Shown: positions 1-64,000 of the stretch, in pieces | How the letters are laid out: every line of letters starts with the position of its first letter | How positions within the stretch are numbered: the first letter of the stretch is position 1 | Assembly: GCA_905178155.1 (NCBI GenBank) | Contig: CAJINV010000027.1 | Location: 123,697-187,696 of the forward strand | Source: Amoebophrya sp. A120 | Taxonomy: Eukaryota > Protista > Dinoflagellata | Reading direction: 5' to 3' | DNA: 64,000 nt | Program-made: the position numbers and the translations under genes | The notes under the pieces: generated by a model | What the model was told of the DNA's origin: nothing | The model's database searches: none | The model's input: the letters and a program-made list of their open reading frames with translations, nothing else

Positions 1-117
1 AACCCAGTCGTAGGATTATATTGATGCAGGTTTAGTATCGTCAATCTAATGGCCGCGGCTTGAGGTAGTAGTTCTACGTCCCGCCCCAGTAGAGGACCTC
101 CTCGTCCCAGCACCAGT

Positions 118-265
118 TATCCTGTGCAAAAGTATCGTCTTCGTATTGCAGTCATGCATTGCAAGTCTTGTTCTTAAGCTAAATGCGCATTACAAATTTT
201 ATTTCTCATGCAGAGGAAATTGTTTGTGATGCATTTATACGAGTACGATACTTTTGCAGTGCATA
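118..265. mobile_element. Introner family B (TIR TATCCTGTGCAAAAGTATCGT), probably in 5' UTR
   Basis: TIR; DR ccagt/ccagt. Confidence 0.9.
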
Positions 266-297
266 CCAGTAGGTTCATCTTGATCAGTCTGCGAAAA

Positions 298-3200
298 ATG
301 ATCCGGTCCTCGTCGGGCAACAGATGGCTGCCGAAAGGCACGTCGGGGTTGTACTGGTGGCACCTGCACTGTATCCTGTTTCCCATCCTGTTCGACCTAG
401 AAGCTGGTGCTGGTTGGTGCACAGCTAGTAAAAAATCGGTGAGCGTCGTTGAGGCCGCAGCTTCTATGGAGCAGGACAGACACTTCTCGAGCGAAGAGAA
501 AGTATCGAGCTTGGCGCCCGCAATTGAACGTTCCTCGGAGCAGGGAAACGTCGCGTCGTCAATGGGATACGATCCTACGGACATTTGGGATCATCATCCT
601 GTGAAGACGTCGAGCACGAGAGATACATGCGAAATTCGGTTTGAGCTGAAGGACTGGAAGGTGAAGCAGCAACTTCAATGGACTGCGGAGAGAGCGAACA
701 CATCACGAGGACGAGCCTCACTCGTCGACCCGGGACCACAAGCCACCGCCGAAGCCGAAGCCCGGTCCGCGACGTGGCCAGGACCACAGATGGAGACGAG
801 CACCCAACACTGGCTCTTGTCTGCGCTCGAAAAGAGGCGCGAGCGGTTTCACTTCTTGTCAGGGCGGCACTGGCTCCATGTTAACCCTGGAGTGTGGATA
901 GAGAACAGCCGACATCTTTCACGGGAAACCAGTGTCTTCGACGGTCCCCCGAGACAGAGCGTTGTAATAAAAGTGGAGGATGATGAAGATGCCACTACAG
1001 TGTCAGTGAAATTCCAAAACCCAGCACTCATACGAGCAAGTGCAGCTGCCGCTTCTTTTTTAAACTCAACGCTGGCAGATTGGCGTTCCCTTCTTTTCCA
1101 GGATTTCGACGCAGGCCAGGCAGGATACATCTTTCTGGACAGAAGAAGAGCCGGGCTGGCATCGCCGACGATCACCTCACTGAAATCTTTGTGTCTTGTT
1201 TCTTCCAGAACCGCGCCTCGGTTCCTTCTGGGACGTACTGAAGCCGTTGTTCACCTTTTGGTTCAAAGAATCATCTCACCACTCTGGGAACTTGCCGATC
1301 TCCTGCTCCCGACAAGCTCAATACATGAGCTAATTTCGCAGCGCGGATGGGCAAACACGCAGCTCCGCCTGACCACACTGCTCGAAGGAAAACAAATCGA
1401 CCCTACGCAAGAAAAGGAAACAAATAGTCGGAAAGTAGAAGTCCAGGCTTCGCAGCTAATCGAAAGTGGCCGGGGGCGTCGGGGGGTGATCGATGCAGGC
1501 GGGCATGCGCATGGCGCGACGTTCCCTCGAAGCCTCGGCACTATCATCGCAAGGCTTCTCGAAATAGACTGGAACCAGGGAGATGAGTCGAACACGTCCG
1601 GAGCCGCGATTGGTGGTGCACGAGTCCGCCCCTTTGGGGACCCGGCATTTCTCCCGCTGGGAAAGCAGTTGTCGGCCTTGGATTTTGTTCGGCTGCACTT
1701 TTCTACAACAGAAGGGCGCTTTCTGAAATCGGCACTACCGTTTGGCACTTCTCTCGTCGATGGGTTCTCTTTCAGCGGGGCGGACTGCGATTTGAAAACT
1801 ACCGGTTTTCTGGAGGATAAAATTCCAATAAGATTTGGGCGAAGTAAACAGCAATACGTATTTGCAGTAACCTGCGATAAGATCCTCCGCGCAAAAGAAG
1901 TAGAGCACGACGGCGAGGAAAGCGGCTTGCGGACTCTCGGTGGTACTGCGCCAAGCGATATCCTGTGCAAAAGTATCGTACTCGTAGTAATTGCATTTGC
2001 GCATTACAAATCTCTTTCTCAAGGTAAATCAGCATTACAAATTCAATTTGTAATGCTGGGGGAATTTGTAATGCAATTTATACTAGTACGATACTTTTGC
2101 AATGCATAAGCGAGGATAGTTCTGCTGGAGTATTGTGAGGAAAAATCCCCCCTCCCCACATCGAGACGAAGTTTCTGATGCTGGATTTCCGTACACAAAT
2201 GCGCACTGTCTTGCGGTAAGGCATCTTCGCAGCCAGGTCCTCAGTCTAGGTAGGGGCGTTTATTGGGTCTAGTTGTTTAGCATTACGAACGGCTGTCCCC
2301 GAGGCCCAACAGCATGCGAAACCGCTTCCATAATGGCGCGGAAGCCTCTGCACTTGTGTTCTTGCAAGACAGACGTGATTTGTAGTCTCAAATCAGCAAC
2401 ACAAATTTCCGGTAAAGTACCGCTTCGATATTATGCATGGGGAGGGGGGATTTTTCCTCTTAATATGGAGTGAGCCGCGTTGTGTTTTTGTTTGACGCGT
2501 GGGTCTATCAACTGCAAATATGTCTGGGTCTTGAAACTTGTAATGCTGCGTTGGGAATACTAGTGAGTGCTCTGTTAGGCACAGCCAAGCAGGAGAAATA
2601 TCTGCGCTTCTTTGTGTTGCGTTTTTCGCATGACAAACTGCGTCTTACATGACAGGCAAAAGGGTCTCTTCTTGGACACGCGTCACAAACTTTTTGGTCA
2701 TGCCGGACAAGCATGACAAATCTCGCAATCTTCCAGACCCAGACACTTTTGCATTTGATAATAGCCCCCTGCTCAGAAAGGGCAGGCTGCAGCTCGTCGG
2801 CCTTGACATTTACAATCACAAGGACGCGGCTGCGGCACGGTTGCTGGCCGCGGCAAGTGATCAGCCATGCATCCATCCGACCAACAAAGGAAAGGTCGGT
2901 GCCGGCAGCCCCACGGAGTATCCTGTGCAAAAGTATCGTACTCGTATAAATGCAAGTCTTGCATTACAAATCTTGTTCCCAAGGCAAATCTGCATTACAA
3001 ATTTTATTTCTCATGCTGAGGAAATTTGTATATGCATTTATACGAGTACGATACTTTTGCAGTTCATACGGAGAGGATTCGGTTGAAGTCTTTCGTGTGG
3101 GACGCGGCGTGGCCTAGTACAACTTCCAACTTGATAACAGCATATCAAAAGGAAAAATCCCTCCTCCCCAACATATCGAAAACAGAATTTGTGATGCTGT

Positions 3201-6200
3201 ATTTTTTTGAGTACACAAATCGACTTGTATCGCTGGAAGGCCAAGAGCCGCAGTTGTGGCCACCTCGTTTGCAGATGACAATTTGTCATGCTGTTTTTCC
3301 CACTTCCAGCTGCCTCCTGTCATGCTGAAGTAGGTGCAAGGCCTTCCCACGCCACCCAGATGAACTACAGTCCCCCGCATCTTTTCCCTCCTAGCATGAC
3401 AAAGCTGATTTGTGACCACCAACCTGCATCACAGACTTCCGTTTTGATAAGGGGAGGTTTTTCGTCTTGATACAGCAGAAGAGCAAGCTAGCAGTCCGGC
3501 TCTTCCACCACGACCCCTACTAGCGAGCCCGCCAGCTGCCCCGGCCTCCTGTCTGGAAAATAAAGCGTCGACAGTGGCAGCTTTTGGTGCACCTCCTCCA
3601 CACGGACCACCATGTGGTCTAACTGCGGTGGGACAACAAGCCGCGGAGAGGGACATCAAGACGGGCATGACCACGCGCTCCAGTGACATTTTTACCGGCA
3701 ATATGGAGAGAAAAAAGTTTGTCACAGTCACTAAGTTGCAGGGTTGGCATTACAAATTTTTTTTGCATCACAACTTCTCCTTGCATTGCACAAACACTAG
3801 AAAAATCCCTTATGAAGTGTGGCTGTGATGCATTTTTACGCATGACGGACAATTTTGTCTTGCAAAAGTGCCCATGAGTGATCGTGACGAACTTTTTTCT
3901 TTTGATAGGCAATGAGGCTGCTTCATCGGCCGTGGGAGGTTGTCCACGCAGTCGTCGGGGAGAAGAAGCGCAGGGCGCCGCCCACCACAGCAAGGAAATA
4001 AATAGCCGGGCGGACCAAGAAGCAGCTGCTGCAGCCACGACTAGTACCGCAGCCGCCTGCCCCCGTCCTGTCAACCTCCCTGCTTCTTCCCCTGCTGTTG
4101 CCGCCGGTGACTCGGCTGCGACGCCAGCTCGCAGATCCGGTAGTACAGCTAGCAGCGCCGCCTACAACGGGGGGGGTTCTGGTTCTCAGGTTGCATGTGC
4201 TGGCCTGCGGCCCCCAGTTCCCGGTGGCGAAAATGGAGGAGGTGGCTTTGTCCCGCCCTGCGTCCCCCACGTTTTGTCCGTGCAGCAGCGGCGGTGGCTG
4301 ACTGGGCACTTGAATGTCGCAGCAGCAGGGGGGCTCCAATATGGCCTGGAACCTGATGGCCCAGTGCAGCAGCAGCAACAGCCCCCACGCGAACCACATG
4401 GCCCGGGACCTGATGGCCCAGTGCAGCAGCAGCATATGACAGTGCACAACTCCCCCTCCCCCTCATTTGTATAGCATGAATGGCTATACAAGCATCAGCA
4501 AGAATGCCGGTTTTGCATGACAGTTTTGCACTGGAGTGTAATGCTATTTGGGCTACCGGAACTTGTCATGCAAAAAGTGCCAAGAGGCAACGGGTGGACT
4601 AGGTATTTTGCATGACAAATGAGGGGGAGGGGGGGTTGTGCACTGTCATACAGCAGCCGCAGCCCCCACAAGGTGGGCAAATGGATGAGATTGCTCAGCG
4701 CCCAAATGGAGTTGGCCATGGACCCCCTCGTCTTCTACCAAATGTAAAAATGTCTGGGTCTGAAAACTTGTGATGCTGGGTGGCGTCTCATGATGAGGCT
4801 ACAGATGCTGGCTCAGCATGACAAGTTTCTGAGCTCCTAGCTGTTGCCTATTCTGCATGACAAACTGCGAATCTGCATCACAGAAAAACGGGGGTCTTGG
4901 GTAACGTGCATGACAGATTTAAGAGTCATGCCAGGCAAGCATGACAAACATGAATTCTTCCAGACCCAGACATTTTTATCTTCTACCTGCAAACAAAACC
5001 CTTCCAGGGCCAGGGGCTCTCGCGTCTGTCGGCCGGCCCGCCAACGGGACGCCCATCACGACCCACGGGACGCCCATTTCTGGAGTGGTTCTTCGCGACC
5101 CTCCGGGAGCGGGCGGCCCTGCTTCTGTTGCAACGGTTTCGGCTCCACCTAGCAGACCCGCCCGGCCGCAGGTTTGTGAAGAATTTGACACCGTCTGGGA
5201 CCTCATCCGGAGAAGTCCCGCGGCCCTGGAACACGCCAGCGAGGCTTGTATGGCTTGCTCAGATGTTACAGTCTCAAACGTTCTTCCATACAATAGAGTC
5301 GGTATTTTGTATTGCATGATGAGCATGACAGACTCGCAGAGCGTTTCATTTTCTGCAATACAATTTTTCCTGTGCGGTTTGGGGTTCGAAAACTTGTCAT
5401 GCGCATCAATGCTGGGGGACTAGTTGTAGGTTAAATCATCTGCGCTTGGTGCATCACAGATTTTCAGATTCTATCGTGGCGCTTGAGATTTTTGCAACAC
5501 CTGAGCAGGTTATAGCTTGTCGCGACAGCTTCTACCTGGTGCTGGAAGCCGTGCGGTTTGAGGAAGTTCCGATGTTGTCTGGAGGCACGGAGCAACATGA
5601 TGATCCCAGCGACCAGAAACCTCCCCTCGTTTTCGGGCTTCTTCGGTTTGCTTCAACCCGGTTGCAGGACCACGGAGAGATCGTGTTTCCCGCGGTAAAG
5701 CGCGTGGCGCACAATCTCAAGTTCGCCTCGGCGCGGCTGCGGGACGACAAAAATCTGGTCGTGATCGCCGTCACAGGAGGTGTTGGCGCAATGCTGGAGT
5801 TCGCCTCTGCCCGCCTACGGGGTATCCTGAGTAAAAACGTACCCACACCAGAGTCAGGATGAGGATTTTGCAACACAAACCTAGGAGTTTTGTGAGTCAC
5901 GCATGACAAGCTGCACTTTGCAGTGTAGTGCAGGTTAGCAAGTGCAGCCGCATCACAGATTCATCTGCTCATCCTGTTCACAGCATCACAAATTCCAAAA
6001 CACGATTGGAAATGGCTCTCATGGGGATGCGCATTACAAGTCTTCCTGTCTTTGCAAATCTGCATTACAACTCTGGTGTGGGTACGTTTTTACTCAGGAT
6101 ACGGGGAGATCGCGACGTAGTTCGCTTGGCGATCGACAACGAAGTAGATACAACAAACACCGCTCCTCCCCTATCAAATGCAAGAGTGTCTGGGTCTGGA

Positions 6201-8037
6201 AGAATGCAACTTGTGATGCCGCGTTTGGATGTCTAAAAAATTTGTGTTGCATGAGCGGGAAAAGGATTGCAATTTTTGCTACGCGGAGAGGGCATTTGTC
6301 ATGCGGAATAGGCATCGAGAATCCCTCAAAAAACCTGTGATGCTAGGGCATGCATGACAGACATCATGGGTCATGCAAACCGTGCATGACAAGTCTCAGA
6401 ATTTTCCAGACCCAGACACTTTTACACTTGATATCCCCAAGAGGGAGGGATAGCAGACACAAGTAGCGACTGCGTCGCGCTGAAGTTTGCTTCGTCAGAT
6501 TATGCAAGAAAAAAGCTGTGTAAGTGTAAATCTGTGATGCAGAAAATGCAAAACAGTTTACACTTGTCATGCTCAACATGCGTGATCGGCTTGCTTCCTA
6601 TGTGTTTTCCCTTCCTATCTGCGCATAACAAGTTTTTCCTCTCATGGCAGACAAACTTGTAATGCTGTTTTCCCAAAAGACCATACACTAACACAGTTTT
6701 TTTCTTGGATACAGATTTGCAGGCGGACCGGGAGCTGGGCCTGGTTGCGGTGAAGCGGTGCGGCCGGGCGCTACGGTTTCTGGATTTCGTATCCTGTGCA
6801 AAAGTATCGTACTCGTATAAATGCATTACTAATTTCCTCAGCATGAGAAAGAAAATTTGTAATGCGGATTTGCCTCAAGAAAAATATTTGCAATGCAAGA
6901 CTTGCATTTATACGAACACGATACTTTTGCACAGGATATTTCGCGTTGCGTGACGACGACGAGGTGTGCCGAGAGGCGATTGCACAAGACCGCACTGTAT
7001 CAAATGCAAAAGTGTAGTCTGGGTCTGGAAAAGTGTAGACTTGTCTTGCAGATTTTCCATGACCCATAAGGTCTGGAATGCGGGACTTAGCATGACAGAC
7101 TCTGCGAGGTCTTTTCCATGCCTATCCTGCATGAGAAACTCCTTTCCAACTTGGTCAAAAGTGTACCGCTTTTGGCACTCATGCAAAGCAGACTTTTGCA
7201 TACTTCAGATTTACCATGACAAGTTGCAATCTTCCAGACCCAGACATTTTTGCAGTGCATACACTGCCCTTGATTTCACGTCCGAGCGTTTTCGCGACAG
7301 CCATAACCAGGCAGAGCAGAGGGCCACGACCCTTGCCTGGGTGGTTACCGGGGTCGCGATAGGTCTCGCTACTCTGGCGCTCCTGGTCGCTGTGTTTATT
7401 CTGGTGCGGTGGTGCGCGACCAGAAGCGCTGCTGCTGAGCGCTCGCAGGAGAAAGGAGTCGTGGCTGCTGGCCCAGGAAAGGTAAGATTCGATATGCGGC
7501 AGCGTCGGTTTGTCCGGACAAAAGTACTAAAACCTAATGAAGTTTGTAGCCCCGCCGCGGCGCCTCCGTCGGAGCCGGTGGTAGCGCGCAAAGGCCGCAG
7601 AGACCACAGGAATCCCGACCAAGCTGTAGTACTTCTACCGAGCAAGGACAACGACCAAGCTGGAGGAGAACAACGACAAAGGCAGCCAAGTAGCGCACCA
7701 ACAACATCGCAGCAGCCCCCGGCGGCCAATGACAAAGGAGGAGGACGCGCGGGAGGTAATGCGAGCTCCGCTGCAGTTATGCAATGTAAATTAAAATTTC
7801 CCGTACATGTACAAAATGCATGACAAATTTTCGCTAACTTGCAGTGGTCAACTTGTCATGCTAGACTAGGATTGAAGGCAAGTTTTGTCATGCAGAGACT
7901 GCATTTGTACTTGTGCGGGAAATTTCCTGTGGATAGCAGTAGATGCAGAAGATGAAGAAGCACCTGCGGGAAAAATCAAAGAGCCTTTCGTGTTCGATCA
8001 TGCGCCGCAGGTACAACGAACACTACCTAATATTTGA
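298..8037 (+). CDS. Multi-exon gene (~1396 aa after removing 15 introners): DUF4116-like repeats, C-terminal TM helix, possible N-terminal signal
   Basis: Removing each element + 5 nt keeps one open frame (7740-3549=4191 nt, divisible by 3). Repeats such as LKFASARLRDDKNLVVIAV, LEFASARLR|GDRDVVRLAI, LKFASSD|LQADRELGLVAV span the junctions; TM LAWVVTGVAIGLATLALLVAVFILV. Start and last exon uncertain. Confidence 0.75.
1959..2108. mobile_element. Introner family B
   Basis: TIR; DR agcga/agcga. Confidence 0.9.
2131..2465. mobile_element. Introner family C (TIR TAT..AGGAAAAATCCCCCCTCCCC)
   Basis: TIR; DR tggag/tggag. Confidence 0.9.
2506..2760. mobile_element. Introner family A (TIR TATCAAATGYAAAAATGTCTGGGTCTGGAA)
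   Basis: TIR; DR decayed (gggtc/atagc). Confidence 0.85.
2919..3068. mobile_element. Introner family B
   Basis: TIR; DR cggag/cggag. Confidence 0.9.
3143..3472. mobile_element. Introner family C
   Basis: TIR; DR cagca/cagca. Confidence 0.9.
3702..3907. mobile_element. Introner family F (TIR TATGGAGAGAAAAAAGTTTGTCAC)
   Basis: TIR; DR ggcaa/ggcaa; sibling at 20496. Confidence 0.9.
4435..4650. mobile_element. Introner family G (TIR TATGACAGTGCACAACTCCCCCTCCCCCTCATTTG)
   Basis: TIR; DR cagca/cagca; sibling at 17006. Confidence 0.9.
4736..4978. mobile_element. Introner family A, right TIR missing ~9 terminal nt
   Basis: DR tcttc/tcttc. Confidence 0.85.
5249..5514. mobile_element. Introner, singleton (TIR TATGGCTTGCTCAGATGTT)
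   Basis: Imperfect TIR; DR gcttg/gcttg. Confidence 0.85.
5823..6101. mobile_element. Introner family E (TIR TATCCTGAGTAAAAACGTACCCACACCAGAGT)
   Basis: Perfect 32-bp TIR; DR cgggg/cgggg. Confidence 0.92.
6172..6433. mobile_element. Introner family A
   Basis: TIR; DR tcccc/tcccc. Confidence 0.9.
6501..6711. mobile_element. Introner family I (TIR TATGCAAGAAAAAAGCTGTG)
   Basis: TIR; DR cagat/cagat. Confidence 0.88.
6790..6938. mobile_element. Introner family B
   Basis: TIR; DR tttcg/tttcg. Confidence 0.9.
6998..7261. mobile_element. Introner family A
   Basis: TIR; DR cactg/cactg. Confidence 0.9.
7778..7935. mobile_element. Introner, singleton
   Basis: Imperfect TIR (aaatttcccgtacatgtaca / tgtacttgtgcgggaaattt); DR gcagt/gcagt. 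Confidence 0.85.
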
Positions 8038-8228
8038 AGATCATAGAACATTTTTTGCTTCAATACTACTTCCAAACAAGACTTCTATTGCCGCGACGGT
8101 GGCCTTGGAAGATGCCGAAAAGGTGAGAACTACCTCAACGAGCTGAAGAACGAGTTGGCCTATGGTTTTCATCTCCCAGATTCTTGTTGCTCGATCTTAT
8201 GAGGGGCCAACAGTTCTACTTTTGATCC

Positions 8229-11200
8229 ATGTGTGCTGTTGTTCACCGTGGAAAGGCGTCAGGATGCAGGAGCCACAATAAAATTTATTTGAAACAAGTA
8301 AAACTCCACTCGTCCTCCCAACATTCCCAATATACAACAAAACAGACCTCCGCGGGGAGAACAAATAACTCGGATGTAGTTGAAAGCAGCCCGGATGATG
8401 TTGTAGTCCTTGAAGGTGGCAAGAATGCAAGCATTATGCCTTGGACGGTCGTTAGCGTACAGAAGGGTGAATTTGTATTGCATGACTTGCATTTAAGTAC
8501 TTAAAAGAGAAGTGCGCTAGGTATTAGACACACGAGCCCAAGCATCCCGCATAGCGTGAAGGGCTGCTCGTCGCGTGGTGGCGCTTGCAGGACCGAAAGA
8601 AGTGGTCTTGCGGGGGCTCGCTCGCCGGGCTGTGTAGTGCGTATGTACCCAAAGAAGGTGGGTCGGGTGGCTCTTACTCTTCTGCGCGTCTGCCTGAGAA
8701 GTTCCTCTCCGGAATTGTCGAAAGGGAGGGCGACGCCTGAACACACGGGCACTAGTTCAACATGTATGCCCTCGCGAGTTGTGGTTGGCTCGGCTTCGAC
8801 TTGGATATCTGGGAGCAGCCTCAAGTGGAAGGGGAGGCACGATTCGGCCGCGGACGGTAGCTTGCTTCGCCTGCTGTGCTCTGCTCCCAACTCCCCAGGC
8901 GTGTTTTTGCCTCCGGAGCGAGGCCTTTTCGACGTGACCCCAAGGTCAGGATTTCTCTTGGTGAATTTTGGGGCTTTTTGTTTTGGCGACACTTTTTTGA
9001 AGCCCCAAAACCCGAAGTTTCTCGTGCGTTAGCGAATTTTGAATAGGCACCTCGGGCCAAAATTCACCCACGGTTTTTTCAAAATTCACCCCAAAATTCA
9101 CCAGGCCCCCCTTTTCGACCGTGATAAGCAAACTTTAGCGCAGAAAAGTGCGCAAAGAAGTGCACAGGTAGGCTCTGGGAAGTGGGGCCGAGGAGAAAAG
9201 ACAGGCGCCCGCTGTTGCCCTCAGCGCCTCTATATTCTGCCGAAAAGGCCTGGAGAGTTCACGCGCCTGCCGGATAGACGCATCAAAGCTCTCGGCCGGG
9301 TCCTTTCACCTTTGCTTCCGCGCCTTCCTCTTGCCTAAACTGTACTTATGTGCTTCGCGGCTCTTGTTTTTGGCGTCTTTGCCGCGGCTGCTGCAGTGCT
9401 TGCTCTTTTGCAAGCACAGGAAGACGAAAAGATATGGCCAAAGAACGACGCCCAGGCCATGTCCAGCTGCCCGCCGCATAAGCCTGGACAACTTCTACAG
9501 TGTGCAGAACCGACTTCCCAGAAGGGCAAAAGGGACAATGTCCCGGCAGTCTCCTCTGCTATTTGTCATGCAAAATTCACTACAAACTCACCACTTCTCA
9601 TGCTGACGGGTGTTAAAGCTCTAGTGAAAGCAGCCCGGATGATGTTGTAGTCCTTGAAGGTGGCAAGAATGCAAGCGTCGCGCCCGGCGTAATTGTTGAA
9701 AATGCCCAGGAGGTCGTGGGCGACCGCCTACTGGATGAAACGGACGTGGTCGGCTGCGTGGACGAGCGGCCAGGAGAGCAGCAAGAAGTGGCGCAGAAGG
9801 TGAAACTCAGGCCGGCGCCCGACACTTTCCCTCCAACGTCCGCGGCCAGACTCTTTCCAGCAACGGGCGCTAGAAAACAGCACTACAAGCCTCCTTGCAG
9901 CAAGGCCGGACCCCCTCCGCCCGTGCAAAACTTCCGCACGGTGAAGGGCCGGCCCGCCCGGGTTCGCGTGTACGAAGCGCGTGACGAGGACGAGTCGGAC
10001 GACGACGACGGGGAGGGAAATAACAAGAAAACACGACGTATCCGGTGTAAAAACGTCCCCATAGTCAAGATGGGAAATCTGCTAGACAAATCAAAGAGCT
10101 TTCGCTGTTTCGCATGACAAGTTTCTTGCCCTCATACTAGTGTGATCCTGTTTAGATTAGTTTATCAGCATCACAGATCCAGCGCATAGCGTGCTGATTG
10201 CAGCATCACAAACTCCAAAACACGACTAGAAAATTATGCTTCTCATGGGGCTCCGCTCGAGAAACTTTTTTGGCATGCAGATGTGCATGACAACTCTGGA
10301 GCGGGGGCGTTTTTACTCAGCATACGACGACCAGCGCAGGGCCGTTGCTTCGTTATCAAAATGGAGCAAAGGGACCACCCCGTGGTGCGGAAGAAGGTGA
10401 AACGGAAAGAGCAGAAGGCAAAACATGCTGCCGGAGGTACCCCAGATCTTCAAGGACGAGTGCAGCAGCTGCACCTCCAAAGGCAACACGAAATCGTTGG
10501 CACGGCTGCCCCCATAATATCCACCGTGAAATATTAAATTACGTCCCCACGATCCCAGAGTGAAGATGGGCATTCTGCTGCCGGGCATGACAATTTTGGG
10601 TCTTATTAAGTCGTGAAGTAGATGCTGGACTACGAGTTCTACCGAAGTCACATCACAAATCTAAATGACACGTTTCATCCTGATTAGAGCATGACAAAGT
10701 TGTTCTCCCAGATAGCATTTTAAAACTCCCGTGGTCATGGGGCTCCTGCTGCGCATGACATGAAACTGCGTCTGAAGTTTTTTGCAGATTTGCGTTTTTG
10801 ACAAACCTGGGGTTCTTGGGACGTATTTGCATAGGATAGCACCACGCCGAGCCACTTCAAGGACACGCAGCGCAAAACTGCCAGTACTACCAGCAGAAAA
10901 ACAACGCCGGTGGACAAGCCCTGATATCATCGCAGCAGCATCCGCTACATTCCCTCCAGGAGCCGGTTTTCGCTAGCGGCGGCTCCCGAGGTGGAACAGC
11001 AGCTGTGCCCACGACGCGGCTTGGGAAACAGAACGGCTATGAAGCAGCTGCGCTGGGGCTGCACCGATACGACATAAGGTACGAGCAGGGGCAACTTCGC
11101 TGTGTGCAAGGACGAGGTGCCCCGCGGCCCACGGTATGGATTGCAAAGATGTCTGGGTCTGGAATGAAGCTGGAACTTGTACCATGTGCGTGTCTTGCAT

Positions 11201-12991
11201 AATTCCTGTGTAAAATCTGTGTTATTTCCTGAGCAGCATATGAGCAGCTTCCTTTGTCATGCAAGAACGCAATTAAACGCAATTTGTAATGCGTGCTAGG
11301 CACGACCATCAGAAGGCGTCTCAAAAACTTGTCATGCTTGGCTGCCTCCAATGCTGCAAGCGCTTCAAAAATCATCCGCAATTCAGCACCACAGGTTCTT
11401 TCCAGACGACCCACACATATAATTTGCAATGGCATATTACACAGGGCAGCAGGCATTGTATGGATGTGTCAGGATTGAAATCGACAAAGTTGAAATAACT
11501 TGTAATGCATAAAATGCATGAAAGTTGTGACCCAGTTTCTAAGTGGCGCATGACAAATTTAGGCAGAGCCGGAATCCAGTTTGTCATGCTGTTTGGGTAA
11601 GAAAGACGCCTTTTGTCATGCTACTTTAGCAGCTCAGTTTCTATCCGTCAACAGGCTTGCAATCTGCCTCACTTGCCTACTCTGCAAGACAGGCACTTTG
11701 AGGGCTGCACTTTATGCATGACAAACTATTTCAACTTTGACGATTTCAAACCTGACGCTTCCATACATTGTCTGTCGTGCTCGAGGAGGATTCAAACTCC
11801 GCCGAAAGTAAAGTATCATTTGTAAAAACGTCCCCACCCCAGAGTCAAGATGGGGACTTTGCAACACAAACCTTGAAGTTTTGGGAACCACGCATGACAA
11901 ACTGCAGGCTGTAGTGTAGTGCAGGTTAGCAAGGACAGTCGCATGACAAACCCATCTCCTAATCCTGTTTACAGTATTACAAATGCCAAAACGCGATTGG
12001 AAATGCCTCTCATGCAGATGCGCATTACAAATGTTCCTGTCATTGCAAATCTGCATGACAACTCTGGGGTGGGGACGTTTTTGCTCATGATATAAAGCTA
12101 ACGCGACCCTATGTCCCGAGCAGGTGGCGCTTGACAGGGAGTTCGAGAACTTGTGTCGGGCCCAGGCGCTGCCCTGGCAACAAGGAGGGCTGGAATTCGA
12201 ATTGGACCACAAGCAAGAAGAAGATGTGTATGCAAATGCCACGGCACCGGAACTGAGTGGCGGCTCTAGTGGAGGTGTATTGCTGTTTGGTGAAGAATAT
12301 CCTGTGCAAAAGTATCGTACTCGTAGTACTTGCAGTCATGCATTACAAATCTTTTTCTTAAGGTAAATCCGCAGTGTAAATGCGGATTTACCTTAAGCTG
12401 AGGAAATTTGTAATGCATTTATACGAGTAGGAGTACGAATACGATACTTTTGCAATTCATAAAGAATTTGAAGATGGTCTTCAAGAACGACCCCCCGAAG
12501 GTCATTCTTCTTCAGCGTTGTTTCCAGGGCCGCCGCACCCCAGTCTATGCAGCGAGTTCCAGCGAAAGAAGGATTCAGGGGACAAGAGCTGCATGGAGAA
12601 TAAAGATTGTTCCGCGCCACCGGAGCAGCATTGTATTCGCCAAGATCATCATGCTAATTTCGATGGTCTTGACGCAAAGATGAACATACAAACCGCGTCT
12701 GGAATAAATGGCCGTTCGGGGGTGACGAATTTTAAAGCCAATCCTGTCGTTCCTCAAGTTGATGTACACGATGGCATGAAGATCATCAGCCCTAGTGCGC
12801 CGCCGGAAGGGAAGATGAACAAAGACCTCCTGCTCCTCGGGAGCAGCGGGAAGATATTCACCCGCCCCCCGCCTCACTCCCCGCCGCCCCCCCTGGCAGC
12901 ACACGATTACTCCACGTCCTCTTTTGCGCCGCCGGAAACTGTTGAGGAGTGGGAAAAGTTACAGATGCTTCGCGGGTACCAAGAGTATTGA
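8229..12991 (+). CDS. Multi-exon hypothetical low-complexity protein (6 introners plus a 1.2-kb insert)
   Basis: ORF pieces 8229, 9716, 10283, 11005, 12124 and 12518 join in frame after removing the elements; stop TGA 12989-12991; no recognisable domain; start uncertain. Confidence 0.55.
8433..9624. mobile_element. 1.2-kb insert flanked by a perfect 52-bp direct repeat
   Basis: 8381-8432 = 9625-9676; starts ATTAT, ends CTAG; degenerate subterminal inverted repeat. Confidence 0.7.
10039..10324. mobile_element. Introner family E
   Basis: TIR; DR cgacg/cgacg. Confidence 0.88.
10518..10838. mobile_element. Introner family E-like, degenerate
   Basis: Degenerate TIR; DR lost, but element + 5 nt restores frame. 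Confidence 0.7.
11135..11436. mobile_element. Introner family A-like
   Basis: TIR; right end uncertain by 3 nt (DR cacgg/cacag). Confidence 0.8.
11459..11765. mobile_element. Introner family D (TIR TATGGATGTGTCAGGATTGAAATCGACAAAGTTGAAATA)
   Basis: TIR; DR cattg/cattg. Confidence 0.9.
11814..12092. mobile_element. Introner family E
   Basis: TIR; DR taaag/taaag. Confidence 0.9.
12298..12461. mobile_element. Introner family B
   Basis: TIR; DR aagaa/aagaa. Confidence 0.9.
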
Positions 12992-13707
12992 AAAAAGCCG
13001 GAACTTTAATGAGTTTGAAGGCTCTTGCTTGGTACCGCTACCCTCCCGCTGCGTGCGGGACTAGCGACGAGTACAGTCTTCAAGAATGAATAGTACACGA
13101 TTTTTTTGATTTAAGTATATATTTTCGTCAGCATGAGGACCTGTTTGCGGTTTTTTATGTTGACACGAAGATAAGAAGCAACTCATCTCCACGTGACTGG
13201 CATAAAAAAGTGATCGACCGCTGCGACTTGCTACCTCATGATGTCTTGAGTCCGAGCGAGGGCCAAGAAGTTGCTTTAGTCGCAGTTTGTCTACATCATT
13301 TTCAAGACGTTGTTACGTAAGAGAAGAAGAGCGCTAGCACTTGTATAATGCACATGATCCGAGAAAGAAGAAGCGAGTGAATCCCCCAAAATAAGCATTA
13401 CACATAAGAGTATGTCAGCGAAAGAAGTTTGCTTTCTACCGATATTTTCTAGGCGGATGACAAATCATTATTTTTATTCCATTATAGTACATACAAGCTT
13501 TTCCTCTTTATGGGCCACCCAGTGCACCCCAGAAGTACAAATCATTACCCATTCGGCCACCTGAGTTGAGGTATCGGCTTCAGTACATCAGCGTAAGCAG
13601 CTGATAGGCCAGCCATCTTGCCGCACGAAGTAGGATCTATCGAATTCATGCGCTTTTTGTAGATTTGCTGCCTGTACGGCATAAGTAATAATAGCAAGAG
13701 AAGTTTT

Positions 13708-13972
13708 CCGCAGCTTCATCTTGCAGGCTTTTCGTTTTCATTCGTATTTAGCATTACCAACTGCCTCCATCGAGCACGGCAAAAAAAAAGATGCCCAAGA
13801 ACTGTATTCATGCATTACAGACCTTGTGGTCCATGAAATCTCTCGACATCACAAATCCAGACTCATCCAGGGAGGAAATTGGCAACGCATATGCTTAAGT
13901 CCACAACTGTTCAACGAGTTCAGTTACCTGCTGGACTTCGTGTTTATTGCGGACTCGTTCTTTCTGCAACAC
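13708..13972 (+). repeat. Dispersed intergenic repeat (copies at ~23273-23760 and ~23992-24410)
   Basis: Shared sequence ccgcagcttcatcttgcaggctttt...ggcaacgcatatgctta...ggacttcgtgtttattgcggactcgt. Confidence 0.85.
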
Positions 13973-14472
13973 AGGAACACCACGACACGACAGGAGCCAA
14001 CATTTGAGATCAACAATCCAGGAACGTCAAAGGAGCACAAATCTACTTATTATGCTGTTGCAAATGAGGATCTGGATCAGCATAAAAAAATATATTAGAT
14101 TGCAATCGGTTTTTTGGCAACTGGATCTCCTGGATGAACGTAAAAATTTTTCCTCGTCATCATCTTCATTGCTACGACAGAATCTTCTGATCACCGGGGA
14201 CCAGAAAATGAAAATGGTTTCCGTCACCAGTAAGCAACCGAAACGCGGTCCACCACATTAAATGCTGTTGGTGCTACTTGCGAGGACATTTTTGAGGTGT
14301 ATTTTACGATCAAAGAGAAAGGTGCGCAGATCGTAATCAAGAGAAAGGTCGGTGAAAAATCCCAACATCTTCGGCTTCACATAAAGACCGCTTGAAAATA
14401 AAAGTGTTGCATTGCTACTGCTAGAAACAGCCGCATGGAGAGGATTACTCAACATACTGCTTTTCAATTTAC

Positions 14473-14504
14473 TACTGGTTGCATTCAGATGAATGCAACC
14501 AGTA
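14473..14504. repeat. Perfect palindrome, 15-bp arms, 2-nt loop
   Basis: tactggttgcattca-ga-tgaatgcaaccagta. Confidence 0.9.
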
Positions 14505-15003
14505 AGTACCTATGACTCCGCAAATAAGTAAGTACCTATGTATAGTGGTACACGCGAGGAGTGCATGCTGCATGCTGCCCCATCAAGCATGAGGTTGGCC
14601 TCCACCACTCCGTTTCTACTTTAGCCTCGACTGCCAGCGCCTAGACGGGAAAGAACCCGGTCGGAGTGGTTGATAGAAGAATTTTTTCGACACAGGTATC
14701 GGATCGGTTCACCGAAAGGAAATGAAATTTTTGATCAAAGATCGTTATCTAACTTTATGACATGAGTACTACCCCAAAAAAATCTTCACAGAGTCATGAT
14801 CTTCATCAGCCAGCATACCGCGTATGATCTCTAGCTTTATCTGTAAAGGCCTGTTCAAGTTGTAGAACAAATGCAGATCCATTGTTCATTGCATCTCGTG
14901 GCCATATGTGGCATGATAAGATCTTAATATCCGGGTCGATGAACACAATAAACAAGAGGACATGGCTGTACTAAAATCCAAAGAAATCCGTGGAGCACGA
15001 CAT

Positions 15004-16209
15004 AATTATCTATAATGCTATTGCAAAAATTCTGGCGGGCGGGGGGGTGCAAGGTGCTAGCAGAAATGCTGCTAGCGGAATCGTGCTAGCAGAAAAATGA
15101 GTACTAGTAGAAATCCTGCTAGTGTTTTTAGCGTTACAAAAAAGCGCGAGAGGTACTAGTAACAGGCGCCACTAGTGAAGGCGCCCACTAGTGGAGACAC
15201 TAGTGACAAAAAGCCCGACTTTGGGGAAAGCGGAAACACTAGGGGGAAAACCCGCCAAAGTAAGTGGGAAACTCGCTCGGAGGGAGACGCGCGCTGCCCG
15301 GCCCCCGGGTGGCCTTCGGCCCTGCCTGCCGTGGTCTGGGCCCGTGGCCGTGGCTTAGATGCCTGGCGGTTCGCGTACGTTTGGCTGCCCCAGGCTGAGG
15401 TCGCTCTGCATTCTGGCGCCCCTCCCCCTTCCACCTCTGTTGCGAGGGCTCTCGCGTCAGTTCGCGCCTTTTTCTGCCGTGTGTGGCTCGGCAAGCCGGA
15501 CTCCGTCGCGTGCTCACTGCCGACCGCGGGGGCTCTTCGGCCGCGTCGGGGCGGTCTGATTTTGCCACGTCTCCTCTGGATTGCCAAGCATGCTCTCGGC
15601 CTGCCTCTTTACGGCTCTCCCCCTATGCCTGTTTGCTGGGCCCTTCTCCTTTCGTTCCCAGCCAACGCTTTTTGCTTCGGCCCCTGCCGTGGGCTTTCGC
15701 TTTGGCCTTCTTGCTTTTTTTTTGGGGGGGCTGTCTGGTTTCTAGCAAGAACCACCCGCAGCACCTCCCCTGCCTTCCCGCTGCGGCTGCCCTGCCGCCC
15801 TGCCTGCCCTGCTTTATCTTTGCTGGGTGCCGGCAGTGTTTCTAGCCTTTCGGCCGTCGGCGCGCTTTTTTCGTGCTGTTTCCCGCTGCTAGCCTCCCGA
15901 GCCTCCGAAAAGGGTCTGCGCACGCTCTCCGGCGGCTCTGTTTGTGGGGGCCCGGGCAGGGGCTGCGCCCAGTGCCCCCGCACGCCCCTCGCACCTAGCG
16001 GCCTTGCCTCTATGTGCGCTTCCTTCGCTCCCGCCAAGGGAGAAGGGCCGGGCGTGGGCGCTGCCGTTTCTCTTTTTCGCACGCTGGTCGCGCCAACATA
16101 GTTTCAGCATGTACGGCTGGCCACTGGCTGCCACGTTCTTTTCCCCTCGCCCCCCCTTGCACCCCCTCGTCGCCGGGCCGGCGGGCGCGGAGCGACCGCC
16201 CGTTCTAGA
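15004..16209 (+). mobile_element. GC-rich non-coding element with hairpin + CTAG 3' end, flanked by a 32-bp direct repeat
   Basis: 14972-15003 = 16210-16241; homologous to 44882-45935. Confidence 0.85.
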
Positions 16210-16850
16210 TAAAATCCAAAGAAATCCGTGGAGCACGACATCTGTAGAAGATGACAGCAGCGCGCAAGAATCGGTAACAAAATGCGTTCCCTGCCTAGAG
16301 TGAGTGCTGACCCGGGATCGTGATCGGTAACAAAATGCGTTCCCTGCCTAGTGTGAGTGACCCAGTACTACGGAAGCCATGAGCAAGAACATGAAGAGCT
16401 GTCAAATCTAGGGCGTCCAGCGCTTCAGGGGACAGTCGAGGTTTTTGTCAGCCTCCTGCTTCACAAAAACACACAGCCTCTTACTTCAAACAGTGCAGGA
16501 GTAGAAATCTTTTACCCCGACAAAACAAAGACGCCTCAGAATCCGCATTAGATCGAGGCATACATCTTCTATCTTCATCCCGTACAGGATTTTTCAGTTC
16601 CAGGCACTAGTTTTGCTATAATATCGCTTTTATATATCGCCAGGCACTAGTTTTGCTATAATATCGGCATCGCTATTTATATTTTTTGAAGTGGTCGTGC
16701 GTCAGCATCAGCAACTTTAATATTCCTTCGTCTCGGTCGGAGTCGCAGGAGGACATATCAGTGGCCCAACTGATTGTGATTGTGCATCACAGTAAAGAAT
16801 ATAGAAAAAGTAGAAGGAGGTCGTAGAGGAGATCGCTAGCCGCCGACATC

Positions 16851-19800
16851 ATGAAGTTTTTTCTTATTTTCGTTCTCGCTGCGACAGAATGGGTCGGGGC
16901 CTCGGCCTCCGGGCGGAAAGCGCCGCTCGTCCTGTTTCCGCCATCTCCTGCTGAAGGTAAAGGTAGTGGAAGGCACAGCGCAGGTAGTGGAAGCCGCAGC
17001 GCGAATAGGAGATTGCACAACTCCCCCTCCCCCTCATTTGTATTGCATGAGCGGCAATACAAGCATCAGCCAGAATGCCGGTTTTGCATGACAAATTTGC
17101 ACCGCCGGAGAAGTGTTGTGCTATTTGGGCTACCAGAGCTTGTCATTCAAATAGTGCCGCAAGGCAGCGTCAGCGAATAACGCAGGCACTTTGCATGACA
17201 AATGAGGGGGAGGGGGGTTGTGCACTCTTATATCGAGCCGCAAGCAGAGACAGAGTTCTCGCAGCGCCAGTGTGGCGAGTAGTAGTCGTAGTAGTAGCAG
17301 CAAGTACGAGGAGGGAGTCTATGAAAACGTCAGAATCGAAATGGACAAAATCGAAAAATTTGTGATGCACAAAATCGATGTGGTCAGTTGGAGTCTCAGT
17401 TCCCAACTGGCGCATGACAAATTTCGGGAGCACCCAAATCCAGTCTGTCGTGCTGTTTGGGCAAAGAAGACTGCTCCTGTCGTGTTACTCTGGTGGCAGC
17501 ACATCGCGCACCCCTCAACAGGCTTACAATTGGTCTTATTTGCCTGCTTCCCAATACAGGCCGCCAGTGCCTTACATTTTATGCATCACAAATTTTTCGA
17601 TTTTGTCCATTTCGATCCTGACACATCCATACAGTCGCTTCGCTCGCAGAGACGTTTCGCGAAATCGCGAAGGAAATGGCCTTGGCCATATGCATTGGAA
17701 ATTAATATGTCCTCTGGGTCTCCCGGAAAGATTGGAACTTGTGATGCGTATTTCACGACACACAAACTTTTCATGCATAGGCACCAAAAGTACAAGTGCC
17801 CCACTTCGCGGCATCGAAATAGAGAATTAATGATGCGGATTACGCATAATTTTGCGGAACCGTCTCAAAGCCTGTTAAAAAGAGGCCAGGGCTTCCAGCA
17901 TGCCAGACGTTCCGAGTGAGTCATGGAAAAACAGCATGACAGAAATGAAATCTGCAATCTTCCACACCCCGACTCAGACATACTTATTTGCATTTGATAG
18001 GCCACGACCCCGGACGGCGGGCCCGCCAAAGACCGAAGAACCGTTCTGGTCGCGTTCAGTGACGGAAGCAGTAATAGTGAACAAGATAGCAGCGACGGGA
18101 GCAGTGACAGAAGCCGTGACAGAAGACAGGACCACACTGGTGCGGTCGCGTCGTACGCAGTGTACGCCCAATCGTACGAGATCAAACGATATGCATTGCA
18201 AATATGTTTGGATCTTCTGGAAGGATGCAGCTTGTCATGCTAGATCTGGATCATGCAAGAATTTGTGTTGCACGATTACCAAACGCGGTGCACTTTTGAC
18301 CAAGTCGAGAGGGAGTTTCGCATGTAGGATAGGCATCCATGATACAGATCTCAGAGAACCTGTCCTCGTGCTCGGTCCTGCATTCCAGAGCCCATGGAAA
18401 TGGGCCACCACGTTAAACCTGCATGACAAGTCTCTTCATCTTCCAGACCCAGACATTCTTGCAATCCATAAAAGAGTGCGGGACGATTACAAGCGCAAGC
18501 CTGAGGGCTTGAGCGGGTATGTGCTCGATCTGGAAAGCACGGAGTGCGCCTGCAGGCCCTGTAAGTTCGTCGTTTCGCTGGCTACAAGCAAGGCGGTCAA
18601 TGATGATGCAAGGTTGGGCAGCACGTCCACGTTCGTGACGGCTCAAAAAACTCACTCCCTGGCCGAGCTGCTGACGCGCACCGAAACGGCCCTCGTTGAA
18701 AGTTTCCGCTTCGACAACCCCAGTGAGAAGGTTGCGAGTACGTTGGCGGCCCAGTACCAGCTTGCAAAGCTCTTCCGGGAGATGTTTTTCCAGGATAACC
18801 GCTGGCGGCACGAGGTGCTTTATAACACCAAGCTATCGACCGGGCAGAAGGAGTTTAGTAAGGCGGTGAAAGATTTTCACCCGAAGCTGCTGCTCGACGC
18901 CGGTTTCTCTTCGATGAACATGAAGCAGGCAGATTTCGTTTCCATCCGAGAGTTTTTTCTGCCGTCTCACGTAGACTTTGGCCGCAGCACGACGGACCCC
19001 TCTCGGTCCCGCTCCCGTTCCGCGTCATCAGAATCTGTGCGGAGCAGTGCGCGCGAGACGAAACCCGACCAGGGGCCCTCCACGTCGTACCCGGCGATAT
19101 TCAAACGACGACAGGAGGGAAGCTCGTTGGAGCTCTCGTCCGTGGCCGAGCTCCGGGGAGTGGCGCTTGCGGTCGCAGTCTTCGCTCGTCACGTCCGTGG
19201 TAGGGGGACATCCACGTTGATGGAGGGGCTGCCTCTCGACCACATCGTTTTCGCTTGCGACAACAAGCTGGCGCTCGAAGAAATTCGGTTTGGGTGGCGC
19301 AACGCTGCCAAGCGTTCTTCGGGACCGATGAAGCCCGCCTTCGCCGTGCCCCACGAGTTGGTGCAGCAGGTTGTCGAGCACTTGGCGTTCCTGGCCCAGG
19401 AACACGGCGATGCTTTTTACCGTTTCGCCTGGCAGCGCGCGGGGCACGAGCGAAAGCACCTTAGCTCCGAAGAGAAGTTTTTTTACGCCTCAGCGCAGCG
19501 GGTCGCCGACGCGGGCGCGCGGCTTTTCCGGAAAGCGGTTGAAAGCCCCGAGTGGGCTTTGGCGGTGCCTGAACGGAGCAGAGACAATTTGGGAGTCGCC
19601 AACGCATTCCGAGAAACATTTTTGTGCATGAGCGAGGACCGGCTCCAGACCGGCATCGTCGCCGGCCTGGCTTTTTTCAAACGCAACAGCGGCCAAAAAG
19701 CGATGGGTACTACGAATTTGTTCACGCTGGGAGCAGGGGTGGATCCGGACCCCGTCGCAGCTGCAGAGCTTTGCGTCGGCTCCTGTGTGTCAGGCTCTCG

Positions 19801-22235
19801 TGTGGCGCTCGCCACACTAAGTTCTTTTGGAGACGCATGTCGCGACGGACGGCCGGCGACCTGGTTTCAGGAGGAGTTAGGCAAGCCCGCGACGGCGGCC
19901 GCCTTTCCGCACTCTTTGTCGACGATCCAGAGTGAGGTGGGCGCCCCGTCGTCCTCTGTTGATGTGGGAAACCTCTGCGACGTAGCGGATGCGGAGCCGG
20001 TTTTGCGCAGGAATAGGGGGGACCCTGAAATCACGATCGCACGGGCACGCGACCCGAGGGGGCGATCGGCTACGCGCCCCGGAGGAGCCCCCCGCGCCAC
20101 CGGGTTGCCCAGGCACCGTCTCGGACCGGTGCCGGAAAACGTCCAAACTTGGCCGCTATCAAATGTAAAAATGCCTGGGTCTGGAAACTTGTGATGCTGG
20201 GCGGCGTCTCGTGATGAGCATGAGGCCACAAATGCTGGCTCAGCATGACAAGTTTCTGATTCTGAGCTTCTAGCTTTTGCCTATTCTGCATGACAAACTG
20301 CGGTGCTGCATCACAGAAAATAAATGGAGCTCTTGTAATATAACGTGCATGACAGATTTGTAGAGTTATGCCAGGCAAGCATGACAAACATACATCCTTC
20401 CAGACCCAGACACTTTTGCACTTGATAGCCGCAGGTAGTAGGCTACACGCCACAACCTCCACTGTCCCAGTTCTTAGTACCCGTAGTGTATCCGGTATGG
20501 AGAGAAAAAAGTTTGTCACAGTCACTAACTTGCAGGTTTTGCATGACAAATTTTCTCAGCATCACAAACTTTCCTTGTATTGCAGAAACACTAGGGAAAT
20601 CCGTAATGAAGTCTTGCTGTGATGCATTTTTACGCATGACAAACAATTTTGTATTGCAAGAATGCGCATGAGTGATCGTGACGAACTTTTTTTCTTTGAT
20701 ATCCGGATGGGTCGATGTACACCGGGTTCTTCTGGGATGTATAAAATGTAAAAATGTCTGGGTCTGGAAGAATGCAACTTGTGATGCTGCATCTGGATTC
20801 CAGAAAAATCTGTATTGCATGAGTACCAAAAGGAATGGAATTTTTGCTACGCCGAGGGGGCATTTGTCATGCGGAATAGGCATCAAGAAGCTCTCAAAAA
20901 ATCTGTGATGCTAGGGCACGCATCACAAACATCAGGCCTCATGCAAAACGTGCATGACAAGTTTCAGAATCTTCCAGACCCAGACATTTTTACAGTTGAT
21001 AGGATGGCAAGAGGCACGGCTGGGGTAGGCTGATGTCGCCGGACGGGCGGGTGCAGTACGATGGAGAGTGGTGCGGCGGCAAACGACACGGCTCTGGCGT
21101 GGGCACGTATACGGATGGGTCGAAGTACAACGGGAAGTGGCAAGACGACAAGCTGCACGGCTGGGGTACGCTGATGTCGCCGGACGGGCGGGTGAAGTAC
21201 GCTGGAGAGTGGTCCGGCGGCAAACTACACGGCTCTGGCGTGTACACGTATAAGGATGGGTCGACGTACAACGGGGAGTGGCAGGACGACAAGAGGCACG
21301 GCCACGGCGTGAACGAGTATCCGGATAGGTCGAGGTACAACGGGAAGTGGCAGGACGACAAGAAGCACGGCCAGGGCCTGCACACGTATCCGGATAGGTC
21401 GAGGTACAACGGGAAGTGGCAGGACGACAAGAAGCACGGCCAGGGCCTGCACACGTATCCGGATAGGTCGAGGTACAACGGGAAGTGGCAGGACGACAAG
21501 AAGCACGGCCAGGGCCTGCACACGTATCCGGATGGGTCGACGTACAGTGGCGAGTGGCTGAACGACAAGCGCAGCGGCCAGGGCCTGCACACGTATGCGG
21601 GCGGGACGACGTACAGCGGGGAGTGGCTGAACAACAAGCGCAACGGCCAGGGCCTGTACACGCATGCGGACGGGTCGACGTACAGCGGCGAGTGGCGGGA
21701 CGCCAAGAGGCACGGCCAGGGCGTGAACAAGTATCCGGATGGGTCGACGTACAGTGGCGAGTGGCTGAACGACAAGCGCAGCGGCCAGGGCCTGCACACG
21801 TATGCGGACGGGTCGACGTACAGTGGCGGGTGGCTGAACGACAAGCGCAGCGGCCAGGGCGTGAACGAGTATCCGGATGGGTCGACGTACAACGGGAAGT
21901 GGCGGGACGACAAGAGGCACGGCCACGGCCTGCACACGTATGCGGACGGGTTGACGTACAGCGGGGAGTGGCGGGGCGACAGGAGGTACGGCCAGGGCGT
22001 GAACAAGTATCCGGATGGGGTGACGTACAGCGGGGAGTGGCGGGGCGACAGGAGGTATGGCCAGGGCGTGAACAAGTATCCGGACGGGTCGACGTACAGT
22101 GGCGGGTGGCTGAACGACAAGCGCAGCGGCCAGGGCGTGCACACGTATGCGGGCGGGACGACGTACAGCGGGGAGTGGTTGGACGACCACCGACACGGCC
22201 AGGGCCTGTACACGGAGACGAATGGCCGGACATAA
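16851..22235 (+). CDS. 1159-aa protein: signal peptide + RNase H-like domain + ~18 MORN repeats (7 introners)
   Basis: Spliced length 3480 nt, open. N-term MKFFLIFVLAATEWVGASA; RNase HI-like motifs VAFSDGS, SSVAELRGVALAV, IVFACDNKLAL, FAWQRAGH, QRVADAGAR; MORN repeats YxGEWxxDKRHGQGxxxYPDG. Confidence 0.8.
17006..17232. mobile_element. Introner family G
   Basis: TIR; DR gcgaa/tcgag. Confidence 0.88.
17320..17631. mobile_element. Introner family D
   Basis: TIR; DR gagtc/cagtc. Confidence 0.9.
17689..17999. mobile_element. Introner family A-like, degenerate
   Basis: DR ggcca/ggcca. Confidence 0.85.
18190..18470. mobile_element. Introner family A
   Basis: TIR; DR aacga/aaaga. Confidence 0.88.
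20157..20427. mobile_element. Introner family A
   Basis: TIR; DR gccgc/gccgc. Confidence 0.9.
20496..20701. mobile_element. Introner family F
   Basis: TIR; DR tccgg/tccgg. Confidence 0.9.
20702..22220 (+). repeat. MORN repeat array (69-nt/23-aa units)
   Basis: ORF 21033-22235 is a tandem of 23-aa units, some identical at DNA level; the first unit is split by introner 20740-21001. Confidence 0.95.
20740..21001. mobile_element. Introner family A
   Basis: TIR; DR ggatg/ggatg. Confidence 0.9.
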
Positions 22236-23272
22236 AAACTCAGTCGCTTTTTCTAGGCGCGTTTTGCCGAGCCAGCACAGCACAGCAGCATTACAAGTTG
22301 TAGCCCGCCAGGGGTCAGCACATCATGGTGGCGGCCTTTTTGCTTTCCCCGATCATGCATAGCAAGAAAAAGGAAGATAATGTGCATGATCCTCACGGCC
22401 CGAAAGAACTTATTTCCACCCCTACATGCAAAGTGCGTTCGAGAAAAATCCATTGCCATTGCTATACTTATTTTGTGTATATCGAGATGAAGAAGGGTGT
22501 TGAAAAGATGAGGAAGTGCGAAAAGTAGCGCAAAGGCAAGAAGTTTGCCTTGCTCCCCTTGAGAGATAGTAGTGACGTTGAACAGTAGAAGTCACCACTC
22601 CTCCCATATAACCCCGTCAGTTAGCTAAGTCATTCACGACTCACTCACTGTTTTTGGACGCAAGAGGATGCTAGTTTGCCCTTTATTTGCTGAGCATTCT
22701 TCTTCTTTGAAAAGGAAAACGAAAACTCCAGCGGGGGTGAATGGGACGGTGCATGGTATTTGAAATTATTTGCGCGTGGCAGGCTTTAGCATCGATTTTT
22801 ACATCTGCTATGTGATTGTGAAGTTTCCTGTAGTCGTGGCGAACAAAAAATTTGGAAACTTTCAAAGAGGTTACGATCCCCAAACGTTATGGGTTTTATG
22901 GTATACATAAGTCGCGCACTTTGCGCAATTCTGATAAAGTATTTGCGCTTGATAAGTATATAGAACTACATATTCTGAGTATAGGGCTTAGCACGTAATA
23001 ATGTTAGGTTTTATTGCTATACTATCTATTGAAGTATACTATCTGTATTTGTAAGTATTAAGGGTATTATTGACAAACGTGTAAAAATTTTTTTTCCTAT
23101 TGGTGGAGTCTCTAATAAGGTCGCGCGTAGTTGTGCCTCCAAGAACAGCTGCAGTTCCACTTTATTAAGATTCCTACAACTCAAAATGCGCGAGCGCGCT
23201 AAGAAAGATAGAGTCCCAGATAGAAACCAAATGCCCTGTAGTGACGAGTTAAGGAGCTGCAAGATAAGTTAG

Positions 23273-24410
23273 CCGCAGCTTCATCTTGCAGGCTTTTCAT
23301 CATTCGTATTTAACATTACCGACTGCCTCCATCGAGCGCGGTTAAAAAAAAGATGCCCAACTGTATTCATGCACTAATACAAACTTTTTGGTCCATGAAA
23401 TCTTCCGACATCACAAATCCAGACATTCAGGAGGGGTATTGGCAACGCATATGCTTAAAAGTCCACACCTGTTCAACGAGTTCAGTTACCTGCCGGACTT
23501 CGTGTTTATTGCGGACTCGTCTCTGCAACACAAAAAATCTTGATCCTCTTGCAACAACGCAAGAAAAGTTCTTGTGTCTAAAGTCCTCGTGGTCACAATT
23601 ACAGATCTGTTTCTGCAACACAAATCTCGATGATTACAAGCCAAAAAAATGACAAGCCATCAAGTTCTCCTCTCTACTGTGTGTCTTTCCGAAAAAATCT
23701 TTTCTGCAGCAGAAATCATGATCCTCTGGCAAAATTGCAAGACACGTTCTTCTGCAAAGCTTGTGCCTGTTGCTGGACGAGCCGTATGTATTTTCTTAAA
23801 ATCGAAGAGAGAAGTTTCTGATTCTGATTCCGAGCTCAGCATGACAAGTTTCTGATTCTGAGCTTCTAGGTTTTGCCTATTCTGCATAACAAACTGCGTT
23901 TCTGCATCACAGAAAAATGGAGCTCTTGTATAACGTGCATGACAGATTTATAAAGTTATGCCAGGCAAGCATGACAAACATACATCCTTCCAGAACTGTA
24001 TTTATGCATTACAGACCCTGTGGTCCATGAAATCTTCCGACATCACAAATCCAGACCCATCCAGGGAGGGTACTGGCAACGCATATGCTTAAAAGTCCAC
24101 AACTGTTCAACGAGTTAAGTTACCTGCCGGACTTCGTGTTTATTGCGGACTCGTCTCTGCATCTGCAACACAAAAAATCTTGATCCTCTTGCAAAAACGC
24201 AAGACAAGTTCTTTTGTCGAAAGACCTCGTGGTCACAAATACAAATCTGTTTCTGCGAACACAAATCTCGATCGATGATCATCGATCGTGCAAAATTTCT
24301 TGAAGCCATCAAGTTTTCCTCTTTACTGTGTCTACTTGCCGAAAAAATCTTGTCTGCAGCAGAAATCATGATCCTCTGGCAAAATTGCAAGACACGTTCT
24401 TCTACAGAGC
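23273..24410 (+). repeat. Tandemly duplicated dispersed repeat with an embedded TIR-less family A fragment (~23845-23994)
   Basis: ~23368-23760 resembles ~23992-24410; the fragment matches ~20238-20404. Confidence 0.8.
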
Positions 24411-25071
24411 TGTTTCCACAAAAATGCCTGATCTTCGGATATGAAATTACTCCTCCTTCTGCAGAACTGTTTGTGCGGAAGATGTTCTACTTGAGCGGTC
24501 CGAAAAATTAATTGTTCTTCTGTCGTCGCGATCCAAATTTGTCGCGGTGGGATCCTTTCAAATCTGTGCTCTTGTGAAGTAACTTCTACAACGATCAACA
24601 GAGATGAATAAACCAAATCGCGGATCTTCTTCCTACTAGATCGTGCCCTAATTCAGCTGTATTGATGGAATGATAACGTTCATACTGCCCTTGCTGACGA
24701 CTTCTGACCAACGCGGCCCGCCACTCCGTAAGAAAAAATCAGCCAGGAATAGCAAATTTCTCATAGGATAATTTTCTGAAGAACGTGCGGACCCACCAGC
24801 CTTCCTTTCGCTGACCGTAGCAGGCTGCCTATGAATTTTCGATATTTTTTATTTCCGCCATATTTTTCTCGTGTTCTTTCAATCGAATTGCGCTTAGCCG
24901 GAGCGGTCAACCAGTTTTTCAAGCAACGATAGTTTCTGACGTTTTTGATTACGTAAAGTGCCACGAGTGATATTATTGCAGTAGGCACAATAACTCCATC
25001 TACATAAACAGCAGTGAAAAACTATCCGAACGCATAAAAACTCTTCTCCATTTGTACATGAAATATTAAAC

Positions 25072-28000
25072 ATGGTTATTTATCGCTCGATATCTCGGGA
25101 AGAGCTCGGCGAGCATGCGACTCGCCAGGATTGCTGGATTGCGCTTCACGGTTGGGTCCTGAGAGTCGACGCGAAGACGCTTCAGGAGCACCCGGGCGGC
25201 GCGCAGTCCATTCTTCGGTTATGGAAGTGTCACAATCGAAATTGACAAAATCGAAAAACTTGTGATGCATAAAATCGATACCAGTTGGAGCCTCAGTTTG
25301 CAAGCGGCGCATGACATCAAATTTCGGGAGAACCCAAATCCAGTCTGTCATGCTGTTTGGGCAAAGAAGACTGCTCCTGTCATACTACTCTGGCAGCACA
25401 TTGCATACCCCGCCGAAACAGGCTTACAATCGGCCTCATTTATTGCCTGCTCCCCAATACAGGCCTCCAGTGCCCTACGTTTTATGCATCACAAATTTAT
25501 TTTCGACTTTGTCGATTTCGATCCTGACACATCCATCCCGGTTTGCCGGCACGGATTGCACAACCCCGTTCGAGGATGCAGGACACAGTATCCTGAGCAA
25601 AAATGTACCCACCCCAGAGTTGTCATGCAGATTTGCAGCTACAGGAAGATTTGTAATGCGCATACACATGAGAGGCATTTCCAATCAGGTTTTGCGCTTT
25701 GCAATGCTGTCGACAGGATGAGTAGATGGATTTGTGTTGCGGCTGTGCTTGCTAAACTGCACTACAATACCTAGACGAACTTGTCATGCTGGACCCCCAA
25801 AACTTCTCGATTTGTGTTGCGAAATCCTCATCTTGACTCTGGTGTGGGGACGTTTTTACACAGGATACCGAGTGACTTTGCGCGCGACTGGTGCAACCGG
25901 CTCGAAGTGATGGGGCAATTTTTCGATGTGGATGAAAATGAGAAACAGAGCGGGGCAGCTTCTTGTTCTACGAGAAGATCCTTTTTGAAGAGCAACGATG
26001 ATATAATTAGCAATATGGAACAAGAAGAGCAGCCACGGAAGAAGATTCCTGGCGTAGTAGGGCGACACCACGACTTGGAGATGAGCAGTCAGAGATCACC
26101 TACTGTTCCCGAGGACCACCTCCAGGACCACCCGTTGCAAGAAGTAGAAGGCGCAGCACGACATTATGGCGTTCTCAAATGTTACATTCTCAACTGTTAC
26201 ATGATTTGTCATGCAAAACGAGCATCAACGTCCACAAAATGAAGCTACTTCGCATGACAAATTTTGGAAGGGCTAAACGGGATGAGAATCTATGCCGAAT
26301 TTGTAATGCAAAAGTTGCAAGACCCGGCCTTTCCCCGTTGCCATTCTTGCATCACAAATTCATGTAACAGTTGAGAATGTAACAATTGAGAATCCCATAG
26401 AAATCAAGTTCCGGTCCGCATTGCTCGCATGTTTGTGTACCCGATCAAGGCTTGCGCAGGAGTGGAGATCGACCGTGCAGTTATGACCAAGCACGGGGGC
26501 GGGTTTGCGCACGACCGCGAGTACGTTTTCGCGGCCGAGCAAGATGAAGACGAAGAGCAATTTCATAATACGGAAGAACATCAACTTCTGCTCCCGGACG
26601 AGGACGAGAAGACGGAATCAAATACAAATGGTTGTACAAAAAATGCGAAACGAAGATTTTTGAAGCTGCTCGTGCCGTACGATTTGCCTGCACTCGCTTG
26701 GTATCAAATGTAAAAATATCTGGGTCCGGAACAAAGCAACTTGTCATGCTAAATCTGAATCATGTAAAAATCTGTGTTGCATGATTACCAAAAGCGGTCC
26801 GCTTTTGACCTAATCGAGAGGCAGTTTCTCATGGAGGAGAGGCATTGGAAAGGTTTCGCAGAACCTGTCATGCTATGTCCTACATACCAGACCTCATGGG
26901 TTATGGAAAACCTGCATGACAAATCTGGCAATCTTCCAGACCCAAACATTTTTACATTTGATACCTGGATCCAACCGTCTTTGCCCACTTCGAAGGGGAT
27001 GCAGATTGAGCTGCGGAATTATAACAGTAGTGCGGGTCAAGAACATCCTCTGGCGGAAGTAGATGACAGTTTTTTCGTCCCAAGGATCAGCAGTGCAAAG
27101 GATGGAACATCAAAGAGGTACGTCAACATGTACAAGAAGTGCTTGCTGGAGGGGATCGACCAGGGGGATGCGGTGGCAGACCGCGTCACAAAATTTCTCC
27201 ACCACCATCATCCGGAGGTGGTGGAAAACTTAGCTCTACGTCATGGCAAGAACGACCAGGAAGGAAAAAATTCTAACCAGCAGCACAACACGAACACCAG
27301 CAAAATTATCCGGCTGTTGCTGCTGACCGACCGGTCTCTGCTGCATCCAGAGACCGTCCACATATCAAAAGTAAAAATGTCTGGGTCTGGGAACTTGTGA
27401 TGCTGGGTGGCGTCTCATGATGAGGCTACAAATGCTGGCTCAGCATGACAAGTTTCTGAGCTCCTAGGTGTTGCCTATTCTGCATGGCAAACTGCGCTTC
27501 TGCATCACAGAAAAGCGGAGCTCTTGGGTAACGTGCGTGACAGATTTAAGAGTCATGCCAGACAAGCATGACAAACATGAATTCTTCCAGACCCAGACAT
27601 TTTTACAGTTGATACCACACCGGGCTCTACCACCAGCCGCGGGGCGGATCGAACTACACTCCGTTTATGTTTATGCGCGAGCAGACGTTGGCGGCAATCA
27701 ACCGAAAGTTTTTTCCCACTGAGCCGTTGCGGGTCACGATTTTGCGGTTTCGCCCGAACATCGTCTTTCGCGAGGAGGATGTTGAAGCTGAGGTACTAGC
27801 ACGACTATCTCGTGGTTCCCGTCCAAATGGAGTAGAACAATTCAGTTGTCCAACATCGTCTGATTTCTCTTTTTCCGAGGATTCTTGGGAGACGGTCGAG
27901 CTGCGGCACCAGCTATGGATTGTAAAAATGTCTGGGTCTGGAAGGTTGGAACTTGTAATGCTAGCTTTCCATGCCTAGAAAATCTATATTGCATAACCAA

Positions 28001-30478
28001 TAAAAGTCGCAGCCTCTTTTGTCATGCAAAAACTCAGTTTCTCATGCGGATTGCCTATAAGAAAGCGTTTTGGGAAGTTGTCGTGCCGGACTGCATTCGG
28101 AAGTGTTTGCATCATGCACATTTTAGCATCACAAGTTTCCAGACCCAGACATTTTTGCATTTCATACCAGCCGTCGCGCTTTTTGCGGGTGCTGAAGTCC
28201 TGCGGGCGGTGCAGCCACATCTTCGTGAACCCCGCACTTGCCGTCTGCGACGGGGACTTTGTGCAGAAAGAGCTCTGCCGACTGGGCCGCGATGCCCGGG
28301 GGATGCTGGACAAGTTGGAGAGTAAGCTTCATCTGCTAAAGAACAAGTCGAAGATTTTTGCAACAACAGCTATTGGTCGTCGTGGAGACGTCGAGCAAGA
28401 AAACCCGGTCCTCGCAAGAATAAATTCTACCTCGGTACTAGTTGATCCCGTGCTCCCGTGGTTTCGAAGCCACTACCAGAAGTTTTTGGACGCGGGGCGG
28501 ACGACAAAGGTGTTTCTCGGGCTCTGCGGCTCGTTTCACAGTGAAGGAGATTATGCCGATGCCCCCTCCAGAAGAAGTTCTTCTACATCAGACTGCGTTA
28601 ATATTTTCCACGTTGGACAGGAGTGGGTCGCGAACCTGTCGACCACCCGGTCGCTAAACGAGTTCCGCTCCGAGATGCTGCGGCCTTGCCAAGACAACCG
28701 GGCGCTGCTGGAGAAAACGCGTCCCATCGACTTGCTCTGTGCCTACGGACCAGATTTCTTGCAGGTTGTTCCTACACGGCAACAAAACAAAAATTTGAAC
28801 ATTGGTGAAGACGATGAAGCTGCTCCTGCACCAGATCCGGGCGAAGAAGAAGTGGATGAGCCCGCAGCTAGTAGAACTACAACTATATCTTCTCTGCTTG
28901 AAGATGAAGATGTTTTCTTGCCGCAAACGCCGGCTTTCGAACGAAATACACGGCGTCACGTCACGGTGACCGAGGTGGTCGAGCTGTCACGCACGGCGAA
29001 GCGGATAAGGTTCAGCTTCGGAGATCATGTTGCTGGCCCTCGTTCTCCATCTCCAACTACTTGTGCGCCCATACCGCCGCCGGCCGCATTGGGTCTCCTA
29101 TCAAATGTAAAAATGTCTGGGTCTGGAAGATTCCGAGATTTGTCATGCAGTTCTTCCAAGCTCCACCAAGTCTGGAATGCAGGGCATAGCATCAGAGGTT
29201 CTGCAGCCCCTTGCTGATGCCCATTATGCATGAGAAATGCCCTCTGAGCATGGCGAGAAATGGGGACCTTTTGCAAGTCATGCAACACAGATTTTTGTAT
29301 CATACGCAACACGCATCACAAGTTCGCATTCTTCCAGACCCAGACATTTTTACATTTGATATCTCCCCTGCGGCTACCACGTGGCGACTTTCGGCGAGAA
29401 CCCAGCTTTTGCGCGCTCAACGTGGAATAAACAGCCGCAGTCGGCCGCGGAGAAATATGGAAGCGTCAGGTTTGAAATCGTCAAAGTTGAAATAGTTTGT
29501 CATGCATAAAATGCAGCCCCCAAAGTGCCTGTCTTGCAGAGTAGGCAAGTGAGGCAGATTGTAAGCCTGTTGAGGGGTAGAAGCTGAGTTGCTAAAGTAG
29601 CATGACAAAAGGCGTCTTTCTTACCCAAACAGCATGACAAACTGGATTTCGGCTCTACCCAAATTTGTCATGCGCCACTTGAAAACTGGGTCACAACTTT
29701 GATCCATTTTATGCATGACAAATTATTTCAACTTTGTCGATTTCAACTCTGACACATCCATAAGAAACTCACGCCTTTTATCAAAAGGTCCTTTACCCCC
29801 GTCCGGTGCGGAAAAGGGTTTTTCGACCTGGTGGTGAAAATATATCGGATGAAGAACAGCAAAGGGGCAGACGAACAACAGGATGATGAAGAGGGAAATA
29901 TCAATGCCTTCCCCGATGGCGGTCGTCTTACGGGTCATTTCCTGGATCGCTTGGTGGTGAATGACAAAGTCCAGATCGCCGGTCCGTTTGGCCACATCAG
30001 GTACCTGGGCGACGGGAGGTTTCGACTTCTAAGTGGTCTATGTGGTAGTAAACCAGAGGACCACCGCCCCAATATCAGAAAATTTTCGCAAGTGGGGATG
30101 GTCGCTGGCGGCTCCGGGATCACCCCGATGCTGCAGGTCTTGCAGTTTGCGGCAGCGGAAGCCGGACCTCCTCCTTTTCAGGCACACCTGGTGTATGCGA
30201 ACAAAACGGAGGAGGACATACTATGCCGGGAGTGGATAGAGTCAGACCACTGTCGCAAGGTACTGCTGGGAAGAAATACATCACGCGGCAGCAGTAGAAC
30301 GAAGTATGTAATTTCGGCGAAAGGCGAAAGAATCTGCGAAGAAATATTCAAAAACCACTTACCACCCCCTCACGCGGAGACGCTTGTATTGCTGTGCGGC
30401 CCCCCCGGTATGGTAGCGGCAGCGCGGAATTTTCTGCGGAATCTCGGCCACGAAGCGGAGCAAATACACGAATTTTGA
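25072..30478 (+). CDS. 1065-aa fusion: cytochrome b5 + MOSC_N/MOSC (mARC-like) + cytochrome b5 reductase FAD/NAD domains (8 introners)
   Basis: Spliced length 3198 nt, open. b5: DCWIALHG, EHPGG, AGTDCTTPFEDAGHS. MOSC_N: MFVYPIKAC, HDREYVF, DQGDAVADRVTKFL. MOSC: RFRPNIVF, SEDSW, KSCGRC..VNP. Reductase: LGLPCGYHV, RSFTPV, FDLVVKIY, GPFG, VAGGSGITPMLQ, YANKTEEDIL, CGPPGM, terminal F. Confidence 0.9.
25220..25537. mobile_element. Introner family D
   Basis: TIR; DR tcggt/ccggt. Confidence 0.9.
25589..25867. mobile_element. Introner family E
   Basis: TIR; DR cacag/ccgag. Confidence 0.9.
26165..26399. mobile_element. Introner, singleton (TIR TATGG..TTCTCAA.TGTTACATTCTCAACTGTTACATGA)
   Basis: ~40-bp TIR; DR gacat/gaaat. 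Confidence 0.9.
26702..26963. mobile_element. Introner family A
   Basis: TIR; DR cttgg/cctgg. Confidence 0.9.
27363..27614. mobile_element. Introner family A
   Basis: TIR; DR ccaca/ccaca. Confidence 0.9.
27914..28166. mobile_element. Introner family A
   Basis: TIR; DR ccagc/ccagc. Confidence 0.9.
29099..29361. mobile_element. Introner family A
   Basis: Perfect 32-bp TIR; DR tctcc/tctcc. Confidence 0.92.
29456..29762. mobile_element. Introner family D (reverse orientation relative to 11459)
   Basis: TIR; DR agaaa/agaaa. Confidence 0.9.
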
Positions 30479-32577
30479 TAAATGAAGTCTGTTTATGGTG
30501 GAAAAATGGAGCTGCGCGACAGATGCTGAATGATGCTTCAACGATGTAGGATTTATTAAATGTAGTATGAATAGACAAGACAACGATTTATTTTACCTCG
30601 CTTTGATGATGAAAGTTGAAGTAGTTTGTTGTACACAGTTTTTAGCAAGCAGTAGAAGTACTACACCAACTACAGCGCATCCTGGGAACAGTTGACGTAA
30701 CAACCCAAGCAGATGCAGACCCTCTTTTAAGTAGAATCCGACAGATAAAGGTGAAGCAGCGAGGGCCGAAGCTTTTGTAAGCTTACGAGTTTTTGAGCAA
30801 GCCAAGAAGGTCTTTGACGTCCTCCATCTGTTCGTCAAAGGACCACAAAAACCGAGGGATCAAGCGGAGAAAGAGACAAAGAGGCGCCGGAGAGAACTCG
30901 GGGCCAGATAGAGTGAGAGCGTGCCTTTGGGAGGTTGTAAGTATGTCCTCTCGACGTCCGCAGTGACATGACAACAAAAATCTTGTGGTGCGCTTTGTTT
31001 CTTGTACCGCCCTGGCGCTCGCTGCCACCTCTGCGAGGTGAGATCAGTCTCTGCTACGAACAGGTCTATAGACCTGACGGGCACGACCCTTGCCAGATCA
31101 CCACTCTTGCCGATGATACAAGTAGCTGCCTGATCACAAGAAGCGGCTATCATGCTGCAAAATTTCGCAAAGGTCGTGGTGGAAGACGAAAATTATATCC
31201 CAGTGGTTCCACCTCCCACTTGTGGTTTGCGATTTTAGCAGAGTCTTTTCTGCAACACAAATTATCGCAATCCTCTTGCAATAAGATTGCAGGACGTCGA
31301 CAGGTTCTTCTGTTTGGAGTTCGTGCTTGCAGAGTCGTTTCTGCAACAGAAATGTTGATCCTCTTGCAACTAATGCAAGAAGACGAGGTCTCTTCTTTGC
31401 GGACCCGCTTCTGCAGCACCAACGTCGATGTTACAAATCCTAACCTGTAACACGTGTTGAAAAATGAAGAGTGGGTGGCAACAGCACTCGAACGATATAT
31501 CAAAAATCTATTTTACTGACGCTTCATTCCTTCGACATCCAGAACGAAACGGAGAAAATAAAATGAAAAGCAGATCGTTTGCTCCAAATGCGATGGCAGA
31601 CTAGTAGGAATGATCGTAGGGTGACGATGTGGATCATAATTCATTGCACGACCCTCGGTTTGATTTGCAGCTTTTGTTTTTTGACTTTGTCTCAGTACAA
31701 CTTCTGCACATGGATGAAAAAAAAAATGCAAATGTCGCAGCATGAGCTCGCGGACTTGTAGTTGTATCTGACTTTCTGCAGAGGAGCCGATGAGGATCTA
31801 GATGATCTAAAGAAAACAAAAATCTGGATATCAAATCGCGGTCAATTTAATTACCATCGACATGAATGAACAAAGGAAGTAGAAGAAGTTCCTGTCGGTT
31901 CTATCTAAATATGGTTCGTGTTCTTGTCCTTGTCGTCCTCCTATTGTCATTTACCACGCCGGCTTTTTCGCAAAAATGTCTCTCTTCGCAGGACAAAGGA
32001 AATAAACTTAGTCCATCCGTCAACAGTACGAGTAGCGAGCTTGATCATCTTGTCCTTCGTGTTGACATAGTAGACAGAGGTCATTCATTGTATCTATGAC
32101 AAAAACTTCTTGCAGTATCAGAAATTGTAGTAAGCAGCGCGTATGACATTGTAGTATATCACTCACCACATAATTTTTCTGTTTTGTATAGCGAAAAATA
32201 AGTATTTCGAGCGACATTTTATTTAAACCTCAGACGCATTCTTATGACAAGAAAGAATTGAGACGTTGTTTTGCTTCTATTTAGTGGTAAGCTCCGGGTT
32301 CTTCGAAGTACCGATAGGCTGGGCCACATCGCACACCAGTCATTTTAACATTTCTCCGTGTAGACCTGGACGTGGACGACGTCCACAGCTTTTGCTTGTA
32401 GCATTAGTTTTGTTTGATAAACCAGGCGTCGCGAGCCGGTGTTGAAAAGATTTCGAACACAAAATAGAAAAGTAGGTTTAACCCGTATGATACTTTCCTC
32501 TTCCATATACTATAGTACCATTTTTACAACTTTGACTTGACAAAAACCAATTTGTTTCAATTTGCACGACGAAGAAA

Positions 32578-35500
32578 ATGAGGTTGATCGTAGTTCCTGC
32601 GGAGGTGGAGAATATTAAACCTGTCAGCGCTCCAAGTGGTTTTTCCGGACGCAATTTTGGATCCTCGTCGGTTTTCCATGATGATGGTGACCACGTCGCG
32701 CCAGAACAAGATTACATTGCTCACTTGTTTTATTTCCCTCACCAACAACATAGCGACAAGCTTCTGCCACGGTGTAGTAGTCGACGTCCACCACTGAGAA
32801 TGAAAACGTCGCCACGACTTCGCGTACTTCCAGGACGAGCAGGTCCTGTTGACCTCATATTCGGCCGCGCCAAGTTTTCGATTTTTCTTTTTTTCTTGCT
32901 GGCCACCTCGAGGGGACTACAGCTGCTGCTGTCCATTTTTGAACAACCACAAGATCATGAAGTAGATCTTTATTCCTGTGGACCACTAGCAGGTCTTGAT
33001 CTTGTTCTACTTCCCGTAGTATCAAATGCAAAAATGTCTGGGTCTGGAAGAGTCAGGACTTGTCATGCACATTTTGCATGACCCGTGAGGTCTGTGATGC
33101 AGTGAGAGCTTCTTGATGCTAATCACGCATGAGAAATGCCCTCTCCGCGTGCCAAGAACTGACTCCTCTTGCTGCTCATGTAACACAGATATTTTTAGAA
33201 TCCGCGAACAGCATTACAAGTGGCATTCTTCCAGACCCAGACATTTTTACATTTGATACGTAGTTTCAGCACGACGATGGAAAGCTGCAGGGAGGAGCGC
33301 AGTCGGTGGAGCTTCCTCGTTATCCAGGAAAAAAAGTGTGTAATTGTAACTTTGTTAGAGGAACAGCATCACAAATTTGCTCTACATGACAGAGGAAACC
33401 TGTCATGCATAATTTGTAAGGGAAAACACACATGAAAAGAGGACTTCGTGGCTGTCTGGCATGACAGGCGTAACTCTGTTGCATCTTCTGCAACACAAAT
33501 TTACACTTACACAGTTTTTGTCTTGCATACTTCTCGTCCGGAGCACGAGCAGCAGCGCGGCAAAATGATCATGTGCGAGGAGCAGGCCGCCATCGCGGCC
33601 CCCCGCACTCTTCGGATTTAGCCAGCGGCCCCTCGCACGACTCTGCGGAAGATTTAGCCACAGTCTTGAAATATTTGAGGCGGACGAAAGATGGAGCGTC
33701 GTACAGTAGGCTGATTGAAATCCGCATACTCTGGGAAGACGCCTTATGGATGTGTCAGAGTTGAAATCGACAAAGTTGAAATAACTTGTAATGCATAATA
33801 AAATCGATACCAGTTGGAAGCCCAATTTCTAAGCGGCGCATGACAAATTTGCGTAGTACCGAAATCCAGTTTGTCATGCTGTTTGTGTAAGGAAGACGCC
33901 TTTTGTCATGCTACTTTAGCAGCTCTATTTCTACCCGGAGACAGGCTTACAATCTGCCTCCCTTGCCTACTCTGCAAGACAGAGAGACATTTTCTGCGTG
34001 GCATTTTATGCATGACAAACTATTTCAACTTTGACGATTTCAACCCTGACAGTTGCATACGCCTATCTCCAGCTGCTGTCGGACGATGTTGCTGAGCAGG
34101 GGGCAGTTATCAAAATGAAAAAAGCCCCCACCCCATATCAAAAGCGGATCTGTGATGCAGGATTTGTGTACACAAATGCGCGCTGTCTTGCGATACGGCA
34201 TCGCAGCCAGATTCGCAGCCTCGGGAGGAACATTTGGGTCTAGTAGGTGCTTAGCATTACAAACGGCTGTCCTCTAGGGGGCCCAACAGCATGCCAAATC
34301 GCTTCCATAATGGCAAGGAAGCCTCTGCGTTTGTCTTCTTGCAAGACAGACGTGATTTGTGGTCTCAAATCAGCAAGACAAATTTTCGTAAGCATGCCTA
34401 ACTTTTCGATATGGGGAGCGAGGGGGGATTTTTCCTCTCAATAGCACATGATCATGCACAAAGATCCAGGCCGTCGCGAGGTGAAACTACAACAGCCAGC
34501 ACAATGAGTGTAGAAGAATTGCGGGAGCACGCGTTGCTCTTTCGGGACGTCGCCGAGGTGGCTTGTATTGTGAAAGCGGGCTATGTATGCATTGCAAATC
34601 AATATGTTGTCAGCACGGTGGTCTCCTGGGAAGAAAATGTAAGTATCTTCGTAAAAATCGCTGGTCTTGCATTATATTTTCCTGTAGATGTAGTTGATCA
34701 GTAGCTCTATCTCTAAGTACCTCTATCGCATGTTCTTGAGCACGAACGGCAATAGCGCAGCTTCCTTTGTCATGCGCTGCGCACGCGGTTTGAGTTTCTC
34801 ATTCGTCCTCTTCAGGATAAGAAGACGTATAGTTTCAAAAACTTGAATTATAAATGCTTGGTTGATGCAACTAGAATGAACTTCTGCAGTCAACATCCCC
34901 AGGAGTCCAGCAACATCACAAGTTTTTTATTCCAGGGTTTAAGGCTAGTTTGAGGGTTTAGGGCACAGTCTCAGTCGTGCTAGGCATCACAAGTTGTGTC
35001 TTCCAGCAGATTTAGACCACATATTTGCAATGCATATGATGAGCCTCAGGATTATTTGCGAACCTGTTACAAAAAAGAGGAAAGGCCCAGCCCGGAACAA
35101 CGCCGACACTACGCGGATCTTTTTAAAGAAGATTCGATGATATCCAGTGTGATTTCTCGAGCTTCTTGAGTCAAACACAAAGGAGAAATAAAAATTTTGC
35201 TGTCTGCCTGTAATACAACTTCTGTAAAAATATCGGTTACTCGCCATCTGTCTTTACCACAACTGATTTTTTGCGATCGTAAATGTTGTGTAACTGCTAC
35301 GGTATTGATAGATAATTTAGATATGGCAGCTCAGAAAAATGATCCCATAGACGAAATAGGCATGTGTTGGGCGGTGAGCGTGTACTACTTAGCACAGTTG
35401 TAGACAGCAATCTTCGTGGCGGAGAAGCGCGACCTTCTGAGAAACGTAAACTCCGGTATCGCATTTCTACTTGGATTTGCGCTTAATATAGTAAAAATTT

Positions 35501-38500
35501 CATGATGCAGAACTTCTTTGTGTGTGGCTCAAGAAGATGAAGAACGGTTGGCACCAGGTGGATAACAGAACCAGGCGGGCACGAATACAGGCTCCTCCAA
35601 TCCGCTTCTCTTGGGGCTTGTGAAAGAACTTCTTACTGTCTGGTTTTCTACCGCGCCCCCGTCGACTTCTTCCGGGAGCTATTCGGGCCTGGAGGAGAAG
35701 CTCAGGAAACATCTTGATGGAGGCCCAGGAGCAGCAGTGGAGACCCGAGCGCTGGTCAACGCATGTGTTACGGCAGCGATGAAAAGGGCAGAGCAGCTTG
35801 CGGCTGCAGTACAGGGTACAGCTGGAGCACCAGCAGACCACGGGGAAATAGAAATAAAGCCAACTACGATACTTCGCACCTATTCCTCCCGTCTACTCGC
35901 TGTCCATCGTCCACATGTAGGTCTTTCTACGTCCTCCCCTGCAGCTCGAGTATGCACTGCAAAAGTATCGTACTAGTATGAATTGCATTACAAATTGCCT
36001 TAGCATTACGAATTAAATTTATAATGCTGTTTTACCTTGATAAAAAAATTTGTCATGCATAAAAGCAATTACTACGAGTACGATACTTTTGCACAGGATA
36101 TCGAGATCCCCACGGCGATGATAGTGCGGCGGAAAGATTAACGGAGAATACCTTCGTATGGAATTGTCAGAATCGAAATTGACAAAATCGAAATAATTTG
36201 TCATGCAGAAAATGGATTCGATTCCAGTTCGAACCCAGTTTCTAAGTGGCGCATGACAAATTCTGGCGGTGGCAATAAAATCCAGTTTGTGATGCTGTTT
36301 AGGCAAAGAAGACTGATTCTCTCATGCTGCATTAGCAGCTCGAGCTATAACGACCCCAAAGAGGCTTACAATCGGCCTCACTTACCTGCTCTGCAACACA
36401 CGTATTTCCTCGCGTCATGCATTTTATGCATGACAAACCTTTTCGATTTTGTCAATTTCGATTCCGACAGTTCCATACTTCGCGCTCCTGACGAAGAAAT
36501 TTTGCCGATGGTTCGCCCAGGGACCCTGGTTTTCAACGCTTCCGAATCTGTGGTGGTCCTCGAACACGACAACTTCGGAAGGTAGAGGGAAAGGGTTTTC
36601 TCACCGTTTGCAAACCTGCGTTCACGACCGGCAGGCGAGGAGTTCAACTGACGAGGCCAAGCGGCCACTGCTGAGCCTCCTGGAGAAATCCTTCCGCGCG
36701 CCACTCTCTCGCGCTTCGAGTCCCGGCGCAGCCGCGGGGAGGAAGACTTCTGCGGCAGGTGGAGGACGAGGTGGTCGTAGATTTTATTACCGTCCTGCTC
36801 CTGTTGTGGAGAGATTTCTAAGTCGGATGTGGGCCGAGCGGCTTGTTGATGTTTTCCTGAAGATTCTTGCCGTCGATCCCTGGGTGTATGACCGGAAATA
36901 CGCGGACCACTGGAAATTGAACTTCAGCGAGTCCTCCGGGCGCATAACTTCTCACGAGGAAGGGCAAGCAATAGCAATAGACATCGGCCGAGGGTCCTTC
37001 GACAACGAACGAGTAGACGCCTTTGAGCAGATATTCCCCAGCATGACCGGCGATCCCGATCCGACGGCAGCACAAGAAGTAGAACAGGGTTCCTCTATCA
37101 AAAGGAAAAATCCCCCCTCTCCATCCTGAAAAGGTATATTTTTGGAAATTTGCGATGCTGATTTGTGGTCACAAATAAATCACAAATCGTGTCTGTCTTG
37201 CAAGAAGGCAATTCCGCAGGCTCCGCCGCGTTGCGCCTGCGGTTTGTCATGCTAGTGGGCCTACAAAGCGGATTTTTTTCGTGCTAAGTGCCTAGGCCAA
37301 AACCTCTCTACAGCTCGCACTTAGTATGGGCCTGCAGTGCTCTCCAGCAACAGAGCTCGGATTTGTGTACACAAATCCAGCGTCAGAAGTTTCGTTTTGA
37401 TATGGGGAGGGGGGATTTTTCCTTTCGATATCCTCGCGGTGCCACCGCCTCCTCACAGATGAGCTGTTCCGCATCTCACCTAACTTCGTGGCACGTCTGA
37501 GCGTGAACAGCAACATGGGCGAAAATTACGCGCAGTATGGATTGCAAAAGTATCGTACTCGCATAAATGCATAATTACAAATTTCCTCAGCATGAAAAAT
37601 GAAATTGCTGATTTGCCTTGGAAACAAGATTTGTAATGCAAGACTTGCATTTGTACGAGTACGATACTTTTGCACAGGATACGCAGAACAAAGAAGCAAA
37701 ACGCTTGCTGCGCAACCGGGTGATGCTGGCGGATTTCATCAGCACACCGGAATTGCTGCGCAACGCGCTCTATGAAATGTAAAAATGTCTGGGTCTGGAA
37801 AATTGCCATTTGTAATGCTGTTTTTGGATTCCAAAAAAATCTGTATTGCATGACCAGCAACAGGACTCCAATTTGTGTTACGCGGAGAAGGCATTTCTCA
37901 TGCGGAATAGGCATTAGGAAGTTTTCTAAAAATCTGTGTTGCTAGATCATGCATTCCAGACCTCATGGGGCATGGAAAATATGCATGACATCAGATCTGC
38001 ACCCTTCCAGACCCAGATCGATTTTTGCATTTGATACGCTCACCGCGCAAGAGCAGTGCTTCGGGGGGTTCTTGCGCTACCGGGAGCAGGGCGTGCAGGA
38101 CGCTTGCCGGAGGGCGATGAAGTACTGCGGACGGGGGGAGTTTGAAAAGGAAAATGTGTTGACCATCCACCTCGGTATTGGCTTTTACAAGAAACCAGAC
38201 TCGATACTTGAGGCACTTGGATCATTCGAGCAAAAGTGGGAGCGCGCAATCGATCCAATTTTCCCGGTCGCATGGTCCGAACAGATGGGCCCTTTTCGCG
38301 CGCGAGCCCTGCATGAATTCGGTAGGATTGCGTACGTATCAATTGCGAATATGCCGTCCTCTGGCTCTGATGGATGATGACTGCTATATGTATGTCAAAA
38401 GCAGTTTTTACATGCCTCGAAACAAAGGTCGAGCTGCATGGAAGCCCCAGCATGATCACAGGCTCTTTTCAAGAAATTTTTTTTCTCAACTATGCCTAAT

Positions 38501-39234
38501 CTGCATGACACGCCCCACCTTCTCGGGAACAAGTAGAAATGGACAACTTCTGCATTTGCTGCCCGTGCCGCACCACGGATTTTGTGTGATCTAGGACGCG
38601 CATCTTTCCAGAGCCAGAGATCTTCATATTTGCAATGCATAGTGCGAAGGATTGTACCGGGAGTATCTGGAGGAGAGAGGTGGTCGTTATTCCCTGAAAA
38701 TGAGCCATCCCCGTCCGATTTGTCACACAAAACAGGCAGTACATGTCACCAGGTCGGCTTTTGTCATGCAAAAAGTGGCATCAACTGCAAAAATGTCTGG
38801 GTCTGGAAACTTGTGAATGTGATGCTGGGTGGCGTATCATGAGGATGCCACAAGTGCTGGCTCAGCGTGAAAAGTTTCTGAGCTTCTAGGTGTTGCCTAT
38901 TCTGCATGACAAACTGCGTTTCTGCATGGCAGAAAAATGGATCTCTTGGGTAATGTGCATGACAGATTAATTTAAGAGTCATGTGAAACAAGCATGACAA
39001 ACCTGTTAATCTACTTCCAGACCCAGATATATTTGCATTTGATAAGTTGGTGAGGACGGTTAGTTTTCAGAGAATAGTCGTCGTCATGGCACTGCGAGCG
39101 CAGCACGACCGACAGCAGGAGCGGTAGCAGCACCGGTATTTGGATCTCGCGCCGCCGTGGAGCGGGCACAACGGCGCGAAATATTCCACATAACTAGACG
39201 AGGACAACAGCGAACAAGGGGACTAGGGTTCTAA
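32578..39234 (+). CDS. Multi-exon hypothetical protein (13 introners, one containing a nested element)
   Basis: Frame stays open across all junctions from 32578 to TAA 39232-39234; no recognisable domain; both ends uncertain. Confidence 0.6.
33020..33258. mobile_element. Introner family A
   Basis: TIR; DR cgtag/cgtag. Confidence 0.9.
33321..33529. mobile_element. Introner family I
   Basis: TIR; DR ctcgt with 3 extra nt on the right. Confidence 0.82.
33745..34059. mobile_element. Introner family D
   Basis: TIR; DR cgcct/cgcct. Confidence 0.9.
34108..34443. mobile_element. Introner family C
   Basis: TIR; DR gcagt/gcaca; similar to 2131. Confidence 0.9.
34586..35036. mobile_element. Introner family A-like, old and expanded
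   Basis: TIR tatgcattgcaaat; DR ctatg/tgatg. Confidence 0.8.
35141..35564. mobile_element. Introner, degenerate singleton
   Basis: TATCCA/TGGATA ends plus cttcttgag/ctcaagaag; element + 5 nt restores frame. Confidence 0.7.
35951..36100. mobile_element. Introner family B (reverse orientation)
   Basis: TIR; DR tcgag/tcgag. Confidence 0.9.
36157..36477. mobile_element. Introner family D
   Basis: TIR; DR cttcg/cttcg. Confidence 0.9.
37096..37430. mobile_element. Introner family C
   Basis: TIR; DR tcctc/tcctc. Confidence 0.9.
37536..37681. mobile_element. Introner family B (reverse orientation)
   Basis: TIR; DR cgcag/cgcag. Confidence 0.9.
37771..38036. mobile_element. Introner family A
   Basis: TIR; DR cgctc/cgctc. 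Confidence 0.9.
38337..38641. mobile_element. Introner family A-like, degenerate
   Basis: DR gtacg/gtgcg. Confidence 0.82.
38688..39076. mobile_element. Outer introner (TIR TATTCYCTGAAAA) hosting a nested family A element
   Basis: tattccctgaaaa / ttttcagagaata; DR gtcgt/gtcgt. Confidence 0.82.
38779..39044. mobile_element. Nested introner family A
   Basis: TIR; DR agtgg/agttg. Confidence 0.88.
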
Positions 39235-40589
39235 AGGGTCGGAGCGCGTTCGGCGCCCATCTGAATAATGGGTCTGCAACACACAGTAACGCAGCGCAGG
39301 TTCGGTAATGATAATGGAATGAAATTAGCACGAAACAAGTCGCCCGTTTTTGACAACCGAGCACGCGCCGCAGCCTGTCAGGCACAAGACCCAAATAAGA
39401 GAGCCGGCCGCCCCTGCCTTTCCATTCACGTGGAGAAGCGCGGGGGAAATACGCTGGCCCTGGCGCCTGCGTTATTACGGGTCGGGCCGGCGGGGGCCGC
39501 GCCGCCTTCGCCCTTGCTGCTGACCCTTAAAAAACACTGCAAGTATCCGCGGCTGCGGTCCTAGGCAAACCATTTGTCCTCCGCGATTCCTTCGGAAAAA
39601 GTCAAAGCTCACGCCAGACGAAACAGATTGCGCGCAACACCCCCGCCCAATCGCGGGGCCCAGACTTAGAGTTAGGGCCAGCCCTCGAGCTACGTGCGGT
39701 TCCAGCCGCGGACGCACAGACTCTGCAAGCCCTTGCGTTTGCGAGCGATGCAATTATATTCTGAACCCCCCGCCAGTGCCAGACCCTCAAATGACCGTTC
39801 CCAGAAAGGCCCACAGCCGTTCCCAGAAAGGCCCCCCCCCTGCCAAGGAAATGCGAGCGCCGTCTTACTCTGCCAAGCACCTCGAATCAGGGCGCTGGGC
39901 AAGATTGTGCGCCGAGTTCGGGTGCGCGCTTGGAGTGGCCGCAACCAAGGGCAACGCCCGACGAACGAGCGCACTCTGTGCACGTAGCCGGGTGTGTTGC
40001 TTCCCAGGTTGCAGGAGAAGGGCTCGCTGTAGGCGCGCCAGGCATTCAGACAGCCAAAGGCCACAGCAGCGCGCTCCCCGCGATTCTTTCTGCCCAGTAA
40101 ACAGGTTCGGGCCTGCGGGTGTTGGGGACAGAAAATCAGTGTCGAACGCGCACTGTTCTCGGGGGCGAGCCCATGCGCGAAGCATGTGCCTACAAGCCTG
40201 ATGCCGGGGCGACGCCGCATGTTCAGAAAGGGCGGGCGGCCTCGGGCGGAACAGCCTGTGCCTGCCGCACTTAGCACGCGCGGCCGCAGTGATCAGGCCC
40301 GCTGTGCCTGCAATGCCAGCGGAGGCGCCCTTGTTGACGCGGGGGGAACAAGCGCTAGGTGGGTTGATTGCGAGGGCGGCGCAAGTCGGAGGCCAATTTC
40401 AATGCAAGCCAGAGGGTGGGGGCGCCATCCTCGCTGAAAAAACGCACATGAAGGTCAAAGCAGAGCTGTTCCAGAAATTAAGCGCAATGAACAAGCGCTG
40501 CCAGCATTAGTTATAATGGCGCAAGCGCTCTATTTCTGCACAAAAACATGCTCGAGATGCACGTTAGAAAATAGCAAAAAGCGATGAAA

Positions 40590-40970
40590 TTCTGACGAAA
40601 AGGAGACCCCTGACCTTTAGAGGCCTGGGGCCTCCTTTGGGGTCTCCTTTTGCCACTTATGGCTCGCGATTCAAGAAAAAAACTGTGGAACCTCTAGAGG
40701 TCAGTGGCCCCCTTTGTTGTCTCCTTTCGAGAATAGCGTGGTGATTCGAAGCAGAAAAAGCTTCGCAGGAGACTCGACCTCTTGAGGTCAGGGGTCTCCT
40801 TTGGGGTCTCCTTTTCGTCAGAATTAGAGCCTGTTTGCAGTTTCAATAAAGTACACCAAAAAAGGCCCGACCTCTAGAGGTTTTGGTCTCCTTAGGGGTC
40901 TCCTTTGGGGTCTCCTCGGCTGTAGTGCCATTGTGGAACGTGTTGCCTATAGGTTTTGGTCTCCTTGTTC
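40590..40970. repeat. Satellite-like cluster of GGGGTCTCCTTT and GACCTCTAGAGG motifs in both orientations
   Basis: Multiple degenerate copies; ttctgacgaaaaggagacccc is inverted relative to ggggtctccttttcgtcagaa. Confidence 0.75.
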
Positions 40971-41040
40971 GTCAGGTTTTGGTCTAGTTGGTTGCAGTCT
41001 ATAGTTCTCTTGGGTAAAAACAGGATCGCGAGTGCGAGAA

Positions 41041-44000
41041 ATGGCGCGTGGCGGTGCCGATGCGGCGTTGCATGACATGGCCGAAAGGCGTTCAGAATTG
41101 GGCTGCCAATTTTGCCTGTGCAAAGAGGAGGTAGAAGGGGGGAACACGGTCACGCATACGCGATATGATGCTGGTCATCAGTTGTTCTTTGAATTGACCC
41201 CGAAATTTGGTTGTCGGCCGTCGTCTCTTCTCGAGGAAGCCGCCTTTCTCGAGAATCCGGGTCCCGCGAAACTGAGGCCCCGGCTCGCGGAGTATCTGCA
41301 GACGCACAGTGACGTGTCGTGCGAAGGTTGCCTGTTTTTCCCTAAAGAACTGCATGGAGTTTATCGCCGCGTCACTGAGCTCCTTCAGCTTTACAAGTCC
41401 CGTTCTGCGATGGCGTCGGCGAGCCTTAGACTTCCAGTCAGTGTGGGATCTAGAGTATACATTGCAAATATGTTCGGGTCTCCTGCAAAGTCGTCGTGCT
41501 AATACATGAGTCACAAAATGACTTGATGGCACCCAAGAATGACAAATTTTTGAGCAGTCCTGTGGTGCGTGGTGTGCCTGGGACACTGCGTTTCTGCATG
41601 ACATAGAACCAGCACTATTCCGCAACACGCGTTACAGAGTTCGGGAGCATCAGAGTTCAGCACTACAAGTCTGGCACACTTCGTCCAGACCCACACTACA
41701 TATTTGCAATGCATATAGAGGCACGGATCTTGGCGCATCCGGTCTTGCTTCGGAGCTGGAAACACTGAGGATCACGGAGAATGAGGAAGCAATGGGGATT
41801 GCGTATCAAATGCAAAAATGCCTGGGTCTGGAAACTTGTGAAGCTGAGTGGCGAATCATGAATATGCCGCAGGCGACGGCCTAGCATGACAAGTTTCAAC
41901 ATCTGAGTTGCTAGGTGTTGTCTATTCACCATGACAAAGTGCGTTTTTGCATGACAGAAAATTGGGGCTTTTAGGTAACGTGCATGACAGACTTGAGACT
42001 CATGTTGGCCGAACATGACAACGACAAAATTGCATTCTTCCAGAGCCGGGCATACTTATTTGCAATGCATATTGCAGCTAGAAACGCAATGACATCACCC
42101 GTGTTTCGGTATTCTCCTTCGTCCAGGCGGGGAGAGTACGTGGCAGGCGGCTCTTCTTACCAGTGCGCGGCCCCGCCCGGCGCTGGCGCGGCGGATCGTT
42201 CTACTATCGCAAGAAAAAACTGTCTCAGTCCCAAATGTTATTTGCTTTTGCAGCCTCAGCAGTACAATTTTCTGAAAAAAAAAATCTCTGATGCCCATTC
42301 CTCAAACATGAACGACGACTTTCTTGCGCGTCGCGCGGGGCTTGTTTTCCCTTCAACATTTTGATTTTGTTTTTCTTTTTTGGGTCGCCAGATAGTTCCC
42401 CTCTACTATCAAAGAGCCCGTTCGTTTTTGCATATCTTCCTATGTGCCGCTCGTGTGTGGGGGGTTGTGCGCTCGCTGTCGTTTTTGCATTGCCCAACCG
42501 ATGCCCCCCCCCCTTCTTGCTTCTCGCAGAGACCTTGCGTGCCGAAAAATGGCGGGCGAAGCCTTGCTTCCCGTATCCCTTATCCGTTGTGCCGCCCCGG
42601 CTTTCTTCGGTTCGGTGTTACTGCTTGGCAAAGTTTGGCACAGCAGTCGTGTGTGATCCATTTGCATGCCGAGACTGCTTATTCGCGCCTTTGGCGTTCT
42701 TTGCTGCTCTTTCACGGGAAAACTGTTTGTATGTATGAAGCCTGCTCTACCCTTGTACCCCCTTCAGATTATTCCATCAACATTGTGCCCAAAAAAAAGA
42801 ACCGGAGGCTTTGCGGGTTGGCATAATCTGTCGGGTATTTAGTTTGCTTGGTCATGATTTAACGCCTTTTCCCTCCCCCGTCGGGGGGGGAAGGAAAGGG
42901 CCCTCTCCCCCCCCTTCCGATCCTGACGGATCAAAAAGTATCCGTTTTTTTCTCGGATTCTTCATACGATGTAGGAACCGCCGGATAGGGAACCACCCGC
43001 GATAATGGATCTTCCCACTTGCCTAGCGGCCACCCGCGTTCCCGGCCCCGGAGCATCGGTAGCACTTTCACGGACCTTTGTTTTTTACCCATACATTGGT
43101 CCGTGAATGAGAGTCGCCTTGAGATTCCGTACCCCGTCACTTGATCCTACTGACTCTAGTACCCCGGATCGGTCGTATTGGCTCGTCATCTGGATCAACA
43201 ACAGTGCAGATGGTACAGCTCTCTTTCGGACATTCATGCTTCATTGGTTCTTGTCTTAAATTCCCACCCAACGTCGTCCTCCCCAGGAATGACTCGGACT
43301 TTGCACACTTTCACTTTCACTTTCACTTTTCACTTTCATTCCTCAAACATGAACGACGACTTTCTTGCGCGTCGAGTAAGTACGAGAAATCGAAAGAAGT
43401 GACCCAAGGACGAAGTTGCGCAATTTTTACAAGTTGAGACTGAGACAGCTTTTTCTCGCGATATCTCCCGCCGGGGCAGCAGGGTTGCGCGACCAGTCCG
43501 GCGCAAGCGGAAGCGGAAACGCCAGTTACTACAGGAAGCACCTCATGAGCGATGAAGCCGAGCAGGACACCACGCGCGATGCTGTTGCGAACACGTTTGT
43601 TGTGTCTGCCCGGAAAATTTTGCGGGGACTGGACCCCGCAACGTGGGGACTTGCGCGCCTCGGCCAGCAGCTTCGCAGAGCGGGCAAGATTTTCGCGCGG
43701 ATGCGGAAAGAAGTCGAGGAAAAAATGAATCCGCAGCGCGCGGGCGGAATTGCATCTGTTAATCTGTCGCAGGTCGAAGAGGCGCGGGCGGAAGTGCAGC
43801 AGTTGCGCGATTACCCAGTGCAAATACGTCTGGGTCTGGAAAAGTGGAACTTGTATATGCGTGTCTTGCATTCTTGGAGGAGAATCTGTGCTGCATGAGC
43901 CGCAGACGAACAGCTTCCTTTGTTTTTATGTAGAAACTCAATTTGTAAAAATCGTAATGCGCTCTAGACATCAGAATGCGTCTCGAAAACTTATCATGCT

Positions 44001-46102
44001 GGGCTGCCATTGCAAGCCCTTCAATCATCCGCAATTCAGCATCGCAGGTTTCCAGACCCAGACATGTTTGCATTCGATGGCGATTCGGAGGCGAGTGTGT
44101 GCCGGGCGGCAGACGACGACATCGAGAATGGTTTTCTATCAAAGTTGCGTGACGTTGACCGCTGGCTAGAAGTTCCCGAGGAAGAGGCCGAAAGCTGGAT
44201 GCGGAATCTCTTCGGATCGGAAAGTGGTGGCGCGGCTGGGGGTAGCGAGGCTGGAAGTGGAGGCGGCGCTGGGAGTGGAAGCGGGGCTGGGAGTGGAGGC
44301 GGGCCGCCTGGGAGTGGGAGTGCAAGTGCGGCAGGAAGTGCTGTGCCACCTGTTCCCGCCCGTCGCTTCCCAGTAGCGGGGGACGTAAAAATTGAATGGC
44401 TACCCTGGTACGACGCTTTGCCTCTGCGCCTGCGCCGACAAGGAGAAATAAACGACGAGACATTGGAAGTTGCCCGTTTAGCGATCGCCTATCAACAATT
44501 TGCCCAGCCAGAACCCCACTGGAGCGGTAGTTCTGCTTCGTACGGGCTTAGCCCGGCGACGACCGCCGCCGAGCGGCACGCCCGCGAAAAAAAGCTTTCG
44601 TCAGAAGTCCGGAGGGCACAAGGTGTGTGGCTCTGCGCCGTAAGTCAATGGCTATCGGCCTGGAACCTGCAATTGGCAACTACGCTGAAGAAGTTCATGC
44701 CTTTAGACGGTTGGGCAAGTCGTAGCCCTTATACAGATCAGAATTTCTGGCCTCACACAACGAAGACGACCCCCCCAGAACCTTCATTTCCTGCCGACGT
44801 TGGGCGGCAATCAGACAGAGCCCATTATGAATTGCAAATGGGTCGCACTAGTAAAACAAATGAATCGCCGCGTGACAAGCTAATTATCTGTTTACTAAAT
44901 AAAAGAATCAGGGCGGGCGAGGGGGTGATCGCTACTAGTGGGAACCCTGCTAGTGGAAAGCTGCTAGGGGAAAAGGGGCCACTAGTAGAAATCCTGCTAG
45001 TGGTTTTATGATCGCCAAAACGGGCTTCCGGCTACTAGTAAAGCGCAGCCGGGCCCCCGGGTGGCCTTCGGGCCCGCCGGCCATGGTCTGGGCCCCTGGC
45101 CTTGGCCTAGGTGCCCTGCGGTTCGCGATTGGCTGCCCCGGGCCGGAGTCGTGCTGCATTCTGGCGCCCCTTGCCCTTCGCCCCCTGTTGCGAGGTGTTT
45201 GGCGCCAGTTTTCGCCTTTCCCTTCCGTCTGTGTGTGACTCTGCAGGCGTGCCTCTCTCGCGTGCTCGCCGCCGCGGGGCCTCTTCGTTCGGCCCCAACG
45301 GGGTTGCGTGCTTTTGCCGCGTTTCCTTTGGGTCGCCGGGCTTTTTGTTTTTGGTTTGCGCCTCGCCTCCGTGCCCTGCTTCGGCGCATTGGTTTCGTTT
45401 TCAGGGCTTTCGTCTGGTTGAAGCGAGTCTTGGCCCACTTGCTCTTCTTGTATGTCGGCTTTCTGGCTTGTAAAGCAAATCGCCCGCAGTGCGGCGCCTG
45501 CCTTTCCGCCGCCTTCCTGTGCTCTTTGTCTTGCCTTGCGCCAGCCCCGCTTCTGGTCTTTTGGCCTTTTGTGCCCCCTTTTCCTTCGCCCTGTTTCGTG
45601 TGGTTCGCCTTCCGGGCCTTCGCAAAGGCTCTGCGAACGCCTTACGGCCGCCCTGTTTGTGGAGGCCTGGGCAGTGGCTGCGCTTTGTGCCCCCTGCCAC
45701 CCTCCGCGCCTTGCGGCCTTGATGTGTGTGTGTCCTTCGCTCACGCTCAGGGAGTGTGGCGTCTGTGTGTGTTGTCATTGCTTTCCGCCTGTTGTTTGAG
45801 CATAGTTTGGGCGTGGCCAGTGAGGTTTGGGCCCGCCATGGGTTTTCTCCTAGGGGTTCTTTCTCCCTCGCCCCCCCTTGCCCCCCCTCGTGTCGTCGCC
45901 GGGCCGGCGGGCGCGGAGCGACCGCCCGTTCTAGATAGTAGAACAAATGAATCGCATGACAAGTTTCCTCAGCGTGAGAAATCGGATTTGTAGTGTGGAC
46001 GTACCTTAAGAATAAGAGGGAGATCATTCGTAACGCATGACTGCAATCAGTACGAGTGCGATTCTTTTGCAATGTATACTGAAACTGATGCTGATGGCGC
46101 AA
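41041..46102 (+). CDS. Multi-exon hypothetical protein, 3' end unresolved; N-terminal CxxC motifs and Gly/Ser-rich linker
   Basis: ORFs 41032, 41984, 43416 and 44010 join in frame after removing elements at 41456, 41804, 42205, 43812 and 44826; the element starting at 46103 has no clear right end. Confidence 0.55.
41456..41715. mobile_element. Introner family A-like
   Basis: DR tagag/tagag. Confidence 0.88.
41804..42071. mobile_element. Introner family A
   Basis: DR ttgcg/ttgca. Confidence 0.88.
42205..43463. mobile_element. Introner (TIR TATCGC.AGAAAAA.CTGTCTCAGTC) expanded by a nested 1-kb insert
   Basis: 26-bp TIR; DR tctac/tctcc; removal restores frame. Confidence 0.85.
42334..43336 (+). 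mobile_element. 1-kb insert with (ACTTTC)n tail and a perfect 38-bp direct repeat
   Basis: 42296-42333 = 43337-43374. Confidence 0.8.
43812..44079. mobile_element. Introner family A-like
   Basis: DR gcgat/gcgat. Confidence 0.85.
44826..46078. mobile_element. Degenerate family B introner hosting a nested 1.05-kb element
   Basis: tatgaattgcaaatgggtcgcactagta / tacgagtgcgattcttttgcaatgtata. Confidence 0.75.
44882..45935 (+). mobile_element. Second copy of the GC-rich hairpin + CTAG element, with ~30-bp imperfect direct repeat
   Basis: 3' end matches ~16170-16209; flanks tagtaaaacaaatgaatcgc..tgacaag / tagtagaacaaatgaatcgcatgacaag. Confidence 0.85.
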
Positions 46103-47337
46103 TATCAAATGGAAATTAATATGACTACTCCCACGAAGCCGAAGGCCATATCTTAATATCTGCCAAAAGCTTGATGTGTATATCTGGCTCAGCATGATCA
46201 GAGAGCATGATCAGGAAGCATCGCGGGTTTCGAGTCCAGCTACACAGTGAGGGGGGGGTTAGCAGTGTGCAAACCGTAACCTAACTACTTAGCGAACCCC
46301 GCAACACATTTAAAAGTATTTTTCTTGCAGGAGGGTTCTAATGATAAAAGCAGGTAAATAAACAAACTGTCTCTGATGTCGCCACTTTTTCTAAAAATTT
46401 TTGGATTGGCTTTGGCAACGGTGCAAGAGCAAATCTACGGACATACGTTCAGCATGCGAATCTACCCTGGCCTTGCATTTTTGTCAGGTGTTGTTTCTCT
46501 GATGTCATGAGCTTTTCCCCCTCTTATTCCTCGCCGTCGTGCTCGTGCCGACACTATACCGGCGAGCCGGCAACTAAACGCGCTCACCTTGCGTTTGCAA
46601 AGGCAAGGCTTCGTGGGAGCTGCGCTTCATTTTTCCACAGGAGATTAGCACGACCAAGCGACGCCAAGTGCTAGTTATGATCCGCAGTCGCTGGCCCAGC
46701 TGTTCAACAGATCATTGGAAGCGGAGCAAAGCGTACAGAACGCGCTGCGTGAATGGCGCTCACACCAGGAAAGCTCGCTTGGGTTGTCTGGTGGCGCTGC
46801 TACTGAAGATAAAGTGTCGAGAAACCCAGCTAAGTTGTTGGGTATGGTCCATTTGATGACAAAGCCAGGAGGCAGCGAGAAATCAAAAAAAACATCTTTC
46901 GAGATCAATTTAACGATGGAAGCGGAGACGATTGAGAACACCCCCCCCCACGGCCGACGGATGGGGTGGTGGGGGTCCGTTTTTGCACCCCCCCACGGCC
47001 GACGGATGAGGCGGTACATCTACACTTATGGGGAGGAAATGACAATCGGTCATGCTTACGGGTCACGAGAGAGCAGGACGCACTGCAGACAAAGATGTCC
47101 TGTCTTGTATTCACTGACCTACACCTCCTAATCATGAAAATCATGGCCAACAGTACCACCAGGGCACGAGCCCCTGTAAAGCTATGCCTGCGCCGGTGCT
47201 GCAGCTGCACAACCCACGCCGGAAAGTGGAATACTCCAAGAAATAAAGTAGGAAATCTGGAACTACAAGAAGCGAAGTGCTTATGGTCCACCATCCATGT
47301 GCGCTTAGCTTGTTCGTGACCCGGATGATTTGAAGAC

Positions 47338-48966
47338 ATGACTATTGCACCGCATACTTCTACTACGACCTCGTCTCTGCGACAGGTAACAACTACAACA
47401 CACTTATCCAACGGCTCCTATACAATTAATACAACGGACACGTATGCGGGCCCGGACGAAGACGCACACGGATCCACCGTCATTTGCGAACGAATGGTGG
47501 AAGAGGCCGACTTATCAAATGTAAAAATGTCTGGGTCTGGAAGAATGCGAGATTTGTCATGCATATTTCGGATCACGCAAATGGCGTCTGATGCAGGCAA
47601 AAGCATCACAGGTTTTGAGCACGCCTCATGATGCCTGTCCCGCATGAGAAACTTCCTACTTGCGTGCCAAGAAATGGACAGCTTTGGGCGCTCATGCAAC
47701 ACAAATTTTTGTGTGTTCCCGAGTTTGCATCACAAGTTCCAACCCTTCCAGACCCAGACATTTTTACATTTGATACGACTGGGACGAGGACACCGAGTAT
47801 CAAAATGAAAAATCCCCCCGCCCCATATCGAAACGAAGTCTGTGATGCTGGATTTGCGTACGCAATTAAGATTTGTCTTGCTGGAAAGGACAACTGCAGG
47901 CCCATATCAAGACTGAGTAGAGCGAGAGGTTTTGACCTAGGCACTTAGCATGAGGAGCGTCTGCGCTGTAGGCCTAACAGCATCACAAACCGCCTGCATA
48001 ATGCGGCGGGGCCTGCGGGGTTGACTTCTTGCAAGACAGAGATGATTTGTGGTCGCAAATCAGCATTGCAAATTTTCTAGGACGTACCTTTTCGATATGG
48101 GGAGGGGGGATTTTTCCCCGCGATACCGAGATTCTTCAGTTTGAAGAAGGCTACCCGAAACTGGTGCCACATCAGGACGACGCCGCTTGGATAAGTCAAC
48201 ACGTATCCATCAACAAATCACTCTGTCCGGGTATCATGGAAAAAAGTTGTACTTAGTACATGCGGAATTTGAATTTCTGTAATGTTGTATATAAAAAGTG
48301 CAGCCCACGCCCAGCTACTTCTTAACAGGTTAATATACTTATACTGCTGCATACCAAAACCACTTATTATATTACGCACACGCTCTACAAGAACTCATGC
48401 GTGGTGCGCTGGCGCACTACAAAGGCGGGTGTTCTCGCATGACAAATTATGGAGCGGGGCTACCGCTACTCCTGCCGGTCATGCAATACCGATTTCCGTT
48501 TTCCAGGAAGCGAATGCATATGCAAGACAGGCATGACAATCTTCGCTTTTTGTCCACGACACCCAGATGAAGACAACATATTTGCAGTTGATAGCACCGG
48601 GAGCAGGCTCATCCTACCTTGTCCGCAGTGCTCAAACAGGTGTGGCACGCATTTTCTGGCTCCGGACTGGAGCCAAGGAGCGGTGCACATTTTACTGTTT
48701 TGACCAATGCAAAGGACGAGGTGAACTACTTTGAGCGCAAAAGGCGGACCGAGAGATGGAACCGCACCGGTCTTGGGACGAATGTGGACCACGTACGCGG
48801 GCAGATCGAACAGCACTTCGCGGCAGCCTTCCGGCGATTCCGGGAGACTGGCGCATTTGACAGAAGAGCTGCGGAGCTGAGGGCGGGAAGCCACCCCATG
48901 CCGCCACCGGGGTCTGCATTAGCCGAGGCGTTAGGCATTGTTCAGAGCGAGGCCATAATACATTGA
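47338..48966 (+). CDS. Hypothetical protein or 3' part of the preceding gene (3 introners)
   Basis: ORFs 47338, 48029 and 48619 join in frame; stop at 48966. Confidence 0.5.
47513..47775. mobile_element. Introner family A
   Basis: TIR; DR cgact/cgact. Confidence 0.9.
47798..48125. mobile_element. Introner family C
   Basis: TIR; DR ccgag/ccgag. Confidence 0.9.
48204..48593. mobile_element. Introner family A-like, old
   Basis: Degenerate TIR; DR acacg/gcacc; removal restores frame. Confidence 0.7.
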
Positions 48967-49476
48967 AAAGTGCCCCCAGGACGACCCCAGAAGCAGAACT
49001 CGGCAGCATTTGCATTGCAAAGCCTCGTTACGAAAACACTAGCCACACTTTGCAAGTATCAGACAGCAGCGCCACAAGTTTTCAAAGCTGCATAGCATAA
49101 GCTACTTGCTGTTGCAAATAAAGAGCCCAGCAAAAGCCGGGCCTCTCATGTACTAAAACCTGCCTTGTCTCAGTGTCGTGCCTAGATTCTGACTCATAGC
49201 GGTCCAGTCATCTTGCCAGACAAAAACTTTCCGTTTGGACGAAAAATCTCTGCAGCAGAAACTTTTGCAGCTTCCGGGGTAGAGATAGGGCACTTTGCAT
49301 TGTAATAGGCCAATCTACTATCAAACGAAAAAAGTGTTACAGTTACAAATTTCTCAGCATGAGAGAGAAACCTTGCATTGCAGAAATCCTACGGGAAAAC
49401 ACGTAGGAAACAAGGCTTCTATGCAGATCCGGCATGACAGAGCTTGTCTGTCTTGCTATGCCTGCAACACAGTGTG

Positions 49477-52463
49477 TAACTCCCGCAGAGGGAGCGAAAG
49501 AGCACGGCCCGAGCAATTGAAACTGTCTTGATTTGCATGAAAGGGGCCCGAAAGTGAAACGCTCAGCGCTCCCCGGAATCGATTCAAATAAAACGCGAAC
49601 GCCTGCCGGGGCGGTTGGCAAAAGAAAGACAGGGAAGCGACCAGGGGCCGGCGCCTTGGGGACGGCGACGGCCCTCCCGGCGCCTGCGCTCCCAGGGCGT
49701 GACAAATAGCAGGCAAGGCGGCCGCCGCAGCCGGCTCTGTCTTCCTTGTGCCCGTGCCGCGGCCGCTGCGTAGTTGTGTTGGTTGCTCTGAGTTTCATTT
49801 CGTGCCGCCCTGCGAGAATTTGCGTGGCTCTGGGCGAGCGGGCCGGACGCCCGTGGTACGTAGGGGGCGCCGAGTCTCCGCGTCCTTGCTTGGTCGCTGC
49901 GCCTTGGCCGTTGCTGGCGCGCTGCTCTGCGTTGCATTTCGCGCCGCCCCGCGGGAATTCGTCTGGCCCTGGGCGAGCGGGCCGGGCGCCAGTGCTAGGG
50001 GGCGCCGAGTCAGTCTCCGTGCCCTGGTCTGGCCGCTGTGTCGTTGCGTTGGTTGGTTCGTGTTTCTGAGTTGCATGTCGCGCCGCCCCGCGGGAATTTG
50101 CCTGGCCATAGGCGAGCGGGCCGGGCGTCAGTGGTAGACTAGAGGGCGCCGAGTTTCCGTGCCCTCGCTCGCCTGGCCGTTGCGTCTTTGTGGTTCGTAT
50201 GTAGTGAGGTCGCCGCACGGCTCTAGCCCGCCAGGGAGTTTTTTTGCCATATACCGTGAAAAACGGGCGGCGCGCAGTTTTCAATCGGCCGGCGGTGTTT
50301 TTGAACATAAAAAGCTTTCGTTTGTCAATCGGCTCTGGCTGACCTGGCACCGAATCGCCAGCGGATTCTNTCGGCTCTGGCTGACCTGGCACCGAATCGC
50401 CAGCGGATTCTATCGGTCGCCGATCTAAAAAACGACGCAGAGGAGTCAGCAAAAGGGGCGCCATTCTGAGGCGCCTGGCGCACCTAATTCCGCCGATTTG
50501 GGGCGCCCTAAAAGGGGCGCCGAAAAAGTGCGAAGGCGGCAAAAGCTTCGAATCCGCATGCTTTGCGCGCCATTTTTGGCCACTTTTCGAGGTCGCAAAG
50601 ACGGCCAACAAAATCGGGCATCTGTAATGTGGGGAGCAATCCAAGGCGCGCGACTTTTCAGCAAAAAAAAACAAAAAGCGGAAAGCTCGCCAAAATCTTA
50701 AAGCCAATCAAGCAATCCGCATGCCATGGGCCCGATTTGGGGCGCCCAGGGGGCCGGGCTTGGTGGGGGCCCTTGGGTGGCTATAGCACGCGGGAAAGCG
50801 TCTCGGTTCAGGAGGCGGCGGGGGCGCGGCTTTTCAACAAAAAAACCAAAGGACGCAAACCCCGCCAAAAGCAGCAGGCCCGCCCGCATGCTATTGGCCC
50901 GATTTTGGGGAGAGTGTGTGAAAAGAGGAAAAAGGCCCGGCGTCGTCCAGTCTGTCAGAAAAAACCCGCGCGACCCCACTACCCCCGCCTCGGCGGCGAT
51001 ATTTGGCAGCTCTGAGTTGCATGCCGCGCCGCCCCGCGGGAAAGAAGTTGCCTTGTCATGTCGTTTTCGGTCGAGCCGGAGACGAGTCGCAAAAGAAGCG
51101 AAATGGTGTCGCCCAATTACGAAAGGCCGGAAAAGTCCACCAACATAGTGCGGCCAGGGTTTCTCGCGTGATTTCGCGCCAGCTGCTTCGGTTTCGATCG
51201 GCCCCGGGCACGCCAGTGCCATGCCCGAAGTAAGATTTGCGCCGGTTTAGCCAATGACGTCGAGAGACAAAGGAGAAAGGCTTAAACGCTACAACCCGCG
51301 CACTCGCTTGCCGCCTTCTTCGCGCGCGATGGATTGCGCCCCATTTCGTCACGTTTGCGCCTGTATTAGGCCTAGCGGGCGCGTGTTGGCCAGCTGTTGC
51401 GCTACCGCTCCAACATGGGGCACGGGTGTAGTTTGGATTGCAATGCAAGCGCATTCCGCTGCTTTTTGCGTTGTTTGGGCGTTTTTTCTGCCCCTTCGTC
51501 GCTTGCTAGCTAATAGACTTGGCGAGACCCTTGCGCTTTTGGCTCGTTTGATTATCAGCCGCGCCGGCTTCCCTTGTTTTTCGCCGCTTAATGATGAAAG
51601 GCAGGACAAGTGCAGCAACATGGTGCGCCTGAAGATTTTTCGCGGGCGTGATTTCGCGCCCGAAGCTTTGGCTACGGTTCTGGATACACCAGCACCAGGC
51701 CCGGCCATATTTAAAAAGCCCGGCGAATATCCGCGGAACTTTTTCCGTCGTGTTCTCTATGATTTGCAGCGTTTTTTGTGGTTTTTGCCATCGTTTTGAC
51801 GTTTTTGATCTGATTTGTGCGCCATTTTGCGCGTTTTGAAGCAAAGAAGTCCGCTTTCGGGGTCATTTTGCACCGTTTCGCAAACTATTGACGCAATTTG
51901 CGCGCATTTTGATCCATTTGCACCAAAAAAAGGCAAGCTATGCTAGTTTTCGTGCTTTTTGCTTCGCTTTCGCGGCCATTTTGCTGCTTTTGTTATTGTA
52001 CTAAGCCAAAACAGTACCACTTTTGCCCATTTGCTATACTACTGACTCGATTTGACACAATTTTAACTATTTTGATGCGTTTTCGGTGTCATTTTGCACC
52101 ATTTCCATTGCTATTGACTTAATTTGCGCGCATTTTGTCCCGTTTGCTTTACAAAAACGCAGGCCCGAACCGCGACAATTTGCGAAATCTCGGCGAATAT
52201 TCGCGGGGGTTTTTACCGTCGCACTTTCCCCGATTTGGAGCGGTTTTTGTGGCTTTTGCCATCGTTTTGACGCTTTTGCGCCGATTTTTGCACCATTTTG
52301 CACGTTTTGGAACGACAAAAATTCACCGATTTTCGGTGCATGTGTTGCGTGTTTCGTAACATAATTTATAACTCCCGCAGAGGGAGCGAAAGAGCACGGC
52401 CCGAGCAATTGAAACTGTCTTGATTTGCATGAAAGGGGCCCGAAAGTGAAACGCTCAGCGCTC
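49477..52463. mobile_element. ~3-kb non-coding element bounded by 95-bp direct repeats, with ~139-bp internal tandem units (~49788-50200)
   Basis: 49477-49571 = 52369-52463 (the latter abuts an N gap); follows an introner-like left end at 49319. Confidence 0.6.
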
Positions 52464-52563
52464 NNNNNNNNNNNNNNNNNNNNNNNNNNNNNNNNNNNNN
52501 NNNNNNNNNNNNNNNNNNNNNNNNNNNNNNNNNNNNNNNNNNNNNNNNNNNNNNNNNNNNNNN
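52464..52563. other. Assembly gap (100 N)
   Basis: N run. Confidence 1.
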
Positions 52564-54090
52564 TTCCACCAGGAGCTATCAAATATAAAAATGTCTGGGT
52601 CTGGAAGATTCTGACACTTGTCATGCACGTTTTGCATGAGCCATGATGTCTGTGATGCGTACCCTAGCAATACAGATTTTCTGAGGGCTTCTTGATGCCT
52701 ATTCCGCATGACAAATGCCTTCTCAGCGTAGCAAAAGTTGCATTCCCGTTGGTACTCATGCAATTATACAGATTTTTTTGGAATCCAAAAACAGCATGAC
52801 AAGTTGCAGTTTTCCAGACCCAGACATTTTTGCATTTGATAGGAGCAGGCGTACAGCAAAAAGGCACCATCCTGTACTGGCGTTGCGAGCAAGGACATAT
52901 CGGAGGAAAAATTTCTCCTTCCCATATCGAAGCGGTACGCTTTAGAATATTTGTGTTGCGGATTTGTGGCCACAAATCTTTTTGTCTTGCAAGAAGGCAG
53001 CTCCATAGTCTCCGCCACATTGTGCAGGCGGTTTGTGATGCTGCCGGGACTACAGCGCGGACATTTGTGATGCTAAGCGTGTGCGTCAGAAGCTCTCCTA
53101 CTCAGGCACGGCGTATGCCTCCTGTAGTCCCCTACTGCAAGACAGCTCTGATTTGTGTGCGCCCATCCAGCATCAGAAACTTCGTTTTGATATGGGGGGG
53201 GGGAATTTTTCCTTTCGATGGCACAAAACGAGACAGCAGGTCCAGGTGGAGAAGACGACGAAGAATCTCGCGGAGCAGGCGAAAAAGTCTGAGAAAGAGG
53301 TCGCCGCCCAGAAGGAGCGCGCCCGGGAGATCACGAAACAGCGCGACCTGTGGTGGGATCGAAGAAAAAACGCCGATGCGGAAAGCAAAAGCAGCGCGTT
53401 TTTGAAAGCCCAGCTCGCGGGGAAGAGCATGACCAGTTCCGACGTGTCCAGTGTGCCGATGCTGGGGCGGGGGACGGAGAAAACGAAGGGGCTGATTGTC
53501 TTCGACGAGCAGGACGAACTGGAGGTCGCGACGAAACACAATTCGGATGCAGCTGCCTCCAGCGGTGCGACGGCGTCTGGCGGTGGAGCCCAGAGTAGTT
53601 CCGCCGGTAAAGTAAACACAACTGGTGCAGCCGCCGGTGCGGGGAAATCATCGGCAGCGAAAGGACCATCGAAAGTCGAAGCTATGTACGCGAGACTGCG
53701 GGCGAAGCGGAAAGAAGTAGCGGATGGCGAGACGGGCAATGTATCAAATGTAAAAGTGTCTGGGTCTGGAAGATTCTGACACTTGTCATGCACGTTTTGC
53801 ATGAGCCATGATGTCTGTGATGCATACCCTAGCAATACAGATTTTCTGAGGGCTTCCTCATGCCTATCATGACAAATACCTTCTCAGCGGAGCAAGAATT
53901 GCATTCCCTTTGGTACTCATGCAATACAGATTTTTTTGGAATCCGAACGCAGCATCACAAGTTGCAACACTCTTCCAGACCCAGACATTTTTACATTTGA
54001 TACAATGCGGGTGGAAACGATCCTGCTGGAGGCGGTCCCATGAACGCGAAACGCGCGAAGTTGGAAGAGGCACTACTTGCGAAGAAATGA
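52564..54090 (+). CDS. 3' part of a charged, coiled-coil-like hypothetical protein, truncated by an assembly gap (3 introners)
   Basis: FHQEQAYSKK...KDKTRQQ...ETGNAGGNDP...LAKK* is open after element removal. Confidence 0.55.
52577..52841. mobile_element. Introner family A
   Basis: TIR; DR ggagc/ggagc. Confidence 0.9.
52898..53220. mobile_element. Introner family C
   Basis: TIR; DR ggaca/gcaca. Confidence 0.88.
53742..54002. mobile_element. Introner family A (close sibling of 52577)
   Basis: TIR; DR caatg/caatg. Confidence 0.9.
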
Positions 54091-54504
54091 ATTCTACGGA
54101 AATAAATTCAAACTACCAGCATGAAGAAATATTACCATCGTGGCGACGATCTTCAGTTTTGATATTGCACGATGATTGTTTTACCACTAGCGCAGTTACT
54201 ACAGACACATAGTACACGCACTTGATGTGGTGCGCGTAACACGGGAAAGAGCTCTTTGAGAACAATCGTAGCCATCTTCACCGTGTTCATCTTCTGTTCG
54301 ACTCGATGAAAACAATTCCTATTTGTAAGCTTCGACTGTTTTGCTGGTCCAGCAACGTGAGGACATAATTGCTGCGTTTGTTTCTTTCCTTGTATCATAA
54401 GCTAAAAAATGTGAGTCGCACCTCTACGACCTAGTGCGGACTGGTTGTACTGTGCTTATCTCTTTACAGCACCGGTGAATCAATTTTCTTCTGGTTTCAC
54501 CAAA

Positions 54505-55416
54505 ATGTTGCGGCGTGCACCACATGTAGCTCATGTCTTTTGCGATGTGGAACCACGGCCTGCACTAAAACTGCTCTCTAGTGAAAAGCAGGATCTGCTC
54601 CTTCCTGGAGCCACCGGTCGTGGGGCATGGAGATGGGGCCGTAGAAGTAGCAGGACGGCGCTCTGTATAGTACCAACACCTGCGTCGACCACCACCGCAA
54701 GTAGATCGGTGCCGAGACTGACTACGACAAGATTTCTTGCTTCATCAAAACACGACCCCGGGACGGCGCCGTCGACTAGGCAACCTGAAGACTCAAAACA
54801 GAACCTCCAGATGACGGCTGACGAAAGGAGCGCATTCTACCGACAGGAGGCAGAGGAACGGAAAGGCAGCAGCCGGATTTTCCGGGTGGAAGCGGCGAAG
54901 AATCAGCGGAAAGTTTTGCCGGACGTGGTGCTCGCGAGACTGCAGCTCGAACGCCTGTGCCAGGAGGGAGAGCTGGCGCTGATTCAGGAGGACGTGCGGG
55001 AACAGTACGTGACGCTGGAAAAGATCGACTTGATTTTGGATTACGAGAAGAAAAGCGATACTGGGGAGCAAGTTGAACACATCAACTTTATCACGACCAA
55101 GGAGGAAAAGCACGAGCTCCTTTATCCTGTGCAAAAGTATCGTACCATACTATGTAAATTGCATTACAAATTCACTTAGCATTACAAATTAAATTTGTAA
55201 TGCGGATTTGCCTTGAAAGGGAGATTTGTAATGCATAAACGCAATCAATACGAGTACGATACTTTTGCAATGCACATCCTTGTCGGTCACGCGATCAAGG
55301 CAGACATGCTCTTGGATTTTTACCGCACTATCGCAAACGGTTCGAGCTCATCTGTAGTACGTGAAAAAGCGGCGAAATGTCACCGATTGATCGAGGAGTT
55401 GAAGAGAATTAAATGA
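54505..55416 (+). CDS. 250-aa hypothetical protein with Arg/Ser/Thr-rich N-terminus (possible mitochondrial presequence), 1 introner
   Basis: Spliced length 753 nt; KHELL|VGHAIKADM joins in frame. Confidence 0.6.
55123..55276. mobile_element. Introner family B
   Basis: TIR; DR tcctt/tcctt. Confidence 0.9.
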
Positions 55417-56917
55417 AGAGTGAGAACAAAGGAAATAACTTCATATGTGGTTTCGATTGTGTCTGACGCATCATGTCATGCCGTTCGGAAACAAGGCAGT
55501 GCAGGTGCAAAAATCATGTGTCATAGTACTGGATCCAATCTTGAACGCCGGTTTGTGGGACTGGTGTGTTGAGCGTAGGTTGTTTACTTTTTATCGTGTG
55601 ATGAAGATATTGGGTTTTTTTATTTCTGGGTACAACTAGGCAACCAGGATGCAATATTAGAGTACATATGTTGTGTCATCTGGAGAGGACACCCGTTTGG
55701 TATAATTTCGCACGGGAATATTGTAAAACGAAGATGTGGTTCTTCTTTTGGTCGTGTTTCTGCTCTGTGGTTCTGGTCACGTTCGCAACGGCCAGCACGA
55801 ACGTCGTTACAATAAAAGACGCGTCGAGAAAGACGTCGTTCCCGAAAATTCGTTCATTGTCCATCCTCCTCTCGTTGTTCCATTGTCGATTTAGTACATG
55901 ACTACAAGTTTTGATCGAACCAATGTCAAAAGTGCGTGGACCACGCAGTTCAATAAATGACATTTGATCATCTACTTCCTCGGATCATGACATCAAAGAG
56001 GGAATAGATCTTGTTCTTGACACTAGTACGGACACGCGGAAGATGATGCTTGGAGTTTTTATCTTATAGAATTATGGGGCAAAGACAAAGAGTCCTCCAC
56101 GTCGGCTGTGACACTCCGTCCCTTCGATTGATCGAAATGCTATACCTCAAATAGGGCACAGAGCAGTCCACGTCGGCTTTCTTGGGAATTCTCTCATTGA
56201 TCGAAAAAATACTATGCCTTTAATAGGGCACAGACGTTAGAAAAATAGACTAAACTATGCCTTCGCCCTGGTTAAGTAATAGATGTCCACGCACCTCCCG
56301 CAGTTGGCTAGTACCAATATCGCCCTCCGGGCGCGAAGATCTCAGCTAGAACAATCTTCGAGCAAATGAAACGCTCTCGACGTCCCAGCGACTAGTACAT
56401 CGAGAATGATCTTCGGGGAAAAAAGGCTCCTGTCAGCATATGCTCATGCTGTCCCAAAAGAAATCGCTCAACACTCGTTCCAGAATGCTAAATTTAATCA
56501 GTCGCTATAAAGATGATCTCAAATGATCTACTTAAACTTCTAGTCTCCGGTAATACATTGATCTACTTAAACTGCTATTTTGATTTTACACTGCAATATG
56601 AAGATCTCAAGTAGACACCAACAAAACAAGAAGATGACAAGCGATGAGATATAAGTAGCATATTAACAAACGTGATAAACAGCATGACAAATCAGAGATG
56701 ATAAAGATAAACATGTGTGAAGATGCAGATGAACGACCTGATTTATTCCGAACGCCAATATCCGATATTCCACAGGCCTTGAGTTGTACGTCTTGCACGA
56801 GGACAAACTGTATCCTTCGAAGAATCAGATGAAGAATATTACCCCTATTTTACAATATTTGCATTACAAATTCTGGTGATAGATAGTATTCAGCATTCGT
56901 TTGTTTTGGTTCGGGAT

Positions 56918-57179
56918 TATCAAATGTAAAAATGTCTGGGTCGGGAAGGATCCGAACTTGTCATGCAGATTTTACATGGCCCGTGACGTCTGTGATGTAT
57001 TCCCTGGCATCACAGATTTTCCGAGTGCTTATTGATGCCTATTCCGCATGACAAATGGCCTCCCCGCGTAGCAGCAACTGGACTCCTCTTGCTGGTCATG
57101 CAATACAGATTTTTCTAGAGTCTAAAGGTAGCATCACAAGTTCCAACCCTTCCAGACCCAGACATTTTTACAGTTGATA
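56918..57179. mobile_element. Introner family A
   Basis: TIR; DR gggat/gggat. Confidence 0.9.
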
Positions 57180-57215
57180 GGGATTAACCACAAAGACTAC
57201 CCATCAGGAACGCTA

Positions 57216-57478
57216 TATGGATTGTAAAAATGTCTGGGTCTGGAAGATTGCCAGGTTTGTCATGCATATTTTGAATGACCCATGATGTCTGTGATGCATG
57301 CCCTAGCATCACAGATTTTTAGAGGGCTTTGTGATGCCTCTACTGCATGAGAAATGCCCTCTTCACGTAGCACAGACTGGAGTCCTTCTGCTGGTCATGC
57401 AACACAAATTTTTTTAGAATCCAGAGACAGCATTACAAGTTTAGAATCTTCCAGACCCAGACATTTTTACATTTGATA
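57216..57478. mobile_element. Introner family A
   Basis: TIR; DR cgcta/cgcta. Confidence 0.9.
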
Positions 57479-57963
57479 CGCTACCTTGTGGCGCAAATCT
57501 GAGTGTAGTATTCGAAGCAGTGTCTACTTTTCGTAGAACAAGCGTAAAGCAAAAGCCGGCGAGAGGCTGCAGCGTAGACAGGAAACACGAAAGAGCAACC
57601 GGTAACAAAAGAAAGAGAAATTGATAAAGAAATAAAGCAGCTTCTCCTACTAGTGAACAGAGTAATAATATTACGCTGCTTAATACTAGTAGGAGGTAGT
57701 AGTAGTAGTAGTAGTAGTATTACCCAACAAAACGGGGCAAAACGATAATCAGAAGTAGATGCTATCTATTTATTATCGTTTGTAATATTGCTGCCGGAAC
57801 CGCTATTTGCAGGAGTATTGCTGCCGGAACCGCTATTATCGTTAGTATTTGTAGGAGTATAATATTATTATATTCCTACAAAGGCTTTCAAGTTTTCTCC
57901 TTTCACAAACCCTTCGCAGCAAGCAGCTTGATCAGCTTTCGTTTTTACAAAGCTTTCTATTCA

Positions 57964-58109
57964 GAAAAAGCTCGTCCTCCGCTCTTTTTTCGCAACAAAA
58001 AAAAGTAGTACAGTTTGTTTTACCCTCTGTAAAAGGAAAAAGCTCGTCCTCCGCACTTTCTTCGCAACAAAAAAAAAAGTAGTACAGTTTGTTTTACCTT
58101 CTGTAAAAG
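57964..58109 (+). repeat. Tandem duplication, ~72-bp unit x2
   Basis: gaaaaagctcgtcctccgc...ctgtaaaag occurs twice. Confidence 0.9.
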
Positions 58110-59498
58110 TTTTAGACTTATTCAGCGTTTCTTTCAAATATAGGCCCTTTACAGCAAGACGTTTTTGCCCTTCTACCAGTTGTGTTTCATGTACGAGTCC
58201 AAAGTGGCTCTGTCATCTACTTCAAGCTGGTCTTTTTGTCAAACAAAGTAGCACTATCGTAGAACCAAAAGAAAGAAGACACAATCTTCAAACGGACTCA
58301 AGGTAAGGCACGTAAAAAATAACAAAGAAACAGATGTAAAAACGTAGTTACAATTTTACTTTTGGCACTAAGCTCATATCATTTTCACGGTCAGCACCCA
58401 CTTTTTTCAGAGACTTTGAACCCTTGACGCCGCGAGCGGGAAGGGGAAAGAAAGGTGGAAAGAAAGGGTGTATGTACCAAACACATCTGACAACTCTCGA
58501 TCGCGACTACTTAGACGCACTCTATCGACGACGACTCCAGATGCTTACTCACCTCGTTGTGGCCGCGCATGCAGTTACTTGTCCTATGTACAACTTATAA
58601 ATGAAGCAAGCAAACTTTTCACACTACTATTTCATTTTCCAGCTATAGTAGAGCAAATTTGAGCTTGCTTCTCTATCGGGTTTTGGCGAATTTCGCAGGA
58701 TATCCAGTGTAGATCTTGTGACTTTTTCCTTCCACCGACCGACGAGACAAGTCCTGTCGAAGAGTTTGAAGTGTGAGTAAAACAAAACCGTCCTTTCAGG
58801 TCGCCTTCTCACCAGTTTACGAGAGATACGACAGTGTTAGAATCTCAGCCACTCATTGAGCGATTTTTCGATCCCGGAACAACACCGCGAAAAGAAACTT
58901 ATGCATCTGCAGTTGTCGAAAGAAGGATTTGATTTTTTTTTTTTTTTTGTTTTTGGTTTTTTCGTTTTTCCTGTGCTGATGTGAAGACGTTGAGAGCTGT
59001 CGGAACGGTTCAATCTACATCAATTTTTGGTCGATGCACTGCCCTACCGTGAGCTACTTTAAGCGGCAGACCTTCTTCATCTCAGCTTCGCAAAACCTCA
59101 AAACCCTATTTCGATTGTGCGATGTTGTTTTTTGTTTCTCTGACATCAGAATTCTTTTTTGTTAGCAAACGTGAAGATTGTATTTGTAATGCGAAACAGC
59201 AACTTTTTCCAAAAATACAACCACGTGAAAGATGGAGAGAAGACAAATAACAAAATAATAATAAAGCAAAATAGAACCGTAGAACGTTGACACTGTGTTG
59301 CTGCGGACCCAAAGATGATTTTTCGACTGCGTCGTCGATGAACATCAGTTTTTAATTTTTTCAAAAAATTGCTTTTGTCTTGCAAATTCGATGCACTTTG
59401 GCATCTTGGTACAGCAGAGCTCTTTTTTCCTCTTCGCCATCATCTTCTTTCACCACCATTACAAATTCCACACCCGGCATGTGTGGGCAGTTATGCTT

Positions 59499-59598
59499 NN
59501 NNNNNNNNNNNNNNNNNNNNNNNNNNNNNNNNNNNNNNNNNNNNNNNNNNNNNNNNNNNNNNNNNNNNNNNNNNNNNNNNNNNNNNNNNNNNNNNNNN
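59499..59598. other. Assembly gap (100 N)
   Basis: N run. Confidence 1.
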
Positions 59599-60303
59599 GC
59601 TGAATCGCGTGGCCCAGATCCACCATACCACCGGCGCCCAGTGGAGTGGGTGCTGCGTTTTTAGCACCTCCTTGGCTCCTCCGCATTCAGCTGCCATGCT
59701 GAGTTGCCGTGTGGCCCAGATAAAATTGGGCTTTTCATCCGTAAGTTCAAAGAACTTGCTGCAGGTCGGATTTCGTTTTGCGTTTCAGAATTCCAATGAG
59801 CGGATGATCGTTGTGTTGTTTGCGTTTCATTTCAAAGTCGAGGGCTGACAAGAAGAAGATCTATTTTTATGCCGAAACTACAGCAGTGGGAGTGGAAGCG
59901 GGTCGAAAACTGAATAATAAAAACAGAGCGTCGAAGATCAACGAACCGCGATAACATCATGTAAACGAGGATACCATCGGTCGTCATCTTCAAGATGACT
60001 GTGCAGCTGCAGTCTGGTTGGGAAACCTAAAAGCCTTGTCGTGGTCCTCCCGTTGCTTTGAAAGATCATTCTGGTCGTTATTTGCTGCTTCGTTTATTTC
60101 TCTCCTCGCCCTAGTGGGCCGCCGCTGCTGATGCGGTCTTGCGGGCCGAGGGAATATGATCCGCTGATTATTTCCGGCTTGCAGAGGGGCGGGAGCAGCG
60201 CTGATACCAGACGCAGTCGAACCACCACACCGTGAAATACTAGCTTAACCCGCGGCGCACCGTCATGTTCCACCCCGTCTAGTACAGGAAGCACGTCTCC
60301 GAG

Positions 60304-63300
60304 ATGACGCGTTCTCCGGTAACCCCTCCCGGCGCGGTTTCTGGTGCCAGCGAGGCGGTGCGGCAGCACAACGAAAAATTGATGATGGCCAACAAGAAGT
60401 GCAAAACAGGCCTTTTCGGAGGTGTCTCGGTAGTTGCGAAAAAGTACTCTCCCGCGGTCGTGATGGTAGTCGCCGTGGCGTACTACTACTTCTCTACCCT
60501 CAGTCAGCACCCAGACTCCTTGCCGGAGCACGAGGTAGTCGTTGTAGACCACGGAAATAAAGTAGACAATTCCACCGCGATGAATAAACCAAGCACAGAC
60601 CCATCAACTTCAACAACTCCGTTCGTATTGCGAGATGAAAACTACAAAAACCACACGACGAACGACACAGCTTTGAGGAAAATGATGGACAACAACAAAA
60701 CCCGGAACACGACCACTCCCCTGGACGCTTACCTCCTCAGCATTCTTGCCGAGCAGCAGAAGTACACAAACCTGTTCACCTGGCTGAAAACCGACTGCTA
60801 TCATAGTGAAAAAAACCACCACAACCCCATATTCAAAAGACATAATTTGTGTTGCTGGTTTTGGGTACACAAAGGAACTTTGTATTGCAGCAAGATCTTG
60901 TCGGCATATTCAGTAAGCCCATTTTTTGGGTACTACGCATCCGGCTAGTGCAGCTGAGCATGAGAAACAAGTCTGACCTTAGGCGAAAGCGCATGACAGA
61001 CTTGCTGCACACTGCGCCACATGGGTGCAGCCGTTTGCGTTGTACGCAAGACAAAGTAGCGGATTTGTCGTCACAAATCAGCAACACAAATTCTCTTTTC
61101 GATATGGGGAGGGGGGATTTCTCCTTACGATAACTGCAGCGCGGTCGGCTTGGACAACGTCAGAATCGGATACGCAACCTACTTATCAAATGCAAATATG
61201 TCTAGGTCTGGAAACCTGTGATGCTGATTTGCTGCTGGCTGCAACGCTTGCCATCGCAGCCACGCATAACAACTTTTTGAAACGCCTTCTGATGATCATG
61301 TCCTGCCCGCATTACAAATTTTTGCGTTTTCGCATGACAAAGGAAGCGGCGCTTCTGCTGCTCACGCAACACAGATTTTCTAGGAATTCAAGACACGCAT
61401 TACAAGTTCCACTCTTCCTGACCCAGACGTATTTGCAGTTGATACGAGACCGCTAGAAAAAAAGCTCCTATGCGCGGACTTGTGGCTGCGAAAGATTTGC
61501 GCGCCGGAGAGGACATTGCCTGCATTTCAAGGATATCAAATGTAAAAATGTCTGGGTCTGGAAGAATGCATGTTTGTCATGCTTGTCTGGCATGACTCTT
61601 GAATATGTCATGCACGTTACCCAAGAGCTCTATTTTTCTGTCATGCAGAAACGCAGTTTGTCATGCAGAATAGGCAACACCTAGAAGCTCAGAAACTTGT
61701 CATGCTGGGCCCGCACTTGTGGCCCCATGTTGATACGCCACTCAGCATCACAAGTTTCCAGACCCAGACATTTTTGCATTTGATAAAGGAAGTGCTGGCT
61801 CGGCCCGATCAATATGCCGAAGCGGTACGAATATCAAATGCAAATGTGTCTGGGTCTGGAAGATCTGTCATGCTAGTCTGGCATGACTGTCAACTCTGTA
61901 TTGCGTGCCCGCATCAAAGAGCTCCTCTCACCTGTCATGCAAAAATGCAGTTATTTCTCATGCGGAGTACGCAACTCTGAACCACGGAAGAACTTGTCAT
62001 GCTGGGCAGTGCATTACAGTGTGCTCACTATTTCCTTCCTTGCATCACAACTTTCCAGACCCAGACATTTTTGCAGTTGATAACGAAATGTTGACGAAGA
62101 AGTACCCGGAGGAGTGTTCGACTCGGTCCCCGTTCTCCCTTTGGGTCGCAGAAGAAATGGCCCAAAAGCGCGAAGCTTCGGCGTTTAAGCACTATTTTCC
62201 GATGCTGATGTCCGCGGAAGACTACCTGCGCTATCAACTGTAAAAGTGTCTGGGTCTGGAAGGTTGGAACTTGTGATGCTCACTTTGGATTCTAAAAAAA
62301 TCTGTATTGCATGACCAGCAAGTAGAGAGGTCTCGCTTCTGCTACGTGGGGAGGGCATTTGTCTTCATGCGGAGTAGGCATCAGGAAGCTCTCGAAGAAC
62401 CTGTGATGCTAGGTCGTGCATTACAGACATCCCGGGGCATGCAAAATATGCATGACAAATCTCAGAATCTTCCAGACCCAGACATTTTTACATTTGATAT
62501 GCGCAGCGGTCACCCCATGTACTGGCTGGACGGTGCTGCGCGCGAACTCCGGATCAAGCTGCAGCGGAGGAACAGCACGGAATATCCTGCCCAAAAATCT
62601 CTCCACACCATAGTCAAGTTGGTAAGAGAGTTGTGCATGACAAGTTTCCATCTGCAGTGTAGTGCTGGTTAGCTAGGGAAACCGCATGACAAAGCCACTT
62701 TCTAATCCTGTTTACAGCATTACAAATGACAAACACGATTGGAAATGCCTCTTTTGGAGATGCGTATTACAAATGTTCCCGCCATTGCGCATTGGCATGG
62801 CAACTCTGGGGTGGGGACGTTTTTGCTCAGGATACGGAAGGAGGGAAAATGGAAAAGCGTACACAACAAAACGCGGCAAAAACTACAACAAGCACCGGCA
62901 AAAAAAATGAAGAATATCTAGTGCAAATATATCTGGCTCTGGAAGACACTAACTTGTGATGCTAAGTCTACACAATGTAAAAATCTGTGTTGCATGACTG
63001 CCAGCAGTTGTCCACTTTTGACCAAGTTGCGAGGGAGTTTCTCATGCAGAACCGGCACGGCAGAGATGTCGCAGAATCTGTCATGCCAGGTCTTGCATTC
63101 CAGACCTCATGGGTCATGGAAAATCTGCATAACAAGCTTCCACGCTTCCAGACCCAGACATATTTGCATTTGATAAAACAACGGATGCAACGACGACTAC
63201 AGCGGTGCATCTTCTCTCCAGCGAGCAAGAAGACTCCGTCCGCCCCTGGATGCCACCGCACATATCAACTTGAAAAGTCCCCCCTCCCCATACTCAAGGG

Positions 63301-64000
63301 AAGATTTATTGTGTAGCATGATTTGTGATCACAAATCACGTTGTCATGCTAGAAGGGAAGTAGAGATGCGGATTTTGTAGTGCTGGCTGGCGTAGGAAAG
63401 CCGTGCGCCTTGAGCACGACAGGAAGCTGCAACTGGAACCGGTAAACAGCATAACAAATTGCCTGCAAACGAGGTGGCCACAACTGCGTCTCTTGGCCTT
63501 CTAGCAATACAAGTCGATTTGTGTACTCAAATACAGCAACACAAATTTCGTTTTCGATTTCGACGAGAGGGGAGATTTTTCCTCACAATAGCACATACAC
63601 CAGAGTTACTGGCTGGAGTACCGGATCAAACCCTTGCGACGGTGCTACAGTATCAACTGCAAAAATGTCTGTGTCTGGAAACTTGTGATGCAAGAACGGG
63701 AATAGTGAACTCACTATAACACGCTGCCAAGCATGACAAGTGTTTTCCATGGCTCTGAGTTGCGTACTCTGCATGAGAAACTGCGGTTTTGCATGACAGG
63801 GAGGAGGAGCTCTTCGCGGCCATGCAACACAGAGTTCAGAGTCGTGCCAGACAAGCATGACAATTCTCGCAATCTCCCAGACCACCCGGACATTTTTGCA
63901 TTTGATATACAGGAAGTACCTGCAAGAATACACCCAGGAAGACGGGCTTTTTTGGGGGGACGAGGTCATCCCCATCTCCGAGACCCAAAACTCGCGAGGA
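60304..64000 (+). CDS. SET-domain lysine methyltransferase (SETD3/SETD4/Rubisco-LSMT-like), partial; N-terminal hydrophobic anchor; 9 introners
   Basis: Spliced motifs LFTWLK, MRGLVAAKDLRAGEDIACIS, LWVAEE..SAFKHYFPML and HPMYW follow the LSMT-type SET order; frame is open to the window end. Confidence 0.75.
60799..61132. mobile_element. Introner family C
   Basis: DR actgc/actgc. Confidence 0.88.
61184..61444. mobile_element. Introner family A-like
   Basis: TIR; DR decayed (ctact/cgaga). Confidence 0.85.
61534..61785. mobile_element. Introner family A
   Basis: TIR; DR aagga/aagga. Confidence 0.9.
61832..62082. mobile_element. Introner family A
   Basis: TIR; DR acgaa/acgaa. Confidence 0.9.
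62232..62499. mobile_element. Introner family A
   Basis: TIR; DR tgcgc/tgcgc. Confidence 0.9.
62583..62834. mobile_element. Introner family E
   Basis: DR cggaa/cggaa. Confidence 0.88.
62915..63175. mobile_element. Introner family A
   Basis: DR aagaa/aaaca. Confidence 0.85.
63263..63590. mobile_element. Introner family C
   Basis: DR gcaca/gcaca. Confidence 0.88.
63651..63907. mobile_element. Introner family A
   Basis: TIR; DR tacag/tacag. Confidence 0.9.

Follow-up and report, generated by a model that had tools for sequence, protein, structure and literature searches.

A fixed excision register for small transposon-like introns without GT-AG ends

Most introns in the window, the 64,000-nucleotide stretch of DNA analysed as a whole, are small transposon-like inserts without GT-AG ends. 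Our hand-checked catalogue, built by an inverted-repeat scan followed by family-end searches and manual checks, holds 74 of them (73 top-level and one nested). Except where noted, the features below lie on the + strand. One element (118..265) sits upstream of an ATG at 298, with the frame open across it. The gene at 298..12991 matches the database protein P0122 (1971 aa, DUF4116 repeat) and carries 22 element introns: 1959-2108, 2131-2465, 2506-2760, 2919-3068, 3143-3472, 3702-3907, 4435-4650, 4736-4987, 5249-5514, 5823-6101, 6172-6433, 6501-6711, 6790-6938, 6998-7261, 7778-7935, 8435-9625, 10039-10324, 10518-10838, 11135-11436, 11459-11765, 11814-12092 and 12298-12461. Element 4736..4987 has no 3′ ATA, and P0122 gives its intron as 4735-4991; 8435..9625 is a degenerate 1.2-kb element intron that starts with TAT, ends in AGT and has an A at −7. 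The 3′ ends of these two were fitted from P0122, the A at −7 was not. P0122 also defines the sole canonical GT-AG intron that we found (8011..8345). A supposed remnant element at 6149-6452 was dropped, as 42 nt of it are present in P0122.

A MORN-repeat gene (16827..22235) contains seven elements (17006-17232, 17320-17631, 17689-17999, 18190-18470, 20157-20427, 20496-20701 and 20740-21001). The gene at 25072..30478, encoding cytochrome b5, MOSC_N and FAD-NAD reductase domains, contains eight (25220-25537, 25589-25867, 26165-26399, 26702-26963, 27363-27614, 27914-28166, 29099-29361 and 29456-29762); its last exon led us to P0001, an Amoebophrya sp. A120 record that is identical to our eight-junction model over 1065/1065 residues, and P0002, P0003 and P0005 are colinear with the model across junctions. 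Further downstream lie ORFs with five elements (32536..35169: 33020-33258, 33321-33529, 33745-34059, 34108-34443 and 34586-35036), for which we found no database protein; with seven (35566..39234: 35951-36100, 36157-36477, 37096-37430, 37536-37681, 37771-38036, 38337-38641 and 38688-39076); with four (41005..45011: 41456-41715, 41804-42071, the 1259-bp 42205-43463, and 43812-44079); with four more (47329..49318: 47513-47775, 47798-48125, 48204-48593 and 48956-49307); and, after a gap, with three (52564..54090: 52577-52841, 52898-53220 and 53742-54002). The nested element (38779..39044, within 38688-39076) starts with CAT and is the only catalogued element with an altered first T; its own splicing is not required. 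A 753-nt gene (54502..55416) has one element (55123-55276), and two intact elements (56918-57179 and 57216-57478) lie outside any long ORF on either strand. The last gene (60304..64000) matches P0121, with a weak SET hit below cut-off, and has nine elements (60799-61132, 61184-61444, 61534-61785, 61832-62082, 62232-62499, 62583-62834, 62915-63175, 63263-63590 and 63651-63907). All four spliced lengths in the original prediction (4191, 3480, 3198 and 753 nt) were reproduced, as were the rebuilt motifs LGL|PCGYH, W|IQP and D|GKRHG. Its 4191-nt model is nevertheless not the whole gene: P0122 goes on past it, through the GT-AG intron and the degenerate element 8435-9625, and places the end of element 4736 nine bases later. 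The claim that no GT-AG intron was needed thus fails for this first gene.

The elements share one anatomy, much as originally described (about 74 elements with terminal inverted repeats (TIRs), mostly TAT…ATA with 5-bp repeats). TAT…ATA termini are found in 65 of the 74, and the flanking 5-bp repeat has 0, 1, 2, 3, 4 or 5 mismatches in 51, 10, 7, 1, 3 and 2 elements, respectively. A scan that knew nothing of TAT, asking only for a 20-nt inverted repeat and a 5-bp flanking repeat, gave 55 hits of which 45 were TAT…ATA; all six composition-matched controls gave only 2–5 hits, none of them TAT…ATA. Among 56 high-score elements, a set picked for a near-5-bp repeat, 50 were flanked by a perfect repeat of 5 nt and none by one of 3, 4 or 6–10 nt. 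We also scanned assembled contigs of another assembly, which yielded 134 loci (~0.56 Mb) that share their element families, but no orthologous genes, with the window. There a repeat-blind detector found 375 elements, of which 290 have a perfect 5-bp repeat, one a 4-bp repeat and none a 6-bp repeat. In the oriented set described below, the 287 perfect-repeat elements carried 242 distinct target-site duplications (TSDs). In a terminal logo of 146 ends, the first three positions are T (142), A (145) and T (140), and positions 11–13 are A in 119, 126 and 136; all families have the common end TATSAA.TGCAAAAT Element lengths are spread evenly over all three reading frames, so the elements cannot be read through. 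The shortest internal exons are 17 nt. No register permits GT-AG borders in any of the 73 top-level elements (0/73); with P0001 equal to the spliced model, the elements appear to have both marks of introners, absence from the mRNA and non-GT-AG borders. Rfam gave no matches in the window or in 14 of the 134 loci, no clear target-site preference was seen, and two viral hits proved to be chance 19-mers.

The length removed is constant, element plus five bases, and the removed piece runs from the base just upstream of the element to the fourth base downstream of it (N-TAT…ATA-NNNN). The original proposal of element plus one repeat copy therefore gave the right length, but not the exact piece. With four upstream repeat bases kept, there are no differences from P0122 (22 element junctions), P0001 (8) or P0121 (9, over a comparison covering its first 396 aa). 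Over these 39 junctions, keeping three bases gives three differences, keeping five gives five, and keeping fewer gives 9–10. That P0121 and P0122 rest on transcripts we infer from the description of how A120 models were made. A perfect repeat masks the junction position, so it is the decayed repeats that expose the cut: the 1+4 rule is valid at 2506, 10518 and 11135 although 4–5 of the five repeat bases differ. At 4736, a perfect repeat (4979-4983) lies nine bases early and is unused in P0122; the intron instead ends at the family length, with an A at −7. Thus the element end, and not the repeat, is the reference point for the cut. Two cases in which the repeat seemed to be shifted by 3 nt were dismissed: one came from misplacing a 5′ end (at 48232 instead of 48204), and at the other, 11135, P0122 obeys the terminus rule.

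Annotation-free evidence agrees with this register. In the 25072-30478 gene, a His64 conserved in 8/8 aligned relatives requires that at least three upstream repeat bases be kept, and at 61184 a stop arises if two or three are kept. A DUF285-repeat Met at one of the loci and the sequence MRGGE rather than MPGGE in a PseB-like protein at another (L009 and L036, respectively) weakly favour four or fewer, and codon likelihood at position 4 prefers the upstream base (+0.29±0.13), without separating four from five. Three other lines were set aside: a stop-codon test on 68 mismatched loci junctions came down to a single case, uninformative for four versus five; alignments at a hydratase junction (L018) ended short of the junction; and the splice-site counts of Table S4 and of Gozashti, so far as consulted, are compatible with the register but no proof of it, as aligners can slide within the repeat. 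Excising element plus five bases leaves no internal stop at 70/70 junctions in 11 + strand ORFs, in line with the frame restoration originally claimed, although this test is partly circular because the ORF limits were set under the excision rule. The product of the viable offset fractions over the 70 junctions is 10^-20.7, although only 18/70 are forced singly, and in the 41005..45011 ORF one of 81 offset combinations is viable. We are highly confident that the elements are removed at the RNA level at this fixed register. The elements themselves are already published; the fixed cut register apparently goes beyond what the papers searched describe. In the parts of that literature consulted, we found no paper stating a fixed register, the constraint on A-7 described below or the internal motif, and Figs 3, S23 and S25 of Farhat 2021 may show part of this.

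For a strand-resolved view we used 360 oriented elements. This set includes 293 of 421 loci elements (those with more than two repeat mismatches or no strand call were dropped) and leaves out four window entries (4736, 6149, 56918 and 57216); the detector found 60 of the 73 hand-called window elements, and strand calls were correct in 57/57 called window cases. Each position of TAT is kept at at least 706 of 720 ends, but the departures differ by strand: from T, A and T there are 1, 1 and 12 at transcript-5′ ends and 9, 4 and 2 at 3′ ends (p=0.0005, on 29 departures in total; p=0.013 in the 287 perfect-repeat elements). U+2, A+3 and A-7 are nearly invariant, whereas their hairpin partners (A-5, U+4) drift. 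A-7 is present in 358/360, a strand-specific constraint, and in the window each of the three bases is present in 73/73, including the two elements without ATA. Because they are kept while their pairing partners drift, they point to single-stranded RNA signals rather than to stem pairing, as far as sequence comparison can tell. There is no consensus around A-7 (U at −9 in just 180/360), and a U-run sits upstream of it. The terminal G pair is absent: GT-AG occurs at the fixed register in 7/360, in place of the GY…AG termini of U2-type introns, and all 64 classes of the NT-NN boundary are present. Families are inserted either way round, with a significant orientation bias in 0/12. Interior substitutions show no strand bias; when 60 terminal positions were compared one by one between strands, 21, 40 and 55 stood out, possibly reflecting family structure. 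In the window, 3′ ends at old repeats seemed to drift towards AG/AC (9/19 vs 8/48, p=0.014); this was rejected on the loci (8/54 vs 33/239, p=0.83).

On balance, these features lead us to favour a reading in which the elements are miniature inverted-repeat transposons (MITEs) and a relaxed spliceosome, branching at A-7, splices them. Such a spliceosome would read U+2/A+3, which we take to be the GUR 5′ site without its G, and would use A-7, the seventh base from the intron end, for branching, so that each insert would be cut out of RNA as the piece defined above. In Yarrowia, Giardia and Trichomonas, branch points are reported at fixed positions 6–8 nt before the end of the intron (PMC2483917), a range that includes A-7. 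The lack of a consensus around A-7, the U-run upstream of it and the missing terminal G pair count against this reading. A more general formulation, on which our own opinion is evenly divided, is that these introns form a class, N-UA…A-N6, in which neither the first nor the last base is fixed and one transposon end would yield both the 5′ signal and the branch A. The two ends are mirror images, so either could supply the 5′ signal and the opposite one A-7.

The alternative that survives best, though we consider it rather unlikely, is a separate, non-spliceosomal machinery that joins the exons after cutting at fixed offsets from a terminal hairpin, as has been proposed for the nonconventional introns of euglenids. 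TIR positions 8–25 are paired in 75/80 predicted folds, the 1+4 offsets would correspond to a staggered cut beside a stem, and the terminal bases are free; in addition, U1 was not found in A120, and euglenid introns are released as circles (PMC11282704). However, positions 4–7 are paired in only 44–76% of folds, and the transcribed strand of the stem has no excess of G·U over A·C (223 vs 218), a null result rather than proof. U+2 and A-7 are kept though their partners drift, and the 8435-9625 element is absent from P0122 despite little terminal complementarity. A point against the favoured reading is that TAT pairs with ATA in 65/80 folds of the predicted hairpin, which would hide both signals. 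The initial suggestion of end or structure recognition holds up for the ends; for structure, the G·U count and the variable pairing partners give no support.

Inside the elements of all families is a 12-mer, GCATBACAARTT (217 hits, against 1.7 in shuffled sequence; density 11.5 per kb in elements and 0.05 in exons), present in 70 of the 73 elements catalogued at that stage; an example of its core (TGT-V-ATGC / GCAT-B-ACA) lies at 29141..29148 in element 29099, 43 nt in from its 5′ end. The motif starts mostly 33–34 or 41–44 bp from either end, its spacing is 31–33 bp in 323/908 cases, and its divergence is 0.049 compared with 0.126 in other interior columns. Prevalence, fixed distances and low divergence might suggest that the motif is itself the splicing signal, a branch site or a site for a dedicated factor that positions the cuts, and its GCAU-N-AC resembles a UnAy branch motif. 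We find this improbable: the sense-strand form is missing in 35/360 elements, the motif A near 3′ ends is no better kept than the mirror base near 5′ ends (12/194 vs 8/194), and the spacing, three turns of the helix, fits DNA binding. As it shows no strand asymmetry and its sense form can be missing, we read the 12-bp motif as a likely helically phased, putative transposase site.

The elements have TIRs and a TSD of constant length and varied sequence, are non-coding, and occur as dispersed copies in both orientations; they likely spread as MITEs, and the MITE-like origin, single length rule and removal from the message put forward originally are supported. A single transposase might move every family, using the shared TAT-N7-AAA end together with the phased motif. 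No transposase was found in the window or the 134 loci, where the longest autonomous candidate (L067, 476-2934) has an ORF without a Pfam or Atlas hit; nor did the 134 loci contain orthologous DNA for empty sites, relatives being colinear at the protein level only. The 5-bp TSD fits an integrase-type enzyme.

Ciliate IESs are bounded by TA, keep one TA and are excised from DNA in a strand-symmetric way. The element ends also start with TA, but removal from DNA, by IES-like elimination or somatic excision, seems very improbable: no TA is kept, the TSD is 5 bp, the 4+1 register and conserved bases track the direction of transcription while elements occur in both orientations, the elements are retained in two assemblies, and Farhat 2021 (PMC7789003) reports RNA-seq-supported introns. 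Least credible of all is that cryptic GT-AG sites close by are spliced in the ordinary way, or that the direct repeats guide splicing to variable positions: although an in-frame GT..AG pair lies within ~12 nt of both ends in 32/72 elements and a Fig. 3 legend in Farhat 2021 (PMC7789003) calls sites variable, 40/72 have no such pair, one register holds at 39/39 database-protein junctions including those without a remaining repeat, and relatives are colinear across junctions.

If the N-UA…A-N6 formulation is true, any element of this transposase family, wherever it inserts and whichever way round, would be perfectly spliced as an intron; insertions into coding sequence by the tens of thousands would then have an explanation. 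One splice grammar would replace the reported lack of a splice signature and would correct gene models in a genome in which ~65% of introns are non-canonical (Table S4 of Farhat 2021, PMC7789003). It singles out three bases and one motif as mutation targets; if a spliceosome is responsible, splicing in this lineage can do without terminal Gs. The missing transposase could be sought with the shared motif as bait. The elements are real and their class is known; the splice grammar is apparently undescribed and is directly testable.

Several known systems resemble these elements in part. Introns of Fritillaria borealis without GT/AG ends are likewise transposon-derived and are handled by a modified U2 spliceosome, but prefer the termini AG/AC, AG/AT and YAY (PMC13326754), whereas here both terminal bases are free. 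Other introners take GY/AG from the TSD (PMC9860276), and the window elements require neither. Euglenid nonconventional introns share TIRs, TSD-like repeats and non-canonical borders with ours, but have a CAG/CTG stem consensus and circular products (PMC11282704); here the ends are TAT/ATA and, by the G·U count, there is no sign of selection on RNA pairing. Ginger2/TDD elements, which are integrase-type, resemble ours in their 5-bp TSDs (TDD-4/5) and differ in their TGTNR termini (Bao et al. 2010, PMC2836005), where ours have TAT and no transposase was found. The A120 introner families of Gozashti 2025 (PMC12130899) are, like ours, TIR DNA elements: family 38 has a 5-bp TSD, TA/TA termini and a Ginger-like assignment, and for the other families, among the rows examined, TSD calls range from 2 to 6 bp with mixed splice-site mechanisms and no common rule.

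The closest match is to the A120 introners of Farhat 2021 (PMC7789003), described there as having a TAT-N7-AAA start, inverted repeats, 3–5 nt direct repeats, a mean length of ~240 nt and RNA-seq support. The window elements have the same start and, with 5 bp, a repeat within that range, and in all likelihood they are these introners; because P0001, an A120 protein, equals our model, they were already known. The kinship with Amoebophrya introners proposed at the outset is borne out by that identity, and both the TAT start and an example of a 5-bp repeat already appear in the paper. In the parts consulted, it also reports that most spliceosomal proteins and U2, U4, U5 and U6 were found in A120, and U1 not; that splice positions are variable or unknown and the repeats variable; and it argues against general transposase mobilisation. 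In contrast, the elements described here have a 5-bp repeat, a fixed register and a phased motif that links all families.

The tandem duplication of coding sequence found in the gene at 298-12991 places one copy on either side of its degenerate element intron at 8435-9625 (8383-8432 and 9626-9676), and both copies are present in P0122, the database protein for this gene. The one canonical GT-AG intron, which lies in the same gene (8011-8345), lacks a pyrimidine tract at its A-rich 3′ end; it, too, has A at -7 (n=1).

Between the plus-strand ORFs at 47329-49318 and 52564-54090, the stretch from 49319 to 52563 opens with an element 5′ end that has no partner end, followed by about 3 kb that is interrupted by an N gap and contains direct repeat copies near 49483 and 52370. 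This stretch may be an LTR-like insert within an element intron linking the two ORFs, and joining them by such an intron would imply a 6-nt exon at 49312-49317.

Among the loci from another assembly that carry the same element families (L001-L134), one, L067, has a 2.2-kb insert inside an element (476-2934) containing a minus-strand ORF of 415 aa, for which no match was found in Pfam or Atlas. Across the 68 mismatched elements of these loci, the flanking repeat copies differ in 15 at repeat position 3 (intron -2) and in 24-28 at the other positions.

Element-family fragments whose ends are not intact lie in intergenic sequence at 23834-23994 and 45950-46078. Also intergenic is a GC-rich 0.9-kb repeat, whose two copies (15291-16211 and 45043-45937; 68% identity) had no match in a Pfam search.

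The 1.2-kb MORN-repeat exon at 21009-22232, with a 69-nt period, is element-free, whereas the rest of its gene has elements. The gene at 25072-30478 joins cytochrome b5, MOSC_N and FAD/NAD reductase domains in one unusual fusion, common to the related proteins P0002, P0003 and P0005. Every modelled gene in 64-64000 lies on the plus strand, an arrangement like that of the unidirectional clusters reported for Amoebophrya.

Follow-up and report, generated by a model that had tools for sequence, protein, structure and literature searches.

Amoebophrya A120 is known for its introners, and 1954 introner families with 29,850 repeated introns have been reported in this genome, with no transposase found and the families classed as diverse or unknown (PMC7789003 and PMC12130899, accessible parts). 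In the accessible text of PMC7789003, A120 introners start with TAT, followed by about seven loose bases and then AAA, and they carry inverted repeats, 5-bp direct repeats and non-canonical splice sites, fall into many families and occupy co-oriented genes. The same text reports an apparent loss of U1, argues against general mobilisation by a transposase in A120 and leaves the mobilisation of the introners open. The elements in our window, that is, the whole 64-kb stretch of DNA analysed here, match A120-type introners in these structural features; they have TAT/loose/AAA ends, a direct repeat (5 bp, within the 3-5 nt of the type) and non-canonical removal. However, PMC7789003, in the parts accessible, describes only the ends, with variable splice borders, whereas the cut here lies at -1/+4 in the informative cases. 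In addition, neither GCAT nor TTGT occurs in the accessible main text of that paper, nor the word "internal" in the accessible supplement, and the internal motif described below is absent from 12 of the 14 supplement files of PMC12130899, which may hold no sequences. A search of the transposon literature for GCATGACAA, with figures, theses and subscription papers outside its range, gave, among the papers listed, only ones with unrelated titles. We found no prior report in the text covered, and a motif with a spacing rule across unalignable introner families may be new.

Several other systems share part of these features. IS3EU and GingerRoot also have TA..TA termini (PMC10045372 and PMC6839031, accessible text). 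However, they usually have 6-bp target site duplications (TSDs), and GingerRoot has terminal inverted repeats (TIRs) of 100-150 bp, while Ginger1/2 have TG..CA ends, unlike the elements here. We did not file our elements as IS3EU or GingerRoot, because those make 6-bp TSDs and 0 of 72 elements here has one. Short repeats inside the ends, direct or reverse and related to a part of the TIR, occur in the Emigrant MITE/Lemi1 (PMC1636448) and in the TnsB arrays of Tn7-like elements (PMC13598128), and the accessible parts of these papers establish cooperative binding that depends on the arrangement. The present elements likewise have a repeated motif inside both ends in a constrained arrangement. 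However, the Emigrant and TnsB repeats belong to one family and lie near the ends, whereas here a single motif recurs in at least 13-16 groups that cannot be aligned and differ in their TIRs, it is distributed over the whole element, and these elements double as introns. In the nonconventional introns of euglenids, a stem of the two ends begins a few bases inward of non-canonical junctions, TSD-like repeats are present and a MITE origin is probable; they differ in that the accessible text of PMC11282704 describes no internal motif repeated on both strands.

The elements were delimited by their TAT...ATA ends, the complementarity of the ends and a 5-bp flanking repeat. Automatic delimitation gave 48 elements and hand-guided refinement 25 more; one candidate without ends (46103-46327) was dropped before all counts, which left 72 elements in 24 families. 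The ends of three elements (4736, 10518 and 11135) were reset by at most 10 nt after the joints were known, and five fragments were left out when motif copies outside the elements were counted. Among the 144 element ends, T, A and T occupy positions 1-3 in 139, 142 and 140 ends, and A occupies positions 11-13 in 120, 127 and 137; the full A run is missing from ends in F4, F10, F12 and F17. An exact 5-bp TSD flanks 51 of the 72 elements and none has one of 3, 4 or 6-9 bp, a count that is not independent because the 5-bp length was used in the element search.

Some of the families are related: F1, F2, F7 and F18 have common TIRs, and F5/F8/F24 and F6/F14 form two further sets. F1 has 15 copies of 239-281 bp. 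For instance, the copy at 6172..6433 (+) has sites at about 40<, 71<, 125<, 164<, 181> and 213> and is skipped as 267 nt in an RNA-type contig; the others start at 6998, 18190, 20740, 26702, 29099, 33020, 37771, 47513, 52577, 53742, 56918, 57216, 62232 and 62915. The ten F2 copies are exemplified by 27363..27614 (+; sites 33<, 81>, 120>, 140>, 173> and 204>), which is skipped as 257 nt, with other starts at 2506, 4736, 20157, 38779 (nested), 41456, 41804, 61534, 61832 and 63651. F7 lies at 61184..61444 (-), 11135-11436 and 43812-44079, and F18 at 27914-28166. F3 (eight copies, 146-164 bp) includes 1959..2108 (+; sites 43>, 74>, 90< and 108<) and copies starting at 118, 2919, 6790, 12298, 35951, 37536 and 55123, of which 6790 (a minus copy) and 12298 (a plus copy) are skipped. 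F4 (six copies, 307-321 bp) includes 11459..11765 (+; sites 42<, 90>, 123<, 155<, 226> and 258>) and starts at 17320, 25220, 29456, 33745 and 36157. The five F5 copies (323-336 bp) are 47798..48125 (+) and those starting at 2131, 34108, 37096 and 52898; F8 starts at 3143 and 63263, and F24 at 60799. F6, with 5823..6101 (+) as its example, has six strong one-strand sites forming three 31-33-bp pairs (48, 79, 128, 161, 209 and 240); further copies are at 11814 (+), 62583 (+) and 25589 (-), and the related F14 is at 10039. Two copies each were found for F9 (3702..3907, +, and 20496-20701), F10 (4435-4650 and 17006-17232) and F11 (6501-6711 and 33321-33529), and the single-copy families start at 5249 (5249..5514, +), 7778, 10518, 17689, 26165, 34586, 38337, 38688, 48232 and 48956.

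The exact motif, GCATNACAA/TTGTNATGC, has 176 matches in the 64-kb window (102 on the plus and 74 on the minus strand, within 187..63863), compared with 2.79 +/- 1.58 copies, and at most 8, in 100 dinucleotide shuffles. The elements (18,879 bp) contain 167 of these copies, or 8.85/kb, versus five copies, or 0.11/kb, in 44,180 bp of non-element DNA; the density within elements is far above background, and shuffled elements have 1.8 +/- 1.2 copies. The remaining four copies fall in two element fragments masked from both counts: a core fragment of F2 without TIR, between genes at 23831..23994 (+), with three exact sites, and a fragment at 45950-46074, F3-like by eye, with one. When gapped 9-mers were ranked by number of families, the motif came first (21 of 24). 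A weight matrix trained with family weights gave a 10-bp site with the consensus GCA(T/A)(G/C/T)ACA(A/G)(A/G), and 370 matrix sites were found in the 72 elements (median 5 per element). The preliminary description had placed the motif in every introner family; this is right for the matrix, with at least one site in 24 of 24 families and at least three in 22, but not for the exact 9-mer, which is present at least once in 65 of 72 elements and 21 of 24 families. Its observation that the motif is rare in exons agrees with our counts, since the three exon ranges it named hold no exact copy; the density of matrix sites in coding exons is 0.91/kb. The sole canonical-intron control, a GT-AG intron of 335 bp at 8011..8345 (+), has neither an exact nor a matrix site. 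Outside the elements, an intergenic repeat without TIRs has degenerate sites on one strand, 31-34 bp apart; no TIR or TSD was found around it.

The sites follow a spacing rule. In the spacing statistics each family was counted once and compared with 2000 random placements. Same-strand sites at 31-33 bp were counted 19.3 times versus 3.05 +/- 1.72 expected, a value reached by 0 of 2000 nulls, and back-to-back sites at 46-49 bp 9.1 times versus 1.74, while same-strand pairs at 10-17 bp do not occur. A same-strand pair at 30-36 bp is found in 17 of 24 families. Both preferences remained when the families were merged into 13 conservative groups (5.2 versus 1.16 for 31-33 bp; 3.0 versus 0.82 for 46-49 bp, P 0.005); a back-to-back preference at 15-17 bp was not significant at that level (P 0.17). 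The periodogram of spacings has its maxima near 30-31 and 16-17.5. We rejected a simple 10.5-bp period (z 2.4 for same-strand and -0.8 for all pairs), and period 21 was negative; "three helical turns" is thus only an interpretation, because the periodogram has no clear peak at 10.5. Sites are spread across the whole element, more loosely than in classic end arrays. In about 40 of 48 weighted ends, a distance of 32-59 bp separates the end from the start of the outermost site; over all ends, this site faces outward in 34.9 and inward in 13.1. In addition, positions 4-13 of the ends partially match the motif and look like a degenerate inward copy (score -2.9 versus -8.6; P 0.027 under the harsher null, a common column permutation).

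The sites are also conserved. For 48 copies of F1-F6, sites were located in each copy on a consensus built without it; mismatches then made up 6.9% of cells in the core, 8.1% in the inner TIR (positions 14-30) and 26.2% in spacers and other positions. By these values, core positions are roughly four times better conserved than adjacent ones and about as well conserved as the TIRs. After sites and ends were masked, only 8 of 276 family pairs aligned above z 4, whereas within-family controls (n = 11) gave z of 9.9-94; 16 groups remained, and the motif is common to at least 13-16 unalignable groups. Furthermore, the order and orientation of the sites differ between families, even related ones, which requires turnover of sites. 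From the conserved core, the unalignable spacers and this differing arrangement, neutral inheritance alone is rejected. A neutral relic of one ancestral short-repeat element is thus very improbable: the relatedness within F1/F2/F7/F18, F5/F8/F24 and F6/F14 and the end signature common to all families speak for it, and common descent combined with selection belongs to our preferred explanation, but as a sole cause it is refuted by the core conservation. Meanwhile, a common, selected cis-code is supported, since the motif lies above background, is common to unalignable families, follows a spacing rule and is conserved like the TIRs. The preliminary description had inferred a common cis-code.

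Several results concern when this selection acts. The copies at 47513 and 29099 have spacers diverged by 36-40% and perfect ends and TSDs, so the divergence arose in mobile lineages that retained the sites. Insertions private to one copy (n = 42) fall in sites at the neutral share (18.7% versus 19.5% of junctions) and tend to be fewer in the outer 30 bp (11.9% versus 23.2% of junctions, P 0.053). The ratio of core to spacer divergence is 0.58 in 13 close pairs versus 0.32-0.35 in 196 distant pairs, and the contrast between old and young copies is not significant (0.036 with damaged ends versus 0.026 with intact ends, P 0.27). However, private substitutions spare the core (0.029 versus 0.071 in spacers), which counts against a mobilising protein; sparse sampling might account for this difference. 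On balance, we favour selection while elements transpose, followed by almost free decay. The claim of the preliminary description that the motif persists in decayed elements needs a qualification: degenerate sites do remain, but copy-private changes erode them.

Nearly all complete elements are genic, and their removal is precise. In the contigs of run X1 they are skipped as element plus 5 nt. For example, the region 1900-12600 contains 21 elements, of which 15 appear in the listed joints of these contigs and 6 have no listed joint; three more elements are skipped directly and two by length. That run X1 is RNA was guessed, since no listed run containing the sequence is on record as RNA, but X1 leaves out a GT-AG intron as well, and run X5 reads through the borders between exon and element; from the raw-read RNA runs X9 and X10 came only partial matches (100 and 9), with no junction evidence. 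The cut is fixed by an intron with differing TSD copies at 10517..10842 (+), which was seen in three runs of one sample and has only three matrix sites; its boundaries lie 1 nt upstream of TAT and 4 nt downstream of ATA. A second intron that fixes -1/+4 lies at 11134..11440 (+) and is followed by a 13-nt exon. The F2 copy at 4736-4987 has lost its outer right end and TSD and is apparently still skipped as element plus 5 (4735..4991, +); only 257 nt preserves the 1464-aa frame. Removal of the elements by the -1/+4 rule gives plus-strand frames of 1464, 1167, 1083, 573, 561 and 403 codons, with 6-16 elements each. For instance, the host frame at 25018..30475 (+) has 1083 codons from stop to stop after removal of 8 elements, and its exons match the domains MOSC_N and FAD/NAD oxidoreductase. 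Every host frame lies on the plus strand, and copies of F1, F3 and F4 are skipped in both orientations. F6 copies occur in both orientations too; direct skipping was seen for the plus copies, and for the minus copy the evidence is indirect only (a contig departs from the genome at 25871, and the frame is open). Elements with only 1-3 sites are skipped (7778 and 10518) or lie in restored frames (38337 and 38688). End positions 14-30 pair strongly in prediction (0.84), and an Rfam search of the window at gathering score gave 0 matches. Splicing likely rests on the end stem and an N-TAT donor rather than on the motif.

In our opinion, the motif is a putative double-stranded DNA site for one shared mobilising protein, probably an integrase-like transposase or a DNA-organising partner; judging from the sequence, we give this reading a probability of about 0.6. 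Recognition on double-stranded DNA would fit the use of both strands (209 sites versus 161 relative to the transcript), the lack of covariation, the scant pairing between sites in several families and the skipping of elements with few sites. The terminal degenerate copy at positions 4-13 and the internal 31-33-bp pairs might be loaded cooperatively, and such loading could bring the two ends of an element together. Selection would act when a copy spawns new copies, so that spacers could drift into many "families" while the sites stay, and after insertion single sites would decay almost freely. Neither a transposase nor any other Pfam family was found in 95 non-genic frames of the window (at least 85 aa). 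Further points against this reading are the spread of sites over the whole element, pointing outward or inward and more loosely than in classic end arrays, the lack of a plain 10.5-bp repeat, the sparing of the core by private substitutions, the absence of a significant difference between copies with damaged and intact ends, and the argument of PMC7789003 against general mobilisation by a transposase. According to the accessible part of PMC12130899, A120 family 38 is about 810 bp long and has a 5-bp TSD, TA/TA termini and ORFs resembling the integrase regions of Copia/Gypsy, whereas 17 of 22 other A120 rows examined are called "TIR DNA, unknown". Family 38 is the best candidate for an autonomous partner. 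Under the mobilising-protein reading, most introner families may be one system with one protein, and the motif could serve as pull-down bait and as a signature of the autonomous element. It also offers a way to separate the needs of moving from those of host splicing, without GT-AG and apparently without U1. This result matters because the open question of introner movement becomes directly testable.

The sites could instead be a redundant mark that defines introns. Such a mark would be recognised either in the DNA as it is transcribed or in the folded RNA, and the lineage is one for which the absence of U1 has been reported. The precise removal of nearly all complete elements from genes (15 of 21 in listed joints), the single canonical intron without a site, the apparent U1 loss (PMC7789003, accessible text) and the private substitutions in the core, below the spacer level, are all consistent with this. 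In addition, with some five sites in each element, selection on an individual site would go unnoticed, and a splicing role could be masked because the sites are redundant. However, the sites show no strand preference, and the outermost one lies 32-59 bp from the end in either orientation in most families, so the fixed -1/+4 cut cannot be measured from it. Some elements that have just 1-3 sites are skipped or lie in restored frames, and private insertions hit sites at the neutral share while ends tend to be spared. Furthermore, a branch site or splicing enhancer would lie on one transcript strand at a set 3' distance, whereas here both strands are used and distance and orientation vary. We consider such a mark unlikely, although slightly more probable than the other alternatives. 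The preliminary description had proposed a binding site either for a transposase or for a protein that marks the segment for splicing; a DNA-binding transposase or accessory protein fits better, and the splicing mark is weakened by the strand indifference, the variable distance to splice sites, the elements with 1-3 sites and the near-neutral private insertions.

A host DNA-binding or chromatin protein (for example, AP2-like) might also occupy the sites to package or silence DNA, and elements that carry them would then be tolerated or spread better. The double-stranded signature suits any DNA binder, the intergenic repeat without TIRs has the one-strand spacing of 31-34 bp as well, and the start of the motif resembles the palindrome TGCATGCA bound by PfAP2-EXP (PMC6631176, accessible text). 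However, the motif differs from this palindrome; ApiAP2 sites of the TGCATGCA type are palindromic octamers enriched between genes, whereas our matrix is non-palindromic and its sites are concentrated in elements. They are scarce in exons and most intergenic DNA, their conservation tracks the TIRs, and the terminal degenerate copy suggests a protein that binds ends. A host binder of this kind seems to us rather improbable. Mobilisation and the marking of introns might also be joined, in that one motif-bound DNA protein would mobilise all introner families and mark them for removal during transcription, replacing the missing U1 step; introns would then be defined on DNA by a transposon protein, and the TIR stem would do no more than set the -1/+4 cut. 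We regard this as a speculative and quite doubtful extension of the mobilising-protein reading.

Inverted copies that serve only the hairpin folding of RNA or single-stranded DNA are a highly improbable explanation, and this reading is largely refuted. Predicted pairing is above average at the sites (0.69-0.79 versus 0.57), site-site pairing reaches 0.5-0.66 in several families, and position 9 matches in 0.65 versus 0.44 in 23 close back-to-back pairs. However, pairing needs no fixed sequence and yet the sequence is fixed, no covariation was found over 388 opposite-strand pairs (position 5 match 0.35 versus 0.34), sites hardly pair with each other in F6, F15, F19 and F23 (0.00-0.12), and the strongest spacing is that of same-strand copies.

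All counts come from one 64-kb window plus contig L001. The TIR pattern had no match among viral and metagenome contigs; a three-site spacing pattern matched one contig, L001. This contig, which belongs to another assembly, has the same families and the same site grammar, with 15 exact copies in six called elements and two more in a seventh element read by eye.

In the RNA-type contig joints at 4735-4991, 10517-10842, and 11134-11440, the cut that removes the elements from RNA lay 1 nt ahead of TAT on the left and 4 nt beyond ATA on the right. The first of these introns lies over a copy of family F2 that has lost its outer right end together with the target site duplication (TSD), and the two TSD copies of the other two introns differ, and the cut position was nevertheless unchanged. 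Since the cut is constant even with the TSD erased or the outer right end gone, these results suggest that the inner end stem acts as a ruler for the placement of the splice sites. In addition, the donor was N-TAT, with GT (26), AT (19), TT (14), or CT (12) as the first dinucleotide (n = 71), and the acceptor dinucleotide was arbitrary. Meanwhile, three elements with intact ends (2506-2760, 48232-48593, and 61184-61444) had 3-4 mismatches of 5 in their flanks, possibly caused by small insertions beside the element end or by recombination between copies.

Among the copies of the six largest families (F1-F6) across the window, 20/42 insertions private to one copy were exactly 3 nt long. These insertions lie within introns, and the frequency of this size where no reading frame constrains length suggests that mutation or repair is biased. 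Furthermore, the 118-bp host element at 38688-39076 harbors a nested F2 copy (38779-39044), whose mismatch at the motif positions (5/42) equaled that in its spacers (0.12), as neutral decay would give.

Degenerate sites of the motif also occur in an intergenic repeat (13694-13973, 23259-23761, 23994-24411, and 31240-31450), where they are on one strand, several of them spaced 31-34 bp. No terminal inverted repeat or TSD was found around it, and an F2 core fragment (23831-23994) is located within it. This repeat could be a remnant of a longer element. A GC-rich intergenic repeat of ~900 bp has two copies (15291-16211 and 45043-45937), which are 68% identical and both lack the exact motif. At 49318-52463, an introner-like left end continues into ~3 kb flanked by a 106-bp direct repeat (49466-49571 and 52358-52463, 96%), after which comes an N gap. 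A Pfam search of the frames in this stretch gave no match; it is either an insertion or an assembly artefact.

Two 2026 RNA runs under the same species label (X9 and X10) matched only short element pieces of 25000-39200, at ~90-95%, and one loose end bears the motif. Thus, judged from these reads, another strain probably has related elements. The exon 21002-22232, in which neither motif nor elements are present, is built of tandem 69-bp coding repeats, which by eye we take to be MORN-like.

Follow-up and report, generated by a model that had tools for sequence, protein, structure and literature searches.

The introner elements of Amoebophrya are defined as introns that are removed from the RNA at splice sites of a non-canonical kind, with direct repeats lying across the exon/intron boundaries and inverted repeats at the ends; Farhat et al. 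2021 gave lengths of 3-5 nt for the direct and 8-20 nt for the inverted repeats (PMC7789003). The MORN1 proteins of Toxoplasma gondii, Plasmodium falciparum and Trypanosoma brucei (PDB 6t4r, 6t6q, 6t69, 6t4d) carry long tandem arrays of the 23-residue repeat YxGxWxxxxxHGxG; they were reported to dimerise via their C-termini, and MORN repeats were described as protein-protein interaction modules (PMC7725318). MORN1 proteins are cytosolic, consist of MORN repeats alone and have no signal peptide. RNase HI (E. coli rnhA, PF00075) and RVT_3 (PF13456) are characterized by an Asp-Glu-Asp-His-Asp order of residues in DGS, AEL and [ST/C]D[SN] contexts. Their fold is a mixed sheet of five strands flanked by helices, and their activity is the metal-dependent cutting of the RNA strand in RNA:DNA hybrids.

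The window analysed here, a stretch of 64,000 nt, contains one eight-exon gene on the + strand at 16851-22235 (Table 1). Removal of seven introns leaves 3480 nt encoding 1159 amino acids with no internal stop; the start codon is the first in-frame ATG after the stop at 16824-16826. A sequence-only reading had fused the ORFs of this region into 1159 residues by removing seven introners, and its length is matched exactly. That these ORFs belong to a single gene rather than three is borne out by the open spliced frame, by joints in spliced contigs and by the collinear homologue P0002. This sole homologue, a 1058-residue protein of Amoebophrya sp. A120 with 53-58% identity, is collinear with the gene product from residue 1 to the MORN array and maps on exons 1, 4, 5 and 8. 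Its parts follow one another as in the gene product, from a hydrophobic N-terminus through the Ser/Arg linker and the central domain to the MORN repeats, and exon 4 is the best conserved portion (88% identity). P0002 may be an orthologue or a paralogue, as the two records carry the same organism label. The linker is rich in Ser and Arg (together 45% over residues 21-76, pI 11.9). The public model P0003 is partial: it begins within intron 1, joins exons 2-7 and ends at FFWDV, so that both exon 1, which encodes the putative signal peptide, and the entire MORN exon are missing.

None of the seven introns has GT/AG splice sites. All are bounded by direct repeats of 2-7 nt (3-7 nt in six introns, 2 nt in intron 4), and all contain inverted repeats of at least 10 nt, spanning 10-47 nt. 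The inverted-repeat word TTCCAGACCCAGACA occurs in 48 copies in the window vs 0 expected, and the presence of introners is far beyond chance. Six of the seven junctions were found as joints in public spliced contigs of runs X3 and X6, which are RNA-like (the RNA nature of both runs is presumed). The joint 17001>17234 was found in an X6 contig, and the 20151>20428 joint has a short side of 24 letters, under the 31-letter bridging rule. One 412-nt contig spans exons 1-4, and another of 465 nt, which both runs contain, leads from the end of exon 5 through exons 6 and 7 into exon 8. The intron 4 junction (YEIKR/VRDDY) had no joint among the X3 and X6 contigs and was taken from P0003; no single transcript across all eight exons was seen among these contigs. 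With non-canonical splice sites and repeats in 7/7 introns and removal seen at 6/7 junctions, the introns correspond to the introner elements of Amoebophrya, and one family recurs across the window. Nothing essential differs from the published elements; the inverted repeats exceed the published length in some introns, reaching 47 nt, and single direct repeats of 7 nt and of 2 nt occur.

Table 1. Features of the gene, in positions of the window
Feature	Position	Strand	Description	Support
Exon 1	16851-17001	+	start codon; residues 1-20 signal-peptide-like (16851-16910); Ser/Arg-rich linker starts	P0002 residues 1-45 map by tblastn; contig joint
Intron 1	17002-17233	+	introner type, CG..AT, direct repeat 3 nt, inverted repeat 19/19	
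Exon 2	17234-17315	+	Ser/Arg-rich linker	contig joints
Intron 2	17316-17632	+	introner type, AG..AC, direct repeat 4 nt, inverted repeat 45/47	
Exon 3	17633-17683	+		contig joints, open frame
Intron 3	17684-17999	+	introner type, GG..TA, direct repeat 5 nt GGCCA	
Exon 4	18000-18189	+	VLVAFSDGSS with candidate Asp116, conserved acidic Ser-rich stretch, AVASYAVYAQSYEIKR	
Motif VAFSDGS	18049-18069	+	exon 4	
Motif VASYAVY	18144-18164	+	exon 4	
Intron 4	18190-18475	+	introner-like, TA..GA, direct repeat just 2 nt; TTCCAGACCCAGACA word at 18441-18455	
Exon 5	18476-20151	+	orphan central domain; candidate Glu383, Asp420, His482, Asp503	no family match
Motif AELRG	19145-19159	+	exon 5	
Motif FACDN	19250-19264	+	exon 5	
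Motif WQRAGH	19430-19447	+	exon 5	
Motif VADAGAR	19502-19522	+	exon 5	
Candidate codons	Asp116 18061-18063; Glu383 19148-19150; Asp420 19259-19261; His482 19445-19447; Asp503 19508-19510	+		
Intron 5	20152-20427	+	introner, GC..TA, direct repeat GCCGC	
Exon 6	20428-20488	+	micro-exon, 61 nt	contig joints, public protein P0003, open frame
Intron 6	20489-20699	+	introner, TA..GA, direct repeat TATCCGG	
Exon 7	20700-20734	+	micro-exon, 35 nt; first MORN repeat starts at Tyr744 (20718-20720)	
Intron 7	20735-21001	+	introner, GG..TA, direct repeat GGATG, inverted repeat 30/32	
Exon 8	21002-22235	+	MORN array; stop TAA 22233-22235	
Perfect period-69 stretch	21317-21533	+	three identical 69-bp MORN units + 10 bp, inside the array	
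Joints in contigs	17001>17234, 17315>17633, 17683>18000, 20151>20428, 20488>20700, 20734>21002			

The MORN array is far beyond chance. In exon 8, 17 stretches match Pfam PF02493 (MORN; E 1.2e-83, 270.6 bits vs a cut-off of 22.5), and a regular expression counted 18 repeats, in agreement with the approximately 18 proposed earlier; as judged from their sequence, the 18 repeats are certainly real. Tandem Repeats Finder (TRF) gave a period of 69 and 14.2 copies over the array. MORN1 chains in the PDB were matched by the A1 profile, whose MORN columns derive from P0002 (E 6.8e-29 to 4.2e-25). Because the first repeat straddles the exon 7/8 junction, and does so likewise in P0002, the possibility that the MORN part is transcribed separately does not apply; in the spliced contigs it is joined to the upstream exons. 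Unlike MORN1, the gene product has a signal-peptide-like N-terminus and about 720 other residues ahead of the array.

Taken with a probability of roughly 0.55, our preferred reading is an eight-exon gene with seven introners, whose predicted secretory product combines a MORN rod, likely protein-binding or dimerising, with a genus-restricted central domain that only possibly contains an RNase H-like core. The signal peptide would send the 1159-residue product into the secretory pathway, and the 18 C-terminal repeats would likely form an elongated beta-hairpin rod, which by analogy with the MORN1 structures may bind partners or dimerise tail to tail. The central domain could have a catalytic role, and the protein might conceivably act as an effector.

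The central domain is an orphan without detectable relatives outside the genus Amoebophrya: an exhaustive search of 1,835,955,588 representative proteins returned it in two, the gene product itself and P0002, and no further relative among these 1.84 billion. The RNase H motif strings noticed in the sequence-only reading are all present (Table 1), and the candidates D116, E383, D420, H482 and D503 are identical in 2/2 known proteins. Their order and contexts are those of RNase HI and RVT_3, and the second Asp is followed by a GW basic stretch ahead of the His, as in RNase HI. Unlike in RNase HI, the first Asp and the Glu are set apart by an insertion of 266 residues, the spacing between His482 and Asp503 is 20 residues vs 9 in E. 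coli RNase HI, and there is no significant sequence or profile similarity. Neither RNase_H (PF00075) nor RVT_3 (PF13456) of Pfam matched P0003, P0002 or their fragments at E<=10, no RNase H was matched in NCBIfam or PHROGs at E<=10, and none was returned from the PDB by phmmer or hmmsearch. Against an alignment of 81 RNase HI sequences (E. coli and 80 other bacterial) hhalign gave probabilities of 0.3-1.6%, and hmmsearch --max gave no match. The proposed RNase H fold thus found no significant test in its support, and nothing in the analysis indicates the suggested origin from a domesticated retroelement RNase H.

Shuffle tests suggest that the motif pattern exceeds chance only weakly (p about 0.007-0.05). 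The best local alignment of P0003 residues 318-478 to the RNase HI profile was in the expected register, which puts FGWRNAAKR at the basic protrusion and YRFAWQRAGH at the beta5/His loop (empirical p 269/5535 with gap open 11, 42/6003 with gap open 8), whereas the P0002 fragment reached a z of just 0.4 in the same Smith-Waterman test; the alignment behind the candidate residues is not significant. In an ordered five-block test the observed score was equalled or exceeded by 12/1000 shuffles for P0003 and by 9/1000 for P0002. Block 1 fell on the motif of the sequence-only reading in both proteins, and block 4 on its motif in P0003 and on EIRFGWSRRGSSR in P0002. Block 5 hit the ADAGA stretch of each protein, with Asp134 and the candidate Asp out of register. 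Blocks 2 and 3 did not choose AELRG and FACDN, and the scores forced onto the proposed register were 21.8 (P0003) and 25.9 (P0002) vs a shuffle mean of about 51, a deficit that comes partly from the ungapped block 4.

Structure prediction had been suggested as a check. AlphaFold2 reached mean pLDDT values of 30.0 (707 aa) and 41.3 (162-aa fragment), too low for a usable model, with helices at the places expected for beta4 and beta5, and Foldseek returned nothing at E<=0.001 with the poor model. In the ESM Atlas, where the model of the protein has a pLDDT of 0.33, four of five structure rows for residues 318-478 were clusters of RNase_H or RVT_3, with a TM by query of 0.40-0.44 and by row of 0.34-0.52, and feature matches of 0.78-0.84 included RT_RNaseH, RVT_3 and RNase_H clusters, all below the thresholds of the tool. 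These look-alikes are a weak lead, and the sole positive one besides the marginal shuffle statistics. An RNase H fold of the central domain is not established, and an RNase H-like fold of the region is a tentative proposal that we take as less likely than not.

In its fullest form, this proposal makes the region a true RNase HI-type fold, with beta1-beta3 and Asp116 encoded by exon 4, the insertion, and then an alpha1-to-alpha5 part with Glu383, Asp420, His482 and Asp503; the secreted product would then be an active nuclease, whose substrate could be host RNA:DNA hybrids and whose anchor would be the MORN rod. A very large insertion at the same topological place is tolerated by the RuvC-type RNase H fold of Cas9, and the conserved candidates, the expected register, the block statistics and the Atlas clusters point in the same direction. 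Set against the profile and PDB searches that returned no RNase H, the low z of P0002, the missed blocks, the poor models and the below-threshold Atlas scores, we consider it unlikely. That a split RNase H fold and an 18-repeat MORN rod form a secreted nuclease of an intranuclear/intracellular dinoflagellate parasite against host RNA:DNA hybrids or chromatin is more improbable still; such an RNase H-MORN effector architecture has no counterpart among the described families of the searched libraries.

The secretory part of the preferred reading depends on the N-terminus. MK, with its basic residue, is followed by the nine hydrophobic residues FFLIFVLAA and by TEWVGASA, which provides small residues at -3/-1 ahead of SG. 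By reading of the sequence, this is the layout of a Sec-type signal peptide (basic n-region, core of 7-15 residues, small residues at -3/-1). The top 19-residue hydropathy window covers residues 3-21, and hydropathy revealed no second stretch in the 1159 residues long enough for a membrane span. P0002 starts with the same layout and is identical at 12 of the first 13 residues. The signal peptide noticed earlier keeps its place in the model: the N-terminus likely acts as one and the product likely enters the secretory pathway. Cleavage would follow Ala-Ser-Ala (residue 20), and the product would either stay within the secretory system, in its lumen or an organelle, or leave the cell. Conservation at 12/13 positions is unusually strong, and a signal anchor or another targeting signal would also fit.

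Alternatively, the N-terminal stretch is not cleaved and the protein is a MORN scaffold of the MORN1, radial-spoke or junctophilin type, associated with membrane or cytoskeleton on the cytosolic side, its Ser/Arg-rich and acidic Ser-rich stretches serving as phosphorylated regulatory linkers. The MORN proteins studied to date are, to our knowledge, cytosolic, and the solved ones matched in the PDB are all cytosolic, flagellar or junctional, judged by name. Arg/Ser-rich stretches, typical of nuclear and cytosolic proteins, are present, and the identity of the first residues is well above that usual for signal peptides in a pair that is 53-58% identical overall. Against this, both proteins have the textbook n-h-c layout at the extreme N-terminus, and hydrophobic N-termini of this kind are normally recognised co-translationally; we regard a cytosolic scaffold as quite unlikely. 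That the fusion is an artefact, with exon 1 or the MORN exon belonging to a neighbouring gene and the joints mis-assembled between repeated introner copies, would agree with the limits of P0003 and with two chimeric introner-to-introner joints among the contigs (18213>20179, 18389>20967), but it is already largely refuted and highly improbable, as two runs contain the exon 7/8 joint, its shorter side being 35 letters long, this joint completes the MORN repeat YTGFFWD/GKRHGWG, which matches YNGFLKDGKTRHGWG of the homologue, each of the six joints coincides exactly with direct repeats and leaves the reading frame uninterrupted, and P0002 is a single protein with the same N-terminus and MORN tail.

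The analysis corrects a partial public gene model by adding exon 1 with the predicted signal peptide and the whole MORN exon, and the locus is an example of annotation splitting introner-rich Amoebophrya genes. Domains were assigned in just 6-8.5% of the predicted proteins of the Amoebophrya genome (PMC7789003), and until a nuclease is proven the product counts as one more lineage-specific protein of this genome. Should the central domain prove to be an RNase H-like nuclease, the protein would become a candidate for an effector directed at the nucleic acids of the host. With a MORN array behind a signal peptide, a repeat normally met in the cytosol would enter the parasite's secretory pathway, and the protein would therefore be a candidate component of the invasion organelles or the host interface.

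Joining eight exons across the seven introner-type introns of the gene gave a frame that was open over 3480 nt and encoded 1159 aa, reproducing the product length of an earlier sequence-only reading. The gene is spliced at introner boundaries, and its product consists of a hydrophobic N-terminus, a linker, an orphan domain and a MORN array.

Features of the gene, its product and the two related public proteins
Feature	Residues	Window position	Observation
Gene		16851-22235 (+)	eight exons
Signal-peptide-like N-terminus	1-20		MK + nine hydrophobic residues + TEWVGASA/SG (slash, putative cut)
Ser/Arg-rich basic linker	21-76		45% S+R, pI 11.9
Best conserved part (exons 3-4), acidic Ser-rich stretch included	77-158		73/83 aligned positions identical (88%)
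Region with no family assignment	159-737		44-68% conserved by segment
MORN array	744-1159		18 repeats; Pfam, 17 stretches, E 1.2e-83
Perfect period-69 tract		21317-21533	217 bp with three tandem, identical MORN units of 69 bp
Splice joints in contigs		17001>17234, 17315>17633, 17683>18000, 20151>20428, 20488>20700, 20734>21002	3-7 letters fit either side at each joint
Intron 4		18190-18475	junction YEIKR/VRDDY
P0003, public partial model of the locus		17206-20741	707 aa; 100% identical to exon 5 translation; 'unnamed protein product, partial [Amoebophrya sp. A120]'; 354-kb contig
P0002, homologue			1058 aa; 53% identical to exon 5 translation; 'unnamed protein product [Amoebophrya sp. A120]'; Pfam MORN; GSA120T gene id; 11.76-Mb contig

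The exon 5 translation (P0001, 559 aa) had two relatives in the word-indexed collection, P0003 and P0002, which identifies the window as nuclear DNA of Amoebophrya, a syndinian dinoflagellate parasite. P0002 is collinear with the window gene: its residues 1-45 correspond to exon 1, 84-172 to exon 4, 173-754 to exon 5 and 825-1058 to exon 8. The first MORN repeat crosses the exon 7/8 junction (YTGFFWD/GKRHGWG), and its P0002 counterpart is YNGFLKDGKTRHGWG. Both observations argue for one gene, as the sequence-only reading had held when it fused three apparently unrelated open reading frames. They also show that the P0003 model, which begins within intron 1 (GLCTLISS), reads through into intron 7 (FFWDV) and contains neither the signal-peptide exon 1 nor the whole MORN exon, is incomplete. 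P0002 and the window product are 53-58% identical, near the mean identity of orthologues among Amoebophrya strains in PMC7789003 (48.2-51.2%). One orthologue per strain is the simplest reading; the P0002 and P0003 records bear one organism label, these being the only two proteins in the collections, and P0002 and the window gene may instead form a paralogous pair. Neither the word-indexed searches nor an exhaustive phmmer search of 1,835,955,588 representative proteins detected homologues beyond P0002 and P0003. Metagenome scans yielded 267 pattern matches and 0 relatives with A1, a profile with MORN columns from P0002, and 0 matches with a degenerate YAVYAQSYEI pattern.

The predicted number of about 18 MORN repeats agreed with our count and with the Pfam stretches. 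At the DNA level the array has a period of 69 bp (14.2 copies). P0002 has 9 repeats by the same expression (a spurious match at residue 662 was dropped) and 7 by Pfam. This difference in repeat number, together with the identical 69-bp units, indicates that the array of the window gene expanded recently.

The strongest competing interpretation is that of the sequence-only reading, a secreted RNase H, possibly from a domesticated retroelement. All of its motif strings occur here, and its five candidate residues (D116, E383, D420, H482 and D503) are identical in P0003 and P0002, the two known proteins, but no profile matched the fold. RNase_H and RVT_3 were not found in Pfam at E≤1 or E≤10, whether whole proteins or fragments were used, nor was RNase H found in NCBIfam or PHROGs. 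PDB searches (phmmer and profile) returned MORN proteins and noise, and no RNase H. Alignment of A1 by hhalign gave nothing against E. coli RnhA alone; hhalign against E. coli plus 79 bacterial RNase HI loci gave probabilities of 0.3-1.6%, and hmmsearch with all filters off gave no hit. The RNase HI alignment contained E. coli and 79 of 80 bacterial loci (L082, with a stop or X in its translation, was left out). The RnhA homologue search had returned close enterobacterial sequences only (at least 79% identity), the 80-locus set being somewhat broader, and a PF00075 search of genomes matched the E. coli locus only.

Smith-Waterman alignments to a position-specific matrix of the RNase HI alignment were compared with composition-preserving shuffles. 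For the P0003 fragment, the observed score was reached or exceeded by 269 of 5535 shuffles with a gap opening penalty of 11 and by 42 of 6003 with a penalty of 8; the P0002 fragment had a z of 0.4. The alignments found match the proposed register (FGW basic stretch, YRFAWQRAGH, ADAGA). In an ordered test of five blocks, which were set from the E. coli secondary structure, 12/1000 (P0003) and 9/1000 (P0002) shuffles equalled or surpassed the observed score. Block 1 lay on the proposed motif in both proteins and block 4 in P0003, but in P0002 block 4 lay on EIRFGWSRRGSSR. Block 5 fell on the ADAGA stretch in both, in a register that leaves Asp134 unpaired with the candidate Asp, and blocks 2 and 3 were not on the proposed motifs. 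When the proposed register was forced, the scores were 21.8 (P0003) and 25.9 (P0002) against a shuffle mean of ~51, a deficit partly caused by the one-residue gap that block 4 requires.

AlphaFold2 models were unusable: the two-sequence alignment (P0003 and P0002) gave a mean pLDDT of 30.0 over 707 aa, and residues 362-523 (162 residues, with P0002) gave 41.3 with helices throughout. Foldseek with the pLDDT-30.0 model returned nothing from the PDB at E≤0.001. In the ESM Atlas, P0003 residues 318-478 matched RNase_H or RVT_3 clusters in four of five structure rows (TM 0.40-0.44 by query, 0.34-0.52 by row), and feature matches of 0.78-0.84 included RT_RNaseH, RVT_3 and RNase_H clusters; all of these lie under the tool's own thresholds, derive from a model with a pLDDT of 0.33 and together make up a single source. 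These modelled look-alikes are the one positive lead for RNase H. In the RuvC domains of Cas9, beta3 is followed by a large insertion, and the gap of 266 residues between D116 and E383 is therefore no bar to the fold by itself. An RNase H-like fold of the central region is a tentative possibility, the secreted RNase H of the sequence-only reading is unlikely, and an active secreted nuclease is, if anything, slightly less likely still. There is no sign of a retroelement origin, and what faint similarity exists leans, if anything, towards the cellular type that has a basic protrusion.

Residues 96-158 (18000-18189), the most conserved part of the protein, are 88% identical in P0002 against a strain-pair mean near 50%. 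The low-complexity acidic Ser-rich stretch encoded there, SSNSEQDSSDGSSDRSRDRRQD, is nearly unchanged in P0002, which is unusual for low-complexity sequence. A candidate transmembrane helix at residues 376-394 (hydropathy 1.50) was rejected, since its uninterrupted apolar run is only ~10 residues long and several of its residues are charged.

Residues 1-20 have the layout of a putative cleaved signal peptide, contain the highest hydropathy window of the whole protein, and at their start share 12 of 13 positions with P0002. Such an N-terminus would target the product to the endoplasmic reticulum, with cleavage after residue 20. Because no further membrane-spanning stretch is present, the protein would then be lumenal, kept in a secretory organelle, or released. 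A cytosolic MORN scaffold, in which the N-terminus is not a cleaved signal, appears improbable. The MORN array would form an elongated rod for partner binding or tail-to-tail pairing, by analogy with MORN1; according to PMC7725318, MORN1 proteins dimerise through their C-termini and MORN repeats are modules of protein-protein interaction. Being the most constrained part, the central domain is presumably where the specific activity lies, one possibility being that of a nuclease.

The exon structure was derived from contigs of two public runs (X3 and X6), which contain ~0.5-0.6 of the stretch's words and whose RNA nature is a guess, none of the listed runs that carry the stretch being on record as RNA. 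Exons 1-4 lie together on one 412-nt X6 contig. Another of 465 nt, found in X3 as well as X6, extends from the final 24 nt of exon 5 through exons 6 and 7 into exon 8, of which it includes 345 nt. Full bridging was taken to need 31 letters on each side, which the exon 5/6 joint (24 nt on one side) does not reach; this joint is also present in P0003, which joins exons 2-7. The intron 4 junction comes from P0003 only, with no contig joint. GC content in the window is 0.55-0.68 in coding blocks and 0.37-0.50 in the intervening blocks, which terminate in inverted repeats. A mis-joined gene model is very improbable beside six contig joints, an open frame and a collinear homologue.

Raw RNA runs with the same species label contributed just 4 (X10) and 2 (X11) partial reads, which fell in bins that were mostly introner repeats; this sparseness may reflect another strain or another stage. 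Two further contig joints, 18213>20179 and 18389>20967, run from one introner copy into a second, in one case across 37 foreign letters, and resemble chimeras produced by assembly of repeated introners rather than splicing. RNA-like contigs over 16600-16887 cover the sequence upstream of the start codon and extend past 16600, which places the transcript's 5′ end, or a neighbour's 3′ end, further upstream.

All seven introns are non-GT..AG. The direct repeats at the boundaries of introns 1-7 measure 3, 4, 5, 2, 5, 7 and 5 nt, and the inverted repeats 10-47 nt. These introns share the anatomy of the Amoebophrya introner elements described in PMC7789003, in which boundary-spanning direct repeats are 3-5 nt long and inverted repeats 8-20 nt. 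A word from the inverted repeats of introns 4, 5 and 7, TTCCAGACCCAGACA, was counted 48 times in the 64-kb window, where 0 would be expected. It recurs across the whole window (e.g. 2521-2745, 6187-6418, 27929-28151, 61549-62484), mostly as facing pairs ~200-220 bp apart, equivalent to about two dozen copies of a single introner family in the 64 kb. Of 14 further long open frames of the window only one, at 29753-30475 (+), had a Pfam match (FAD_binding_6 and NAD_binding_1, E 1e-16), that of a ferredoxin-reductase-type oxidoreductase.

A literature search by titles and abstract starts found, among the matches listed, no publication on an Amoebophrya MORN protein; searches for Amoebophrya with signal peptide and effector gave nothing on Amoebophrya proteins, and those for secreted MORN-repeat proteins in dinoflagellates gave an oomycete study only. 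Neither 'morn' nor 'rnase h' occurs in the main text of PMC7789003, whose supplements may list the gene. MORN proteins and Amoebophrya introners are known already. What is new is that a putative signal peptide is combined with a genus-restricted region of 660 residues and an array of 18 MORN repeats, an arrangement of signal peptide, 660-residue region and MORN array present in 2 of the 1,835,955,588 representative proteins. With the nuclease fold a tentative possibility, the finding mainly corrects a gene model and puts forward a candidate secreted protein of Amoebophrya.

Follow-up and report, generated by a model that had tools for sequence, protein, structure and literature searches.

A predicted single-chain cytochrome b5, MOSC and cytochrome b5 reductase protein interrupted by eight introners in Amoebophrya sp. 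A120

The donor pair in all eukaryotic ARCs consists of b5 and b5R (PMC10637980). In crARC, residues C252 and F210 are essential for Moco, and N-hydroxy reduction requires the Asp at D182, which corresponds to human D209. An arrangement with all parts in one transcript is described in Gomaa 2021 (PMC8153729) for the foraminiferal putative nitrate reductase (pNR) of Nonionella stella and Bolivina argentea, which contains Cyt-b5, MOSC_N, MOSC, FAD, and NAD domains. An initial reading of the present locus from sequence alone (hereafter, the sequence-only reading) knew of no description of this architecture; the foraminiferal report provides one, in which the order is the same and the role is putative.

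The locus lies in a window of 64,000 nucleotides from Amoebophrya sp. A120, and positions are counted from the first letter of this window. Amoebophrya is a marine parasite of algae. The gene (25072..30478, + strand) has nine exons, namely 25072-25219, 25543-25588, 25873-26164, 26405-26701, and 26969-27362 (exons 1-5, + strand) and 27620-27913, 28172-29098, 29367-29455, and 29768-30478 (exons 6-9, + strand), with cut positions that can slide inside 5-nt repeats. Excision of eight introners, each with one repeat copy, leaves 3198 nt (1065 aa plus stop) encoding Cyt-b5, MOSC_N, MOSC, FAD, and NAD(P) domains. The translation is letter-for-letter identical to P0001, listed at NCBI as CAD7974165.1, an "unnamed protein product" of Amoebophrya sp. 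A120. The gene had been called hidden; it is present in the public annotation and merely unnamed.

The eight elements, to which no strand is assigned, end in terminal inverted repeats of the TAT...ATA type, complementary at 19-24 of 24 positions, and are flanked by 5-nt direct repeats that are identical at 5/5 positions in four cases, 4/5 in three, and 3/5 in one. Introner 1 (element 25220-25537, intron 25220..25542; 318 + 5 nt) has repeats alike at 4/5 positions, and introner 2 (element 25589-25867, intron 25589..25872; 279 + 5 nt), which forms a long hairpin when folded (z -4.0), at 3/5. The remaining elements and introns are 26165-26399 and 26165..26404 (introner 3; 235 + 5 nt), 26702-26963 and 26702..26968 (introner 4; 262 + 5 nt), 27363-27614 and 27363..27619 (introner 5; 252 + 5 nt), 27914-28166 and 27914..28171 (introner 6; 253 + 5 nt), 29099-29361 and 29099..29366 (introner 7; 263 + 5 nt), and 29456-29762 and 29456..29767 (introner 8; 307 + 5 nt). 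Contigs of run X1, a probable RNA run by automatic guess, skip all eight introns exactly (323, 284, 240, 267, 257, 258, 268, and 312 nt, respectively), without a single differing letter in the exon pieces listed. Retention of any single intron creates a premature stop at aa 58-847, and of the 6561 possible ways of taking out 3, 4, or 5 additional bases only 6 leave the frame open, the reading frame by itself setting intron lengths only modulo 3. A GT-AG reading is possible for none of the eight introns at the six cut positions tried for each. With terminal inverted repeats, direct repeats, non-canonical ends, and absence from RNA-type contigs, these eight are ordinary members of the Amoebophrya introners, sharing without difference the non-canonical introns, terminal inverted repeats, and 3-5-nt direct repeats described by Farhat et al. 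2021 (PMC7789003).

The single 1065-aa frame of the sequence-only reading is thus borne out by the frame itself, the identity with P0001, and the X1 contigs. That b5, ARC, and reductase belong to separate genes or transcripts joined by gene prediction is highly improbable. One X1 contig covers b5 and MOSC_N and runs into MOSC, a second covers the stretch from MOSC through the stop, MOSC and the FAD domain are connected within exon 7 itself with no intron between them, the frame has no internal stop, and six distinct full-length proteins share the fusion. Nevertheless, none of the listed X1 contigs spans the whole gene, the two spliced contigs meet at the introner 6 joint with a short side of 30 letters, and the RNA status of X1 is only an automatic call. 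Separate transcripts had been named as the finding that would overturn the fusion, and the contigs speak against them by linking neighboring modules, although no single one links all. The spliced contig extends to 30749, so that 30479..30749 (+ strand) is likely a 3' untranslated region, the contig end not being equivalent to the transcript end.

The fusion is kept in Amoebophrya strains A120, A25, and AT5.2 and also occurs in three distinct full-length unnamed environmental proteins (P0005, P0267, and P0294). Among five members with an overall identity of ~40%, 41 columns in MOSC_N and 46 in MOSC are invariant, compared with none in both linkers; judged from these columns, the MOSC part is under constraint similar to that of the other domains. 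Among 266 collected proteins, MOSC matches were confined to family members and one Perkinsus protein.

The cytochrome b5 haem domain (aa 8-82; 25093..25924, + strand; exons 1-3) matches Pfam PF00173 with 53.9 bits. Its axial His40 (HPGG; codon 25189-25191) and His64 (AGHS; codon 25584-25586), both located where the sequence-only reading had placed them, are invariant in 5/5 family members. His64 hinges on the intron 2 cut, and the RNA joint 25586->25871 retains its CAC codon. Exon 1 alone passes the Pfam Cyt-b5 cut-off, which qualifies the earlier statement that this domain is invisible in the ORF track. It is followed by low-complexity linker 1 (aa 83-164; 25925..26410, + strand), which is predicted to be disordered (pLDDT <50), has no invariant columns, and differs in length among relatives. 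An N-terminal membrane anchor was not found in P0001, in which no 19-residue window exceeds a hydropathy of 1.24, indicating that the A120 protein is not a mitochondrial-type mARC; it is likely soluble and cytosolic.

The MOSC_N beta-barrel (aa 165-380; 26411..27325, + strand) scores 33.4 bits against Pfam PF03476 (cut-off 25) and contains the motifs YPIKAC (Lys177), DRE (Arg200), and GIDQG, as well as lineage-specific insertions. The MOSC domain (aa 403-645; 27649..28635, + strand), supported by hhalign, a predicted model compared with 6fw2, and column counts, contains RFRPN with Phe436 (codon 27748-27750), SEDSW, Arg530, and CGRC with Cys501 and Cys504 (28210-28212), the latter being the predicted Mo ligand; RFRPN and the CxRC motif had been correctly recognized in the sequence-only reading. 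This domain also carries a helical insertion of roughly 65 aa and is followed by helices specific to the family (segment aa 646-685), after which comes the acidic linker 2 (together 28636..28953, + strand). Failure of profile models to match MOSC had been offered as a second refutation, and here the evidence divides. Pfam MOSC (PF03473) remains below its cut-off on exon 6 (14.8 vs. 22.7 bits), has no match on the whole protein, and is missed by 7/8 family proteins scanned, with only fragment P0124 passing, whereas hhalign matches a red-algal-type ARC at 99.6% (E 1.2e-23). The predicted model of aa 162-646 aligns with 6fw2 (human mARC1, chain 52-336) with Z 27.4 and rmsd 2.6 over 280 residues, the model having been built from an alignment that included ARC relatives and its pTM of 0.56 leaving the domain arrangement not fixed. 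By this model, MOSC_N and MOSC together have a true mARC fold.

Nine positions (K177, D199, R200, R437, N439, E479, C501, R503, and C504) that are invariant in 47/47 outside MOSC rows are also invariant in the Amoebophrya-type family, and the Lys/Arg/Arg set among them presumably forms the phosphate clamp. C504 (human C273, crARC C252) is invariant in 8/8 family rows and 47/47 outside rows. Position 436 (crARC F210) is F in A120 and is divided between F and Y in the family (4/8 rows each). R530, invariant in 8/8 family rows, lies one residue off crARC R276 / human R298, at the start of the family insertion. The crARC D182 position, occupied by Asp in 36/47 outside rows, is Asn in all 7/7 family rows covering it (Asn404 in A120; codon 27652-27654). 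Cys609 (28525-28527) is a new invariant Cys at the human Tyr317 position, and the Phe before the Asn404 site, two Thr after the Cys, and an EP motif are also altered in the family. As far as can be judged from the alignment, the new feature is that the family retains the Mo-ligating Cys together with most motif residues, yet has Asn throughout in place of the catalytic Asp. Both this change and the equally invariant Tyr/Asn-to-Cys change lie near the cofactor and point to a shifted substrate range rather than decay, and the classical HAP/amidoxime reduction proposed in the sequence-only reading becomes doubtful with Asn at a position where crARC requires Asp.

The same replacements bear on a different possibility, namely that the MOSC domain works without Moco, being repurposed for another pterin, a metal, or a ligand held by Cys501/Cys504/Cys609, or as a scaffold, while b5/b5R feed outside acceptors in the manner of flavohaem reductases of the NCB5OR type. 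The loss of the catalytic Asp and alteration of several cofactor-side residues in every member, the newly invariant Cys609, the long MOSC stem branch (1.67 changes per column), the sub-threshold Pfam MOSC score, and the failure to detect molybdopterin synthesis are all compatible with this. However, retention of all nine universally invariant positions, including the Mo-ligating Cys, and the occurrence of labels for other Moco clients in the same organism make it unlikely.

The cytochrome b5 reductase module (aa ~750-1065; 28954..30478, + strand; Pfam PF00970 and PF00175) contains the motifs RSFT, FPDGGRLT, GPFG, GGSGITPM, and CGPPGM, and thus the RxxT, GGxGITP, and CGP signatures of FNR-type FAD and NAD domains. 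The earlier description of these domains as full is supported by the motifs, by the match to human CYB5R3 (E 3.6e-28), and by a structure match with Z 28.7, but the Pfam FAD_binding_6 match spans only profile positions 49-99. Either alignment places a Ser at the Asp239 site (the NADH-specifying Asp) in P0001, and P0294 likewise has Ser there when aligned to maize NR. According to PMC5817062, D239T and S920D switch nucleotide specificity. Since Ser replaces the Asp of NADH-specific enzymes and matches NADPH-type reductases, the protein likely accepts electrons from NADPH or from both nucleotides, and the NADH assigned in the sequence-only reading is doubtful.

For the cofactor supply, a reported directed search for six molybdopterin synthesis genes gave no detection in either A25 or A120, both with RNA-supported gene models, although this may be a miss in a fast-evolving, introner-riddled genome. 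Haem synthesis is incomplete in A25/A120. The sequence-only reading overlooked the reported absence of molybdopterin synthesis in this organism. In the regulated-gene table, sulfite oxidase, xanthine dehydrogenase, and Moco sulfurtransferase occur as KO labels; these are automatic, lack gene ids, and could owe their assignment to sub-domains of the b5, Fe-S, or MOSC kind. Strong conservation of a Moco-type enzyme combined with undetected Moco synthesis predicts salvage from the host, and the cofactor is probably taken from there; Haemonchus contortus, which depends on dietary Moco, provides a precedent. Alternatively, the enzyme may be the same and Amoebophrya may make its own Moco with divergent biosynthesis genes, broken by non-canonical introns, that were overlooked. 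More than 60% of Amoebophrya introns are non-canonical and its proteins are fast-evolving (PMC7789003), Moco-client labels are present, and Perkinsea retain Mo use. Against this stand the negative six-gene search in both strains and a regulated-gene table that lacks gephyrin and pyranopterin rows and has just two "molybd" rows, such that own synthesis appears somewhat less probable still than a Moco-free MOSC domain.

Taken together, the favored reading, with a probability of about 0.5, is a soluble, self-sufficient reductase that would abstract oxygen through an NAD(P)H-FAD-haem-Mo chain, prefer other substrates than classical mARC, and carry a host-derived cofactor. It is supported by splicing to one frame, the identity and order of the domains, both haem His, the flavin and nucleotide motifs, and the Mo-ligand Cys. 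Electrons would pass from NAD(P)H to FAD, haem, and the molybdenum cofactor within one chain, the N-terminal b5 on its ~80-aa flexible tether picking up electrons one at a time at the C-terminal reductase and handing them to the Mo center. As in mARC, Mo(IV) may then pull oxygen off a small substrate of the N-O or peroxide type, and the role would most plausibly be detoxification of oxidized compounds encountered within the host cell. With molybdopterin synthesis undetected in both A25 and A120, the dinoflagellate host, which assimilates nitrate, would be the source of the cofactor, in the same way as haem has to be obtained. A bolder version, in which Amoebophrya and its relatives, unable to make molybdopterin, steal intact Moco from the consumed algal cell and use it in a rebuilt active site (Asn replacing the catalytic Asp, an additional Cys next to the pterin) with chemistry not known for mARC, is less likely than not. 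If true, an intracellular protist would be stealing a cofactor, and the pNR architecture would have a second family, independently arisen or horizontally shared.

The new points here are the family-wide Asp-to-Asn change, the Ser in the reductase, and the reported absence of molybdopterin synthesis in A25 and A120. The last reveals that something is missing from the metabolism published for this parasite, which controls blooms and in which a conserved Moco-type enzyme coexists with undetected Moco synthesis; host-derived salvage has so far been demonstrated in nematodes. A natural soluble three-in-one mARC electron chain would also make the b5-to-Mo transfer step easier to study, PDB searches having given single-component structures only.

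Compared with known systems, the domain order is identical to that of pNR, of which the function is likewise putative. The pNR hosts belong to another supergroup and are anoxia-tolerant denitrifiers, whereas Amoebophrya is an aerobic intracellular parasite, and pNR was assigned by a Pfam MOSC match that most of the Amoebophrya family lacks. The comparison is by domain order, no such foraminiferal protein having come up among the hits, and either common origin or convergence may account for it. A nitrate reductase or NO-forming nitrite reductase, as proposed for pNR, might tap host nitrate/nitrite or make NO. This function would fit the shared domain order, the NO formation from nitrite by ARC with nitrate reductase haem-FAD domains (PMC10637980), and an open active site in which loss of an acidic residue could favor an anion. 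It is nonetheless improbable, given that the pNR role is itself only putative, as is any orthology with pNR, that a sulfite-oxidase-fold domain is absent, the family reductase falls outside the nitrate reductase rows of the tree, and the parasite is aerobic with no nitrate reductase label in its regulated-gene table. The presence of this architecture in an aerobic, apparently non-denitrifying parasite implies that domain order alone does not indicate nitrate respiration, which bears on the foraminiferal pNR idea. Eukaryotic assimilatory nitrate reductase likewise unites b5 and b5R with a Mo domain in a single chain, but in the order Mo-b5-FAD and with sulfite-oxidase-fold Mo and dimerization domains, both absent here (no match to Oxidored_molyb PF00174 or Mo-co_dimer PF03404 at E up to 1). 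The single-chain YcbX of Vibrionales (MOSC, FAD/NAD(P), and 2Fe-2S; PMC10637980) also combines an electron chain and a Mo domain in one polypeptide, and the nearest Atlas clusters for the whole protein are of this type (score 0.80, a lead only). However, it is bacterial with a C-terminal ferredoxin, whereas the Amoebophrya protein has an N-terminal b5 haem and no Pfam match to a 2Fe-2S ferredoxin (Fer2) domain. Human mARC1 + CYB5B + CYB5R3 and crARC + Cyt b5-1 + Cyt b5-R comprise the same three parts, as the sequence-only reading had proposed and as the X1 contigs, Pfam, hhalign, and fold match support for a single polypeptide. The human mARC positions Cys273, Phe237, Arg238, and Asn240 and the MOSC_N + MOSC fold are retained. 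In contrast to these systems, the Amoebophrya protein has its parts fused in one chain without an N-terminal anchor, Asn in place of Asp209, Cys in place of Tyr317, an insertion of ~65 aa, a post-MOSC segment, and a reductase without the NADH-specifying Asp.

At 25072–30478 on the forward strand, an inverted-repeat scan found eight elements with terminal inverted repeats and a 5-nt direct repeat beside each, in agreement with the accessible description of published Amoebophrya introners (PMC7789003). Taking out each element together with one repeat copy opens a single 1065-codon frame, as the sequence-only reading had proposed, and a stop codon arises when any one of the eight stays in. Among 6561 combinations of removal lengths, six leave the frame open, the other five being compensating shifts around two short exons. 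The spliced translation is exactly P0001, the A120 protein annotated as "unnamed protein product" (gene identifier GSA120T00025298001). Across the whole window, a script found about 55 elements with 5-nt direct repeats, belonging to several families and lying in both orientations. Perfect repeats occur in 44 of these 55 elements versus 3 of 1320 control offsets, a comparison that is indicative only because the selection favoured matches. Upstream of the gene lies a tandem duplication of ~640 bp (23380–24410), and the stretch at 23856–23950 matches the inner part of introner 5 at 89% identity but lacks the introner ends. The region 17206–22232 (+) yields a 1118-codon frame once six elements are removed, with 12 MORN repeats at its end, and a DUF4116 repeat match is located at 5329–5859 (+). 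A sigma-70 promoter scan was set aside as irrelevant to a eukaryote.

In Logan contigs from X1, a sequencing run whose RNA nature is a tool's guess, each of the eight introns is missing, and the length skipped is in every case the one predicted, in line with the junctions that had been proposed for checking. Two contigs are involved. The first covers the b5 exons through exon 6, and the second extends from exon 7 past the stop; where they join, at intron 6, the shorter side has 30 letters. The exon pieces listed contain 0 other letters, although four of the repeats have already diverged, and DNA lacking all eight introners is therefore an unlikely source of this signal, by argument rather than by comparison with a DNA run. 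In the raw RNA runs X9–X11, which carry the same species label, no exon coverage was found; the 118, 7, and 2 reads (114, 7, and 2 of them partial) are nearly all partial matches to introner repeats and are uninformative. The gene and its fusion are real. That the fused frame is an artefact of the gene model, a possibility on which X9–X11 do not bear and against which the X1 joints stand, is extremely improbable. For introns 1–4 (25220–26968), the repeat copies differ, and the contigs have the letters of the upstream copy in all four cases. This pattern implies that the cut falls at or after the mismatch and that the downstream copy drifts as intron, which is relevant to the splicing mechanism of introners. 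The upstream-copy joint keeps His64, the second haem ligand.

P0001 exceeds the Pfam cut-offs for Cyt-b5 (53.9 bits), MOSC_N (33.4), FAD_binding_6 (26.5), and NAD_binding_1 (58.8). These matches support most of the domain order first read from the sequence, but the MOSC domain has no Pfam match above cut-off and was recovered by profile comparison and in a predicted model. The MOSC region matched a red-algal-type ARC in the profile comparison (99.6%, E 1.2e-23), and in the Atlas the region of P0005, a full-length relative, gave MOSC_N plus MOSC in 28 of 30 matches, at 0.92. Residues 162–646 of the model (pLDDT 73.5, pTM 0.56) align with human mARC1 over 280 residues (Z 27.4, rmsd 2.6), a likeness that is not fully independent evidence because the alignment used for the model included ARC relatives. 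An earlier fold, made from five sequences, had too low a confidence to be of use (pLDDT 42). The second alignment put the last ~45 aa of the stand-alone MOSC rows wrongly within the reductase region, yet the mARC1 match still reached the C-terminus. The Foldseek matches listed were reductases only, and mARC1 emerged in re-alignment. The MOSC assignment is based on profile comparison, Atlas, and predicted model. The reductase module resembles CYB5R3 in sequence and predicted structure; the NCBIfam matches of the protein are exclusively to reductases and all sub-threshold.

Among the 120 listed long relatives of the reductase exon, MOSC_N is present in four: those of A120, AT5.2, and A25, and one further protein. 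Later searches added P0121 (truncated where the FAD domain begins), P0267/P0273, P0294, and fragments, giving at least six distinct full-length b5-MOSC-b5R proteins. A word search seeded with P0005 missed P0001 and P0002, so this family size is a lower bound. Narrow pattern scans found no members among 77 JGI metagenome loci, 15 prokaryotic genome loci, or 57 viral candidates. Across five members, invariant columns number 33 in b5, 41 in MOSC_N, 46 in MOSC, and 0 in the linkers. Quick trees unite the MOSC parts with support 100 on a stem of 1.67, and likewise the reductases with support 99; the open forks of these trees give no placement for the origin of either module. No hydrophobic anchor was found in the A120 protein. 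Between its b5 and MOSC_N domains (aa ~150–200), the A25 relative (P0003) has a segment or hairpin of hydrophobic residues that is absent from A120 and may be the membrane tail of the ancestral b5. The AT5.2 relative (P0002) carries ~650 additional residues (aa 874–1520), with a GxGxxG FAD-binding motif at the start and a weak DAO match; this extension is either an additional fused module or the product of a gene model that reads through. In a separate 905-aa protein, P0004, a cytochrome P450 shares one chain with an FAD/NAD module of the cytochrome b5 reductase type, an uncommon arrangement for a self-sufficient P450.

Active-site positions were numbered after the human protein, anchored at Cys273 via 6fw2 alignments, and compared with 47 outside MOSC rows, a biased set in that 38 were chosen by a YPIKAC-type pattern. 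Every tallied outside-invariant position is kept in the family, including K177, D199, R200, R437, N439, E479, C501, R503, and C504. The Lys/Arg/Arg set among them reportedly binds the cofactor phosphate, a result attributed to Kubitza 2018. The Asp209 position is Asn in all members and Asp in 36 of the 47 outside rows, and the Tyr317 position is Cys in all members (outside, Asn in 31/47 and Tyr in 10/47). Also altered in all members are the Phe two residues ahead of the Asp209 position and the Thr-Thr after the Cys. In Perkinsus olseni (P0292/P0257), ARC is doubled in tandem, with Tyr at the Asp209 position of the second copy. According to the available text on the algal crARC, the D182A mutant retains Moco and loses N-hydroxy reduction, and F210 and C252 are required for Moco binding (PMC5372681). 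Together with these mutants, the residue pattern fits a cofactor-binding enzyme whose substrate side is altered. The pattern also counts against plain HAP or amidoxime reduction; of the N-hydroxy/HAP reductase first envisaged, the predicted Mo-ligand Cys504 is kept but the catalytic Asp is replaced. As to the proposed NADH donor, the FAD/NAD module is present, but Ser occupies the site of the NADH-specifying Asp239. In table rows of one source, the residue at this site decides between NADH and NADPH, for rat b5R as well as for Neurospora NR (PMC5817062).

We put the probability at about one half that the protein is a self-sufficient oxygen-abstracting reductase, in which electrons would pass from NAD(P)H through FAD and haem to Mo within one chain and the Mo cofactor would be supplied by the host. 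Farhat 2021 (PMC7789003) marks molybdopterin synthesis, with six genes considered, as ND for both A25 and A120, here read as "not detected", and gives haem synthesis as absent or incomplete. A Pfam scan of 62 of the 109 long window ORFs found no Moco-related neighbour. Most alveolates have lost Mo use, in the available account (PMC6147048). The ND entry would suit a repurposed, Moco-free MOSC protein, which the kept cofactor-binding residues make unlikely. In Table_5 of Farhat 2018 (PMC6176090), whose KO labels are automatic, cover regulated genes only, and lack ids, sulfite oxidase has two rows for A120 and one for A25, xanthine dehydrogenase four for A120, and Moco sulfurtransferase one each in early infection; gephyrin, pyranopterin, and nitrate reductase have 0 rows. 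An overlooked Moco synthesis of Amoebophrya's own, set between these enzyme labels and the ND entries, is somewhat less probable still. A host-derived cofactor would require Moco salvage; in the portions available, PMC7619442 demonstrates such salvage in Haemonchus contortus, and PMC7849362 reports it in C. elegans.

The architecture, initially thought undescribed, is already known, and the Amoebophrya lineage is a distinct variant of it. Foraminifera express one transcript with the order Cyt-b5, MOSC_N, MOSC, FAD, and NAD, proposed as a nitrate reductase (pNR), with biochemistry left by its authors for future work in the accessible text (Gomaa et al., 2021; PMC8153729); as available, a 2022 follow-up cites pNR merely as an alternative suggestion (PMC9231491). 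A nitrate or nitrite reductase role, raised by that proposal, is the least probable of the functional alternatives, and the family reductases lie outside the nitrate-reductase rows of the quick tree. The accessible part of a 2023 mARC review describes single-chain MOSC-flavin-ferredoxin proteins and no b5 fusion to MOSC (PMC10637980). No description of the fusion in Amoebophrya or other alveolates was found in literature that mostly excluded subscription journals, and two other Amoebophrya genome papers gave 0 term matches. Even with the foraminiferal precedent, the paradox over its cofactor and the changes in its active site lift this fusion above the ordinary. With pNR, the A120 protein shares its domain order. 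Compared with the mARC system, it would work likewise, but it departs from strict membership in its catalytic Asp, separate partners, and anchor.
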